In this document: piece by piece, positions 1 to 64,000 of the stretch
How the letters are laid out: each line of letters begins with the position of its first letter
Numbering within the stretch: the first letter of the stretch is position 1
Assembly: GCF_022045235.1 (NCBI RefSeq)
Contig: NW_027266308.1
Coordinates: forward strand, 22,382,001 to 22,446,000
Direction of reading: 5' to 3'
Source of the DNA: Haliotis cracherodii
Lineage: Eukaryota
DNA length: 64,000 nucleotides
Notes under the pieces: generated by a model
Databases searched by the model: none
Seen by the model: only the letters and a program-made list of their open reading frames with translations
What the model was told of the DNA's origin: nothing
Translations under genes and position numbers: made by a program

Positions 1-299
1 GGGCGAACCGATAGACTTCAGGAACCTATCATTTGGTTCACTCAGTCCCAATACATTTATTACACTATGGTTTTGCATGTTGCATGAATACCTACATGTT
101 ATCGTAAAGTTTCAAAAACATATATTGGTATCGTGCCAGAACTATTCGAAATTATAGTATTCTATACATACGATGGTTGATTTATTGACTCACTACCGGC
201 ATTTAAAGCATACCCAATGTACAACATACATACTTTGATGTTGTTCATGACCAAACACCGAACATCTGATATCTTCATCTGAACGTACCAGTTCTTACA

Positions 300-606
300 C
301 GATTAGACACGTTGTAGAATATATCCTCAGCACCCCATTGCAGGTGGGAAGACGTGACCGTATTCGGATACCATGAAGGTCCGGATTAGAATTGATCTGA
401 TACTGATACCCATGAGAGGCGACTAACGGGATCGGGTGGTCAGGCTCGCTGACTTGGTTGATGCATGTCATGGTATCCCAATTGCGTAGATCTATGTTCA
501 TAATGTCAATCACTAGATTGTGTGGTCTGGACTCGATTATTTACATACCGCTGTTATATAGCTGAAACTTTGCCTAGGCGATAAACAACAAACAAACAAA
601 CAACAC
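300..606 (+). mobile_element. SINE-like interspersed repeat with (CAAA)n tail; related copies at ~4575-4780, ~29100-29320, ~36480-36670, ~50150-50370, 50660-50906 (-), ~61920-62010
   Basis: Core GGATCGGGTGGTC(A/C)GGCTCGCTGACTTG..GCATGTC is shared with the reverse complement of 50660-50906; ends in aaacaacaaacaaacaaac. Boundaries approximate. Confidence 0.65.
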
Positions 607-2058
607 AAATACACACGATTCACATTCGTGTTTAATGAACGGTACGGCATGTTGCGATCATATTCTAACCCGGATTCCCCACGAGGTGTAAATACAAAAG
701 CATCAAAGCCAGAGATTACCCCATCTTTCGATTATCCGCCGAAACAGAATCCATTGGACGTAAAAGGCCAAATAAAACACGCTTTTGGAAATATGTTTAT
801 TACATTGTCCAACAGACACCCATAAGTGATATTTATCTCGTCAGGCGAGCATGCGTCACATGGGTAACGTACCGGTCATGAGACACCGGGTGTATTCTAT
901 TTCCGATGACTGTTGGTTTGAATTTGGTTTTTGGATATATGTGACTGCACCCGCATTTTGTGATTCCAAACTATATTTATGCAATGAAGTCTTTGAACGG
1001 CATTTAGAAGTTGGTAGAATATGACGACATGAAACTGTTTTATGGATAACAGCATCTTTATTGTCTGGCACATTTCAGGGGAATCTGTGCAGTATGTTAA
1101 AGTTTTAGACAAACTAAGGCTAACAATAAATCCATCATATGTCTCGAATTCTTACAGCTACAAATGTTTTTAGCCACTTTTGCATAAGGAGAATTATCTA
1201 TCTTTAACCACACCTTCCACATGAAACTCATTGATAGCTAAATTCGTATGCAGTCATTCCAGCTTGCACAAAGTCTTGAAGAGATTAATAGACACCATTT
1301 AAAGAAAGCTTATGTATATATTTGAAAATGAAACAGTAAACGTTTTAAAGATTAAAGATTATATTTGTTGTAAATTATATAAGAAATGAGTGCAACTCAC
1401 CTCCTCTTCATAATTCAGAACACAAGCTTAATGTAATATGGTATGTACCCGGTAGAAGGAATGAAATTATTCTAACATTTTTATGGTATTTGTGAATAAA
1501 CTCAGGAAATACATTCATATGTCACAACAGAAACGGGATCATGAATTTGTCCTTCCTTATATTAAATATATATATTTACTTCAACATCACTTCTAACTGT
1601 ATTTATTTAAGGATTATGGCCCCATTTCTGAAGAAAACTGTCTTCTATCTCCATAGATGCGAAACGTTCTCTATGCTTGTATCCTAACCCTTTCACCCTT
1701 TCTAATAATGGTATCATGTCAGGTAAAGAAGTAGTCAGGGCTTTCTACTGGAAGTGCATGTTCAATTTCTCATTATAATAAACTCGAGGTTAGAGATGTT
1801 GTGAGCTGGTTGTGCATTGAGGAATGGTTTCTGGAACATTTACTCAGAAATATTCTCATACTTTAGGTTATTTGCCATTATTATTAGTCTAAATTGAAAT
1901 CCATCTTTAATGAAACAATTAGATTTAAGTGTAGCGAACTTATGACTAAGTTTCTGGGGCTTTGAGTTGCATGTGTGCAAATATGTAACTGTTTTTTATT
2001 ACGTGTAAAAACATTTTTTTAACATTTGTCCTCAACAAATATGCAGAAAATATTTGTA

Positions 2059-3568
2059 TGCTGAAAGGCAAAAGAAACGTCTCTTCTGAAAATACTGATA
2101 AAACTTAACAGACACTGGCAGTTACATGTTCTGTGGTCAATAAACTCATTTAACGTTCTACTGCTTCTTTTTGTTGCCTTAAAGTCCATTTAACAATTGA
2201 GTTTAAAATGGAGTGCTTTGCCCAAACGCAGAGGAAAAGTCTTGTCAAAAACATGATGCACGTGCATATCGTGGATGGTATGGGTATAAAAGACACCCAA
2301 AACTGTTAAGCTGGCTTTCGTTGTTTCGATTAATCAGCCATGCCAAGATTATCAGGAAATGAGAGACAACAAGCGATCGGAAGACTGCAAGCAGGCCAGA
2401 GTGCACAGGTCGTTGCAAATGCATTCAATGTCAACGTCAGAACGATATATCGTTTGCAACATCGCCACAACACCACCAACACCACCGACGACCGGCCGCG
2501 TAGTGGTCGTACTAGAGTCACTACTTCCGGACAAGATCGGTTCATGACACGCCAACATCTGCAGAACCGATTCCGAATGGCCACTGAAACAGCTCGGCAA
2601 ACCATTGGCAACCACCAGCGTGCCATCAGTGATCGTACAGTCCGACGTCGCATAACTGCCAACAACATCTCGTGCCACCGTCCTGCCCGTGTACCCTACC
2701 TGAGAGATCGTCACCGACAGGCCCGACTGCAATGGGCCAGGCAGCATCAAAATTGGCGTCAACAGCAATGGAGAAGAATCATCTTCATTGTTTTAAGTTG
2801 CTACTGTGTTTCAACGGTGGTTGGCAGAGCCAGGGTCTGGCGAAGGAGGGGCGAACGTTGTGCTGATACTTGTGTTATGGAACGAGATCCGTGGGGCGGC
2901 CCAAGCATCATGGTTTGGGGTGGAATCGGACTGAACCAGAGAGTGGGACCTGTGGTCTTTAGTTATTGGTCAAGGCAGGGGTAATGGCATCACAGCTCTC
3001 CGCTACATTGACCTAGTCCTCAGACCCCATATCGTGCCTTTTTTTGCCCGTCATCACAACAACACCTTTCAGCAAGACAACGCCCGTCCCCACACTGCCA
3101 GAGTCACCAGGGACTTCCTCCAGCAGCACAACATCCAAATCATGCCTTGGCCTACCCTCAGTCCGGATTTGAATCCCATTGAACACTTGTGGGGTGAGAT
3201 CCAACGCCGACTCAACGACGTACGCCCAAGGCCGACAACTGCAGCAGAACTGCGTGTAGCGTTCCTGGGGATATGGGCCCAGATCCCAATGGCCTTCATC
3301 AACAGGCTAGTCCACTCCCTGTACAGAAGATGTGTGGCTGTAGTCAACGCCCATGGTGGCCACACCAGGTACTGATTTGGAACCCCCCAGCTGTGATGCT
3401 TTCTGGTGCCTCCCCAAATTCACAATTCGCAAAAACATTCCCCAGACTGTTAATTTCATGTGGGTCAAACTCTGACTTTCTCCAATGTCTTTACTTACAT
3501 ATATACGCATTTGAAAATAAAGATATTGATATGATACATCCACATGACGTTTCTTTTGCCTTTCAGAG
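2059..3568 (+). mobile_element. Tc1/mariner DNA transposon (DD34E), full length but inactivated
   Basis: 23-bp TIRs 2059-2081 and 3546-3568 (core CTGAAAGGCAAAAGAAACGTC), TA on both flanks; encloses transposase remnants. Confidence 0.93.
2340..3375 (+). pseudogene. Tc1 transposase, frameshifted near 2960
   Basis: HTH N-terminus, RPRSGR, GGPSIMVWGGI, FQQDNARPH and SPDLNPIEH with 34 residues between D and E. First catalytic motif is degraded (IIFIVLS instead of FSDES). Split across ORFs 2340-2984 and 3034-3375. Confidence 0.92.
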
Positions 3569-3674
3569 TATTTCAATGTTGACAACTGTTGGCTACATAG
3601 CACGTGAGCTACAATGCCATGCGGTGCATCGTTTCTTCTGGGAGAAATGCGTTTTTGCCAATAACCACACCGCT

Positions 3675-6600
3675 CTAGTTTACATTGATTTGTAGCGCTG
3701 TTGATTTCCTCTGTTTTTGTATGAGGATCGCCATCACTCTGAAACATAACAACTATATACCATAGGGACATAACCATATCACATCTGATTTTTAACTTCA
3801 TCTATATAGATAAAACCCCAATATTGACTGTACATTTGGTCGCTTAGTTTTAGTGATATGTTTGGGAATAGACATGCATACAAGTTCAGCTTAGATAGAT
3901 ACAAGAAATAACTGGTTATATTTACGTTGACAACAATAAATGAATTATAATATGGCTCTATGGACTACAAGGCCTCACAGATTAACCAGTGACGACACCA
4001 GACGAACCAGGGTCCATAAGCTAGATCACAACAAACTAAGTATTAGAATCTTCTCCCAAAACCTTTGTTTTTATGTATAGTTTATTATCTACGCTCACAA
4101 ACAGATCAGATGCATATACGATTTGGGGATATATGAACTCTCTGATAAGGCTCTGCGGAAGGTGGAGCACAAGAAATAGATATAGATAAAATAAATAGAT
4201 ATGATCTATCGTATCTTTACAGTGATAAGAAAAACAAATAATCCCTGTATTGGTATATATTTACTCACATGAACACAATCAGGGCAATGCCATTGGTGGC
4301 AGCATAGGACATGTAGACAGCGCCCCGCCAGAAGGTGACAGTCACCTGGTAGATGTTGTTGTAGAGAACAGCTGCCACCACAGAACACAACGCCTGCACC
4401 ACTGCCAGACTCGCGAATATCGCCCCTGTCAAGTACACAGTAGTTCATACACGGCCAGTGAATAAATAGAGACGCAAACATCGTCCTGTCAAGTATACCG
4501 AGTTTCATAACAATCCAGTGAATAAACAGACACTGGGATATCTGTAATGTTATTACTTATACATACCTTGTCACCCCGTGGGGATTCCGGGCTAGAAAAT
4601 GTCAACCTATGCTGTTCGTAAAGGATCGAGTGGCCAGGCTCGGACATCGTACCTCGACGGCGTTGCTTGCTGCTAATAACGTGTGTATCAATTACTGGAT
4701 TGTCGGTCCCAGACATGATTTTTAAAGGCTTCATTTCGACAGAATACTTCTTAATGCAGCGTTAAACAACAAGCAAAACAAGCCATACCCTCTGTCTACC
4801 AAACAAAATACCTTGTCTATTTGATGGCAGTTGCTTGGACAGAATACTCCGGGCCATTGGTGTTGGAAGAAAACCGACGATAGCAACGCCAGGATCTGTA
4901 ACGCATAACTGACATGTAGTGATGGCAACATTAAGATAAGTATGTTACCGCTCTGACATGATATATGCTCTTCAACAGCAAAAATGTTACAATGAACATA
5001 TATGGGTAACTATTTATTATATCTAAGGTATCAACATTGGTGACTATCGATAATTAGCCTGTACTCACAGCTTAAAAGGACAAATATCGCAAAAAACACA
5101 ATCGAACAGAAAGAGTGACATTAAAAGCATCGAATATTCTGTACGCAGAACTTAATACGCAGTCTGTATTTCTTTATGTTTGTGATTTTTAAAAAAATGT
5201 TGAATTATTGCATTAAATTATGTTTAAAATTTATAACCATGTTATCATGTAAAAGCCACACACAAACGATGCATGTGACACATACACACACGCCTCCACC
5301 CTATGATCTAAGGGACGCAACTCCTACACTACACCATGAACAAAGCTGCATAACAGATACTGAATAGTGAGAGAGTGAGTTGGGTTTAACGCCGCTTTTA
5401 ACAGTATTCCAGTTATATCACGGCGTGTCAGCTTAATGTGGGAGGAAAGCCCGAAGTGATGCAGGTCTCAGACGTTTACCACTTCGGTAAAACCCACGGG
5501 CATGGGTATGGTGCTGACAAACCTAGAAACATAATCGGGGCGAACCGATCATAGGTTTCTGGCGTGCCCAAGGGACGCGACTCTGCACAGCGAATCGCGG
5601 CGCCTTAGACGACTGGGCCACCCGTGCCCCCAGATACTGAATAACACGAGTCTGTTTATAATGAAAATACTTACATCCAAGATACAGCATCCACTCGACC
5701 GATGCGAAGGCGAACAACATTTCTCCCCCAGCGTTAGAGATCAAACCTAGCATCCCCATGGTGATGTCAGAGCAGCAACATTGTAAGAGACGGACGATCG
5801 CTACACCAAATGTTTTCCTCACTACAGTGCTGATCGTGTCATATATACCCATCTTCTCAGGACTCCAACAGAACGGCAGGTTCATGAAGAACAATGTGTC
5901 TATGTTAGATCCTCCTTCGTCACTCAAAGACGAGAAGAAGAACACACACAGACCAAGCCAGAAGATAGCACGTTTCAAAACAGTACCACCAAAGTATATG
6001 TCAGTTATATTGCGCATGCCATGCAATAGGGATTTGCTACTCTCTTTGTCATTAGAATCTGTTGGTTTGGCACTCTCTATGAAACATACCACCAGCAACA
6101 TATCAAACAATGTCACCGCTGCGGATGTAAGGGAAGGATAGAAGAACCCAGTGTTTTGAATGAAATAGCCAGTAGCTGTTGAAGCAAATGACTCTGACAG
6201 ACCTATTACACATTCCAGGATGACTATGTTCAAACTCCTGCTCTGTTCGGGAGGTGTGTGGTCTGCTGTATAGGCCATGGTGGCCAGCATAAAGCCCCAT
6301 CCACCGCCAAGTAAACCATCCACACCCGTAGCTAAGAAGAAGTAATTCAAATCCAGGCGCCAATGGATTATCACTGCAGTCATAGCGTTGCGCAATAAAT
6401 GGCCAGCCATTGGACAAAGGAATAGAAATTTTCTCCCAATGATGTCCGAGTACGATCCAAGAATGATGTTGCTGAAGACGGCGATACCGGCTGAAGTACT
6501 GGAATACTGCCATAACTTGGTAGAGGCGATCTGTTGAGCCTTCTCCTGAAGACGGTATCCTTCATCAGACGTGTTCTGGAAGCAGGGAGCCAGAACAGTG

Positions 6601-6791
6601 AAGTTCTTGATGCGAGTGTCATTCCCGAATACGGAGTCTGCCACACGATGGTAGATGTATTGACTCATCACAGGCATGTAGATATGCGTGCCCGACGCCA
6701 ACAAACAAACAATTATGTTGTTAATAACCAAACTTTTAACATTCACCTTGGTGCCGGGTGACACCTTCTCAAGGAGAGGTGTTGTTTCCAT
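3675..6791 (-). CDS. SLC46-family MFS transporter, paralog 1 (~473 aa); exons 6791-5675, 4895-4812, 4425-4269, 3738-3675
   Basis: METTPLL start, GSYSDIIGRK (MFS motif A), AYTADHTP, PFCWS. GT-AG introns; 84- and 157-bp internal exons; spliced frame is open to TAG. Confidence 0.9.
5367..5630 (-). mobile_element. tRNA-derived SINE in intron 1 of paralog 1
   Basis: 13-bp TSD CAGATACTGAATA (5354-5366, 5631-5643); tRNA-like head GGGGCACGGGTGGCCCAGTCGTCTAAGGCG; (ACTC)n tail; partial second copy at ~62527-62660. Confidence 0.85.
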
Positions 6792-7612
6792 GTTTACTTG
6801 TAATGCATTGACACAATTATAGACCGTTCGATATGTGTCTCCTTTAGGTGATGATACTGAAATCAAACCTTGACTCACTCTATATGAACGGTTATCTGTA
6901 TACACGAGGATAGCGGCTGATAACTGATTGTTGATCACAACAATATATAATCAGGTATTTGTGTCAATTGTTAAATGCAACCTATTTACGACATGCACAT
7001 TCCTGCACCAAACTGTTTTTCCTGGTCTTCACATCTGCATTCAGGATTATAGATAAAAATAATTGTTTTTCTAAGAGCAATCTTGACGTTAGAAGTTATT
7101 AACGCATTGGCGATATCTCAGCTGTATAGCGACAATAGCATTTAAGACCGGGAAAAACATACATACGTATCCGAAAGTCTATTCATCCACCTCTGGTGAT
7201 TCCAACCGACCGATCCTACTTTACTGGTGTACAATTTTTGTCTCGTTAGCGATTACTGACGGTTCTGTTGATAAATACTCCATGGGAATTCCGGTGCAGA
7301 ATAGGCCTCCACAGTCCCATACTTGTTGAATGTGCCGATTCATGACGATAGTTCCAATGTGTCTTCTGGCTTGTTGCGGGTCACCGTCCCCCGGCGGCAT
7401 GAATCGTTGTTCATGCTATCAACCACTGTTTTACCTGACCGCGAGTATTTACAAGCCGTCTTGGTATACGTAAAACAACATTCACTCACCAAACTTTGTT
7501 ATAATTTGTATTCATTCTTTCTGTCCGTCTTGTCACCGTCTAACATTTTTATGACGTTTTACAATATTATAAAATGATAATACACCTTCCAAAAGCCCGT
7601 GTTAGATTTGGT

Positions 7613-8768
7613 TAAGGGTGAAACGATACACCGATATTCCGATGCATCGCGATACTTGACCCACGATACGATATACGATAAACGTGGGCCCATTTATCGA
7701 TACACCACGATACGGAACGCAAATCTCAAGTACTGCGTTTCCTCGCTATTGTGCCTTTCAATAAACCGCTAACTTGGTTATAACGCGCTAACGCATGGCT
7801 CCCCAAAACGTACTTACATTTTTAATAAGCTCAGGTTTTACACCGACAGATGTTTTTTCCGCCATCTCATAAAACATTATCAGCTGATCACCGCAAGCAC
7901 ATAACACCGAAAATACCAGTCAGCAAATCCGAACTGAAGTACGCAATTCATTACTATTATTATACTATCTTGTTATTAAAACGTATTTATTGTATATCTG
8001 GTCTTGTGTTTGTAATATCTTCTATTAATTTTATTCAAAATTTCATTTAATATTGTAATAAGTTATGTGAAATCGTGTGTGAAGAGATACAGCAACCATG
8101 GTCAGATTACCGCTTTTGACGCATTGAAACGAACTTTAGTTGCTAGAGAATGGATACATATATTAAAAATGCCATACTTTGACTCGTTAAAAGTCATATT
8201 TGTGGCAATTTGGCTAATATATGTCAACATAACGTTTTCGCAATCGAAATACATGTAGCCCGGGAAGGCCCTAGGGTGACTGGTCAAATTGTTCCATACA
8301 TAAAAATATCCTGCAACAGCAATCACCAGTACCAAAATGCTACACTTGTGGTTCATATAATTTTAAATATATATATAGTAAAAGCTGCAACTAAGGTAAC
8401 ACGATATTGGAATATATTATTCCTGCTAAAACAATCATTTCAGATACAATTTCTTCGACCATTGCGTCAAATTCTTTGAAGTTGTATCACTGGTGGAGTA
8501 CATTAATTATTTTCTGGTGTTTGAACTTTAAATTGTTTTGAAGGAAAGTTAGAGAAAGTTCCACTTTGAAGCTGAACAACTTCAGTTGTCTTGTTATCAT
8601 AAAATAATTTTGACTGTTCCAAAATCATGAAAGGTTCAAACTTAACATGCTTTAAGTCTTGTTTTTTATCATTGCGTATCGAGATACGTATCGAGATACG
8701 TATCGTATCGTGACCAGAATATCGAGATGTGTATCGTATCGTGACCCTTCTGTATCGTTGCAGCCCTA
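7613..8768. mobile_element. Non-autonomous hAT-type DNA transposon
   Basis: 8-bp TSD GATTTGGT (7605-7612, 8769-8776); imperfect TIRs TAAGGGTGAAACGATACA / TAGGGCTGCAACGATACA; subterminal CGATAC repeats at both ends; no transposase ORF. Confidence 0.88.
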
Positions 8769-8969
8769 GATTTGGTCACAGCAACCAATGCTACATGTGA
8801 GAGGCGACTAAATAGATCGCGAGATCGCGAGCTCAGGTNNNNNNNNNNNNNNNNNNNNNNNNNNNNNNNNNNNNNNNNNNNNNNNNNNNNNNNNNNNNNN
8901 NNNNNNNNNNNNNNNNNNNNNNNNNNNNNNNNNNNNNNNNNNNNNNNNNNNNNNNNNNNNNNNNNNNNN

Positions 8970-9231
8970 AAATACATACATACAGAAATACATACATTAA
9001 TGCAAACACAGATACAGAAATACATTCAGAAATACATACAGAAATACATACATACAGAAATACATACACACAGAAATACACACTTATGCATACATACATA
9101 TATACTGAAGTACATAGAGAAATACATACATACAGAAATACATACAGAAATACATACATACAGAAATACATAGAGAAATTCATACATACAGAAATACAGA
9201 AATACATATATACATACATACAGGAATACAT
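8970..9231. repeat. (CATA)n/(CATACAGAAATA)n simple repeat next to an assembly gap
   Basis: Directly visible 4/12-bp periodicity. Confidence 0.9.
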
Positions 9232-12200
9232 TCGGGTTGTTTTTGTTTTTGTGTGGGTTCTTTTCGGGTTGAGTGGGTAACGAGCTTTCACTGTATGGTG
9301 TTACGTTTTACCCTCTGTACCTCTCTTAGTGTAACATGTAATTTTACTCTCAAAACAACACACACGAGTACAAGAGCACAGTTTACATAATATTTACAAT
9401 TATATACAAAATTGCGCCTTTTGAAAGACAATCCCATCAATACTTTGCTGACAGTAATGAGATAAATATCTTTTAGTAGTGTAGGTCATAACAACACGTC
9501 TATATTCATTTTCGCTTGGCCAATAAAAACCTTTCTGTAAATACATGTACAAATATATCTATGAGAACTATAATAAGGACATCTGAATAGATAGTGAAAT
9601 CCACATTAGATGAATGGACGCACATATGTTCTGTAACAGTTAAATGTAAATGCACTTGTCCATCCAAGGTTGATCAGGGAGCAAAATGTGGATTCATGTT
9701 TATTTATAGTTTGTTCTTTATGTTGTTTATTTCATATTTAGGTTAGTATATGGTGTAGAATAAAAGAAATAATCTTACATATTTTTCAGGTCAGTGAAAT
9801 TGAGTTATTCATTTAATTACCTGGCATATGCATACCAGATAACAAATGGCCATTTTGACGAGTGTAACAGCCGGCACTTATCGGAAGGATAAGCAGGTCA
9901 TATCTAATAGTAGCATGTGTTATATGACAGATCAAATGCTGGCACAAACAGAATAATAATTTGAATCAAGCTGGGGTTTGAACTCATCATCAACTGACTG
10001 GTCCGTAGACGTCGATGAAGGGATACGCACTTGGTTAATTTCGTAAGCATGCAGGCCTTCGGTTTATAATCACACAAATACATACGATGCATGTACAGTA
10101 TCAAGCATCATATGCACAACTTGGACACATTAGATGATCGTGACATGTCATTTCAGGGCGTTTTCATTTTGTTAGTGACATGTAAATATAGAACTTTTTG
10201 AATGCATCATACCGTCTGTTTTGTAGTGGGGGTACTTCCAAATATACATCTAAATATTCTCTTTACATAACCACCTTTACATCAGAACAGAACAGCAGAA
10301 TTTCTGGATGTTTTCACAGCAGACGCAATATCGTAATTAGTTTCCGGTATAGCAAGACATAGTAACCCTTTCCGCGAACACCTGGTGTCATTGCTAATAT
10401 ACAGTAATTCATTGACTTCATTTGACTTTAACACCCAATGGAATCTGTTTAGGATACTGGTTATTCTCTAAACTTTACGTTATATAATTACTTTAACTGG
10501 GTCGATGTTTCTGCTAGTGGACTGCATGCCTCTTTACAAGAAATGGTCACTGATTTCACGTACACATCGCAGATTTAAAATTACGCAAGCTATTTCCAAA
10601 AACATCCAGGCAGATATTATTTTCTCAGATCATAGAATATGAGCAAATTAATAGATTATGGAATTCGCTCCCTGTACACTTATTGCAAGCTGGACATTTT
10701 GTAGGTTATGTTTCTATAGCTAAGTATCTTCTTTTCATTGTTTTTCGTTTTAAAAAGACCAGCTCGAAATGTTACAATAATCATTATGATTCTAAGCATG
10801 CTGTCAGTTAAACTGGTGACTTGTAAAGATCAATGAAATGAGAAATGAGTATTGAATTAATAGTAGACCACATGAATAGTAGAATAGTATGGCACCCACA
10901 TTTATCGAAATACAATATCATCTTTTATGTAACCAGTCACAAGCAAAATGTCTTACATTTCAGAAAATAATTGAATATCACTATTGCCATTGGAAATAAC
11001 TTCATTTGATGCACGTTTGAAGAGTTAAAAGAGAGATTAATAAACATCCTAGACGTAACTAGTTGAACAATCAAAAAATCTGTTAAACTTATATAGCCTC
11101 TTACACAGGATCTAACGCATTCATGTATACTTCGTATAGCTTTCAGTTTAACAACTTGCTATTCGGAGCACTCAACACATGTGTCTGCTGCTTCATTTAT
11201 AGCAATATTATCAAAACTCATGAAACAATTAGCGGACACCAGCAAAGCTTATATATAATCCATTTACCGACATTCCATACTCCACTGGCATTCAAATGAT
11301 TGATTGTTTAGGTTTGGTCTCCATCGTGTGTTGAACTGTCACGGTTGATATAGCCTGAACAGCAGTATGAACTGTCAGCATCTGATCAAACAAAACGAGC
11401 CTGCTCACACATGTAGACCACTTGTTCATCAGCTCTTATAACCAGCAGGGGGTTGTTGTGAGCTATTCCGACTACGTCACGGCGAGGAACGAGCAAGTGG
11501 GCATCCACACAACTAAAGCTGGTAATGTTGTAAAAAATATTTGCATTTGGTGTATAAGACTGTGATCTGTTATGCGTTTAGTGGACAATCTTTTACACAC
11601 ATCCAATCACTTGGAAATCTTAGTATCCATCAATGTGTCAAGATCACAGATAATCTTGTATATTTTAATTATATGTTAGTACTTCAGATAGATGTATTAC
11701 GGTACGGTTACATTAGTATATTAAGCTTAGCGGGTTGTTTTTAGATATTGTCAGGTAATACTATGGGAACAGGTTAGGTTCAGGGAAGCGTGACTGGGTA
11801 CGGGTGATGGCTGGGGAGTTAATTGGTGTAACAATAGGGAGGTCAGGGGTAGCTTGGGCTTTGGGGTCAGTTTAAATAGCGGGGCAGGGTAATAATTAGT
11901 CCTGCACCATGACCGTGGAATATATTTATTTTATGAAAAAATAATAATCTAGAAATGCATACAATGTGTAATATAAGATTTCAGAGACTAAATGTTAGTC
12001 TAGGTAATAATTTGTACAGTCAGCCAGAATCAGCATGGTCATGTAAGGCATGGACTAATATTGTGGGAGACTTCTACTCTGGTTGGCGTAAGTTTTTTTT
12101 ACATTTATTGTTTCATGTTGAATTTTATTTTAGAGGATAGAATTTTGAGTTATGTATTTTTTCCAAACGTAATTATATACACATATTGATGGTAATAGCG

Positions 12201-12389
12201 TAAAGCCACTGTAACAAATAACCACAACATGATCAAAGTATAAACAGTTCAACTCAGTAATATGTAAATCGGAGTATTGGTGCATGGCTGTATGTATTGT
12301 GAGGTAGTGACACATTCCTCAGTGACTGTAATTGCTTATATTACATTGTAGTGTCCCGGAACTACGCGAATGTAGCATGGAAGGATGAA

Positions 12390-13230
12390 AGAATTTTTCC
12401 TTGTAACGTATAGGAAGGGGTTTATCATAGCAGTGTAGAGGAAGAAGTTTATCATTGCAGTGCAGAGCAAGAGATTTATCTTTGCAGTGTTGCAGATAGG
12501 GTTAATCATTGCAGGGTGGGCGGAATAGTTCATCATGGCATTGTGTAGGAAAGGGTTTATCAGTGCATTGTAGAGGACATAGATCAACATTGCAGGGGTG
12601 AGAAAAGAATTCATTATTGCAGTGTAGAGGAAGAGGTTTATTATTGCAGTCCAGAGCAAGAGGTTTATCATTGCAGTGTTGATGAAAGAGTTAATCATAC
12701 ATATATATGGAATAATTCATCGTGGCATTGTGTAGAAAAGAATTTATCAATGCAGTGTAGAGGAAAGAGATTATCACTGCAGGAGGGAGAAAAGAAGTTA
12801 TTATTGCATTGTAGAGGAAAGAGAATATTATTGCAGTGTAGAGGAAGAAGTTTATCATTGTTATGTAGAAGGAAAAGGTTATTATTGAAGTGTGGAGGAA
12901 GAAGTCTTTCATCGCAGTGTAGATTCAGTATTGCAGTATAGACGGAGTGGTTTATCTTTGCAGTGTGGACGGAGAGGTTCAATACTGTAGTGTAGAGAAA
13001 GACGTTTATCATTGCAGTATAGAAGAAGACGTTTATCATTGCAGCGTGGAGAAAGCACTTATCATTGCAGTTTATCGGAAAGAGTTTATCATTGCAGCGT
13101 GGAGGAAGCAGTTTATCATTGCAGCGTGGAGAAAGCAGTTTATCATTGCAGTTTATCGGAAAGAGTTTATCATTGCAGTTTATCGGAAAGAGTTTATTAT
13201 TGCAGTATAGAGGAAGTAGTTTTCATTGAT
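12390..13230. repeat. Degenerate 26-27-bp minisatellite (TTTATCATTGCAGTGTAGAGGAAGAAG), ~30 units
   Basis: Visible periodicity; 9-aa period in overlapping ORFs; remnant units at ~13870-13920. Confidence 0.85.
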
Positions 13231-14896
13231 GTATTTTGGTGGGGATAGATGCCATCCTTAATACAAGAACGGGTCACCCAAACACGCCGTATTTGTGGAA
13301 GCGTGTTTTTTCTTGTTTCCGGGCCAATTACATAAGGCCATGTCACGCGATTGAACCCAGTTAATCTTCATAGTGTCGCGAGACCTAGTCAGGAAGAAGG
13401 CCTTTGTGAGTATAATTTTTGTTACGTTAAATGAGGATCAATATGTGGAATGGATACTCTGTGTTTAAGTGTACATACGGTTTGTTTTGACGAATGTATT
13501 GTTTCGTTGTGGAAACTTGTTGCTCCTGCATGGACATGCGGTTTTCAAATCAGTCACATATGCATCACAAACTGTCGAAAAGACGGACATAGCTCTGGAC
13601 GACGGGGTCGAGTGCTTAAAGGACATGTTGGCGGTATTTTGATGAAGAAGATTTCCATCTTCTGTGGAACAATGCCGTGGTCACGATTTTATTTGACCCC
13701 GTGTCAAATAAGGCCGAGCTGACTGTACGATTTGATTTTTTGTGTGAAACGTTGCTGTGTTCACTATTCCATTTAACCTTATGAGAAACAATGCTGTTGA
13801 CTTTCATAAATATCAAAAGGGGTTGTCTTCATTTTTTAATGACTGTGCTTAGTTCTGCTTTTGAGATGTGACATGTAGAAGAGTTTATCAATGTGGAGTA
13901 AGAAGTCCCCATTGCAGCGTTGGGGGGGGGGGGGGGGGGGGCGGGGGGGGGGGCTGATAAAGTACTGCAAAATATACAGTTTTATAGGGGCGTGAAACTC
14001 TCGTACTTCGTGAGACTTGTACAAATCAGCTTGGCGTATAGGCCTTAGGCAACAAACATTATAATATCGTGCATTCGAATACTAGTATTTGCTTCGAATG
14101 AGGATGAGGATGGTGGAGTACACAGTACATTTATATCCCTATAAAGTACTGTCACTCGTCCTTTATATATAACATAGCGACATATGCTAGTATGCTAAAC
14201 ACATTGAAGCACATATATGCTACAATAGAACATATCGGTAGTTCAGCTGGCGTCTAAACATCCGGGCTGCACTATATTTAGGTCAGCTCGTACACGTCCT
14301 TCTTTCTCTCCTTCTGCTCCGCTGGGTCAGCGAGAGGGCGTTCGGCGGGTCATCTAAAGTGCAGGGTCAATGTACAAGTCACGCTGTTGCAGAACAAAAG
14401 CACGAGCCAAGTGATTGAATGAGAAGACAACTGTAATTTCCAGGACATTCATCTCCTCATTTCGTTTTGTTTTCGTCTGATGCTGTAGGTTTGTGAAATG
14501 TGTATGTGTAATGACGAACAAGCAGAGAGAGCATGGAGAGCAATCGAGTAGTATTCAACCCAGGCAGCAGAAGAAACAAAATCTACGGAATCTTGTTGGA
14601 GTCAAAATCATTGTGTTAATGAACATGATCTAAAATAGCCATCTTTTTATTTTTGCAGGTTCTTAAAGAATTGTCAGTACGAGTACTGGAACTATGAACA
14701 TGATAAGCCTGCATAGTTATTGAGGATCGGTGTATATTCGCCCCTTTAATGTTGTTTTACGCCGCTTTAGGCCATATTCAGCAATATTACAGCGGGGAAC
14801 ATCAGTACTGGGCTTCACACTTTGTACCTATTTTGCGAATATAACCCGGACTTTCGTATTAAAGGGAACTTTTGAACCCCTAGGCTGCTCCATATC

Positions 14897-17800
14897 ATGC
14901 CAGTGATAGTGACACGTGTGGAGATGGATGACGAGCCATTGGTTGATGTACCAACAACCACTAGAGGGACCAGAACAAACGTACGGAACCTCATTGTCGT
15001 CAACATCATCGTGGGTGTACTGACGTGTTCTACGAAGATATATGAACCTGTGATAGGGCAGTACGTGTACCACAGAGTTGCTGATGAGGTGTTTGGAAAC
15101 GACAGTCGTATAAAGAACTACAGTGTTCTGGCCCCATGTTTCCAGAATACATCCGACCCTGGGTATGTTCTGGTGCAGACACTCCAGGAACGATCATCCT
15201 CCGTTATGTGGCATTTCTCTCTTGTCGGAGGGCTCATTGCAAGTGTAGTTAACATAGGGGTCGGATCATATTCAGACGTTGTCGGCAGAAAGTTTATCTT
15301 CATAACATGCATGCTAGGCCAACTTTTGAGGAATGCCATAACATCTGTGATAATCGGGCTTCATCTCAGCATAGACTACTTCTACATTGTGTCAAGTGTT
15401 GACGGGTTGTTCGGGGGTTCGTGGGGCTTGCTGCTGCTAGCATATGCCTACATCGCCGACAACACCCCTCCACTACAGATTCGGTCGTTTGGAATATTAC
15501 TCTTAGAGTGCATGAATGCTTTAGCTGAAGCAGCAGCATCAACTGCAGCAGGATATTTTATCGTACGTTCAGGATTCTTCTACCCTTCACTCTTAGCATG
15601 TTGCGTGACGGTCTTTGGGATATTTCTAGTGGCAGTATGTTTAACAGAAACTGTGGTGAATACAAATACCAACCAGAGCAGGTGTTCGTACATCTTCAAC
15701 GTGTATTACCTGTTCATAAAGGAAGGACGTCGACGTCAACGCCTCCTGCTGTGGGTCGGCTTGGGCGCCTTTTTCTTCTCGGTCATCAGCACATCCTCAG
15801 AGATCAACGTGGACCTCTTGTTTCTGATGAACCAGCCTTTCTGTTGGAGCCCGTTCCAGAACGGCATATACGATACAGTGAGCACTGTGGTTCGGCGTAC
15901 TGTAGGGGCAGGTGTGGTGAAAGGCCTGCAGAGGTGTATATCCGATGAAGTGTTGGGAGTGTTGGGGTCTGTGTTTGTCATACTCGGGGACATCGTCTTC
16001 AGTATAGCAACTTCAGGCTGGATGTTGTACCTCGCATGTAAGTTTTCATTAATTAACTATAATGAAAAGAAAATACCAAATGAATGTTTCAAAGTTCTTC
16101 ACGAAAGATCAGACTATGTCAGAATTCATCAATTTTACATGAATTTTTTTTTTCATTTTATATAATATTACTCAAACAGCGACATGTATTTCTTACAGTG
16201 TTACTTATTTCAGCAATTACCGACCAGGGTGCCGTTGTACAAAGCGATTTTAGCGCTAAGGTGATCGTAACTCCCATACCTTAACATGGACTTACGACCG
16301 TCGTAGCGCTAAGGTTGTTTTTGTACAACACCCTGGTCACGATCACGCTGAAACAGATATCACGTGGTTTCATTTGCCATAAATGTGTACAAGATGTACA
16401 TTTTGTTATATCAGATCAATTTCGATAAACCTGAACATTCATTTTATAGACCTACAGTTTTCAAATGACGTGTTTTTGTTCCAGTTCCAGGGATAGGTCT
16501 CATTGGTTTCCTGGTGTCGCCTATTGCTCGCGGCATTATGTCCAAGTTAGTTCCACCTCAAAGGCATGGTAGGTATTTGGTCGTCTGCCTTTGTCATCTG
16601 TATATCTATGGTTCTATTGTTCTGGACTCTTGTCGAACTTGTTATCACCCCGCATATCCATCCACCACATCGAAGTGCATTTCAATATGAGTGTGTAAAC
16701 GAGACTTTCCGGCAACAACACGCGAGCTGTTTCATTATGCGTGTGAAACTGAGATTGAGACGAGCCGTATAAAACCTAACGAGGTACGCAGAAAACCACA
16801 TGTACCCCGAGTGATACGGCTACAACGAATTTATCTTACCGACACGTTTTAATATGCCGTTGAAAAAGAATGAAGAGAAACTAAAAATTGTAGAAAAACT
16901 TCTGTTCGGTTGAGGTGAGGTTAACTTATGCTATGTCACACAACTTCATTGACTCGGAAAAAACGTGCGACTTTTTGCTTCGAAGCGGGGTATAAGGGAT
17001 TGTTTCTCCCGCTCAGGAATCCACGTGCAGTCTGTTTTGTGGCGGGACATATGGGATTTATTCTCCCGCTCAGAAATCCATTTCCCTCCAAGGCGGTATA
17101 GATAAATATATAGTATTTTATCAAGATCACGTGAACCAATCAGATCTCATCATTAGGTATGAAAAAGAACGTTATACATGCAACATAAATCAATATTGTT
17201 ATTGTCAAAGTATGATTACAGACAGTGATTACATACAGGGAGAGTACAGTTTCAGTATGCGTAGGAATCTATTTTATATAATATTATCTATTTTTATATT
17301 ACCATTCCCATGTCCCAATGTCATGTTTCATCCCAAACTGGCTTAGTTAGATCATGCTGTGGCTCTTGGAAGATATCGTTTAAATGAAATTGCATGGCAA
17401 TACTTTGCAGAACATTATGAAGTCATCAGTTTCTGTGACGTCACACGCAAATGACATCCCAAATCTCTGCCATTAAAGCACATTTTTAAACTCAAGACGC
17501 TCCATGCGTTCGAGTAATAAAATTAGAGTGAACTGAGTCAATCTGAGTTACGACATTTATGGCAACTAGGGTTGACTAGATTCAAATAATTTGCATTATT
17601 GATTTTCCGTAACAGTATATCAAAACATACATATGTTATCAGTACCTGGTTAATTGTATTGATTAAAATGTTTATATTCATGACTGAATCTATAAACAAA
17701 TTAGCTTTAACGATGACATCACTAGGTTATTACCAAGCAGAATACCGGACACCAGAGGTTCAGTTGGAATAGGCAATTTAGGTCACTCGAAGTATGCCGT

Positions 17801-18822
17801 AAATCAGTGAACATGACCTAACATTGGTCAACCAATGTTAACTTCGGTTCACCTGAGACATACAGGGTTTTTAAATCGAATGCAAGCACTGTTTTTTGGC
17901 TGTTCGTAAACTGATATATATGGAAGAATACTTTTGGACGATAAATAGACTCTCACCCTTGTGTTTCATACATGTAGTCATACTTAAAACAAAGTAACGT
18001 GAACTTTAATGATAGTTGGATAGACGCAATCATTTTGCTAACACTCCAATAGGTTGAATATGGGTACTAAATCGTCCCATAGTCTTTCTTCAAAGGTTCC
18101 CCTCCCGTAGTTAAACAAGAGCGGTCACCCTCCCATAGTATAGCACAGTATAGCGTATATCACTTGAAGATTAGTTTGGGACATTAACTTGATCGAACTT
18201 TGTTTTAAGTAGGAGAAAGTCCGAAATCTCGCGATTATTTTCGCACGTGAAACTTGTTCTCGGCCTAACGGCCTCGAACAAGCTTCACGTGCGAAATTAA
18301 TCGCGAGATTTCGGACATTCTCATATACATATTTCCCACTGCAGGTGCTGTATTTGCGAGTCTGGCGGTGGTGGAGTCACTCAGCAGTGCGTTAGGTGCT
18401 GTCACCTTCAATAACATCTACACGGCTTCTGTGGCTGTCTGGGGTGGAGCGGTATATGCTGCAATGGCAGCATCCCACTTCTTAGCTCTGTGGTTCTTTC
18501 TGTAAGTGCTGTAACATTTCAGACAGGAAAGTTTCGCAGTGAAATCCACAATTCATAAAGAATCCTTTGTACAAATTTTCTAAATAACCGCATACAAAAC
18601 TAGACTATATTACACAAACCGACATGCTACGCTAATTCATCAACAAATACTGGTTTACAAAATAGTCCAAGTTATTCAAGGAAGTACCTAATCAAACGAT
18701 TACAGTGCCACTAATCCTGCCTTTTCAGTCGGAAATTCAGAACAGTTGTGAAATGTTTTTTCTTTTCTTGCAGTGCATTCAGGTTGCTGAACAAGGACGG
18801 TATACCATTTGAAACAACATGA
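14897..18822 (+). CDS. SLC46-family MFS transporter, paralog 2 (~476 aa; ATG 14924 is an alternative start); exons 14897-16037, 16485-16568, 18345-18501, 18774-18822
   Basis: MDDEPLV, GSYSDVVGRK, AYIADNTP, PFCWS; GT-AG junctions; 84/157-bp exons; open to TGA. Confidence 0.9.
16222..16338. mobile_element. Short foldback MITE in paralog 2 intron 1
   Basis: Imperfect inverted arms GACCAGGGTG..TTGTACAAA..TTAGCGCTA..CGTAA. Confidence 0.65.
18213..18322. repeat. 110-bp near-perfect palindrome (MITE-like) just upstream of the paralog 2 exon 3 acceptor
   Basis: 53-bp arms with 5 mismatches and a 4-nt loop (TAAC); TA just outside both ends. Confidence 0.9.
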
Positions 18823-19027
18823 ATAGCAAATGACAAGGGTTGCCATCATAAGCGTCAGTCGTGTCACATGTTGAATACAGTCGTATACCGGCGTGTAACT
18901 CGGCTGCACACACTTGCATCATCATGCTGTCATTTTCTGTAACTTCTTGTAGATTTTCTGAGAATAGATTGAATATACGTTCTCATTTGATAAATGAATC
19001 ACTACAGAAAGCTTTGCTTTGCCAATT

Positions 19028-19188
19028 GGGTGATAGACATGCAGTGTTTCAATGTAGATCTGTGTCAATAAGCATTAACCGCGCTAAGCTGAATTTCGAA
19101 CCGAACGCGCAGTTAATGTTTAATTTAGCGAGTTTAAAACCAACAGGTAATCTAGCTCTACATTGAAAACACAGTAGGTTTATCACCA
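19028..19188. repeat. Degenerate inverted repeat (MITE-like) downstream of the paralog 2 stop
   Basis: Arms GGTGATAGACATGCAGTGTTTCAATGTAGA / TCTACATTGAAAACACAGTAGGTTTATCACC. Confidence 0.55.
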
Positions 19189-20160
19189 TTCCACCATGAC
19201 AAAATTAAACGCAGATTCTTGGATGTTAACCGCTTGAGTTAAATTTTCACACATTTTATTTATGACGTTATACCGTTCATTGTGATCGATGCAGAAAATA
19301 TATCACATTTGTCTATAGAAAAGCGCCACATTTCAAGCTCGCTGTTGTCTTTATATATACCTAAATCTTTATACACACTTACTGCCCAAAATGTATTATA
19401 ATAATCATCGTAACTCTTCATCTGTAACTTATAATTGTACATTTCATGATTTAAAAATGTCTACCGGGAATAACCGAAAGAGAAGACCTTTTCTATAGAT
19501 ATATATTCGGGTGTCATTGTGATTTGATACCTTTGTTACATTGAGTAACTTCCAAATCAAATGTATATATGGTATTGAATAAAAATATACAATGCAATAT
19601 TACAATGTGTCAATTTCTTATTATTTAATTAAAACAACATATCACGTTCGGGGCCAAGTATAACGAACAAACCATTGTACAGGTTTAAATTGCCCCGAGG
19701 ATGTAACTTACGTGTAGGTATATAAACTTTACTTCTCATGAAATGTAAAGTTAAACATCTGTAGTCATGTGATTGGCTGAACAACTATAACTTTATCATG
19801 CGCGACGAAACCTGATGGACGTGTTACAACAGACACGTGTTGTTCCGCCATAATCCAAGTTTGTTTATAAATAGCATACAGCTTAAATACGGGACAAAGA
19901 AACGCTTAGTCACCCGGTTGTATAATTCACGGCTATTTCCGTGTCGTTACCTACCACTAAACACACACAAACACACATGTATTGACGCAAGTAAGATTCG
20001 AATGTTGATTCATAGGAGACGAGTTGCGCTAAAATCTAGTTGGTAATATAGCAACTTCTCTATACATAAACATTGCCGTCTTGAGCCGTGATGCCTCGAT
20101 CCCAACTGAAATCACTTTATTGAGGTCACATGATTGAGGTCCCATTGGGTGAACGATCAG

Positions 20161-20410
20161 TATATAAGCCCGCGACTCGTGGATGGATCAATACAACCAC
20201 CGAGGCATGGACACTATTAGCTCTGACTGACAAACAACCAGGATATTTATGAAAAGACATCAAGCGGGACACCGCTTGACCTGGACTCCCAGGCAGGAGG
20301 GACAGGTGAACAGTGATAAGACAGGCGTGTATTTAGCCCAGGTATGGTTGTATTTATAGCGACAGTCATGTGAGTGTGTTATTTTGTATTCATTAACTAA
20401 AGCCTGTCAG
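20161..20410 (+). promoter_or_regulatory. Candidate TATA box, non-coding first exon and short 5'-UTR intron (20342-20410) of paralog 3
   Basis: TATATAAG at 20161; CAG|GTATGG donor at 20341/20342; CCTGTCAG acceptor 7 nt before the ATG. Motif evidence only. Confidence 0.4.
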
Positions 20411-20417
20411 TGTCAGC

Positions 20418-23400
20418 ATGGAGGACGAACCGCTACTACCGTCCCATGACGGGGAAAGCCGTAGCGGAGAGAAATCCATCGTCAAGAATCTCCTTTTTCT
20501 TAATTTGGTGATGTTCATATTAACGCTTTCAGGCAGCCTATTTATGCCTGTGATGAGTCAGTATTTGTACCATCGTGTATCAGAGGATGTATTCAACCAC
20601 ACTCTTGTCAACATGACCACAACACAACCCTGTTACCGGAACACCTCGAGCCCCGATTATATGCTGCAGGAGAAGGCTCAGCAGGTCACTGCTGAAAAAC
20701 AATTGCAATTCACGATGTTGAAAAGTGCCCTGGCTATCTTCAGTAACATCATGCTGGGTGCTTATTCCGATTCTATTGGTCGAAAGTTCCTGTTTGTTAC
20801 GCCAATGACAGGGCAACTGATAAGAAGCGCCTTCACAACAGTTATCATAGGATGTAGGCTGGACTTGAACTTGTTCTTCCTGTCTGAAGGCATAGATGGT
20901 CTCCTGGGAAGTTATTACGGCATCCTACTCGCGTCCTATACATACACCGCCGATAACACGCCGGCTACAGGTTCCCGTACCATCGGCATCGCTGTCGTCG
21001 ACCTCACCGAGTTCCTAGCCACCTCTCTCATCTCCATAGCCAGCGGATACTTCATCCAGGATGTGAACTTCTTCTACCCAGCTCTCACTGCCACGCTGGT
21101 GTGCATGGTGGCCCTCCTCATAGTCACACTATTCCTTCCGACAAGCACATATCATGTTAGAGATACGGGCTCGACATGTATGAATCCAGTGGAAGGTCTG
21201 AAAAGAGTGTTTGGGTTTTATGTTTTCGACAACAGCGCCTTAAAGAAAGCGTGTTTCATCCTTATTTTGCTTTCCTTTGTGTTTAATGTCATCAGTTCTG
21301 TTGGAGGCTCCAACATCGACACTTTGTTTCTCCTGAATGCACCGTTTTGCTGGACTCCAGAGAAACTTGCATATTACGTCACAGCCTTCACTGTGTTATG
21401 TCCGCTGATAGGAGTGCCCTTAACCAGGCTGTTTCAAGTGTGCCTGATTGACGAGATCATTGCCGTGATTGCAACATCTGCAACCGTCGCAAGCGATGTC
21501 ATACACTCATTTGCGTCGACGGACACCATGATGTATATAGGTGAGTGTCGATTTAATCACGGTTATGCTATTAGAAGTGGTCTTATTATGATAATGACTA
21601 TTATGCCGTATTTTTGACGTCCACCGACGTTGTATTGCTGAAATATTTTTTAAAAACTCACTCACGCACTATAAGTGCAGTAAAGAGTTAAGAAAAACGC
21701 TGATTCCTTAGGGTTCGTTCAGTTGTAGCCTACACAACGAATCAATCAATGTGTGATAAATATTACAACACTGACTATATACAGTGCATACACTTGTTGC
21801 AGTCGTCGGGGTGACGTCAATCGGCAGCACGCTTTCAGGGATCACCCGAGCCATCATGTCCCGCATGGCGCCACCCAACAGACAAGGTAAGACACACCAT
21901 GAGACCGACAGTACTGAAACAGGTCACTGTTCGTCAGTATAGCTGTACTATTGCTACAGGTCACTGTTCGTCAGTATAGCTGTACTATTGCTACAGGTCA
22001 CTGTTCGCCAGTATAGCTGTACTATTGCTACAGGTCACTGTTCATCAGTATAGCTGTACTATTGTTACATGTCATTGTTCGCCAGTATAGCTATACTATT
22101 GTTACATGTCACTGTTCGCCAGCATCGCTGTACCATTGTTACATATTCCCTGTCAGTCAGTATAGCTTTGCTATTGTTTCATGTTCTTAGTTTGTCAATA
22201 TTGCTTTACTATTGTTACATGTTCCTAGTTCGCCTGTAGAGCTGTATTATTGTTCCAGGGTCACTGTTCGCCAGTATAGCTGTATTATTGTTTAAGGGTC
22301 ACTGTTCGCCAGTATAGCTGTATTATTGTTCCAGGGTCACTGTTCGCCAGTATAGCTGTACTATTGTTTAAGGGTCACTGTTCGCCTGCATAGCTGTACT
22401 ATTGTTCCAGGGTCACTGTTCGCCAGTATAGTTGTATTATTGTTCCAGGGTCACTGTTCGCCAGTATAGCTGTACTATTGTTCCAGGGTCACTGTTCGCC
22501 AGTATAGCTGTATTATTGTTCCAGGGTCACTGTTCGCCAGTATAGCTGTACTATTGTTCCAGGGTCACTGTTCGCCAGTATAGCTGTACTATTGTTCCAG
22601 GGTCACTGTTCGCCTGTATAGCTGTACTATTGTTCCAGGGTCACTGTTCGCCAGTATCGCGGTGGTGGAGACGATCTGCTCCCTGGTTGGCTCTCCCTTG
22701 TTCAGCAGGGTCTACCAGGGCACGGTTGTCATTTGGCGAGGCCTGGTCTTCATTGTCATGGCTGGAATGCATGTTGTCGCTGCCGTCATTCTCGTGTAAG
22801 TATCTCAAAATGTCAGCTACTTACGAACAAAGTAAAACTAATTATGTAATGTGCAAGTGAATATCGATAAACGCCGCACCAGCAACATTACAGCTACATT
22901 CGCGGAAACTTGACATATGTCATAATTTGAAGAAATTATTACAGCTACACTCGCGGAAACTTGACATATGTCATAATGTAAAGAGATTATTACAGCTACA
23001 TTCGCGGAAACTTGACATATGTCATAATGTAAAGAGATTATTACAGCTACATTCGCGGAAACTTGACATATGTCATAATGTAAAGAGATAATTATTGCTA
23101 CTCTCGCGGAAACTTGACATATGTCATAATGTAAAGATATTATTACAGCTACACTCGCGGAAACTTGACATATGTCATCATGTAAAGAGATTATTACAGC
23201 TACATTCGCGGAAACTTGACATATGTCATAATGTAAAGAGATTATTACAGCTACACTTGCGGAAACTTGACATATGTCATAATGTAAAGAGATTATTACA
23301 GCTACATTCGCGGAAACTTGACATATGTCATAATGTAAAGAGATAATTACAGCTACACTCGCGGAAACTTGACATATGTTATAATGTAAAGAGATTATTA

Positions 23401-24273
23401 CAGCTACACTCGCGGAAACTTGACATATGTCATAATGTAAAGATATTATTACAGCTACTCTCGCGGAAACTTGACATATGTCATCATGTAAAGAGATTAT
23501 TACAGCTACATTCGCGGAAACTTGACATATGTCATAATGTAAAGAGATTATTACAGCTACACTCGCGACAGGTTGACATATGTCATAATGTAAAGAGATT
23601 ATTACAGCTACACTTGCGGAAATTTGACATATGTCATCATGTAAAGAGATTATTACAGCTACACTCGCGGAAACTTGACATATGTCATAATGTAAAGAGA
23701 TTATTACAGCTACACTAGCGGAAACTTGACATATGTCATAATGTAAAGAGATTATTACAGCTACACTCGCGGAAACTTAACATATGTCATCATGTAAAGA
23801 GATAATTACAGCTACACTTGCGGAAACTTGACATATGTCATAATGTAAAGAGATTATTACAGCTACACTCGCGGAAATTTGACATATGTCATAATGTAAA
23901 GAGATTATTACAGCTACATTCGCGGAAACTTGACATATGTCATAATGTAAAGAGATAATCATTTTTACAGCTACACTTTCGGGAACTTGTCATATGTCAT
24001 AATGTATTTAGATATGGATACAATAAAGTACGATGCCTTTTAACACAAAACAATCAGCATCAATTTGAAATGTTGCCCACATATACAAATGTGAACTTTC
24101 AAAGGAATCAAACAAAGATTATCATATTACGAAATGATAAGATATAGAAATATATAACAAATGCCAATATCTCTCCCAGGGTATTCATCTTTGTATCTCG
24201 GCCAGTGAGGGAAGAACAGAAGAGGATCAGGGCATTGAATGTTCAGGAGACGGAGGAGGACACGAGGAGCTAA
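20418..24273 (+). CDS. SLC46-family MFS transporter, paralog 3 (~485 aa); exons 20418-21540, 21803-21886, 22639-22795, 24180-24273
   Basis: MEDEPLL, GAYSDSIGRK, TYTADNTP, PFCWT; GT-AG junctions; 84/157-bp exons; open to TAA. Confidence 0.9.
21919..22660 (+). repeat. Tandem array (~20 x 37-38 bp) of the intron 2 acceptor plus exon 3 start of paralog 3
   Basis: Unit TACTATTGTTCCAG|GGTCACTGTTCGCCAGTATAGCTG; the last copy is the real exon 3 start (GSLFASIA). Confidence 0.95.
22887..24005. repeat. 51-bp minisatellite, ~22 units, in paralog 3 intron 3
   Basis: Unit ATTATTACAGCTACACTCGCGGAAACTTGACATATGTCATAATGTAAAGAG; 17-aa period in the ORF track. Confidence 0.95.
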
Positions 24274-24545
24274 TCCAACAGGTCATCCAGTGCTGGAAGA
24301 GATCGGAAATTCTGACAAATTATGAGGCACGCGTGACTCATAAGAGATACCGCATTTCGCTGTTCAGAGTTGTGTTCTTTAGGCTTGCGAGAACCCTATG
24401 ATCATGGGTTCGAATCTCAGATACGCCCTAATTATGTTTATGGTTTGTCAGCATCATACCCGTGCTTGTGAATTTCAAATAAGTGGTAGACATCTTAGAT
24501 CTGCGTGGATTTTCCTCCCACCTAAAGCTGACACCCTGTTATATA

Positions 24546-25451
24546 TACAATCGAACCTCGCTTGTCCGGACACTTGCGTTTTCTCAAATAATGTCCGGAT
24601 TATACGAGTTTCGATTGCCATATAATAATCAAACCACAACAAATATCACTATGAACGAGTCAGAATTTGGCATTTATTATATATGTATCCATTTTATGAC
24701 GTTGTTTCAAGGCGTGAATAACGGTAGTCTGACCACGATTCTATAAATATTGGTGCGATCTGCCAATCAGTTCACACACGATTTGTCCGAAAGTAATACA
24801 CTGTGATCCCACATGACACCAGCCCCTTTGACGTCGGAGGCGGGACGGTGAATTGCAAAACAAACATAATCAAGAGTGGTCAGGGGCGGTTAAGTAGCTT
24901 AGTGGTCAAAGCGTTGGCTCGTCACGACGAAGGCCTGGGTTTGATTCCCTACGTCAATTATTAAACCTCATTTCTGGTGTCCCCCGCCGTGATCTTGCTG
25001 GAATATTGCTAACGGCGACGTAAATCCACACTCACCCAAGAGTGGTCGCTGTCCGGTAAGTGGGACACAATGGTGTGTATTTTCACTGTTGGCAGTTGTG
25101 ACCCCGAGGAGAAAACAGACCTCAAGGGTGCCAGGATTAAATTGTGCGATGACGTCATAAAGACGTTTGACGTCAACTTACTTCAGTGAAGATCGATATG
25201 TGTGATGTTTCCCCTTCATAAATATGAATTGAAGCTTGTGAATTGTATTTTTGTGTTCCGAAGGTGCTGTAGTTTTAAAATAAAATTAAAAGTCAAAATG
25301 TGATTTTTCACCCATAAGGTCCCTTATCTCATGGTTGGTCACAATTGCATTTCACTTTCCGAGTAAATGAAGCATTTTATGTAGTATAGATCGTTTCACG
25401 TAAATACCGTCTCCGGACATGTGTGGTCCGGCTAAGTGGGACTTCACTGTA
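24546..25451. mobile_element. Degenerate TA-flanked Tc1/mariner-type MITE; homologous copy at ~32272-33356
   Basis: Ends TACAATCGAACCTCGCTTGTCCGGAC / GTCCGGCTAAGTGGGACTTCACTGTA are imperfect inverted repeats. Confidence 0.5.
24882..25036 (+). mobile_element. Short tRNA-derived SINE
   Basis: 11-bp TSD CAAGAGTGGTC (24871-24881, 25037-25047); A box TAGCTTAGTGG and B box GGTTTGATTCC; empty site in the homologous block at ~33110-33150. Confidence 0.85.
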
Positions 25452-26796
25452 ATTGATATATAATATTCAATGCGGTGTTCAATCAAACGCACTCATTCAC
25501 TGCATAAAAGTTGTTACCAGAATCATTGTCTCTTTCAAGTTGAACGCTTTCATCAACTTATAATATGAGGTGTTCAATAAAATAAATTCACAAATTTTAA
25601 CTCAAAATACAAACTTTTGAGTGAGTGGGATAAAATTTAACATCGCATTTTATACAAATGTTCACAGTATTCAGGTGAAGTTATTTTCCTCTGTGATATA
25701 CATGGCTGCGTGGAAACATTACGAAGGGCTTTCATAAGGTCAAGAGATGTTTTTGCTTGATCATTCTTATTATTTTCACGTACATATGATTGTATTCAGA
25801 ACACTAAAATAAAGACACTTTTATTACGGGTAGCCTTATTTGTGTTAAGAAAAAGGAAATTGCAAGTGAAAATTACAAACAATTGACAAGGACATGACGT
25901 TATAGGTTTATTGTTTTATGGTCGAATCTGGTTTGTTTGAAGAGCGAATATGCTAATCACACAAGTTCCCGTCTTCCTGAATATGTTTTGTATGTGGGAG
26001 AATAAGGAATATGTAATACGTGACAATTGAACAAAGAATCTGCATGCTTCTTTTTCATAGCAGCTTTTTACTCCTGAATCCGCTGTTCAGAGTTGCAACC
26101 CGTCTCCACATCCCTTCTCCCGTTCGAATCTCACATTCGCCTTGATTATGTTTCTTAAAAAGGTTGTTTTTTTTATCTACCTCATGGGTTTCAGCAATGT
26201 GTTACACGTTCAAACTTGCATCTCACCGAGCTTTCCATCCACATCAAGCTGACACGACCTGACCAAGCTCAACGCGAATGTCGAAGCTTGTTAACTTGTT
26301 AACTTCGGTGGCACAATATTACCAAGTAGATGCCACGCATTCATCTGGATGTGTCACAGATTCAGGACAAACCCATACACTTACCCAACTCAACATTTCA
26401 ACTCTTCAAATTCCTGTTCGGTGTAGCCTTTATACAGCATGGGGTGTAAATACGATATGCGGAAGGAACGCTGGTTTTACACGCTACTGTCTCTTCCTCG
26501 TCCTAGCTGTACGGTCATAAAGATATCAAGATAATGAATCACACACATTCCTCGTTACGGCTTGATTGTTTTCCTCAAAGAGGTCAATGCTATAATTATC
26601 ACAAAGGATCGTTTACATGTGTAGGAGGGTTCACAATTTGGCCGCTATATCTAATGGGTTATCTTCAGCCATGGCAGTGCAAGGCTGAAAGTTGATCAAG
26701 TTATGTTATCCAGGAATGTCCATGTGATGTTATATCATGTGACAAAATTGATGTTGATATCACAGGTAGTGTAGCGAGCACTTCATAACATACAAC

Positions 26797-29700
26797 ATGG
26801 AAACAGAACCGCTCCTGCAAAAGGTGGAGGACACTCCGGAATCTGAAGTAAAGAAATCTCAGATCAAGAATCTCCTGTTTGGCAATATGATAATATTCAT
26901 AGTTGTAATGGGGGCGATGTTGTTCTCGCAAGTGATGAGCCAATATCTCTACAAACGGGTGATGGAGGACGTGTTTAGTAACCACACGGTGGCGGCGAAA
27001 GGCCCAATGAATCACACATGTTACCTGAACACATCCAACCCAGACTACATCCTTCAGGAGAAGGCACAGCAGATCGCAGCAGCCAAACAAATGCAGTTCA
27101 CAATTCTGAAAAGCAGTCTAGCAATCATCACTAACATCATACTTGGTTCCTATTCGGACTCTATTGGTCGCAAGCTCCTCTTTGCTGCACCTCTGACTGG
27201 CCACTGTTTGAGATTTGGATTTACAGCAGGCATTATCTACTGGAAGTTGGATATCAATTGGTTTTTTATATCAGAAGGGATAGACGGCCTAACAGGGGGC
27301 TACTATGCTTTGCTACTAGCATCGTACGCCTATGCTGCTGACAATACTCCGGCGACAGGTGCTCGAACCATGGGCATAGCCTTCGTGGAGTTCTTTGAGA
27401 ACATAGGATCTGCTGCCTCATCAACAGCAGCTGGCTACTTCATCCAAGACGTGAACTTCTTCTACCCGACACTGACTGCCACACTCTTCGTTCTCGTGGA
27501 CGTTATCCTGGTGGTGACACTGCTGCCCAAGACAAAGGGGATTAAAAGAGCGAAGAGCAATTGGATTACACCTCTTGAGGGATGTCGACGAGTGTTTGGA
27601 TTTTATGTTTTGGAGGGCAGTAAACGGAAGCGAATATGTTTCATATTAGCTATCTTGATATTCGTTTTCACTGCCTTGCCAGTCGTATGTGCGTCTAATA
27701 TTGACATACTTTTCAAACTGAACTTTCCGTTTTGCTGGACCCCTGAGAAAATAGGTTACTATAGTTCAATAGGCTCTGTGGCACAACAGGTGATCGGTGT
27801 CCCGTTGACGCGACTGTTACAGTGTTGCTGTATCGATGAGGTGATAGGAGTGATTGGTTTACTGGCAATAGGTGCGGCAGACAGCCTACAGTCTATTGCA
27901 AGCACAGACTGGATGATGTACGGAGGTAATAGATAGTGAATATGATCGACCATTTTATCTTTCCAGGTACCAATGATTATGACAAAATGTACACTGGTTT
28001 CCCTCTTGGTGCATTCATACTTAATGAATTATGGATGTTATTTTCAATCACATCTGCTGAAAATGCTGAAAAGATTCATTGAACCAAGATCATGGTTCAT
28101 TATTTGTGAAATTATTCATTACAGATCATACTTATCCTTAAACAATTAACATACTAACTTGACTATGATGCATGTTAAAAAGGTTCTTTAACGTTACATG
28201 TGATTAATAACACCGTTAGTATTATTGTTCTTCTAGTTGTGGGCATCAAGATCCCTGCTGCCACGATGTTCCCAATTGTTCGCTCCATCTTGTCCCGGTT
28301 GGCTCCAGCAAACAAACAAGGTCAGAATGTGTGTATGGAGGATGTACTGAATATATCATATACCATGTCAAATGAAGCACCTTCTATGAAAAAAACCCCG
28401 ATGGCCTCTATCCAAAATGCACGTCGTGATATAACTGGAATACGGTTAAAAGCGGCGTTAAACCCAACTCACTATCTCACAAGGTAAATTGGTTCCTTGT
28501 AGGCAAGCATGAATATTGTACTGTTCATATATCACACGGACAGCATAAATAAATGGCAGATATGCTCGTGGGGACACGGATGGCACTTTTGTTGCTTTGT
28601 CTTGTGTAAAGGGGCTGTTGGGAGACTCAGTGTCTTAGGTGATTGCATATTGTCACACACGACAGATGCTTATTCCAACAGTCACTTGTTGGCTTTACCA
28701 ACGCCCAATTATTTACAGACACACTGGTATTAATGAATATTGCTGACTACAACATATTTTTAAAGATGCACATCTCTGTACACAGTTGTGCTCTTATTGC
28801 AGGTTCCTTATTCGCCAGTATAGCAGTGGTAGAGACGATATGCTCGCTGGTGGGGACTCCGATCTACAGCAACATCTACCAGGACACGGTGGTGGTGTGG
28901 AGAGGGTTGGTCTTCATCTTCTTGGGAGGCACGCATGTAGTCGGTGCCATTGTTCTCGCGTGAGTAGTTAATGCACTTCTTTGTCCATATTCACAATCTA
29001 TGACCGTTTTAAATAAATGTTATCTTGTTCAGTTTGTCAGCTTATGATTGATCAAGAAGGATTTGTACGCAGTTTTAAAAAATTCAAATTTGTGGAAATT
29101 CCAGGTTAGAATAGATGGCCAGAATACTATGCTGGTCGTAAGAGGCAACCAAATGTATCGGGTTGTCCAGCTCGGTGATGTGGTTGAGTGTGTGACATCG
29201 AACCAAGACGGTGTGGAGAGTTGCTCACCATACCAATCACTTGATTGTCTTGTCCAGACTTTATTGGCCGCAGTCAAACAGCTGGAATATTGCTAAATGT
29301 GGCGTTAAACGACAAACAAACAATATTCCGGTCACATCAGCCAAAGCTTTAACCACTAGGCTTTTCAATCTCTCAATTCAGCAGATGAACGATAAATACT
29401 GGTACTACTTCTGACTAAATCAACCCGTAGCCTTGTCTACAAACGGAAAAACAACCGTTTGAAATAATATGTGTACTTTTCTCTAGTGTACTTTTTTCAT
29501 GACGCTGGTAGCACTTGGCTACTGAACACCTATTTTATTGGTGTACTTCTAGTTATAAATGTTTAAGTGCATAGATTAAAATGATAAATAATCACAACTC
29601 GGTCGTCTCCTTGCTATGAATCTTGAATGTACATGTAGGCCCCTTCCACCCATTGATTGTGAACTTGTACTAGGAAGTCAATAACTGGATTGAAAAACGC

Positions 29701-30130
29701 AGGGTCCATTCCAGGCGTGTTTCATTCTGCATAACGTTTTATCACATTAAGCATTTATTGATTTAGGGTATAACCCATAATTTCAGATCAACTATTCGGA
29801 TCAAGTGTTATCACCGATATATGTTTCATGTGAGTAATCCCCCGAAAGAATGCAAATGTCACGCCTATTCTTTGTTTCAGAATCTATATATTCGTGTCAA
29901 AACCGATCAGACAGAAGCGCGATGTTCAGCAGCTTCAAGCAGGTGTTCCAAACGTTCAGCGCGGGGCTACAGTGTACCAGACAGAAGTAACCGAGGATCC
30001 AACAATGCACGTGCATGGGCGGTCGGTGGCAGGCCAGGAGGTGACAGATGTCACCCAGGCCAGCATACACGTGCATGTTCAGTCAGCGTATGGCGAAGCG
30101 GATGGACAGTATATCAAAACAGAGGAGTAG
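26797..30130 (+). CDS. SLC46-family MFS transporter, paralog 4 (~539 aa); exons 26797-27925, 28237-28320, 28803-28959, 29881-30130
   Basis: METEPLL, GSYSDSIGRK, AYAADNTP, PFCWT; GT-AG junctions; open to TAG. Confidence 0.92.
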
Positions 30131-31859
30131 TTGATTTTCATGACGCCAAATGGATGTATATACATCCCAAAGTGTGTTCATTTTATGTTTGTCAAGCATT
30201 CTGTGTATGAGCTATCTATTAATGCTCACGTTTTAACGTTTTGATGAGTTAGCTTTTCAAGAAACTCAGTTCCTCAACACTCATTGATTGTGGTCAGATG
30301 AAATTAACATGGTGTACATTTGCAATTTTGGGTTACTGTTGAGCATAATCTGTACAAATTCCATCCAATAGAGACAACCTCCTAGTTTTATGGAGACCAA
30401 CTTCACAATGTCTTAGTCAAAATCTCTTTGTTAAGGCCTGAATGCAGAAATATTTACCTCATCCTTTAGCAATCCTGACTTTATAAGACTATCTGCTATT
30501 TGATTACCCTGCAAACCGATATGAACCGGAATCCAAACAATAGCACATGAGATTTATAATGTATTCAAACAAAGTGCCAAGTTTCAAAATTATGTATACA
30601 ATATAATTTCAGGATTTTAACTCCACAATCAATAGCCCTAATGGCAGCCAATGATCACAAAACATGATTGATTCGTGGTTATATTTATCCACCCTATGTC
30701 AATGCTTGTAGAATTGATATAAATTATGTTCCGATCTAGGTTGATGAGGTGGCCTTCGGGAGCAGAGATAAAGACTTTCAATATTTTTAAAAAGCTGACA
30801 AAAGCTCCCTGACATTCTGGGGTATTATTATGGTGCATGGCTAGTCGTGGCGTCAGCCAAGTATCGCCTGTCTCCCGTCCAAAATTTTCAAGTTCCTCTT
30901 ATCTGGGTAATGCAGCACATGCATTGCTCAGCAAATTGTTGTGGTTGTGTTTAGGCGATTGTTTCTCAACCATTTTGTAACACTATTCAGGGTCCAACAT
31001 TCAGTTAGGTTATGCTACTTATATCCTTAATCCACAATCTTAGTAATTGAAAAGTACATTCCTCCAGTAGATGTGAGTACAAACATGTCAATTTGAAAGG
31101 GTTTTGATACACATGGTGTTGTACAAAAATGGTCTTTTATTTATTATTTTATAAATGTTTTATCATACTGCTATTTCAATTGTTCTGTTTCAAAGTCACC
31201 CACATGTGCATCTGTACAGTTATTATGTTTTAGTGAACAGTGAGAAACTTTAACATTCTTTCCATCAGTCAAATTAAAAATGTATCGTCGAAAAAATCTC
31301 AATCTGTAAATAAAAACACAAAAACAACATGACTATACCCAAACGCCATATTGTGTATAATCTTCATGGTAACGTCAAGGCGACATCATCAATATAAAAA
31401 TGAAAGATTGTATTTAAGATATAGACCAAAACTGCCATTTCTACAATATCCATTACATCCACACAACCTTACCAGATACCCTAGCAACATGTCCAAAACA
31501 TTAGATCACTTACCATAACTTTCCAGTTACTTATCAACATTAGAATTCCTTTCTAACAGTGTTTACATTCGTTATCTCTTACAGTAACTAGAGTCATCTC
31601 CCTTAGACTTAGGTGCCTGTCGCTGACACAAGAACACTTTTACAATGGACTCGGCTTTCACGTATTTCTTAGGGGTTTGTTGGTTTTATTTATCCTGATA
31701 AATATCTGTATTGCCATTTTCGTGATCAATTCAATCAACAAAACTACCTCAATACAGTAATACAAGAAAATCAGAGTGGTGTGGAACATCATCATATTTT
31801 GTACATTGCTATATTTATTTCGCAATGTCTACACTCATTTGTATAATTACGCATTTATA

Positions 31860-32225
31860 TAAGTTATATAATGCATATAACCTTCACCTCAGACGTTGTG
31901 TATTGGACATGACCTTCACGTCATAAATAGGTTATAATCGACATAACCTTCACGTCACTTGTTGTATATTGAATACAACCTTCACGTCACTTAAGGTATA
32001 ATTGATTTTACCTTCACGCCACAAATATATTATAATGGACAAAACCTTCACTTCACCAAAGGTATAATGGACATAACCTTCCCGTCGGTATTTGTATATT
32101 GCATATTAACCTCCACGTATGTATTATGGATATAACCTTGACGTCACAAATTGTATAACTGATATCTACTTTACGTCAGACATGGCATAATTGATCTAAA
32201 AATGACGTCGCAAATGGTATAGGAA
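31860..32225 (+). repeat. Degenerate 32-bp minisatellite (ATAACCTTCACGTCACAAATGGTATAATGGAT)
   Basis: Same family as 42880-44230, 53040-53600 and the inverted block 54080-54260. Confidence 0.8.
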
Positions 32226-33085
32226 CAAAAAAAAGCACCGCCCCCCCACGTCCACCTGACACGCTGTGCTGTACAGTGGAACCTCGCTTCTGCACGCTTG
32301 CATTTTTCAAATATTGTCCAGATAAACGACTTTCGAAACGTCATAACGTCTTGTTGCAGTATAATAATCAAACTACAACAAAGATATGCCATATGCCATT
32401 TATTATATATGTGTCCAATCTCGGTCAAGTGATGTTCGTTTCAAGGCGTCAATTGTGGTAATCTGGTCGTGGTTGCTCTAAAGTGGTTGTTGTGCGATCT
32501 GCCAACCTGGACACATACGATTTTGCCGAAATTAATGTAAACAATATTGAATGAAAGAAACACTTATCCAGGTATACAATGAACACGTTTTCTTATAACC
32601 AGATTGTGTGATAACAGGATTAAATATACACTGTGATCACTAAAATGGCAAACTTCTAATCACATATAATACCTGAATGGATTTTCCGCCCATATCAACC
32701 TGATGCGCTGTGATGTATAGTGGAACCTCGCTTATCTGCACACTTGCTTTTTTCAAATATTGTCCAGATAAAAGAATTTCGATCACGAAAACGTCATGTT
32801 GCCGTGTAATAGTCGAACAACAACAAAAATATGCCATATGCCATTTATTATATATGTGTCCAATCTCGGTCAAGTGATGTTCGTTTCAAGGCGTTAATTG
32901 TGGTAATCTGGTCGTGGTTGCTCTAAAGTGGTTGTTGTGGGATCTGCCAACCTGGACACATACGATTTCGCCGAAATTAATGTAAACAATATTGAATGAA
33001 AGAAACACTTTTCCAGGTATACAATGAACACGTTTTCTTATAACCAGATTGTGTCATAACAGGATTAAATAAAAACTGTGATCAC
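32200..33085. repeat. Local tandem duplication, 2 x ~443 bp
   Basis: Near-identical blocks, e.g. TGTCCAATCTCGGTCAAGTGATGTTCG at ~32412 and ~32856. Confidence 0.85.
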
Positions 33086-34502
33086 ATATGATACCTGCCC
33101 CTTGAATTACAAAACAAACATCGTCATGCATGGTCGCTGTCCGGTAAATGGAACAAAACAGTGTGTATTTTGCATTCTTGGTAATTGAAATTCACTGTCC
33201 GATGCGATTTACAGATAAATGAATCATTTTATGCGGCAAATTAGTATCACAATTAATGCCCCTTTCAAGTTGACCACCTTTCATCAATTACTGTTGGTAA
33301 TTATAATTTACTGTCCTATCCGCGAAACCCGTATTCCAGATAACTGAAGCACTGTATGCAGAACATATCGTTTCACATAAATATCGTCATGTTGGCGATG
33401 TTTCCGGCCATCTATGGTCAGGATAAGAGTGATTTCAATGTAACTGAAGTACACTTCAAAGCGACATTAACAGAAACTCACTCACTCATTCATTGTGACA
33501 AATTAGTATCACAATCAATGCCCCTTCAAGTCAAACGCCTTTTATCAAAATGATATGAGGTGTTTCATGTAAATACTTCCCAAATTGAATCTCAAATATC
33601 AAACTTAAACGAAAACCCGCTGAAAAAGTACGTTTGTGTGATTCCGATAAACTTTAACATCATATATTATTTAAGTTATTTTCCTATGTGATATATCCGG
33701 ATGTGTAGCACAATTACGAAAGAGTTTAATTTTTTTCAGTAAGTCACTTGATCATCCTAATTCTTTCACGTACATATGTCTAAACTCAGAACACTACAAT
33801 AGCTATGCATTTTTACGGGAAGCCTTTATTGTATTAAGAAAAATGAGATTGCACGTGAGTAATCATAAAGATGTAACAATGACATGCCGTAGGTTTAGTG
33901 TGTTAAGGTCGAATCTGGTTTATTGAAATAACGAATGTGTTAATCACACACGTTCACATCAGCCTCAGGAATTATGTCTTATATTAATTTCATCTGATAA
34001 AGGTCTAAAATATATCTTTTGTTGTTGTTGTTGTAAAACTGGCTGTGTAGTACATTTGGTAGAATAAGACATGTTTTAAAGTGATAATTAAACAAACAAG
34101 CTAAATCCATCTTTCCGACAAGAAGGGTTATTTGTGGATTTGTTGGTCAGAATAACATCACCGTGCCAGAATCCTATGATCATGAATCCCAGATTGTTCT
34201 CCGTCCTCATGGGTTTCACCAATGTGGTAAAGACCCAAACCCATATCACATCGGTTTTTTTTCCCCAAAAAAAAGGTGACACCCTGTAATTTTACTGATA
34301 CATTGTCCAAAGTGACGTAAAACTATATACATCATTCTATACTTTCCAGAATGATAGTAAATAATACTGTATGATAACTAAAAGTTCTTCTTTAAAATTG
34401 ATTGTAACAGAGATCCATTTGTATGTTCTGGTCGTTCTGTCACACTCTATCTTGCTAGAGTCAAAATACACGTTTCCACTCTGGTGCTGTTCAATAGAAA
34501 GG

Positions 34503-34535
<33 letters not shown>

Positions 34536-34542
<7 letters not shown>

Positions 34543-35775
34543 GGCCAAAAGAAACGTTACCAACATTAACTGATTTGCTACTTTGAAACAAAGATGCTAA
34601 CCTGTTCAAAAACAGTAAAGAGAAAGGTTGCCATTAACATGAATTGCTCCAAGATGACCATTACCAGACTGGTCGCACGTCTCCGGCTGACTGGCAGAAC
34701 CGCAGACAGACCACGGAGTGGCAGACCAAAGGTCACGACCCCGCAGGATGACCGCTTTTTACGGGTACTTCATCTGAGGAACAGATTTCTTACTGTGACG
34801 TCATCAGCTGCCAACAGCTTAGGACATCCGGTCAGCAGACAAACAGTGACCAGACGACTACGACATTATGGTCTCGGGGCTTATCGCCCTTTCAAGGGCA
34901 TGACCTTGACCCGTCAACATCGACGTGCCAAATTGACATGGTGCAGGCAAACTCAGCGATGGCAACAAAGGGAATGGCGGCGAGTGCTGTTTAGTGCTCT
35001 TCAAACCTGATGGGCGGACGCGAGTTTATCGACTACGTGGTGAACATACGGCTCCTTGTTGTGTCCAGGAGGTGGATGGTGTGATGGTCTGGGGCGGCAT
35101 TTGCGGGGACGAGAAGACGGAACTTGTCATCATCGAAGGCAATCTGACAGCACAACGCTACATTGACAATATCTTACGGCCAGTGGTTCTTCCTTTCATC
35201 CAGCGTCAACAACGGACGGTGTCCCAACAAGATAACGCCAGACCCCATAAATCCCGTATTACTAGAGACTTCCTCAACGCCAACAACGTGACTCTCCTGC
35301 CGTGGCCAGCTCGATCACCAGATCTGTCACCCATAGAACATCTCTGGGACAAGCTGGGGCGTCGTCTTCGGAAACGTCAACATCCTCCCTTCACGAAACA
35401 AGCGTTGATCGTTGCCCTCCGTGAGTAATGGAATCGGATACCTGCAGAGGATGTGAGGACGCTTGTCTACTCAGTTCGACGCCGCATTCGAAGATGCATT
35501 GCCGCTCATGGAGGTCATATCCCGTATTGAACGGTCTGGTCCGTCGTCACCTTAAAGTTGTAACCAATGTTGTTGATCGAATACTGGACGAATGACCCCT
35601 TGTCAATAAATGTCCCTGTTGGAGGTCAAGGACTTTGTTGTTGAATTAGTAAATTCGCATTTTACTGTTCTGAATGATGAATTTCTACAATACAATTGTT
35701 ATTGCTGGTTCAAATTGTGTTGGTCATATTCTATCCTAGAAATATCGTTGGTAACGTTTCGTTTGGCCGTCAGTA
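34536..35775 (+). mobile_element. Second Tc1 transposon, 5'-internally deleted and degraded, inside (TA)n runs
   Basis: ~29-bp TIRs ACTGA(G/C)GGCCAAA(A/C)GAAACGTTACCAAC. Transposase pieces 34594-35010 and 34994-35428 contain RPRSGRP, VMVWGGI, QQDNARPH and SPDLSPIEH, with a frameshift and a premature stop. Confidence 0.9.
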
Positions 35776-35779
35776 TATA

Positions 35780-35810
<31 letters not shown>

Positions 35811-36191
35811 ATATATAGATATCCAGAATAAGTAAGTGGCTTTTTGTTCAATCTGAACCAATAGAAACCAATCGTTGCAGGTTCCCTGAAAGCAAGCATA
35901 CACACGTATTTTCACACGTACAGGTTATATGTATGCCCATATCAAAATGAGCCCGTGGAGACTCGGGTGGGATGGGCTCCGAAAACTTTATTGCTTAAGC
36001 TCCTATGCAGATACATTTAACTGCCATCGTAACCGACAAGTGCTTATTCTCTCAATCACTGGTTTGTCTTACTATTGCCAACTAATTTACCGGCCATCGT
36101 GGTTTAGCTGGAATATTGCTGACCGCAGTGTGAAGCAATATAATTTTAAAAAATACACATCTATGTACATAGCTGTACCATATTGTTGCAG

Positions 36192-37593
36192 GTTCCCTCT
36201 TCGCCAGTGTAGCGGTGGTGGAGACGATGTGCTCGCTGGTGGGGACTCCTATCTTCAGCAGCATTTACCAGGACACGGTCGTGTTGTGGAGAGGGATGGT
36301 CTTCATCTTCTTGGGAGGCACACATGTTGTCGGTGCTATTGTTCTTGTGTGAGTATTTTATGCACTTCTTTGTCCATATTCAATCAATTATTTCTCGTTT
36401 ATTTCGTCATCTGATGTTTGATTGAGAAGGATGTTTACGCAGTTTTAATAATACCCTACCCATGACAATTCTTGGTACGAATAAAATCACCAGCATAATT
36501 TGCTGATCGTAAGAGGCGACAAAATGGGTCGAGTTGTCAGGAACGGTGATGTGCTTCATTGCGTGTCATCGAACCCCGACGGCGTGGAAAGTCGCTCACA
36601 ATATCAATCACTGGATTATCTGGACTTTACAGGCCGCCGTCATACAGCTGGAATATTTCAAACAAACAATATTGCTGTCATATCAGCCAAACTTTTAACC
36701 ACTAGGCTACTCGATCTCTCAATTCAGGAGATGAACGATACATACTGGTACATGAGGTTTCCAGGGAACGACTTCTTCTGTCATCATCAACCCGCATCCT
36801 GGACCAGAAAGGGGAAAACATCGTTACAAATAATATATATACTTTTCACTTGCGATATACAATTGGCTACTGAACACATATTTTACCTGTGTAATTCCAG
36901 TCGCGAAGGTGCACGAGCATGGGTTAAAATGTCAAATAATCACAACATGGTCTGCTCCCTTGTTATGAATCTAGGTGAAATACATGAAGGTCAATAAACT
37001 TGTACCGGAAAGTGAATAACTGAATTCAAATGCAGGGCGCGTTCTAGGTATGTATCGTTGTTCGTGAGAGTTTATCACATTACACTTTAATCCGTTAGAG
37101 CATAATTCATACTTACAAAGCAAATGTCACCAGTGAATGAATGTTTCAGGCTCTGCAAATGATCATTTTACAAACTGTGCGGAACATAAAGACCTATATA
37201 TAATTGTAAATAATAAATATTCTCTGTGCGGACTACACAAAGTATTAACACTGATATATTTTCACTGGGTAATCCCAAAAGGATGCAATTGTCACGCCTA
37301 TTCTTTGTTGCAGGATCTATATATTCTTGTCAAAACCAATCAGACATAACGCCGATGTTCCGCAGGCTTCGCGCGATGTTCAACAGGTTCAACCAGGTGT
37401 TCCACATGTTCAGCACGTGGTCACAGTGCACAAAGGGACACAGACAGACATAACCGGAGATCCAACAATGCACGAGCATGCGCGGTCGGTGGCAGGCCAG
37501 GAGGTGGCAGAGATCACCCAGGCCAGCATACACGTGCACGTTCAGTCGGCGTATGGCGAAGAGGATGGACACTATATTAAAACAGAGGAGTAG
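36192..37593 (+). pseudogene. SLC46 paralog 5: only exon 3 (36192-36348) and exon 4 (37314-37593) present
   Basis: Very similar to paralog 6 exons 3-4, with intact splice sites and frame; no exon 1 or 2 upstream. Confidence 0.85.
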
Positions 37594-38945
37594 TTGATTT
37601 TCATGACGCCGGTAACAGGCTTGCCTACGTCAAACGTGGAAATAATGATCCCATTTGACCACTGAGCTCAGTGACAGACATATATTATCTCAAAGTGCTT
37701 TCATTATTTGTTTGTTATGCATGATGCATTCCGATGAATGACTATTCAATGATNNNNNNNNNNNNNNNNNNNNNNNNNNNNNNNNNNNNNNNNNNNNNNN
37801 NNNNNNNNNNNNNNNNNNNNNNNNNNNNNNNNNNNNNNNNNNNNNNNNNNNNNNNNNNNNNNNNNNNNNNNNNNNNNNNNNNNNNNNNNNNNNAATGCTT
37901 TATGCCGAAGCGCGTATTGGTTTTTTACTTTTCTGATTTATTTTGTCGTCGTGGTTTCTGGCTGCGATCTGTCGAATCCTTAGGCCGGAAAATCAAAACG
38001 TTTCACATTACTATGGGAACCAGAACACTGATGTTCAGCAAACGAAATCTAAACCTTGGGGAAAAGTAAACTGCCATTTCAACTGAACGCCCAGAACAAT
38101 ACATCTGGGTATTACGTTCAGTCTCCTTCAACGCTTATGGTAGTTTTTCAACATGAAATGAAATATTTATCTATAAACACAATATCGTGTTTAGTGATAA
38201 CGTGATAACGTCAAGACGCCATTATCAACATAATAGTAAAAGATCGTAACACGGCTAGTCTACAACAATTTACTTAAGATCTAGACCCAAAGTGCCGTTT
38301 CTACTTTCTCCGTTACTTCAATACAACCTAACCCGATATCCTAGCAACATTTCCAAAACATTAGATCACTTATCATTACTTACCAGAAACATTAGAATTC
38401 CCCAATTAACTGATAGTGTTTTCATTCGTTACGGTAACCGGAGTTATCTCCCTTAGACTGTAAGTGCATGTCGCAAACATGTGAAAGGACTCCTTCTCAA
38501 TGGACTCGGCATTCAGCATGTATTTCTTTGGAATTTGTCGGTTTTATTTATCCTGATAATTTTTTACTTCCATTTTCCTGTTTTATGCAATCTGAAAGAA
38601 ATTTTTGAGAGCAAAAACTACCTCAATACAATAAATGAGAGTGGTGAGAGAACATCATTATATTTTGTACATTGCTTTATTTATTTTACTTCGTCCAGCG
38701 GTTATATGTATATTTAATTACCTTATTGCTCTTTACAGATTTTACATTGCAAGAAGCCAGATGAATATATCTCCTTAACAAATTAAAGATAAAAGATAAA
38801 TATAGAAGTGAAGATACCTCATTTGAGTCAATCTTTGCCTTTTGATGTATGTAAATTACGCATTTATCAAGTATATAGACACAACACTAGTAACTCCAAA
38901 TTCCTTAGATATACAGGAGAAATGTAATAAGTTCTATTATGGATA

Positions 38946-41900
38946 GATAAATAGATTGTCTTTATTTCCTCCAGTATTGAAGATACATTATATAAGATAG
39001 ATACATGAATATAGATTAAAACTATACAAAGTCGTTACATGCCAAAGTGAAGGGGGTATGAACAAATGATGCCACTTGTTAACATAATGAGAGAACAGTA
39101 ACATAGTTTCGCCCCATATCTCAAGCTCAAGGTCTTTCATGCAATCAGGCAGTCCGCCTAAGAGGAAAGACATGATAACATTATCATCATTCGACCAAAG
39201 GTCAACAAAGGAATTCGCATCCGTGATATCAAAGATATTTTCGAACATTTCATTTCTTTCTTGCATATTAATAGTACATGACATAAAAATGTGTTTGACT
39301 ATGTCATGGGCAACAGTTCCGTAATAACACTCTTGCGATTCTATCTTAGAGCAGCCTATTTTGACCATATTAGACAGAACATAAAACTTTGAAGGAAATC
39401 GTAAAGAAAGTTGCCAAATCCTGTGTTGACCTTCTGACCTGATACCAGTATATCTTAACAGGTCCTGTCGGTCACACATTTGTTTCACAATCCTTGCAGA
39501 ATCTGCATTTCTTACCTTTTCATCCACAAGACTAGTCCGTTTACATTTACTGGGAACATTTCAATATCTATTACGATATCTATGTAATCATTCAAGACAT
39601 GGAAAAGAACGTATTTATGTACCAGGCGCAGCATGTTGAAACAGGGAGATTTATAACACATTTTGGCAAAATCTGGTTGACATTTGTATTGCCCAAGTCT
39701 GCCAATCAATAGTTGTTTGAAATAGAAGTTAAGCTAGATCGCCACAGTTTACCAAATAAGATCAGGGCTTGTTTATCAATGTATGGCTGAATGGTTATAA
39801 GATCTAGACTACCCGGTACAACTTGGCTTGATGTAAGTCTTGGTAGGCTCTGTACTATTTTACTGAAGTAGCGCTGTGGTATTTCCAGCAATTCATACCC
39901 TCTACCAGTAAGTTGCCCCCATACATTGCATCCATATAAGGCACATGGTAAGATAACTCTCTGTAGTATTCGCACAGCCGCAATTGGGTTCAACCCTGCG
40001 AAATACAAACCATTGTTATGGTTTACATTAAAAAAGTCTTTTCAGTTTTTCGCATGCAATACGCGAGCGTTTGAGTGTTGAGATACTGTTACTAAGGCAT
40101 GCCCCAGCATATGTTACAAAATTCTTGTGTGGCAATTCTATCTTTCCACAGGAAACATGAGGGTACGGCACATTATATTTACAGTGCGAAATTACTACGA
40201 CTGCACTTTTATTCACATCATAAACCAAACGCCATCTACACGCATAATTGTGAGCAATATCTAACAGGTTTTGCAGTGCTGATGGAGAGCTACTAACAAT
40301 GGTTGTATCGTCTGCTAGCAGTTGACCTGCATAGTGACCCCAAGGTAAGCGGAGGCCGTAGCCAGAGCAATCAAGCGTGCAAATGAGATCATTGATATAT
40401 AATGTGGAAAGCCAGGCAGATAATACAATACAATACAATACAATATAGTTTATTAAAGTCTCACCATTTGTACAGCAGGGGTTTAAATAAAGCATTTTAA
40501 ATATCTAAAAACTTAAAAGTACAAATGCCACCTAAGGGGGTTACGAGAGACTATATCTTACACAAATGTAAGTGCTTTATAAAATAATGTAAAATGAGAT
40601 AAAGTTATACATAATATTATAATCTTAGTCATAATTTAGGAATATAAATATTAAGAATGTAAATGATAAGGTAAACAGTTAAATATATTGTTAAATTATA
40701 CATAAAATAATTTTCTATGCAACAACATTTTGAAGCACATGCTTCCTAATAGTGGTATGTTACAATGGTTATTTAAAATGGTGATATCTACAGGTGTAGG
40801 ATAGAACATATTCTTAAGATAAGATGTACGAATATCGTCATAAAAGGGACAGTGTAAAAGAAAGTGGGTTTCGTCTTCAACTTGGTCTGTACAATATTTA
40901 CAAAAGCGTTGTGTAGCCGGGATAGGAGGGGAGCAGTATCGGCCCGTTTCAATCTCCAATTTTAGGTAACCACATCTCAGGGAAGCAAGTATCCATCGCT
41001 GGTATCTTGGGAGTCGAGTGTAACTCTCAGTGAACAACTCAGTCTTAAAAAGTTTAAAAGTTCTTAACTTTGGTGTTGACTGGACGCTGTCTTTCCATCG
41101 CTGTTTGTCAAATGGAGACAAGTTTGGATAAAATGCTATAATAATTTAAAACCCACGGAGATGACTTATCAGAGGTATTTAGCAAATCTGTCAACTCCAG
41201 ATCACTGTAGATACGTTGTAGCTTTTTCTCCCAGGACTTTCCTCTTGTAAGTGACCACTGGTGTATCCTGTAGGTCAGTCTTGTCGTGGGCATTCATTGT
41301 AACCTACACCACAGTCGGGCAGCCTCCATATACAGTTTAGACTGCCAGTCCAACCACCCATCCCATATCTCCTCGAACGGCGGTGTTACATGTATTTCTT
41401 GAAACTCCGAGGAAGACACGGCATGCTCTGTTCTGTATAGTGTACACTTCTTTATACTTGTTAACTCCCCACAGACCAGAACAATAGGTTAAAACAGGTT
41501 GAACGATGCTTTCATAAAGTCGGGTAAAAACATCAAAGTGCATATCACCGCAGGTGTAAAGCTTGTGACAAAGATATCTTAGAGCACGTGAAGCAGATGT
41601 GACCAGTTCTTTAACAGCATAGCGTAAGTCACAATGCACGTGTAGCCACAAACCTAGATAACGGTAGCTGTCTGCGTAATCGAGTGTCACATGGCCACAG
41701 TGGAAAGTCCCGTTATGTTGAGGCACGCTTTTCCTCCTGAAATGTACAGCGCTCGTCTTGCTTGCGTTTATGCTGACTCGCCACTTCTTTGTCCACAGAT
41801 AAAGTATGTTCAATATCATCTGAAGACTTTCAGGATCAGGGCTGAGTAAAACAATGTCGTCTGCATATAATAAAACGGAAACATTAAAATTGTCAATCTG

Positions 41901-42834
41901 TATACCGCAGTTGCTCTCTTTCAACTCCTCAGCAAGATCGTTAATGTATATAGCGAACAGCGTGGGTGATAAAAACACATCCTTGCTTCACACCAGATTC
42001 AACAGGGAAGATGTCCGTCTCATAGTTGTTTACTTGCACAGAACATAGAACGTTGTCATACAGCGATCTGATAGCTTGGAGAATATTGCCTGATATGCCA
42101 TAGTCCATGAGCTTAAACCACAACAAGTCTGTTTGCTGTTTTTTTCTGTTATTTACAATACTATATAATATATAAACTATATACATGATCAAGGCAGGAC
42201 CGTCCTCTTCTAAAACCGTTTTGCTCGTCGACCAATATGTCCCGGGACTCGAGATATTTACACAATCTGTGATTGATGATGTCAGCGTATATCTTGGAGG
42301 GTATAGATAAAATGGTTAGTGGTCTGTAGCTTAGAGGGTCACGTGGGTCGGCGTCTTTACTCTTCTTGGGAATGGGCTTTATTTTACCATGGTTCCAGAT
42401 GCTCGGCACATTACCTGTACTAAAACTGTGGGAGACGAGTTGATACATTAACTCAGCACAAACATCATTTTTGAGTACAACGCTCGGAATGTTATCAAGT
42501 CCCACCGCCTTTCCAACCTTAGCTCGATTAATAGCACTCACAACTTCTTCCCTAGAGATCGGGTCATTCAGGACAGGAATAGTCTCTGATTCTACTTGAA
42601 TGTTGCTAAACTTCTGTTGCACATTACTTAGATGTTCGTCGTTAAAATCCCCAGAATCACTTGTAGGGTTGTACAAAGACACGTCCTTGACCAACACCTT
42701 GATAGATAGAAATACATCTGAGCTGTAGCGTATGTAACATATGATTGCATGGACGAATAGGCAATACGCAAAACACGCCATGTTTTACCAGTTATACCCA
42801 TGTCATATAGCTTAAGGAATAAGCTATGAAGCCA
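38946..42834 (-). mobile_element. 5'-truncated degraded non-LTR retrotransposon (RT domain to 3' end), interrupted by a second LINE
   Basis: RT motifs KLYDMGITGK, QGVGQGRVL|SAWL, YINDL, LLADD, ILPCALYG; AATAAA near 38960 (-); 55-bp flanking direct repeats. Confidence 0.85.
40422..42675 (-). mobile_element. Nested CR1/L2-like LINE fragment with (TATTG)n tail
   Basis: KAVGLDNI, YRPLTILS, EQNGFRRGRSC, GVKQG, LLYADDIVL, LEIETGRY, EDETHFLLHC; AATAAA followed by (TATTG)4 at the 3' end; frameshifts. Confidence 0.88.
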
Positions 42835-42879
42835 TAACTCCTAATTCCTTATATATACAGGAGAAATATAATAAGTTCT

Positions 42880-44230
42880 ATAATGGATATAACCTTCACG
42901 TCAGACAATGTGTAATGGATATAACCTTAACGTCATACATTCTATAACAGATATAATCTTCATGTCACAAATGGTATAATGGACATAAAATTCACGTCGG
43001 AAATAGAATAATTGCCATAACCTTCACGTCACAAATTGTATATTTGATACAACCGTAACGTCACAAATGGCATACATGTATTGACGTAACAGATGATCTG
43101 ACGGACATAACCTTCACATCAGAGTTGAGGAGAGGTAAATTGGGTTTAACGTCGCAATCAAGATTAATGCACTGACATAGCGACATAGGCGGACGTTCTA
43201 CCATTAGACCACGAAGACGGTCTTCACATCAGTAGTCGTATAACTGACGTTAACCGCCACGTCACACATGGTATATTGGATCTAACTTTCACGTTATAAG
43301 TTGAATGATGGATATAACCTCGACGTCACGAATTGCACAATTGATATAAACTTTACGTCATACGTGATAAAATGGATCTAATCTTCACGTCGCAAATTGT
43401 ATAATGGATATACCTTTCACGTCAGAAGTTGTATGAAAGATATAACCTTCACGTTACAAATGGTATAATGGGCATAACACACACATCACAAATAGTGTAA
43501 TGGATCTAAGCTTTATGTCACAAATGGCATAATGGGTATAACCCGTACGTCACAAATAGTGTAATGGGTCAAACCTTTATGTCACAAATGGTATTATGGG
43601 TATTACCCGCACATCACAAATGATATAATTGGTAGAACCCGCACATCACAAATGGTACAATGGGTATAACCAGCACATCACCAATGGTATAATGGGTATA
43701 ACCTTCAATTTACAAATGGTATAATGGAGATACAAACCATTATGTCACAAATGGTATTGTGGGTATAACCCGCACGTCACAAATGGTATAATGGATATAA
43801 CCTGCACATCACAAATGGTATAATGGGTATAACCCGCACATCACAAATGGTATAATGGGTATAACCTGCACATCACAAATGGTATAATGGGTATAACCCG
43901 CACATCACAAATGTTATTAAGGGTATAACCGGCACATCACAAATGGTGTAATGGATCTAACCATTGTGTCACAAATGGTATAATGGGTATAACCTGCACA
44001 TCACAAATGGTATAATGGGTATAACCCGCACATCACAAATGGTATTAAGGGTATAATCCGCACATCACAAATGGTGTAATGGATCTAACCATTGTGTCAC
44101 AAATGGTATAATGGGTATAACCCGCACATCACAAATGGTATATTATATATAACCTTCAATTTACAAATGGTATAATGGAGATAACCATCGCGTCCCAAAT
44201 ACACTTTCACGAACATAAGCTCCACGTCAT
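42880..44230 (+). repeat. 32-bp minisatellite, ~38 units, most homogeneous at 43600-44150
   Basis: Unit ACAAATGGTATAATGGGTATAACCCGCACATC. Confidence 0.9.
43123..43221 (-). mobile_element. 99-bp internally deleted tRNA-type SINE inside the minisatellite
   Basis: 11-bp TSD CTTCACATCAG (43112-43122, 43222-43232); head GTGGTCTAATGGTAGAACG. Confidence 0.7.
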
Positions 44231-44949
44231 ATATATATATATATATATATTTAGGAAGCCGGATGATGAATTACAAAACAAACGTATTCATGCATGGTCG
44301 CTGTCCGGTAAATGGAACACAACAGTGTGTATTTTGCATTGTTGGTAATTGAAATTCACTGTCCTTTCCGATTTACAGATAAATGAATCATTTTATGCGG
44401 CAAATTAGTATCACAATCAATGCCCCTTTCAAGCTGACCATCAATTAGTAATATGAGGCGTTTTGTATAATTACCTCTCAATTTAAAACTCAAATATCAA
44501 ACTTAAACGAAACCCTGCTGAAAAGTACGTTTGAGTGAGTGGGGTGAAATTTAACGTCGCATTTGATAGGCATNNNNNNNNNNNNNNNNNNNNNNNNNNN
44601 NNNNNNNNNNNNNNNNNNNNNNNNNNNNNNNNNNNNNNNNNNNNNNNNNNNNNNNNNNNNNNNNNNNNNNNNNNNNNNNNNNNNNNNNNNNNNNNNNNNN
44701 NNNNNNNNNNNNNNNNNNNNNNNNNNNNNNNNNNNNNNNNNNNNNNNNNNNNNNNNNNNNNNNNNNNNNNNNNNNNNNNNNNNNNNNNNNNNNNNNNAAT
44801 AAGATAGCATATGGCAATATGTAAGTTATGTTTAAATGCAGTTACTGTAGTACGTTGCCTTGCTGCAGTACCACACGAACGAACTACTCCCAATGGATAA
44901 AATAAAAATTACAACATTAAGTTGCAGAGGTTTAAATTATAAGGTAAAG

Positions 44950-46900
44950 CGAAAATAAGCATTTTACTAAAGGTATGGAAGAACAAATTTACAAAGACTG
45001 GCAATGCAAGAAATGTTATTTTCGTTCATTTAAAAGTAATTCCATAGGGGTAGCCTTTTAATGTTCCAAGTACTTATATTTTAACCTTGATGATTTGAAA
45101 AGTGACGATGATGGAAATATGATCACAATAGAACCTACGACAGATGCATACACATTGGCTATTATCAATATATACGGTCCAAATATTGACGGAAATAGCT
45201 TTTATGATAAACTAGATATGCTGATACGCGCACTAAACAGTGTCCACGTTGTGGTATGTGAAGTATGAAATGTGGTCCAGAATTATTTTATCCATACTTA
45301 TTATTACAAAGACAACAATAATCAAACGGCAAGGGAGAGAATAACGCAGCTAAAAGATGAACTAGATTTAGTAGATCCATGGCGGTATAGATACCCAAAT
45401 GTTAGACGACATACATGGCGACAGCCAACACCATTAAAACAAGCTAGGCCCAACTATTTTCTGATATCTCATTTTATGATCTCTTCGATTACGGATGCGA
45501 CAATAGACGCAAGTTTTAAATCCGACCATTCGCCAATATGTACCTGTAAGTAATTTAATCTCACAGAATTACAGCATGGAAAGTGGTTTTGGAAATTCAA
45601 CAATTCTCCCTTGAAAGATACTGGCTATGTATGTCAACATGGTAAAACAGACTATCCCTGAAACTGTTACTCAACACGAAAACACATATGATAACACGAA
45701 TGAATTTAGTATTCGGGTGTTTTTCAAAACCCTCAGTCTAGTATTAATGATTAGAGGAGAAACCATAAAATATTCATCCCATAAAAAATCGAGAAAGAGA
45801 AAAAAAAGTATCTTGCTTAACCAGAAATATGGATGAAATAAGACAAAGAATGGACGAGGATTGCAACCACCAAACCAAAACTAATGCAAGGAAACGAAGT
45901 ATTAAACGAAAAAAATGAATAAATCAATAAGATAAAACATCAAGGCCTTGTGATAAGTGCTGAAGCTATATGGACTGAAAAGGGAGAAATACCCACAAAC
46001 TATTTTCTTGGTCTAGATTCACGGAATTTTCTAAACAAATCATTTGTAAGATTAGAAAGCAGTAAAGGAATTGTTATTGAAAAACAACATGGAATTAAAG
46101 AAGAAGTTAAAAGCTTTTACTTCAAATTATATACGAAACAAAATTTTACTGATATTTACCTGGAAAACGTGCTCACAGAACATGATGTCCGCAAATTAAG
46201 CAAAATAAGTTCAGCAGCTTTGCAAGGCGAATTAAAATATGGCAAAGAACAGCCTGCTATAAAATGTTTAGAGAATGACAAGAGCTCAGGTCCCGATGGC
46301 TTCACTGCTGAATTATTATTTTTTCTGGATCGCTTCTCAAATTGACTTTATTATCATTCAAGATAATGATATACTTACAGAAGGCATTTGGTATAATAAC
46401 AACACATAGATTGGCGAAAAGGGTTTTTCACGCAAAGAATGGTATAACCATGGTATCGAATGAATGACCTAATCGATGATAAGGGGAAACTACTCACTTT
46501 CTCATATATACGGGCATTGTTAATCCTATAAAACAATATTTTCTGAAAGGCAACATACAATTTCAAACTACCTAACCTAACCCTACCCACATATATACAA
46601 CAACTCTTGAAACATTCCACAGGAACTCAATATTACTATGAACTGTCACTGAGTGCAGAATGCAAAAAAAACTAAACACTGGGCAAAATGGGACTAATGA
46701 TTGGCCACACAACAATGTAACTCACTTTAGGTCTACACAAGATACAAGTTTGCAAAGGTTCCAATACAGAATACTACACCACATCTTACCGATTAATAAT
46801 GTATAGTCAAAAAATAGGATATGTAGATAGCAGTAGTTGTAGATAGTTGCATCCAAGACATAGAAACAATGATCCAATCAACATTATCATTATACATTAC
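44950..46900 (+). mobile_element. Degraded L1/Tx1-like ORF2 remnant (APE endonuclease; most of RT deleted)
   Basis: NIYGPN, DPWR..TWRQ, SDHSPI, WKFNN, IRGETIKYS, GEIPTNYF, KSSGPDGFTAE, later FQYRILHHILP; many stops and frameshifts. Confidence 0.82.
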
Positions 46901-47915
46901 ATTGTATACAAATTTGATTTTTCAAAGTAAGTTTCACAAAACTATGCCACCATTCTCAACTTTCCAGGATGAAAAAAAACAATAATCGCTAAATGTCCCT
47001 CTTTAATAGATTGTAAATTAGATTCCTTTTATATGTTCTGATCGTCATGTCATGTTTTATTTCGTTAGACTAAAAAAACACGTTTCCACTCTGGTGCTGC
47101 TCAACATGTTCTGAGATAGATGTTATTCATATCACCCGCAGGTCATTTTTATTTGTTTTCCTGTAAAATGTTGATAAATGCAACAAACGAAATTAAACAT
47201 ATAAGAAGTAGCTGACACCCTATGATTTGACTGACAAAGTGTCCAAAGTGACGTAAAACCAAACTCACACACGTCATTGTTTGGGCTTGTTGATATCCGC
47301 ACAACGAAATACATGACTTGGTTCAGTGGCACACACATCCCCAACTAAATACTGATAACACCACTCAGTTATCTAGATGTGTCACAGATTCCGGACACCC
47401 GTACAAACCTCAAAATTAAAACTCCTCGAGTATTCCCGTCTGCTTTTGATCCTAAGTCACCTTGACACCACATATGGCATGGCATGCCCTCAAATAGGAA
47501 TTACATCATTAAAATAAGCTGTTTTGTATGCGACATTGTCTTTTTCCTTGACCCGGCAATACTGTCGGTGGAAACGTATAACTGTAATGTGCTAGTAGCA
47601 CGTCGCATTTTAGAAGATATTGAGAAACAGGCGTTGCTAAATCACACACAGTCCTCGTTACGTCTTGAGTGTGTCACGCTAAAAGGTCACATGCTATATT
47701 TATCACAAGGGATCGCTAACATGTGTAGGAAGGTTCACAATTTGGTCTCTGTATCTAAATGGGTTATCTATAACCATGGCAGTACACGGATTATTGTTAT
47801 AAAATTAGGTTATAATAGGTTATATTATACAGCAATGTCCACGTGATGTTATATCATGTGACGAAATTGATGTTGATATCACAGGTAGTGAAGCGAGCAC
47901 TCCACAACATACAAC

Positions 47916-50900
47916 ATGGAAACAGAACCGCTCCTGCAAAAGGTGGAGGACACTCCTGAATCTGGAGTAAAGAAATCTCAGATCAAGAATCTCTTGTTTG
48001 GCAATATGATTTTATTCATATTAACACTAGGGGCATCGATGTACTCGCCAGTGATGAGCCAATATCTCTACAAACGGGTGACGGAGGACGTGTTTAGTAA
48101 CCACACGGTGGCGGGGAAGGGCCCGATGAATCACACATGTTACCTGAACACATCCAACCCAGACTACATCCTTCAGGAGAAGGCACAGCAGATCGCAGCA
48201 GCCAAACAAATGCAGTTTACAATCATGAAAAGCAGTCTAGCCATCATCACTAACATCATGCTTGGTTCCTATTCGGACTCGATTGGTCGCAAGCTCCTCT
48301 TTGCTGCACCTCTGACTGGCCACTGTTTAAGATTTGGATTTACAGCAGTCATTATCTACTGGAAGTTGGATATCAATTGGTTTTTTATATCAGAAGGGAT
48401 AGACGGCCTAACAGGGGGCTACTATGCTATGTTGCTTGCATCGTACGCCTATGCTGCTGACAATACTCCGGCGACAGGTGCTCGAACCATGGGCATAGCC
48501 TTCGTGGAGTTCTTTCAGAACATAGGATCTGCTGCCTCATCAACAGCAGCTGGCTTCTTCATCCAAGACGTGAACTTCTTCTACCCAACACTAACTGCCA
48601 CACTCATCGTTCTCGTAGACATTATCCTGGTGGTGACACTGCTGCCCGAGAGAAGGGGGGTTAAAAGAGCGAAGAACAGTTGGATTACACCTCTTGAAGG
48701 ATGTCGACGAGTGTTCGGATTTTATGTTTTGGAGGGCAGTAAACGGAAGCGAATATGTTTCATATTAGCTATCTTGATATTCGTTTTCACTGCCTTGCCA
48801 GGCGTGGGGGCGTCTAATATTGACACACTATTCAAACTGAACCTTCCGTTTTGCTGGACCCCTGAGAAAATAGGTTACTATAGTACAATAAGCTCTGTGG
48901 CACAACAGGTGATCGGTGTCCCGTTGACGCGACTGTTACAGTGTTGCTGTATTGATGAGGTGATAGGAGTGATCGGTTCTCTGGCGATAGGTGCAGCAGA
49001 CAGCCTACAGTCCATTGCAAGCACAGACTGGATGATGTATGGACGTAAGTACATAGGGAAGTATGAACGATCATTTTACATTTCCGGGAATTTGTGATGG
49101 TAACGAATTGAAATATAATCCGTTTTCCCTTTTGGTACTTAATAAATTATGGATGACAATTAAGTTTTCGATCACATGTGCTGAAAAAAAAGAAAAGAGT
49201 CATTTGTCTCGTAATAGCCAAAATGACGGTTCATTATTTGTGAAAATATTCATTCAAATTGGCTTTTAATATTGATATAGCATTTGGGCTATGACACATT
49301 TAAATGCTCTTTTTTAGATTTATTAAGTTATGTGTGATTTATAACACTGTTCATATTATTGTTCTTCCAGTTGCCAGCATCAAAACCCCTGCTGCCACGT
49401 TGTTCCCAATTGTTCGCTCGATCTTGTCCCGGTTGGCTCCAGCTAACAAACAAGGTCAGACTGTGTCTATCGAGGATGTACTGAATATATCATAAGTATA
49501 TCATGTCAATGAAATACCTTCACTCACAGCCTGTGATACAACGGATGACTCTACGCAGGCAAAATAAGTGGCTTTCTGTTGTTCAGTCTACATACAGGCC
49601 AAAGACATAATAACCACAAAAATGGGATAGGTCCTCAGCTCTTTATTGCTTAATTTGTTTTTATTAAGAGGTATCTAAATTGGATCGGCTTGTCAGACTC
49701 GGTGTCTTTGCGGATTGCAAGTCATCGTACCCTCACAACTGTTTATGCCTTCAGTCACTGGTCTGCCTAACAATTGCCACAATGTTAGAGCTGGGATATT
49801 GCTGACTGCAGTGTAAACAAACGTAGTTTTAAAGAATACACATCTACGTACATTGCTGTACTATTGTTGCAGGTTCCCTCTTCGCCAGTATAGCGGTGGT
49901 GGAGACGATGTGCTCGTTGGTGGGGACTCCTATCTTCAGCAGCATATATCAGGACACGGTGGTGGTGTGGAGAGGGATGGTCTTCATCTTCTTGGGAGGC
50001 ACACATGTTGTCAGTGCCATTGTTCTTGGGTGAGTATTTAATATACTTTTCCCCTCTATATTCACAATCCATGACCGTCTTAAATCAATTTTGTCAGCTA
50101 ATGATTGATCGAGGATTGCTGCGCAGTTTTGATAATACTCCTACCCGTGGCAATTCCGGGTTGGAATAGGTCGCCAGTAAAATATGCTGACCATAAGAGG
50201 CCACACAATGGATTGGATTGTCAGGCACACTGATGTGGTTCATTTTCGTGTCATCGAACCCCGACGGCGTGGAAAGTCGCTCATAATATCAATCACTGGA
50301 TTGTCTGGTCAGACTTCACAGGCCGCCGTCATACTGCTTGAATATTTCAAAACAACAAACAAACAATATAGATGTGCACGAGCATGGACTAAAGTGTCAA
50401 ACTCCCTTGCTATGAATTTAGTTGAAGTACACGTATGTCCATTGCGCCCCTATCCTGATTGTAAACTTGTAACCGAGAAGTGAATAAGTAAATTCAAACG
50501 CAGGGCCCGGTTTAGGTATTATCATTGTTCAGGAGAGATTATCACATTAAACTTTTAGTTAATTATAGCACAACCCATACTCACAGAGAAACTGTCCCCA
50601 GTGAATGAATGTTTTAGGTTCCACTAATGATCATTTTACAAACAGTGCGGAACATAAAGTTGGTTGGTTGGTTTGTTGTTTAACGCCGCACTCAGCAATA
50701 TTCCAGCTATATGACGGCGGTCATATAAATAATCGAGTCTGTACCAGACAGTCCAGTGTTTAATATCATGAGCATTGATCCACGCAATTGGGATCGATGA
50801 CATGCAACAAGTCAGCGAGCCGGACCACCCGATCCCGTTTTGTCGCCTTTTTCGACAAACATAGTCACATTTTACGGCATGCATGGGTTTACCGAAGACT

Positions 50901-51293
50901 TACTCGTAAAGACCTATATATAATAGTAATTATAGTAATAGTAAACTGAACTTTTTATCACTGAAATCTGTTCCACGTGGGTTATCCTAGAAGGATGCAA
51001 TTATCACGCCTATTCTTTTTTTCAGGATCTATATATTCGTGTCAAAACCGATCAGACAAAACGGCGATGTTCCGCAGGCTTCGCGCGATCGCGATGTTCA
51101 ACAGGTTCAACCAGGTGTTCCACATGTTCAGCACGTGGTCACAGTGCACAAAGGGACACAGACAGACATAACCGGAGATCCAACAATGCACGAGCATGCG
51201 CGGTCGGTGGCAGGCCAGGAGGTGGCAGAGATCACCCAGGCTAGCATACACGTACACGTTCAGTCGGCGTATGGCAAAGAGGATGGACACTAA
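47916..51293 (+). CDS. SLC46-family MFS transporter, paralog 6 (~545 aa); exons 47916-49044, 49371-49454, 49873-50029, 51026-51293
   Basis: ~91% amino-acid identity to paralog 4 in exon 1; GT-AG junctions; TAA stop 6 codons earlier than in paralogs 4 and 5. Confidence 0.92.
50660..50906 (-). mobile_element. SINE-like insertion specific to paralog 6 intron 3
   Basis: TAAAG duplication on both sides; empty site GCGGAACATAAAGACCTATATA at ~37179-37200 in paralog 5. Confidence 0.8.
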
Positions 51294-53039
51294 ATTAAAA
51301 CAGCCAACTAGTTGATGTTCATTTTCACGACGCCGGTAACAGGCTTGCCTTTGTCAAGAGTTGAAATGATCCCCTTAGGCCATTGCACTTGAATGACAGA
51401 CGCTATATACATATATATTATCCCAAAGTGCTTTCATTATATGTGTGTTATGCACGCTGCATGTGAGTTTTTTTATTGCTCACGTCATAAAGTTCCGATG
51501 AATGACTATTCAATTATCTCACGATGCTCTGTGGGGATTTGGGGGCAGACTAGATCCCCAGTATATCTTGCTTGTGGTAAAATGAAACTGTTGTGTGTCG
51601 AACATGGCTTGACCGCTGGGTTTGACGCTCGTGGTTTGACCTACTACAGTATACAGGTCGCCGGGCTATAGCTGCATATTGTTGACGGTCGGGATATGCA
51701 TATGTCAGTCACGTACTCACTGCTAGTTCTACAAATGGTAGATGACCTTAATGTGATTTAGGTGCCGCTGAATACATTAATTCTAACCCATCATGAGTAT
51801 TCCGGAGAAGGATAGTCCCCAGCATTCAATGCTTGTCGTGTGTGCTGACAGATTGTAAGGGACGCGATGATCAGGCTGTGTGGTGTTTAATGCAAATGTT
51901 TTATTTTTTAAATAAAGGTGTATATGTATTTTACTTTTCTTATTCACTTTGTGGAATTGTGTTTTCTGGCTTCGATATGTCGAATTTCTATTGCCTCAGA
52001 TTGCTATGGGGACCAGAACACTGATGCTAGGAAACGAAATCTAACCCTTGGGAAAACAAACTGCCATTACAACTAAACACCCAAAACAATACATCTGGGT
52101 ATTACGTTCAGTCTCCTTCGGACATTATTTCGTCTATGTTGTGTATCACGTACTGTAACAGTTTCAGGCTTTAGTTGATTTATTGGACGCTAAGTAGTTT
52201 TTGACCATGAAATGAAATATTTATCTATAAACACAATATCGTGTGTAGTTTTCATGATAACGTCAAGACACTATCATAGACATAATAGTAAAAGATCGTA
52301 ACACAGTTGGTCACAACACGACTTGTATATTTAAGATCTAGACCCAAACTGACATTTCTACAATCTCGTCACTTCCACACAACCTAACCATACATCCATC
52401 AATATGTACAAAACATGCGATCACTTACCATTTCATACCAGTTACTTGACACATTAGAATTCCCCAACTCACTGACAGTGTTCACATTCGTTCTCTTTTC
52501 AGGTAACTAGAGTTATCTCTCTTAGACTGTAAGTGTCTGTCGCTTTCACAATGGACTCGACTTTCAGGTTTAAGTACGTTGGTTTGTCGGTCAAGTTCTC
52601 CTGGTCATTTTCTTGTTAAATTCAATTTGAATGTAATATATGAGGGAAAAATCTATCTCAAAATGTAAAACACCTCCCCACCTCTTTGTACAAAAATTTA
52701 AGTAAATGAGAGTGTTGATAGAACATCAATATATTTTGTATGTTGCTTTATTTATTTCGGTCGCTGTAGCGGTTATCTGTATGAAGGAAAACCATATAAA
52801 TTTGCGTACAACTTTTACTGACGAATACATTTCGAGAAGTCGATGTATATAGCACATTAAAAATGGATTTAGATATAGATACCTCATGTGTCTCAATGTC
52901 GTTCTTTTATTGAGTTACACAACCATCTGTCAATTAGGCTTTTATCAGGGAAAATATAGACGTAATAACTGCGTCCTCCTTCATATTTTGCAGCTTGGAT
53001 ATACAGGAGAAATACGTCAAGGAAATGGTATATTGTGTA

Positions 53040-53600
53040 GATACCGTTCCCGTCACAAATAACATTTAGTGGCTTATATCCTTCACGTCACAAATAATAT
53101 ATGGATATTTTGTTCCGTCACAAATGGAGTTTAACGATTATATCCTTCACGTCGCAAATAGTGTAATGGATATAACTTTAACGTCACAAATAGGGTAACA
53201 ATTGATATATAACTTTCCCGTCACAAATGGTACAGTTGATATATCACTTTCACGTCACATATAGTACAATGGGTATTTTGTAACGTCAATAACAAGGTAT
53301 AATGAATATATCCTTCGCGTCGCAAATAGTATACTGGATATAACTTTCACGTCACAAATAGAGCATCATGGATATATGACCTTCACGTGACAACTGGTAC
53401 AAGGGATATTTTCTTGAAGTCACAAATGGGGCATAATTATTGAATATATCCTTCGCGTCGCAAATAGTATAATGGATATAACTTTCACATCACAAACAGG
53501 GTACAATGGATATATGCCTGTCACGGCACACATTGTGAAATGGATATTTTCTTGACTTCAATAACAGGGTATAATGAATATATACTTCACGTCGCAAATA
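53040..53600 (+). repeat. Degenerate 32-33-bp minisatellite; inverted units at 54080-54260
   Basis: CTTCACGTCACAAAT cores on +; ATTTGTGACGTGAAG cores at 54132-54182. Confidence 0.8.
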
Positions 53601-53706
53601 AGGTAAATAAGTTGTCCGCGTTACGCCTTGAAACGTGTCTTCATATATCCACGACTGTAGGTGACATTTTACATTTCGTTTCGAATATCATTTTCTAAGC
53701 TTTTAA

Positions 53707-53970
53707 GGGACCGACCATTTGATATTCTGGAGGGGGTGGGAGTTCGTATCGAATATTAGATATTTTATTTTTTTCAGCTACAGCTACAAAACCAGATATT
53801 GTTTTATTTGCAACTCTGGCCATGAATTTCTTTTCAACAGTTTGAAGTATAATAATATTTTTTTTTTGGAATTTTCTGGGACAATTTTTGTTTGCGATAA
53901 AAACCCAGACCCACACACCCCGACCCGTACCCCAACCACAACCCCATGAGAATATCAAATTGTCGGTCCC
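53707..53970. mobile_element. 264-bp MITE, possibly PIF/Harbinger-type
   Basis: 22-bp TIRs GGGACCGAC(C/A)ATTTGATATTCT; flanks TAA / GAA (imperfect 3-bp TSD). Confidence 0.75.
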
Positions 53971-54603
53971 GAAGAACTGCTAGCATACAATTACATACTT
54001 TCACACTAATCAATCATGTGTCACCGTGGGCGATTCATTTTTGTGTGAATTTCTTTATATGTACTTCTTGTACACTCGTGAATAGTGTGACGTAAAATAT
54101 ATATACATCATACAGTTTATGTCCACTTGAGAATTTGTGACGTGAAGCTTATGGACTCCATTATACAATTTGTGACGTGAAGTTGATATCCATTATGTAA
54201 TTAACGATGTGACGTTTATGTCAATTATGCAATTTGTGACGAAAAGGTTATGTTAATTTGATTTTTTTATTGATATACGTATCTATGCTTACACTGCTAA
54301 CAACACTCCTCCCAAGAAAACTAGGACTATAGCAATATATGTATATCATTGTGGATGTTTACAGATATGATAAGCACATCGGGGTTATCAGTTATCTGTA
54401 AATCAAAGTACACACACAGCATAACGCTCTATACACCTTTTACATGAACACAGCCTAGCCACTTGGACGCCGTCCTCTATACCTTGTGTGTTAAGTTGCT
54501 GTATACGGTGATGACGTGGGTGTTCATCGTCGTTGCATGTACTTGCGACCCCATCTTCAGTGGGGCCCCGGGCTAACGAACACCCTCCCACACAACCTTT
54601 AAC

Positions 54604-57600
54604 ATGAGTGTATATGACAAGCAGACCCGTGGCCGGGGCACGGAGACGTTCCCATTGCTGCCCAAGCCTGGAGGTCAAAGCCTTAACATTCGGAATCTCG
54701 TCATAGGAAACGTCGTGGTATGTCTATATTTCATAGCAACTAATTTCCATAATCCTACAATGGACCAGTATTTATACAGACGGATGACAGAAAAGGTGTT
54801 TGGAAATGAAACTCACCATGACTCTGTTAATCAAACCTGCTATGTAAACAAGTCAGATAAACATTACCTTCTTCAGGAGAAGGCTCAGCAAATGGCATCA
54901 AGGGCACAAATGTATTTCACAGTGGCCCGGGGTATATTTGCAGTTCTGAATATCGTATTCGTTGGAGCCTATTCTGATTTTATTGGTCGGAAAGTGATGT
55001 TTGTTGTGGCCATGACAGGTTGTATAGTGAGATACTGTACACTGACCGCCATCATCTACTGGGAACTGGACTTCAACTACTACTTCATTGGGGAGATAAT
55101 CTCCGGTATAACGGGTTACGACTACTCCTTCCTCCTTGCGAGCTATGCCTACACCGCCGACAACACTCCTCCCAAGAAAACCAGGACTATAGCAATAGCC
55201 GTTCTTGAAACAACTCTGAGTCTTGCGAATGCTGCTTCCCAAACGGCAAGTGGATTCTTCATCCAGCGAACTGGATTCCTCTACCCTTCGTTCACCTCGG
55301 TCATATTGATGTTACTGGCGGTCGTGTTTGTTCTTGTGTGTGTCACGGAGACTCTGCCGCGATCAGAAGTGCAACAGAAAGAGTGTATTGGTCCCCGCAA
55401 AGGCATCAAAAGAATTGTTGGATTTTATCTATTTGATGACACCAAACAGACCCGTCTCCTGTTTATATTAGCTTTGGTGACGTACCTGTTCTTCATCTTG
55501 CCTTCGAGTGGTGTATCCAACACTGGAACGCTGTATGTGCTGAACAAACCATTCTGCTGGACTCCTGAAACGATTGGGTATTATACAATGGCGGGGACTG
55601 CGCTGAAGCAGGTGTTTGGTGTGCCGCTCATTAAGTTCCTCCAACACTGTATCAGTGATGAGATCATTGGAATAGCCAGCTCTTTCGTGATGGTGGCAGC
55701 GTATACTCTCCGTGGGCTGGCGTACACAGACTGGATGATGTATGGGGGTAAGATGCAGGAGAAACATCATCACATGATAATGGATGAACAATCTTTTAAA
55801 ACAAATTCCCCAAATGTAAATCCAACTTGATTTGGGGCAAAGTAGATCACTAGAGTCGTCTTATATCATGCTCATGTGATCATAATATGTGAGCGTGTGT
55901 TTAATCGCTGCTCATTCTATCAAACACTAGAATCCAAGATTTATCTTCGATTCACCAGGCCGACGTGTAATGGCTAAGATATCGCTGACTTTGACATAAA
56001 ACCAACATTCACTCACTGACCTCAAATGCATACCTTAATAAGGAAAACCTCATACTGGTAACATAATGTTAATGTGGTTGTGATAAAGAATTTTTTAAAT
56101 CAGTTGCAGGACTGGAGGCTTTCACGTTTGCGATTTCCCCGACGGTTCGAGCCATCATGTCCAGAATGTCACCAAAAGACAGACAAGGTATTAATCATCA
56201 AAAGTACTGAAATACAACATTGTTAAGTATGTCTATCTTCGAATTCTATCAAAGATATGGTATTGTGAAGAGGCATCAGCATATTCAAATACCTAACAAG
56301 TACCCATACCATACCCCCAATGCTTATCAGAAGAACCTTCTTAAGTGGGGATTCAGTTGTTACAGTAACCTTATTGACCCTGACTAAGGTCACGTGGATC
56401 GCATTATTGGCATAAACTACTTGATTGTAAAGCTATTCACATGCCGCAGTGATAAAGCAAGGATATTGCTGACTTCGGGGCAAATCAACTTTCACTAAAC
56501 GTACATGTACTTGGACATGTATGTAAAATCATAGGAAATGTTGTTTTTTTATTTGATGTTAATGTCACTGATACTTAGCCACAACTAGAGTCTTTGATAC
56601 AATTATTTGTTTGATTTGTGCTTTCTTGGTTTTTTGTCTTGTGACAGGTTCTCTCTTCACGTGTCTGATGCTGATAGGGAGAGTGCTTACATATTCATGT
56701 CTTGTGACAGGTTCTCTCTTCACCTGTCTGATGCTGATAGGGAGAGTGCTTACATGTTCATATCTTGTGACAGCTCTCTCTTCACCTGTCTGATGCTGAT
56801 AGGGAGAGTCCTTACATGTTCATGTCTTGTGACAGGTTCTCTCTTCACGTGTCTGATGCTGGTACGGAGAGTCCTTACATGTTCATGTCTTGTGACAGTT
56901 TCTCCCTTCATCTGTCTGATGCTGGTAGGGAGGGTCCTTACATGTTCATGTCTTGTGACATGTTCTCTCTTCACCTGTCTGATGCTGATAGGGAGAGTGC
57001 TTACATATTCATGTCTTGTGACAGGTTCTCTCTTCACCTGTCTGGTGCTGATAGGGAGAGTGCTTACATGGTCATGTCTTGTGACAGGTTCTCTCTTCAC
57101 CTGTCTGATGCTGATAGGGAGAGTGCTTACATTTTCATGTCTTGTGACAGGTTCTCTCTTCACGTGTCTGATGCTGATAGGGAGAGTGCTTACATGGTCA
57201 TGTCTTGTGACAGGTTCTCTCTTCACCTGTCTGATGCTGATAGGGAGAGTGCTTACATTTTCATGTCTTGTGACAGGTTCTCTCTTCACGTGTCTGATGC
57301 TGATAGGGAGAGTCCTTACATGTTCATATCTTGTGACAGGTTCTCTCTTCACCTGTCTGATGCTGATAGGGAGAGTGCTTACATTTTCATGTCTTGTGAC
57401 AGGTTCTCTCTTCGTGTGTCTGATGCTGATAGGGAGAGTGCTTATATGTTCATGTCTTGTGACAGGTTCTCCCTTCACGTGTCTGATGCTGATACGGAGA
57501 GTGCTTACATATTCATGTCTTGTGACAGTTTCTCTCTTCACGTTTCTGATGCTGGTACGGAGAGTGCTTACATGGTCATATCTTCGGAAAGAGACGCCAA

Positions 57601-60600
57601 GCCGCAAAGACCTAGCACCACAGACATGGAAACTGATAACCCAGGTGTCCTCAATACATTGTTTCGCAATTATATCTCCCTGATACACACTGATACTTTT
57701 GATAACAATAACAAGTATAACAGTACATAACAGTATAACAGTCCAGATCCCTGATGGTTAATTCTGACTCTAACGCCGATAGACAAGGGCAACACTATGT
57801 TTGTTTATAAGCACTGAAAATAATACTTTCCTAACATTTCATATTTTCATCTTTATCCGATAGGACCCCTACGGATACCGTTTTCAATATGTCAGCTTTA
57901 TTTAGCCAAAAACAATACTCATAAATGACAGGTTCTCACTTCTTGAATGGTTACATCATAGGACAGCTTCTATATAGGTTAAGTCTTCTGTCAGGTCCTC
58001 CCTTGGTTATATCTTCTGTCAGGTTCTCTCTTGGTTATATCTTCTGTCAAGTTCACTCTTGGTTATATATTCTGTCAGGTCCTCTCTTGGTTATATCTTC
58101 TGTCAGGTTCTCTCTTGGTTATATCTTCTGTCAAGTTCACTCTTGGTTATATATTCTGTCAGGTCCTCTCTTGGTTATATCTTCTGTCAGGTCCTCTCTT
58201 GCTTATATCTTCAGTCAGGTCCTCTCTTGGTTATATCTTCTGTCAGGATCTCTCTTGGTTATATCTTCTGTCAGATCCTCTCTTGGTTATATCTTCTGTC
58301 AAGTTCACTCTTGGTTATATATTCTGTCAGGCCCTCTCTTGGTTATATCTTCTGTCAGGTTCTCTCTTGGTCATATCTTCTGTCAGGTTCTTTCTTGGTT
58401 ATATCTTCTGTCAGGTCCTCTCTTGGGTATATCTTCTGTCAGGTACTCTCTTGGGTATATCTTCTATCAGGTTCTATATTTGTTACATCTTCTGTCAGGT
58501 TCTTTCTTGGTTATATCTTCTGTCAGGTTCTCTCTTGGGTATATCTTCTGTCAGGTTCTCTCATGGGTATATCTTCTGTCAGATTCTTTCTTGGTTATAT
58601 CTTCTGCCAGGTTCTCTCTTGGTTATATCTTCTGTCAGGTTCTCTCTTGGTAATATCTTCTGTCAGGTTCTCTCACGGTTATATCTTCAGTCAGGTTCTT
58701 TCTTGGTTATATATTCTGTCAGGTCCTCTCTTGGTTATATCTTCTGTCGTGTTCTCTTTTGGGTATATCTTCTGTCAGGTTCTCTCTTGGTTATATCATG
58801 TCAGGTTCTTTCTTAGTTATATCTTCTGTCAGGTTCTTTCTTGGTTATATCTTCTGTCAGGTTCTCTCTTGGGTATATCTTCTGTCAGGTTCTTTCTTGG
58901 TTATATATTCTGTCAGGTCCTCTCTTGGTTATATCTTCTGTCATGTTCACTCTTGGTCATATCTTCTGTCAGGTTCTTTCTTGGTTATATATTCTGTCAG
59001 GTCCTCTCTTGGTTATATCTTCTGTCATGTTCACTCTTGGTCATATCTTCTGTCAGGTTCTTTCTTGGTTATATCTTCTGTCAGGTCCTCTCTTGGTTAT
59101 ATCTTCAGTCAGGTCCTCTCTTGGTTATATCTTCTGTCAGGATCTCTCTTGGTTATATCTTCTGTCAGATCCTCTCTTGGTTATATCTTCTGTCAAGTTC
59201 ACTCTTGGTTATATATTCTGTCAGGCCCTCTCTTGGTTATATCTTCTGTCAGGTTCTCTCTTGGTCATATCTTCTGTCAGGTTCTTTCTTGGTTATATCT
59301 TCTGTCAGGTCCTCTCTTGGGTATATCTTCTGTCAGGTACTCTCTTGGGTATATCTTCTATCAGGTTCTATATTTGTTACATCTTCTGTCAGGTTCTTTC
59401 TTGGTTATATCTTCTGTCAGGTTCTCTCTTGGGTATATCTTCTGTCAGGTTCTCTCATGGGTATATCTTCTGTCAGATTCTTTCTTGGTTATATCTTCTG
59501 CCAGGTTCTCTCTTGGTTATATCTTCTGTCAGGTTCTCTCTTGGTAATATCTTCTGTCAGGTTCTCTCACGGTTATATCTTCAGTCAGGTTCTTTCTTGG
59601 TTATATATTCTGTCAGGTCCTCTCTTGGTTATATCTTCTGTTGTGTTCTCTTTTGGGTATATCTTCTGTCAGGTTCTCTCTTGGTTATATCATCTGTTAG
59701 GTTCTTTCTTGGTTATATCTTCTGTCAGGTTCTTTCTTGGTTATATCTTCTGTCAGGTTCTCTCTTGGTTATATCTTCTGTCAGGTTCTTTCTTGGTTAT
59801 ATATTCTGTCAGGTCCTCTCTTGGTTATATCTTCTGTCATGTTCACTCTTGGTCATATCTTCTGTCAGGTTCTTTCTTGGTTATATCTTCTGTCAGGTTC
59901 TCTCTTGGTTATATCTTCTGTCAAGTTCACTCGTGGTTATATCTTCTGCCAGATCCTCTCTTGGTTATATCTTCTGTCAGGTTCTCTCTTGGTTATATCT
60001 TCTGTCAGGTCCTCTGTTGGTAATATCATCTGACAGGTTCTCTCTTGGTTTTATCTTCTGTCAAAGTCTCTCTTGGTTATATCATCTGTCAGGTTCTCTC
60101 TTGGTTATATCTTCTGTCAGGTTCACTCTTGGTTATATCTTTTGTCAGGTTCACTCTTGGTTTTATCTTCTGTCAGGTTCTCTCTTGGGTATATCTTCTG
60201 TCAGGTTCACTCTTGGTTTTATCTTCTGTCAGGTTCTCTCTTCACGAGTCTGATGCTGGTTCAGGCAGTGTGTACCCTGTTGGGAACCCCGGTGTTCAAC
60301 TCCCTATACCAGGCCACTGTTGAGGTGATGCGAGGGAGTGTCTATCTCGTCATGGCTGGTCTACAACTGCTCTCTGTCACTGTGTTCATGTGCGTATACA
60401 CCAAAGCACTGCCCAGCACCTGAACCCAATGTTAAAAAAGACTATTGCACAAGCTATAATGAACTAAGCCTTGAGGGTAATATACCACAGAAAAACAGAT
60501 GAGGAACATAATAATCCTCTCCACATAAGTATAAGCGACAACACCCTTTCCATAATCATTAGAAATCCCTGCTGTCCATTCTACGATTCCAAACATTTTA

Positions 60601-61249
60601 TAAGTACATGCATGTATGTGTTCATGAATCACTTTGCAGCATAATGACAGCAATTTCAGAACAGTTAATCAGGTGAACTCTGTCTATATACCGTATCGTT
60701 CTGTACAATGGACTCCAATGGACTCGCTGTATTATCACTATTTGATAGTTTATTCCCAAACCCATGCTCATCATATATAGCTAGAATCGTACAATCGACT
60801 CTGCCTTCAGAAGCTATTTCTTATGAATATGGAAAGGGTTTTGTCGCTCATATTAAGTATGTTGATATTGTTTTTTATGTACATACATCTACGACCTGGG
60901 TAATCGCTAATTAATAAATTGATATTGATAATAAAACTGATTAAGCAGACTGGAAATGTGGTCCTGCTTCATTTGCCTCATCAAACGTACTTGTCATGTG
61001 TTTGTCCATTATGATTTCAGAGTGTTCGCATGTCGGTCCCGTGGTGCTGAACACGGCATATATAATGAAGAAGAAGTGACGATACAGGACAGTGGCTCTC
61101 GGGCATATTCGTCACCGGGTCTGTCGGCGTCGTTTGAGAGGAGCGGTTCACACGTGCAGTCACGTGGCGATCTAATATCACAGCCAATCAGGAGCAGCGA
61201 TCATTATATATGTTCCTACTCGTATTCTTCCCAGGATTCTCTGCCCTAA
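54604..61249 (+). CDS. SLC46-family MFS transporter, paralog 7 (~537 aa); exons 54604-55747, 56104-56187, 60233-60389, 61021-61249
   Basis: ETFPLL, GAYSDFIGRK, AYTADNTP, PFCWT; 84/157-bp exons; GT-AG junctions; open to TAA. Confidence 0.9.
56630..57585 (+). repeat. 63-bp tandem array (~15 units) derived from the paralog 7 exon 3 acceptor junction
   Basis: Unit contains TCTTGTGACAG|GTTCTCTCTTCACGTGTCTGATGCTG; up to 27/28 identity to the first 28 nt of exon 3. Confidence 0.93.
57925..60242 (+). repeat. 28-bp tandem array (~82 units) of the paralog 7 exon 3 acceptor
   Basis: Unit GGTTATATCTTCTGTCAG|GTTCTCTCTT; the last unit is the true acceptor (AG 60231-60232). Confidence 0.95.
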
Positions 61250-62159
61250 CGTTGTTACAGAAAGACAGTGACTCTGATTTCGTTCATCCAAAAACAGATA
61301 AATGTGTTTTTTTGATGAAATCAATCAATACAAATACTGTTCGAAACGTACATGTATATTTATCATGCCATGTCAATTAAAAAGTCATTTGAGTGTACAG
61401 CCTCTCCGCATATTCAGCGTAAAACATGTACCAAGAGCCTGTAGCCTTTCAGTGTTGAGAACAAAAGGCATTGTGTCGTGATTTAGCCTTACATGCTGCA
61501 GATTTACATCATTAAAAGAATGGGAATTTGTAATTTTTTAAATTTAGATTCCCACAAAACATCACGAACGTTACTTGGCTGAAAACAGTCGCCGAAACAC
61601 TGAACATGCGAAACACAACTATGACACTCGAATGAAATACATCACCATCTAATAACCATTTCTTGTGTGTTTTTTTCATTTTTAGACACCAATAAACATG
61701 GGTGTATACTTTCTTTTGCCCCACAGTTCAGATCGAGTTTATGTGTTTTACGTTTGATTAGATTCATCACAAATCAGTAATTTACAGGTTCAAGCTGTTT
61801 TCCTTTACGTTGTTAAGGGGGTTTCTCTTAAAGTGTGCAGTACTAGATGGAATAATAGATATGGAACTGTGGCTTTGTTGGCATAAGAAATCAAGCCAAA
61901 AAGGATCAATTTAAACTTACCCGGGATCTTGCTGACTTGGTTGACGCATTACACCGTATCCCGTTTCCTTTGATCGATGCTCATGATGTCAATCACTGGA
62001 TTTCCTGTCCAGCAGCAATCTATACTACTACAGTGCTGCCACTGCTACATAAAAATAGTTCCAAGTCACTTACTAACAGAACAGCACAATGTGTTTATGG
62101 GCGGAATATCTGAAGCAGCAGTTCCATCATATATCACACTAAAACCCAATATCTAGATA

Positions 62160-62400
62160 AAGGCATAACAACTATGGCTTAGATTTATTAGATATGTGTA
62201 AGATACTTGGTTTCCATATAGTCAATGGAAGATTAAAATCAGGTATCATATGCAATTTGACTTATGTATCACATTCTGGATGCAGCATTGTTGACTATTT
62301 TATTATTTCTACTGATATTTTTACTAATACAATAGATGTGTCGGTTCTTCAGCAAACTGAGTCAGACCATTTGCCAATCCGATGTACTCTTCAGCCTGTC
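62160..62400 (+). mobile_element. LINE APE-endonuclease fragment
   Basis: IVNGR..TYVSHSGCSIVDYFIIS..ESDHLPI motifs. Confidence 0.7.
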
Positions 62401-63101
62401 AACCCAATAAGAGGCTTGAAACTACTCATTTGTTAATAAATCATACAGTTGGATACAGACTCCCTGAAGATAAGATTACTTCGTATCAAAAATATTTATG
62501 CAGCACTGCGAGTTAAGGAATGTTTGAGTGAGTGAGTGAGTTAGGTTTAACGCCGCTTTCAACATTATTCCAGTTATATCGCGGCGTGTCAGCTTAATGT
62601 GGGAGGAAAGCCTGAAGTGATACAGGTCTCAGACGTTTACCACTTCGGCGAAACCCACGAGCACGAGTCCCCTTACACTTAGGACCAACATGCATGTGCC
62701 TTTTGCTACTTGTACCAGTGAGGCATTTTATTGGTTTTATAGTGCTGGCTCACCGAGATAACATGGCCAGTTTAACATGCATACCCACACCAAAATACTG
62801 TCTCCGAGCCGACCAGATCTTGCTATATCTCCTGAATGCCGAATGCAAGGTAGGGCTACAAGTACCACCTTTCAACCTTTCAGGTATGACGTAGTCAGGT
62901 GATCATACCACCGACCCTATTCCGCCCTCCGGTTAAACGCTCGATCGTCTAGATTATGGAGGCGCTTTCACATGATTATCTGCAGGATTTCGTCACGCGA
63001 CACATGGTTATCAATGCGGCATAGTTTATGTGTGTGTCATGTTAGCAGTCTAATACATTTACATCTCACATGAATTATATTCACTACTGTTTACCACAAC
63101 A

Positions 63102-64000
63102 ATGGAGAAGAAACCACTTCTACCAAAACCCAAGGAGGGGGAATCTCTCCTCAATATCAGGAATTTGGTGATGGGAAACATTGTAGCAGTTCTGTACCAC
63201 GTAGCGTCAGCCTTTCATGCCCCGACACTCGATCAGTACCTCTATAAGAGGTTGTCGTTGGAAGTCTTCGGCAACTACTCAGGGGACAGTGTCAGCCCAG
63301 CCAACGTGACCTGCTACAGCAACAAAACATCTGAGGGATACATTCTTCAGGAAATGGCCCAGAAAGCCACAACAAGCCAACAGATGTACTTTTCCCTCGT
63401 CAATACAGCCGCAGCATTAGTCGGTTCTCTAGTTCTTGGATCGTATTCTGATTATTTCGGCAGGAAGGTCGTGTTCATTTTGCCAGCCATTGGTGACATG
63501 GTGAGGAGCGCTATGCTAACTGCCATCATTCATTGGGAGCTGGATCTAAACTGGTACTACATCGGGGAATTTCTGTGTGGACTTGGCAGTACCAACAGCG
63601 GTATACTCCTGGCTAGTTATGCTTATGCCGCTGACAATACACCACCCCGTAAGTCTCGGACATTAGCTATAGCAGTCATAGACACAACGAGCAGCATTGC
63701 TTATGCAGGTACAAGTGCTGCCACAGGATACTTCATACAGGATATGGGGTATTTCTACCCATCTCTCGTGTCTGCTCTCATAATGTGGGTGCTCATTCTT
63801 GTTGTCGTCTTTTTCATAAGGGAAAGTAAGCATTCCCTCAAAAAGACCAACAAATCAAAGGTGAACCTGACTCAGGGGATAAGAAACGTGGTAGGGTTGT
63901 ACCTGTTTGACAACACCTGTCGGGTACGGAGCCTGTTCTGGTTGGGTCTCATGTGCTACTTCTTCTCCCAAATCAGTGCTAATGCGGTAATCAACATAAA
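63102..64000 (+). CDS. SLC46-family MFS transporter, paralog 8, first coding exon (truncated by window end; absent from the ORF track)
   Basis: Manual translation MEKKPLLPKPKEGESLLNIRNLVMGN...GSYSDYFGRK...SYAYAADNTPP...GYFYPSL; no stop before 64000. Confidence 0.9.
   Translation, partial: MEKKPLLPKPKEGESLLNIRNLVMGNIVAVLYHVASAFHAPTLDQYLYKRLSLEVFGNYSGDSVSPANVTCYSNKTSEGYILQEMAQKATTSQQMYFSLVNTAAALVGSLVLGSYSDYFGRKVVFILPAIGDMVRSAMLTAIIHWELDLNWYYIGEFLCGLGSTNSGILLASYAYAADNTPPRKSRTLAIAVIDTTSSIAYAGTSAATGYFIQDMGYFYPSLVSALIMWVLILVVVFFIRESKHSLKKTNKSKVNLTQGIRNVVGLYLFDNTCRVRSLFWLGLMCYFFSQISANAVINI

What the first reader, a model, noticed from the sequence alone, without database searches (positions are those of the whole stretch)
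21887..60389. The same 3' splice site is repeatedly amplified into tandem acceptor arrays in different SLC46 paralogs
Seen: three arrays with different unit lengths (37/38 bp in paralog 3; 63 bp and 28 bp in paralog 7) all consist of the pyrimidine tract + AG of intron 2 joined to the first 10-28 nt of exon 3 (GSLF...). The 38- and 28-bp arrays end precisely at the real exon. Exon 3 is preceded by ~19 copies of its own junction in paralog 3 and ~95 in paralog 7, most retaining the AG. Each array matches its own gene's junction, so they arose independently. No other junction in the cluster shows this. Inference: this may be a copy-number-tunable splicing control (decoy acceptors feeding NMD, exon definition forcing the last AG, or recursive splicing through AG|GT units). 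It could instead be a neutral slippage hotspot.
Basis: partly seen in the sequence, partly recalled or inferred. Interest (0 to 1): 0.92.

Follow-up and report, generated by a model that had tools for sequence, protein, structure and literature searches.

The report
Splice-junction minisatellites in abalone transporter genes
Two abalone transporter genes carry long tandem arrays made of copies of their own intron-end/exon-start junction, a known kind of repeat ("mirage" minisatellite, described in amphioxus). It also occurs at other junctions and in an unrelated gene of this genome, and in the one case I could test the gene is still spliced normally.

Summary
Three tandem arrays (38 bp x19.5; 63 bp x15; 28 bp x81) sit in the homologous intron 2 of two SLC46/PCFT-like paralogs of black abalone (Haliotis cracherodii). 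Their units are the acceptor plus the first 10-43 nt of exon 3. The units occur nowhere else in the 1.18-Gb assembly. For paralog 3, independent DNA runs support the array.

In paralog 3, transcript contigs from two abalone species join exon 2 to the terminal AG only, and every AG-bearing decoy would give a premature stop. The phenomenon is neither specific to this junction nor to SLC46. Only 2 of 38 paralogs have it at exon 3. Another paralog lineage has the same kind of array at the exon 4 acceptor. MNAT1, 11.8 Mb away, has 22 copies of its own acceptor junction.

These are "mirage" minisatellites, already described in amphioxus and paralleled by the human F7 intron 7 VNTR. One possible by-product: the H. 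rufescens annotation has an isoform that reads the 63-bp array as a terminal exon of 21-aa repeats.

First-stage notes of this scan report many similar arrays in other genes of this genome; I checked only MNAT1. Enrichment over chance was not shown. New member of a known kind.

The parts
21803..21886 (+). Paralog 3 (protein P0024) exon 2; the donor GTAAGA begins at 21887
   Evidence: tblastn; spliced joints in RNA contigs X10 and X17
21922..22657 (+). Paralog 3 mirage array, 37/38-bp units x19.5, filling almost all of intron 2. It has a 5' zone of 37-bp CAG|GT units, a degenerate middle zone without AG, and a homogeneous 3' zone of ten 38-bp units (8 CAG, 2 AAG). The last unit is the real junction.
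   Evidence: DNA contigs of X1 and X13
22639..22795 (+). Paralog 3 exon 3 (157 nt). The acceptor AG at 22637-22638 is the one used in RNA. The donor is GTAAGT at 22796.
   Evidence: joint 21886>22639 in X10 and X17, absent from DNA runs X1 and X13
56103..56187 (+). Paralog 7 (protein P0035) exon 2; the donor is GTATTA at 56188
56635..57584 (+). Paralog 7 63-bp array x15.1. Units are about 20 nt of intron plus about 43 nt of exon 3, and 13 of 15 keep CAG. In H. rufescens the orthologous array is annotated as an alternative terminal exon (isoform X1). In this reference a 1-nt deletion in unit 3 gives a stop 48 codons after the first AG.
57585..57976 (+). Non-repeated spacer between the two paralog 7 arrays, with a relic junction copy (gacag|GTTCTCACTTC) at about 57928
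57977..60242 (+). Paralog 7 28-bp array x81, ending exactly at exon 3. 71 of about 80 units keep AG. Only one decoy (pseudo-exon start 60149, +84 nt) would be in frame and stop-free.
60233..60389 (+). Paralog 7 exon 3 (157 nt), with the acceptor AG at 60231-60232
   Evidence: tblastn with P0001 and P0035; sequence

Best explanation
These are 'mirage'-type minisatellites.

Origin (inferred). A short segment spanning the intron 2/exon 3 boundary was duplicated in tandem, probably by microhomology-mediated replication slippage. It then expanded by slippage or unequal exchange.

Why it is tolerated. All extra copies lie on the intron side, and the copy continuous with the exon body stays intact. 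The spliceosome uses the exon-proximal (terminal) AG. This is shown for paralog 3 and only annotated for paralog 7. The likely reason (inferred) is that only that copy is followed by the full exon with its enhancers and a strong donor, i.e. exon definition.

Consequences. The arrays are neutral or slightly deleterious passengers that turn over quickly and evolve in concert. Occasional use of an upstream copy gives aberrant or alternative transcripts, such as the annotated H. rufescens isoform X1. The process is general in this genome. It is not a property of SLC46 or of this junction.
For: Local origin.
- Units equal the gene's own junction and are unique to their locus in the 1.18-Gb assembly.
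- The paralog 3 unit joint falls at TAT|AGC. Paralogs 4 and 6 read ...CAGTATAGC... in the exon, and paralog 6 reads tTGCTGTAC at intron position -19. That gives a 2-3 nt microhomology. The reading as microhomology is inference.

Splicing.
- Contigs from X10 (organism A) and X17 (organism B) skip 21887-22638 (GT..AG). DNA runs X1 and X13 do not.
- Proteins P0024, P0022 and P0023 carry the normal paralog 3 junction, and P0035, P0001 and P0003 the normal paralog 7 junction. P0039 (H. rufescens paralog 3) is listed as a single 485-aa protein; I did not inspect its sequence.

Generality.
- An exon 4 acceptor array is present in L022, L023 and L024 (10-11 junction copies, counting the real one) and in L012 (3 copies).
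- MNAT1 has an acceptor array of 40 bp x22.5 ending at a MAT1 RING-finger exon (E = 8e-21).

Turnover and concerted evolution.
- The 63-bp unit consensus is species-specific: GSLFTCLMLIGRVLTCSCLVT here against GSLFTCLMLVQRVLTWSYLVT in H. rufescens.
- Organism B holds paralog 3 unit variants at about 12x single-copy depth where this reference has 1-2.

Precedent. [quoted passage not shown] The human F7 intron 7 VNTR spans the donor boundary, and its pseudo-sites stay silent (PMC1557585).
Against: - Neutrality is not shown. Contigs drop rare variants, so minor decoy use followed by NMD could be hidden.
- RNA runs hold a 68-nt array unitig at 0.11 and 0.38 of exon depth. Given a genomic multiplicity of about 4.3, that is 3-9% per copy. 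It fits pre-mRNA or DNA traces but does not exclude decoy-spliced RNA.
- There is no direct RNA evidence for paralog 7.
- In the SLC46 survey, 3 independent origins among about 228 junctions is somewhat above my rough random-seeding expectation of about 0.5. Seeding may therefore not be random.
Confidence: 0.75

Rival explanations
1. Adaptive splicing control tunable by copy number. The decoy acceptors divert a share of transcripts into frameshifted, NMD-targeted products, so array length sets the output of the transporter.
For: - All 14 AG-bearing paralog 3 decoys would give a premature stop upstream of the exon 3/4 junction.
- 70 of the 71 AG-bearing decoys in the 28-bp array of paralog 7 are out of frame or hit a stop.
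- Four paralog 3 decoys are identical to the real site over -20..+3 and nine are within 2 mismatches.
- Array sequence is present at low depth in the RNA runs.
Against: - Only the terminal AG appears in assembled transcripts of two species.
- The same structures occur in an unrelated housekeeping gene (MNAT1) and at another junction.
- Only 2 of 38 paralogs carry it.
- Units and copy numbers turn over quickly between species and between duplicated genes.
- A premature stop is the default outcome of any 38- or 28-bp insertion, so it is not evidence of design.
Confidence: 0.07
2. Splice junctions are true mutational hotspots for minisatellite birth in abalone, through a sequence-driven or transcription/splicing-coupled duplication process. 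On this view junction arrays are far more common than random seeding predicts. This is compatible with the best explanation on function, but it adds a specific mechanism.
For: - Of the distinct minisatellites found in 332 kb of SLC46 loci (18 by the first filter, 20 once the L022 and L023 arrays it missed are added), 4 to 6 span an acceptor junction. They represent 3 independent origins. My rough expectation is about 0.5.
- The MNAT1 case is verified.
- Many unchecked first-stage notes describe donor and acceptor arrays in other genes of this genome.
- Pyrimidine tracts and the near-palindrome GTATAGCTGTAC at the paralog 3 unit joint (read by eye from the sequence) could plausibly favour slippage. 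This is inference.
Against: - The window was chosen because of these arrays.
- In the 31 loci chosen by homology alone, I found one independent origin among about 186 junctions, against about 0.46 expected. That is not significant.
- By my rough figures (own estimates of gene and exon numbers, about 54 arrays per Mb, and about 3.4e-4 junctions per bp), roughly a dozen chance cases would be expected in the 16 Mb scanned so far. The notes alone therefore do not show an excess.
- The unbiased sample could not be drawn.
Confidence: 0.2
3. The 63-bp array is a functional alternative last exon. It would give a transporter variant whose last two helices are replaced by hydrophobic 21-aa repeats.
For: - The H. 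rufescens RefSeq isoform X1 (P0002, XP_048258929.1) joins exon 2 to the array and reads eight in-frame repeats.
- 63 bp is a multiple of 3.
- The first unit follows a long T-rich tract.
Against: - In this H. cracherodii reference, a 1-nt deletion in unit 3 stops the frame 48 codons after the first AG.
- H. cracherodii and H. rubra have only the normal isoform in the database.
- Three of the six frames are open across the array, so the open frame is not informative.
- I could not inspect RNA support for the model.
Confidence: 0.05
4. The arrays are assembly artefacts.
For: Long tandem arrays are prone to mis-assembly. The paralog 7 arrays were not checked against reads.
Against: - Paralog 3: an independent DNA run tiles the array with depth matching the reference multiplicity, and a second species also holds it.
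- The 63-bp array is mirrored in an independent H. rufescens assembly.
- The assembly is PacBio HiFi at 37x (PMC9709981). Such reads are typically about 15 kb (my own knowledge), longer than any of the arrays.
Confidence: 0.02

Closest known systems
'Mirage' minisatellites of amphioxus (Adh3, globin BflGb6/BflGb9, troponin C, PGBD5). Sources read: Ebner et al. 2010 (PMC3087553) and PMC3902484. Canestro et al. 2002 (NAR 30:2871) is cited from them; I could not read it.
   Same: - Tandem repeats whose unit spans an intron/exon boundary, at acceptors or donors.
- Units of 10-160 bp, many keeping AG or GT.
- Regular splicing is not disturbed.
- Length instability and concerted evolution within the array.
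- Several genes affected in one genome.
   Different: - The host is a mollusc (gastropod), not a cephalochordate. My four topical searches of the held library found no mollusc report.
- The arrays here are much longer, up to 81 copies against 3-6 in the globins.
- One array is annotated as an alternative terminal exon in a sister species.
- Somatic instability was not tested.
Human F7 intron 7 37-bp VNTR (Borensztajn et al. 2006, PMC1557585)
   Same: A minisatellite whose terminal element spans an exon/intron boundary, leaving a row of identical pseudo splice sites. Only the exon-proximal one is normally used.
   Different: - It is a donor array with pseudo-sites downstream, and selection was shown experimentally to follow 5'-to-3' scanning.
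- Here the arrays are acceptor arrays in which the last AG is used. Simple 5'-to-3' first-come choice cannot explain that.
Intron gain by tandem duplication of an AGGT-containing segment (Rogers' model, as discussed in PMC3087553 and PMC4974935)
   Same: A tandem duplication spanning splice signals is neutralised because the outer sites are spliced together.
   Different: No new intron is created here. The copies extend an existing intron.
NAGNAG and short-distance tandem acceptors (own knowledge, not checked here)
   Same: Duplicated acceptors compete at one exon start.
   Different: Those are 3-12 nt apart, share one branch point and pyrimidine tract, and are commonly both used. Here complete acceptor regions repeat every 28-63 nt.

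Membership tests
Mirage minisatellite (tandem duplication of an intron/exon boundary) | The repeat unit contains both intron and exon sequence of one boundary | tested here: met
   Paralog 3: 19 nt of intron plus 19 nt of exon. Paralog 7: 18+10 nt and about 20+43 nt.
Mirage minisatellite (tandem duplication of an intron/exon boundary) | The authentic junction is the terminal copy and the extra copies lie in the intron | tested here: met
   The 38- and 28-bp arrays end at exon 3. The 63-bp array is displaced 2.6 kb upstream.
Mirage minisatellite (tandem duplication of an intron/exon boundary) | Regular splicing is maintained | tested here: met
   Paralog 3: the joint 21886>22639 appears in RNA contigs of two species and is absent from DNA runs. 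Paralog 7: annotation only (P0035, P0001, P0003).
Mirage minisatellite (tandem duplication of an intron/exon boundary) | Length instability and concerted evolution | tested here: met
   Species-specific unit consensus; different variant multiplicities in organism B; 10-11 against 3 junction copies among duplicated genes. Polymorphism within the species and somatic instability were not tested.
SLC46 / proton-coupled folate transporter family (MFS) | Sequence homology to SLC46A1 and an MFS fold signature | tested here: met
   7bc6 at E = 5.3e-27 and 1.5e-26. Pfam MFS_1 above its curated cut-off for three of the six exon 1 ORFs, including paralog 7; below cut-off for two; no Pfam hit for paralog 3. 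RefSeq names are SLC46A3-like.
Recursive splice sites (AG|GT ratchet points) | A 3' splice site directly followed by a functional donor consensus (GTRAGT-like) | tested here: not met
   After the decoy AGs come GTTCTC, GTCCTC, GTTCAC or GTCACT (the last read from the sequence). The real donors here are GTGAGT, GTAAGA, GTAAGT, GTATTA and GTGCGT. This is a sequence comparison only.
Regulated unproductive splicing (NMD-coupled decoy or poison sites) | Detectable use of the decoy sites, with the products stabilised when NMD is blocked | not testable with these tools
   Only assembled contigs were available, and they drop rare variants. No decoy joint was seen.

The most novel reading that the evidence does not exclude
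Abalone genomes carry hundreds of boundary-spanning minisatellites, at donors and acceptors alike, well above what random seeding predicts. That would mean splice junctions themselves, through their sequence or through transcription/splicing-coupled DNA events, trigger tandem duplication. The arrays would be a standing source of new exons, introns and isoforms, as in the H. rufescens X1 terminal exon.
Probability: 0.2. Interest if true: 0.7.

Novelty: new member of a known kind. Interest (0 to 1): 0.4.

Why it matters
- **Taxonomic reach.** Mirage minisatellites have so far been described essentially in amphioxus, and their mechanism of origin is stated to be unclear (PMC3087553). Long, clean examples in a mollusc suggest the phenomenon is wider than cephalochordates. 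This mollusc also has HiFi assemblies of several congeners and population resequencing, which gives a tractable system.
- **A natural splicing experiment.** In paralog 3, four decoy sites are identical to the real acceptor over -20..+3 and nine are within 2 mismatches, all at 38-nt spacing. Yet only the last AG appears in the assembled transcripts. This is the acceptor-side counterpart of the F7 donor model.
- **Annotation.** These arrays can generate spurious or real alternative isoforms such as X1.
- **Limits.** It does not support a dedicated regulatory device in SLC46 genes.

Tried and rejected
- **Unbiased enrichment test.** I selected 73 single-exon hits of Pkinase and Helicase_C in this genome, chosen without looking at repeats, to measure the rate of junction arrays blind. 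I did not try to obtain those letters through another tool.
- **RNA evidence for paralog 7.** Reads were laid on paralog 3. The protein database holds no transcript-derived paralog 7 protein: P0036 reads into intron 1, and P0040, the 399-aa paralog 3 Logan member, matches the length of the exon 1 ORF that runs into intron 1 (its sequence was not inspected). Both look unspliced or genomic.
- **Decoy-using paralog 3 isoforms.** A database search found none.
- **Dispersed-satellite origin.** Rejected: the units are unique to their own loci.
- **One ancient shared array in paralogs 3 and 7.** Judged unlikely. 36 other paralogs lack junction copies, and the units follow each gene's own diverged exon sequence. 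Concerted evolution with the terminal exon copy means it is not strictly excluded.
- **Open frames across the arrays as a sign of coding.** Rejected: several frames are open simply because the units lack stops.
- **Joined models.** Exons were searched one by one by reference.
- One search dropped paralog 7 through de-duplication against L009. One search used a paralog 7 exon start that was off by one (fixed). The filter missed the L022 and L023 arrays, which were found.

Full report
**What is there.** TRF reports 28 rows in the window, among them 21922-22657 (38 bp x19.5), 56635-57584 (63 bp x15.1) and 57977-60242 (28 bp x81). Using the peptides of the two exons that flank the arrays, tblastn finds seven paralogous copies of 'exon 3' and six of 'exon 2'. 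Large first-exon ORFs precede each copy. Three of the six tested score above the Pfam MFS_1 cut-off, two score below it, and paralog 3 has no Pfam hit. The paralog 3 and 7 ORFs match the proton-coupled folate transporter structure 7bc6 at E = 1.5e-26 and 5.3e-27. Database proteins identify the genome as Haliotis cracherodii. Paralog 3 is P0024, paralog 4 is P0011, paralog 7 is P0035, and an eighth paralog (P0004) starts at 63102. The window is G000:C45:22382001-22446000. Assembly size and scaffold number fit the PacBio HiFi/Omni-C black abalone assembly (PMC9709981).

**Anatomy.** In paralog 3 the intron between 21887 and 22638 is almost entirely array. Each 38-bp unit is the last 19 nt of the intron plus the first 19 nt of exon 3 (agctgtactattgttccag|GGTCACTGTTCGCCAGTAT), and the last unit runs on into the exon. 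The array has three zones:
- four 37-bp units with CAG|GT at the 5' end (AG counted by eye from the printed list);
- about six degenerate units without AG;
- ten homogeneous 38-bp units, eight with CAG and two with AAG.

Four decoys are identical to the real site over -20..+3, and nine are within 2 mismatches. Every AG-bearing decoy would give a premature stop.

In paralog 7 the 28-bp array ends exactly at exon 3 (tatcttctgtcag|GTTCTCTCTT). 71 of about 80 units keep the AG, and only one decoy (60149, +84 nt) would be in frame and stop-free. The 63-bp array lies 2.6 kb upstream of the exon. Its units hold about 43 nt of exon-derived sequence, and 13 of 15 keep CAG. The N stretches (8839-8969, 37754-37893, 44574-44797) are more than 11 kb from any array and do not affect the finding. 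I did not fill them.

**Are the arrays real and local?** Each unit matches only its own locus in the 1.18-Gb assembly. The single outside hit of the paralog 3 unit is the homologous junction of paralog 6. So these are not copies of a dispersed satellite.

For paralog 3, contigs of an independent DNA run (X1) tile the region. One is a 256-nt contig across the degenerate zone with no differences. Contig depths relative to single copy (2.5, 0.9, 0.8, 0.9, 1.15, 5.0) follow the 31-mer multiplicity in the reference (2.2, 1.1, 1.0, 1.3, 2.0, 4.3). X1 differs from the reference at four single positions, so it is not simply the same haplotype.

I did not check the two paralog 7 arrays against reads. 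The 63-bp array is corroborated by an independent H. rufescens assembly through protein P0002.

**Which acceptor is used?** No run is on record as RNA. However, the small runs X10 (organism A) and X17 (organism B, about 2-3% diverged) each contain one contig that skips 21541-21802 and 21887-22638, both GT..AG. The DNA runs X1 and X13 show neither joint. These contigs are therefore spliced transcripts, and in both species they use the terminal AG.

Each RNA run also holds a 68-nt cyclic array unitig at 0.11 or 0.38 of exon depth. Divided by its genomic multiplicity of 4.3, that is 3-9% per copy. This fits pre-mRNA or DNA traces that would fall below the assembly threshold in the single-copy intron 1. 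It neither shows nor excludes minor decoy use.

Database proteins for paralog 3 in H. cracherodii, H. rubra and H. asinina carry the normal junction. The H. rufescens ortholog P0039 is a single 485-aa entry whose sequence I did not inspect. No truncated isoform turned up.

For paralog 7, the H. cracherodii, H. rufescens (X2) and H. rubra proteins carry the normal junction. H. rufescens isoform X1 (P0002) joins exon 2 to the 63-bp array and reads eight 21-aa repeats to a stop. I could not inspect the RNA support for that model. From my own knowledge of the NCBI pipeline, alternative isoforms normally rest on transcript alignments, so this is inference. In the H. cracherodii reference, a 1-nt deletion in unit 3 would end such a product after 48 codons.

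**Is this junction special?** The genome holds about 40 exon 3 homologues, in two clusters on this chromosome plus a few singletons. I fetched 31 further loci. Searching 6 kb upstream of each acceptor for junction copies found none in 36 junctions. Only paralog 3 scored, and paralog 7 is known from the window, giving 2 of 38.

Scanning all 332 kb with TRF and mapping exons with the family proteins turned up another case. In L022, L023 and L024 (three segmental duplicates), intron 3 ends in 10-11 junction copies (counting the real one, spaced 48/56 bp) of the acceptor plus the first ~18 nt of exon 4 (tactgttacag|GGTGTT...). L012, a more distant duplicate, has 3. The family therefore has at least three independent origins, two at the exon 3 acceptor and one at the exon 4 acceptor. 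With three acceptor types, two of three events falling on the same type is expected most of the time.

First-stage notes of this scan describe similar arrays in many other genes of this genome. I tested one. At the place given for MNAT1, a 40-bp x22.5 array (L032 3843-4741, gene on the minus strand) consists of ttttcactgttgtag|ATGTGAGAGCTGTGTGGACCTGCTG. It ends at an exon that matches MAT1 residues 31-80 at E = 8e-21. The remaining notes are unchecked leads.

**Chance or hotspot?** Minisatellites (period of 10 or more, at least 4 copies) occur about once per 18 kb in the 332 kb surveyed. With units of about 45 bp and about 228 junctions, random seeding predicts roughly 0.5 junction-spanning arrays. 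I see three independent origins, but the window was picked because of two of them. In the loci chosen by homology alone the count is one origin against about 0.46 expected. Enrichment is therefore not demonstrated. The blind sample that would have settled it could not be fetched.

**Evolutionary dynamics.**
- The paralog 3 array predates the split of organisms A and B. B holds unit variants at about 12x single-copy depth where this reference has 1-2.
- The 63-bp units have species-specific consensus sequences. The H. rufescens consensus is closer to the real exon.
- The exon 4 array has 10-11 junction copies in three duplicates against 3 in L012.

These are the marks of minisatellite turnover with concerted evolution.

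The paralog 3 unit joint lies at TAT|AGC. The sister paralogs read CAGTATAGC in the exon and tTGCTGTAC at -19 in the intron. A 2-3 nt microhomology could have mediated the founding duplication. This is inference.

[quoted passage not shown] They were then found in amphioxus globin, troponin C and PGBD5 genes. They do not disturb regular splicing although many units keep AG or GT, they vary in length between haplotypes, and they evolve in concert. Their mechanism of origin is described as unclear (PMC3087553, PMC3902484). The human F7 intron 7 37-bp VNTR spans the donor boundary, and its pseudo-sites stay silent (PMC1557585). Abalone introns are known to hold polymorphic minisatellites (PMC6905558). 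I found no report of boundary-spanning ones in molluscs in the held library.

**Verdict.** The structures are mirage-type minisatellites, a new member of a known kind.

The regulatory reading has no positive support. The recursive-splicing reading is disfavoured by the sequence after the decoy AGs, which does not resemble the real donors of these genes.

The most likely mechanism is local tandem duplication and expansion. It is tolerated because the exon-proximal AG is chosen, with occasional aberrant or alternative use of upstream copies.

What remains open, and moderately interesting:
- whether such arrays are more frequent at junctions than chance predicts;
- how the spliceosome picks the last of many near-identical acceptors.

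Noticed in passing
L022 6478-7039, L023 6478-7094, L024 6477-7094, L012 about 6473-6590 (G000:C45, 62.26-62.40 Mb): An acceptor-junction array at exon 4 of another SLC46 paralog lineage. Counting the real junction, there are 10-11 junction copies in the three segmental duplicates and 3 in a more distant duplicate.
   Followed up: yes
L032 3843-4741 (-), G000:C45, about 34.225 Mb: A MNAT1 RING-finger exon is preceded by 22.5 tandem copies (40 bp) of its own acceptor plus the first 25 nt of the exon. This was a lead from note s1-826211, verified here.
   Followed up: yes
L032 1855-2851 and 4746-5108: Two more minisatellites in the neighbouring MNAT1 introns. The 33 bp x30 array ends about 16 nt upstream of the next exon's acceptor without including it. 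The 39 bp x9.3 array lies directly beside the junction array. That makes three arrays within 3.3 kb of one gene.
   Followed up: partly
window 12408-13228: A 27-bp x31 array whose unit contains an acceptor-like TTTATCATTGCAG. It lies 1.7 kb upstream of the paralog 2 start codon. No exon is evident at either end, so its origin is unexplained.
   Followed up: partly
window 22887-24006: A 51-bp x22 array fills most of intron 3 of paralog 3. It starts 91 nt after the exon 3 donor and is not junction-derived. Both introns flanking exon 3 are therefore mostly minisatellite.
   Followed up: partly
window 31867-32221, 42876-44200, 53075-53600, 54132-54258: A dispersed 32-bp repeat family (…CCTTCACGTCACAAAT…) lies upstream of several paralogs, once in inverted orientation. 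It may be carried by a mobile element.
   Followed up: no
window 34594-35428 and 36191-36349: The first exon of paralog 5 is split into two overlapping ORFs (34594-35010 and 34994-35428), and no exon 2 was detected. It is probably a pseudogene.
   Followed up: no
window 58000-60242: The 28-bp array shows higher-order periodicity. Self-matches are strongest at offsets that are multiples of 168 bp (six units).
   Followed up: no
G000:C67:7146006-7146161 and G000:C29:2174172-2174324: Two SLC46-like copies lie in open frames of 503 and 495 aa. They are probably intronless retrocopies.
   Followed up: no

Follow-up and report, generated by a model that had tools for sequence, protein, structure and literature searches.

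A transporter gene with two minisatellites at one acceptor

The window analysed here comprises 64,000 nucleotides of Haliotis cracherodii contig NW_027266308.1 and contains a gene with a long, repeat-filled second intron. Going by its sequence and by the name carried in database annotation, this gene is an abalone SLC46A3-like MFS transporter. The features of the locus are listed below, where mirage denotes a minisatellite made of tandem copies of an intron end and the start of the adjacent exon.

54604..55747, + strand: exon 1 (coding) of the SLC46A3-like gene; MFS_1 domain hit (E=4e-13); joined to exon 2 in 4/4 runs
56104..56187, + strand: exon 2; GT..AG joints and cover in 4/4 runs
56600..56647, + strand: unique polypyrimidine tract with AG ahead of unit 1
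56635-57584, + strand: 63-bp minisatellite inside intron 2, 15.1 copies, 92% matches; putative older mirage tier
57585..57725, + strand: spacer with the stop codon 57681-57683; missing from the allele in run X5
57741..57826, no strand assigned: fragment of a high-copy dispersed repeat; summed depth up to ~39,000 in run X16 and in the hundreds in X5, X7 and X15
57926..57942, + strand: single decayed acceptor copy between the arrays, 16/17 identical to the unit junction
57977..60242, + strand: 28-bp minisatellite, 81 copies, running into the real exon 3; putative younger mirage tier
60233..60389, + strand: real exon 3 (157 nt), encoding helices 11-12; the loose contig ends behind 56673 are exon 3 in 4/4 runs
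61021..61249, + strand: exon 4, coding part to the stop, placed by spliced translation (537 aa)

The transporter has four exons, an MFS_1 domain, 12 predicted helices and close named relatives. Its 537-aa spliced translation corresponds to database protein P0033 / XP_071081259.1, the only one found for the gene on the contig of the 64-kb window, and is identical to the H. rufescens protein at 529 of 537 residues. Exon 1 shows 98% identity to the H. rufescens SLC46A3-like protein, and the exon 3 peptide is the same in both species (53/53 aa). A structure model places the last two helices at residues 406-438 and 445-480. At least 24 paralogs lie within 264 kb, with an exon 3 of 157 nt in 24/24. 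The joints and cover of exon 2 agree with the position given in the original prediction, a set of claims about this DNA from which our analysis started.

Origin of the repeat units

Among the candidates scored, the 63-bp array was a single locus in its own genome. It had been placed at 56630..57683 with a 63-bp period; the period stands, while the bounds are corrected to 56635-57584, and the predicted position about 2.6 kb upstream of the real exon agrees with the 2,649 nt from the array end to 60233. The unit consists of ~19 nt of intron end followed by ~44 nt of exon 3 start. Unit 1 is identical to the exon 3 junction at 44 of 50 positions, and the consensus unit can be aligned directly to exon 3 over its first 45 nt (33/45 identical). 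Because the unit copies the start of exon 3, which encodes helix 11, the phase, GSLFT-like peptide and hydrophobicity of the units are inherited. A derivation of the second half of the unit from mid-exon 3 via a deletion was dropped in view of the straight alignment. That the units were copied from the acceptor and beginning of exon 3 itself had gone unnoticed in the original prediction.

An AG is present in 14/15 units, unit 6 lacking it, and units 2-15 have a branch-point-like motif at -22 (motif consensus from general knowledge). Pyrimidines make up a fraction of 0.65-0.80 of the unit acceptors, whereas 21 exon-3 acceptors from paralogs average 0.60. By these features, the unit acceptors look usable. 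The prediction of an acceptor in exon 3 phase in each unit thus holds for the phase, with two exceptions: unit 6 has no AG, and unit 3, whose AG is out of frame, measures 62 bp and is thus a net 1 nt short where a 2-nt deletion had been described. The tract at 56600..56647, which has the longest AG-free zone (57 nt), is likely the ancestral exon-3 acceptor. It lies 460 nt from the exon-2 donor, compared with intron 2 lengths of 482, 418 and 752 nt in paralogs.

The unit of the 28-bp array combines 18 nt of intron end with 10 nt of exon 3 start, and its last copy is the real acceptor. By homology count, 70 of its copies have an AG. A stretch of 894 nt is also duplicated within this array, and the duplicates agree exactly over 545 nt. 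Between the 63-bp tier, taken alone, and the real exon lie 392 nt of spacer and the 28-bp array; it is the compound array that ends in the authentic exon. The 3' border of the 63-bp array in X5 and X16 differs from that in this genome, record 17 of X5 having a joint 57584->57726 with 24 other letters in between.

Transcripts and processing signals across the arrays

We relied on Logan contigs, in which rare forms are dropped, from runs whose RNA nature was guessed, none being registered as RNA. In contigs aligned across exon 2, covering 4 of the 19 runs that contain the sequence, exon 2 joins the real exon 3 in 4/4 runs from four studies. The main contig in each of these matches unit 1 over no more than 28 letters before going on as the real exon 3; these assembled transcripts skip the array and show regular splicing. 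Among the records listed, no contig runs from exon 2 into a unit and extends further within it. A mapper-derived joint 56185->56646 proved false, as its contigs go on as exon 3; reads across the genuine exon-2/exon-3 junction match unit 1 at all but one of the first 26 nt, and the bases at +15 and +27 to +34 distinguish unit from exon. Since the mapper itself produced a false exon-2-to-unit joint, a gene predictor could be misled likewise.

Array contigs occur at low depth in two of six RNA-like runs. Run X5 has three such records (depth 6-10), one of which spans the border of the last unit and the tail; a single one (depth 3.9) comes from X15; none were found in X1, X2, X9 or X7 among the records listed. 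The unique part of intron 2 has no cover in X5. The contigs of X5 and X15 fit a minor spliced last exon and collapsed intronic reads equally well. The stretches 57585-57716 and 57836-57976 are without cover in X5, X15 and X7, an observation that we did not count as evidence.

In H. rufescens, an automated RefSeq model (isoform X1, XP_048258929.1, 575 aa) joins exon 2 to eight units. This may be a false isoform that arose from mis-mapping at the mirage. When folded, the model is of low confidence in the tail (mostly under 55) and in the C-terminal half, with a mean of 61 against 73 in the normal form, a weak argument since no homologues support the tail.

Neither AATAAA nor ATTAAA occurs in 56601-60300, where two weak variants (at 57653 and 57920) are the only candidates; the array stop is thus not followed by a canonical poly(A) signal. 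The stretch 57700-57740 is A-rich. In a crude scan for U1 matches, no donor-like site in 56648-60232 reaches 7/9, the score of the real exon-3 donor at 60390; the authentic exon-1 and exon-2 donors themselves score only 6/9, as do 10 sites in 56648-57976.

The repeat frame and its interpretation

The reading frame is open from unit 4 (56836) to the TGA at 57681-57683, as had been predicted. From units 1 and 2, the frame runs for 48 and 27 aa, respectively, until it meets a stop at 56791, and the out-of-frame AG of unit 3 leads to a stop after 6 aa. The best acceptor of the array is the one that stops after 48 aa. Only 6/189 single-base changes of the consensus unit create a stop, so that the chance of finding none among 17 distinct variants is P=0.58 and the open frame is not beyond expectation. 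A second of the three + frames and one - frame of the consensus unit are open too. The variant spectrum is neutral: 14 of the 17 variants are non-synonymous and three synonymous, where 4.7 synonymous would be expected without selection, and purifying selection on the repeat frame is not seen in this test, which is weak at 17 variants. The repeat-peptide consensus differs from that of H. rufescens at 4/21 residues. Stop and C-terminus are not conserved, as this genome, the H. rufescens model (with a frameshift in unit 8) and the X5 allele have three different 3' ends. A match of the repeat peptide to Pfam PF22408, a viral capsid domain, was rejected as a summed-repeat artefact in which no stretch passes alone.

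We consider it very probable that the array is an intronic minisatellite derived from the acceptor and first 44 bases of exon 3, that it is skipped in assembled transcripts, and that its open hydrophobic frame is a likely unselected inheritance from helix 11. The array is likely a tolerated repeat of the kind known from lancelets, not a ladder of new membrane proteins. In such a history, a 63-bp junction piece would have been amplified first, by slippage or unequal exchange, and its copies homogenised within each lineage. The spacer and a subsequent 28-bp amplification of the same junction would then have put 3.6 kb between the ancestral acceptor and the exon body downstream. Through exon definition, the spliceosome would choose the final one among at least 84 look-alike acceptors, presumably because no other is followed 157 nt later by a good donor. 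Rare mis-splicing into the array may happen and would yield truncated or junk-tailed products.

The original prediction had instead read the array as a possible alternative terminal exon giving a ladder of isoforms. Its geometry is sound, as splicing to units 4-15 would replace the last two helices with in-frame hydrophobic repeats, although the possible ladder has 11 rungs of 1-12 units instead of 2 to ~12 repeats. A selected role for the array as an alternative last exon that adds 1-12 membrane helices is nevertheless very unlikely. The period is divisible by three, the frame is open from unit 4 with a 19-residue hydropathy of 1.4-2.1, the structure model predicts helical repeats, and the array recurs in the sister species, where it is modelled as coding. 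Against this stand the use of the real exon 3 in 4/4 runs, the neutral variants, the early stop behind the best acceptor, a peptide and end that vary between species and alleles, and the missing canonical poly(A) signal. Searches for repeat-tail proteins (best 8,000 candidates scored per search) returned none among shorter proteins and, among those of near length, only the query, the RefSeq model itself; its predicted fold, of low confidence in the tail and C-terminal half, adds a weak point. A related idea, a long shot in our estimate, is that a stranded mirage is now a real last exon, and that 21-residue membrane repeats derived from the exon, in a number that depends on the allele, take the place of the transporter's final two helices.

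A small fraction of transcripts joining exon 2 to the array, most likely at unit 1, and ending at a weak intronic poly(A) site is a tentative possibility compatible with the preferred reading of a tolerated minisatellite; its outcome would be an unselected truncated transporter or lowered gene output. The X1 model, the usable-looking acceptors, and the array and array-to-tail contigs of X5 and X15, with the unique intron uncovered in X5, speak for such leakage. The records listed contain neither an exon-2-to-unit contig nor array contigs from X1, X2, X9 and X7, the near fit of true junction reads to unit 1 that misled the mapper could equally have misled a predictor, and the 537-aa form is the sole protein found for the gene on its own contig. 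Inflation or misjoining of the arrays by assembly is extremely unlikely. The 894-nt duplication and the differing 3' border in other individuals would fit it, whereas individual 63-bp units bear distinct variants and the H. rufescens model has the array too, as do contigs of X5, X15 and X16.

Mirage minisatellites were described in amphioxus Adh3, troponin C, globins BflGb6/BflGb9 and PGBD5; the papers report no disturbance of splicing, and propose, without showing it, that mirages may become new coding sequence (PMC3087553, PMC3902484). The abalone array resembles them in its tandem intron 3' end and exon 5' start, in a splice signal retained by many, not all, units, in a unit within the reported 10-160 bp and in normal splicing. 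Its units are also homogenised, with a peptide uniform within each species and different between them. Unlike the amphioxus cases there described, the abalone host is a mollusc, in which a single acceptor has both a 63-bp and a 28-bp tier, with at least 84 decoy AGs. Its 63-bp tier lies 2.6 kb off the exon, so that its use would give a last exon and not a longer exon 3, and its period is in frame, with an automated coding model in a sister species. By title and abstract start, the literature searched, in which subscription journals are mostly missing, contained no report of mollusc mirages or of an abalone SLC46 expansion.

The 37-bp VNTR in intron 7 of human F7 likewise has a unit spanning an exon boundary and pseudo-sites that are usable and normally silent (PMC1557585). 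There, the repeat is on the donor side and the first copy is used, consistent with scanning, whereas in abalone it is on the acceptor side and the last copy is used, contrary to what a simple scan from the exon-2 donor would lead one to expect. The locus is a good natural test of 3' splice-site choice, in which the last acceptor wins over at least 84 look-alikes, among them one that has the likely ancestral tract. It is also a warning that mirages can create spurious isoforms when reads are mapped, and perhaps when genomes are annotated. An isoform that proved real and was translated would directly exemplify how a boundary repeat turns protein-coding.

Variable tandem repeats at exon-intron boundaries have also been reported in recently expanded paralog families of human duplicated genes. 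Some of those yield documented alternative transcripts (PMC2812944), whereas no exon-2-to-unit contig is among the abalone records listed. A P450 search run as a genome-wide control gave near-full-length single-frame matches at 13/30 fetched loci, from which no rate was derived. Within the abalone paralog cluster, two of the 24 exon-3 acceptors have arrays of the mirage type, with periods of 28, 38 and 63, two of which break the frame.

Units copied from the exon-3 junction

The window (contig C45:22,382,001-22,446,000 of a 1.18 Gb genome) contains an MFS transporter gene cluster. Across 264 kb (G000:C45:22,282,001-22,546,000, G000 being the abalone's own genome) we found at least 24 copies of exon 3 from SLC46-like paralogs, every one 157 nt long. 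The focal SLC46A3-like protein matches XP_071081259.1 and is 98% identical to its Haliotis rufescens counterpart.

Focal gene exons and exon-boundary arrays (window coordinates)
54604-55747, 56104-56187, 60233-60389, 61021-61249: exons of the focal gene, product 537 aa
56635-57584: 63-bp array in intron 2, period 63, 15.1 copies, 92%
57977-60242: second array, 28 bp x 81, copying the exon-3 acceptor junction and running into real exon 3
21922-22657: 38-bp array, 19.5 copies, at the exon-3 acceptor of a paralog that starts at 20418

The 63-bp array matched a single locus in the genome among the candidates scored. Its unit comprises about 19 nt of intron end and about 44 nt of exon 3 start, with 44/50 identity to the exon-3 junction at unit 1 and 33/45 for the consensus unit. 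Exon 3 begins helix 11 (406-438 in the folded model); copying of this start accounts for the unit's phase, its GSLFT-like peptide and a large part of its hydrophobicity. Unit 1 has the longest pyrimidine tract, and 460 nt separate it from the exon-2 donor, similar to the length of intron 2 in three paralogs (482, 418 and 752 nt). Unit 1 likely marks the ancestral exon-3 acceptor.

The original prediction gave each unit an acceptor in exon-3 phase. Those of units 4, 5 and 7-15 are in frame to the TGA at 57681-57683, but unit 6 has no AG and that of unit 3 is out of frame. The predicted open frame from unit 4 to this TGA was confirmed, while the 2-nt deletion reported in unit 3 is a net loss of 1 nt (62 bp). 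Judged by sequence, the unit acceptors look usable: those of the 11 in-frame units would yield tails from 282 down to 51 aa, and splicing to unit 1 or 2 would add 48 or 27 aa, respectively, before a stop at 56791.

Elsewhere in the cluster, paralog exons 3 and 4 at 36192-37590, with no upstream match to exon 1 or 2, appear to be a partial duplicate. In the 70217 region past the window end (locus L011), a possibly decayed paralog has a short exon 1 match, and its exon 3 does not line up where the acceptor is expected. The focal gene is preceded, 300 nt 5' of its start codon, by a copy (54284-54333) of about 50 nt of its exon 1, corresponding to a piece near 55150-55200.

The main transcript skips the array

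The focal gene occurs in 19 sequencing runs, none on record as RNA. In the four examined across exons, spliced material is evident from exact joints at GT..AG and from introns free of coverage. The main contig in all four (4 studies) passes from exon 1 to exon 2, 28 letters fitting unit 1 and real exon 3. A mapped joint from exon 2 to 56646 was rejected as a mapping artefact of homology, since the contigs fit unit 1 for those 28 letters and then continue into real exon 3.

Counting against complete silence of the array, array contigs occurred in two of six RNA-like runs. Run X5 has three, at depth 6-10; one of them connects the last unit with 57726-57810 and terminates in a high-copy element. 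Segment 57585-57725, carrying the predicted stop, is absent in X5. Run X15 has one (depth 3.9), and none was among the records listed for runs X1, X2, X9 and X7. Run X16 shows a different array border, 57525 to 57797. The X5 and X15 contigs may stem from a minor last exon, or from intronic reads at low level that collapsed across the copies.

The proposed isoform, exon 2 spliced to repeats, has an automatically predicted equivalent in H. rufescens, but no array contig joined to exon 2 was among the records listed, where assembled contigs drop rare forms. Of the two RefSeq models there, isoform X2 is normal (537 aa), and isoform X1 (XP_048258929.1, 575 aa) has exon 2 plus 8 units and a frameshifted tail. 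True exon-2/exon-3 junction reads have a single mismatch to unit 1 over their first 26 bases; read mis-mapping could therefore produce this model. Protein searches, scoring the best 8,000 candidates each, found no other protein with the repeat tail. Folded with the same 25 relatives, isoform X1 has a mean pLDDT of 61 vs 73 for the normal form, and its repeats are helical at low confidence, both weak evidence either way.

Weighing the readings

A functional ladder of repeat helices seems very improbable. Its frame is open, but because only 6 of 189 single changes of the unit create a stop, the probability of an open frame is 0.58, and the second forward frame is likewise open. The 17 distinct variants in exon-3 frame comprise 14 non-synonymous and 3 synonymous changes, with 4.7 synonymous expected without selection. 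Compared with H. rufescens, this genome shows differences at 4/21 residues of the repeat-peptide consensus, 0/53 of exon 3 and 8/537 of the whole protein. The repeat frame thus shows no sign of selection, and two of the three array periods (28, 38 and 63) break frame. Neither AATAAA nor ATTAAA occurs in 56601-60300. A minor leaky transcript, to which the X5 and X15 contigs could belong, is somewhat unlikely and would be compatible with a near-silent array.

The array is a real feature of a known kind, a mirage (tandem copies of an intron end and the start of the adjacent exon, as described in amphioxus), and we consider it probable that it is silent or nearly so. The junction would have been amplified in two rounds, the units homogenised within lineages, and the last acceptor presumably chosen by exon definition. 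A U1 scan of 56648-60232 found weaker sites and none with 7/9 matches; the exon-3 donor has 7. Human parallels are the F7 VNTR (PMC1557585) and, in duplicated genes, repeats at exon-intron boundaries (PMC2812944). The abalone case differs in its two tiers, stranded in-frame tier and annotated model. A title- and abstract-level literature search, with subscription journals mostly outside it, found no report of mirages in molluscs.

Other arrays and repeats

Mirage arrays sit on 2 of 24 exon-3 acceptors in the cluster. At the focal gene, AG copies of the acceptor that pass the homology count number 84 (13 + 1 + 70). The 28-bp array has an internal duplication of 894 nt, including 545 nt exactly identical, and its AG at 60149 (+84 nt) would lengthen exon 3 in frame, stop-free. 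Intron 3 of the paralog starting at 20418 holds a 51-bp array (21.8 copies, 22887-24006), where no exon-boundary match was seen by eye. At locus L051 (1391-1523; G000:C1:73,240,762-73,240,894), a 31-bp array (4.3 copies, 99%) overlaps the end of a match to a P450 exon and on the coding strand resembles an exon end plus GT donor, likely a donor-side mirage.

A 32-bp repeat family recurs at 31867-32221, 42876-44200, 53075-53600 and 54132-54258. Broken frames at 2334-3375, 34570-35428 and 40028-42784 resemble what we take to be pieces of Tc1/mariner transposase and LINE reverse transcriptase.
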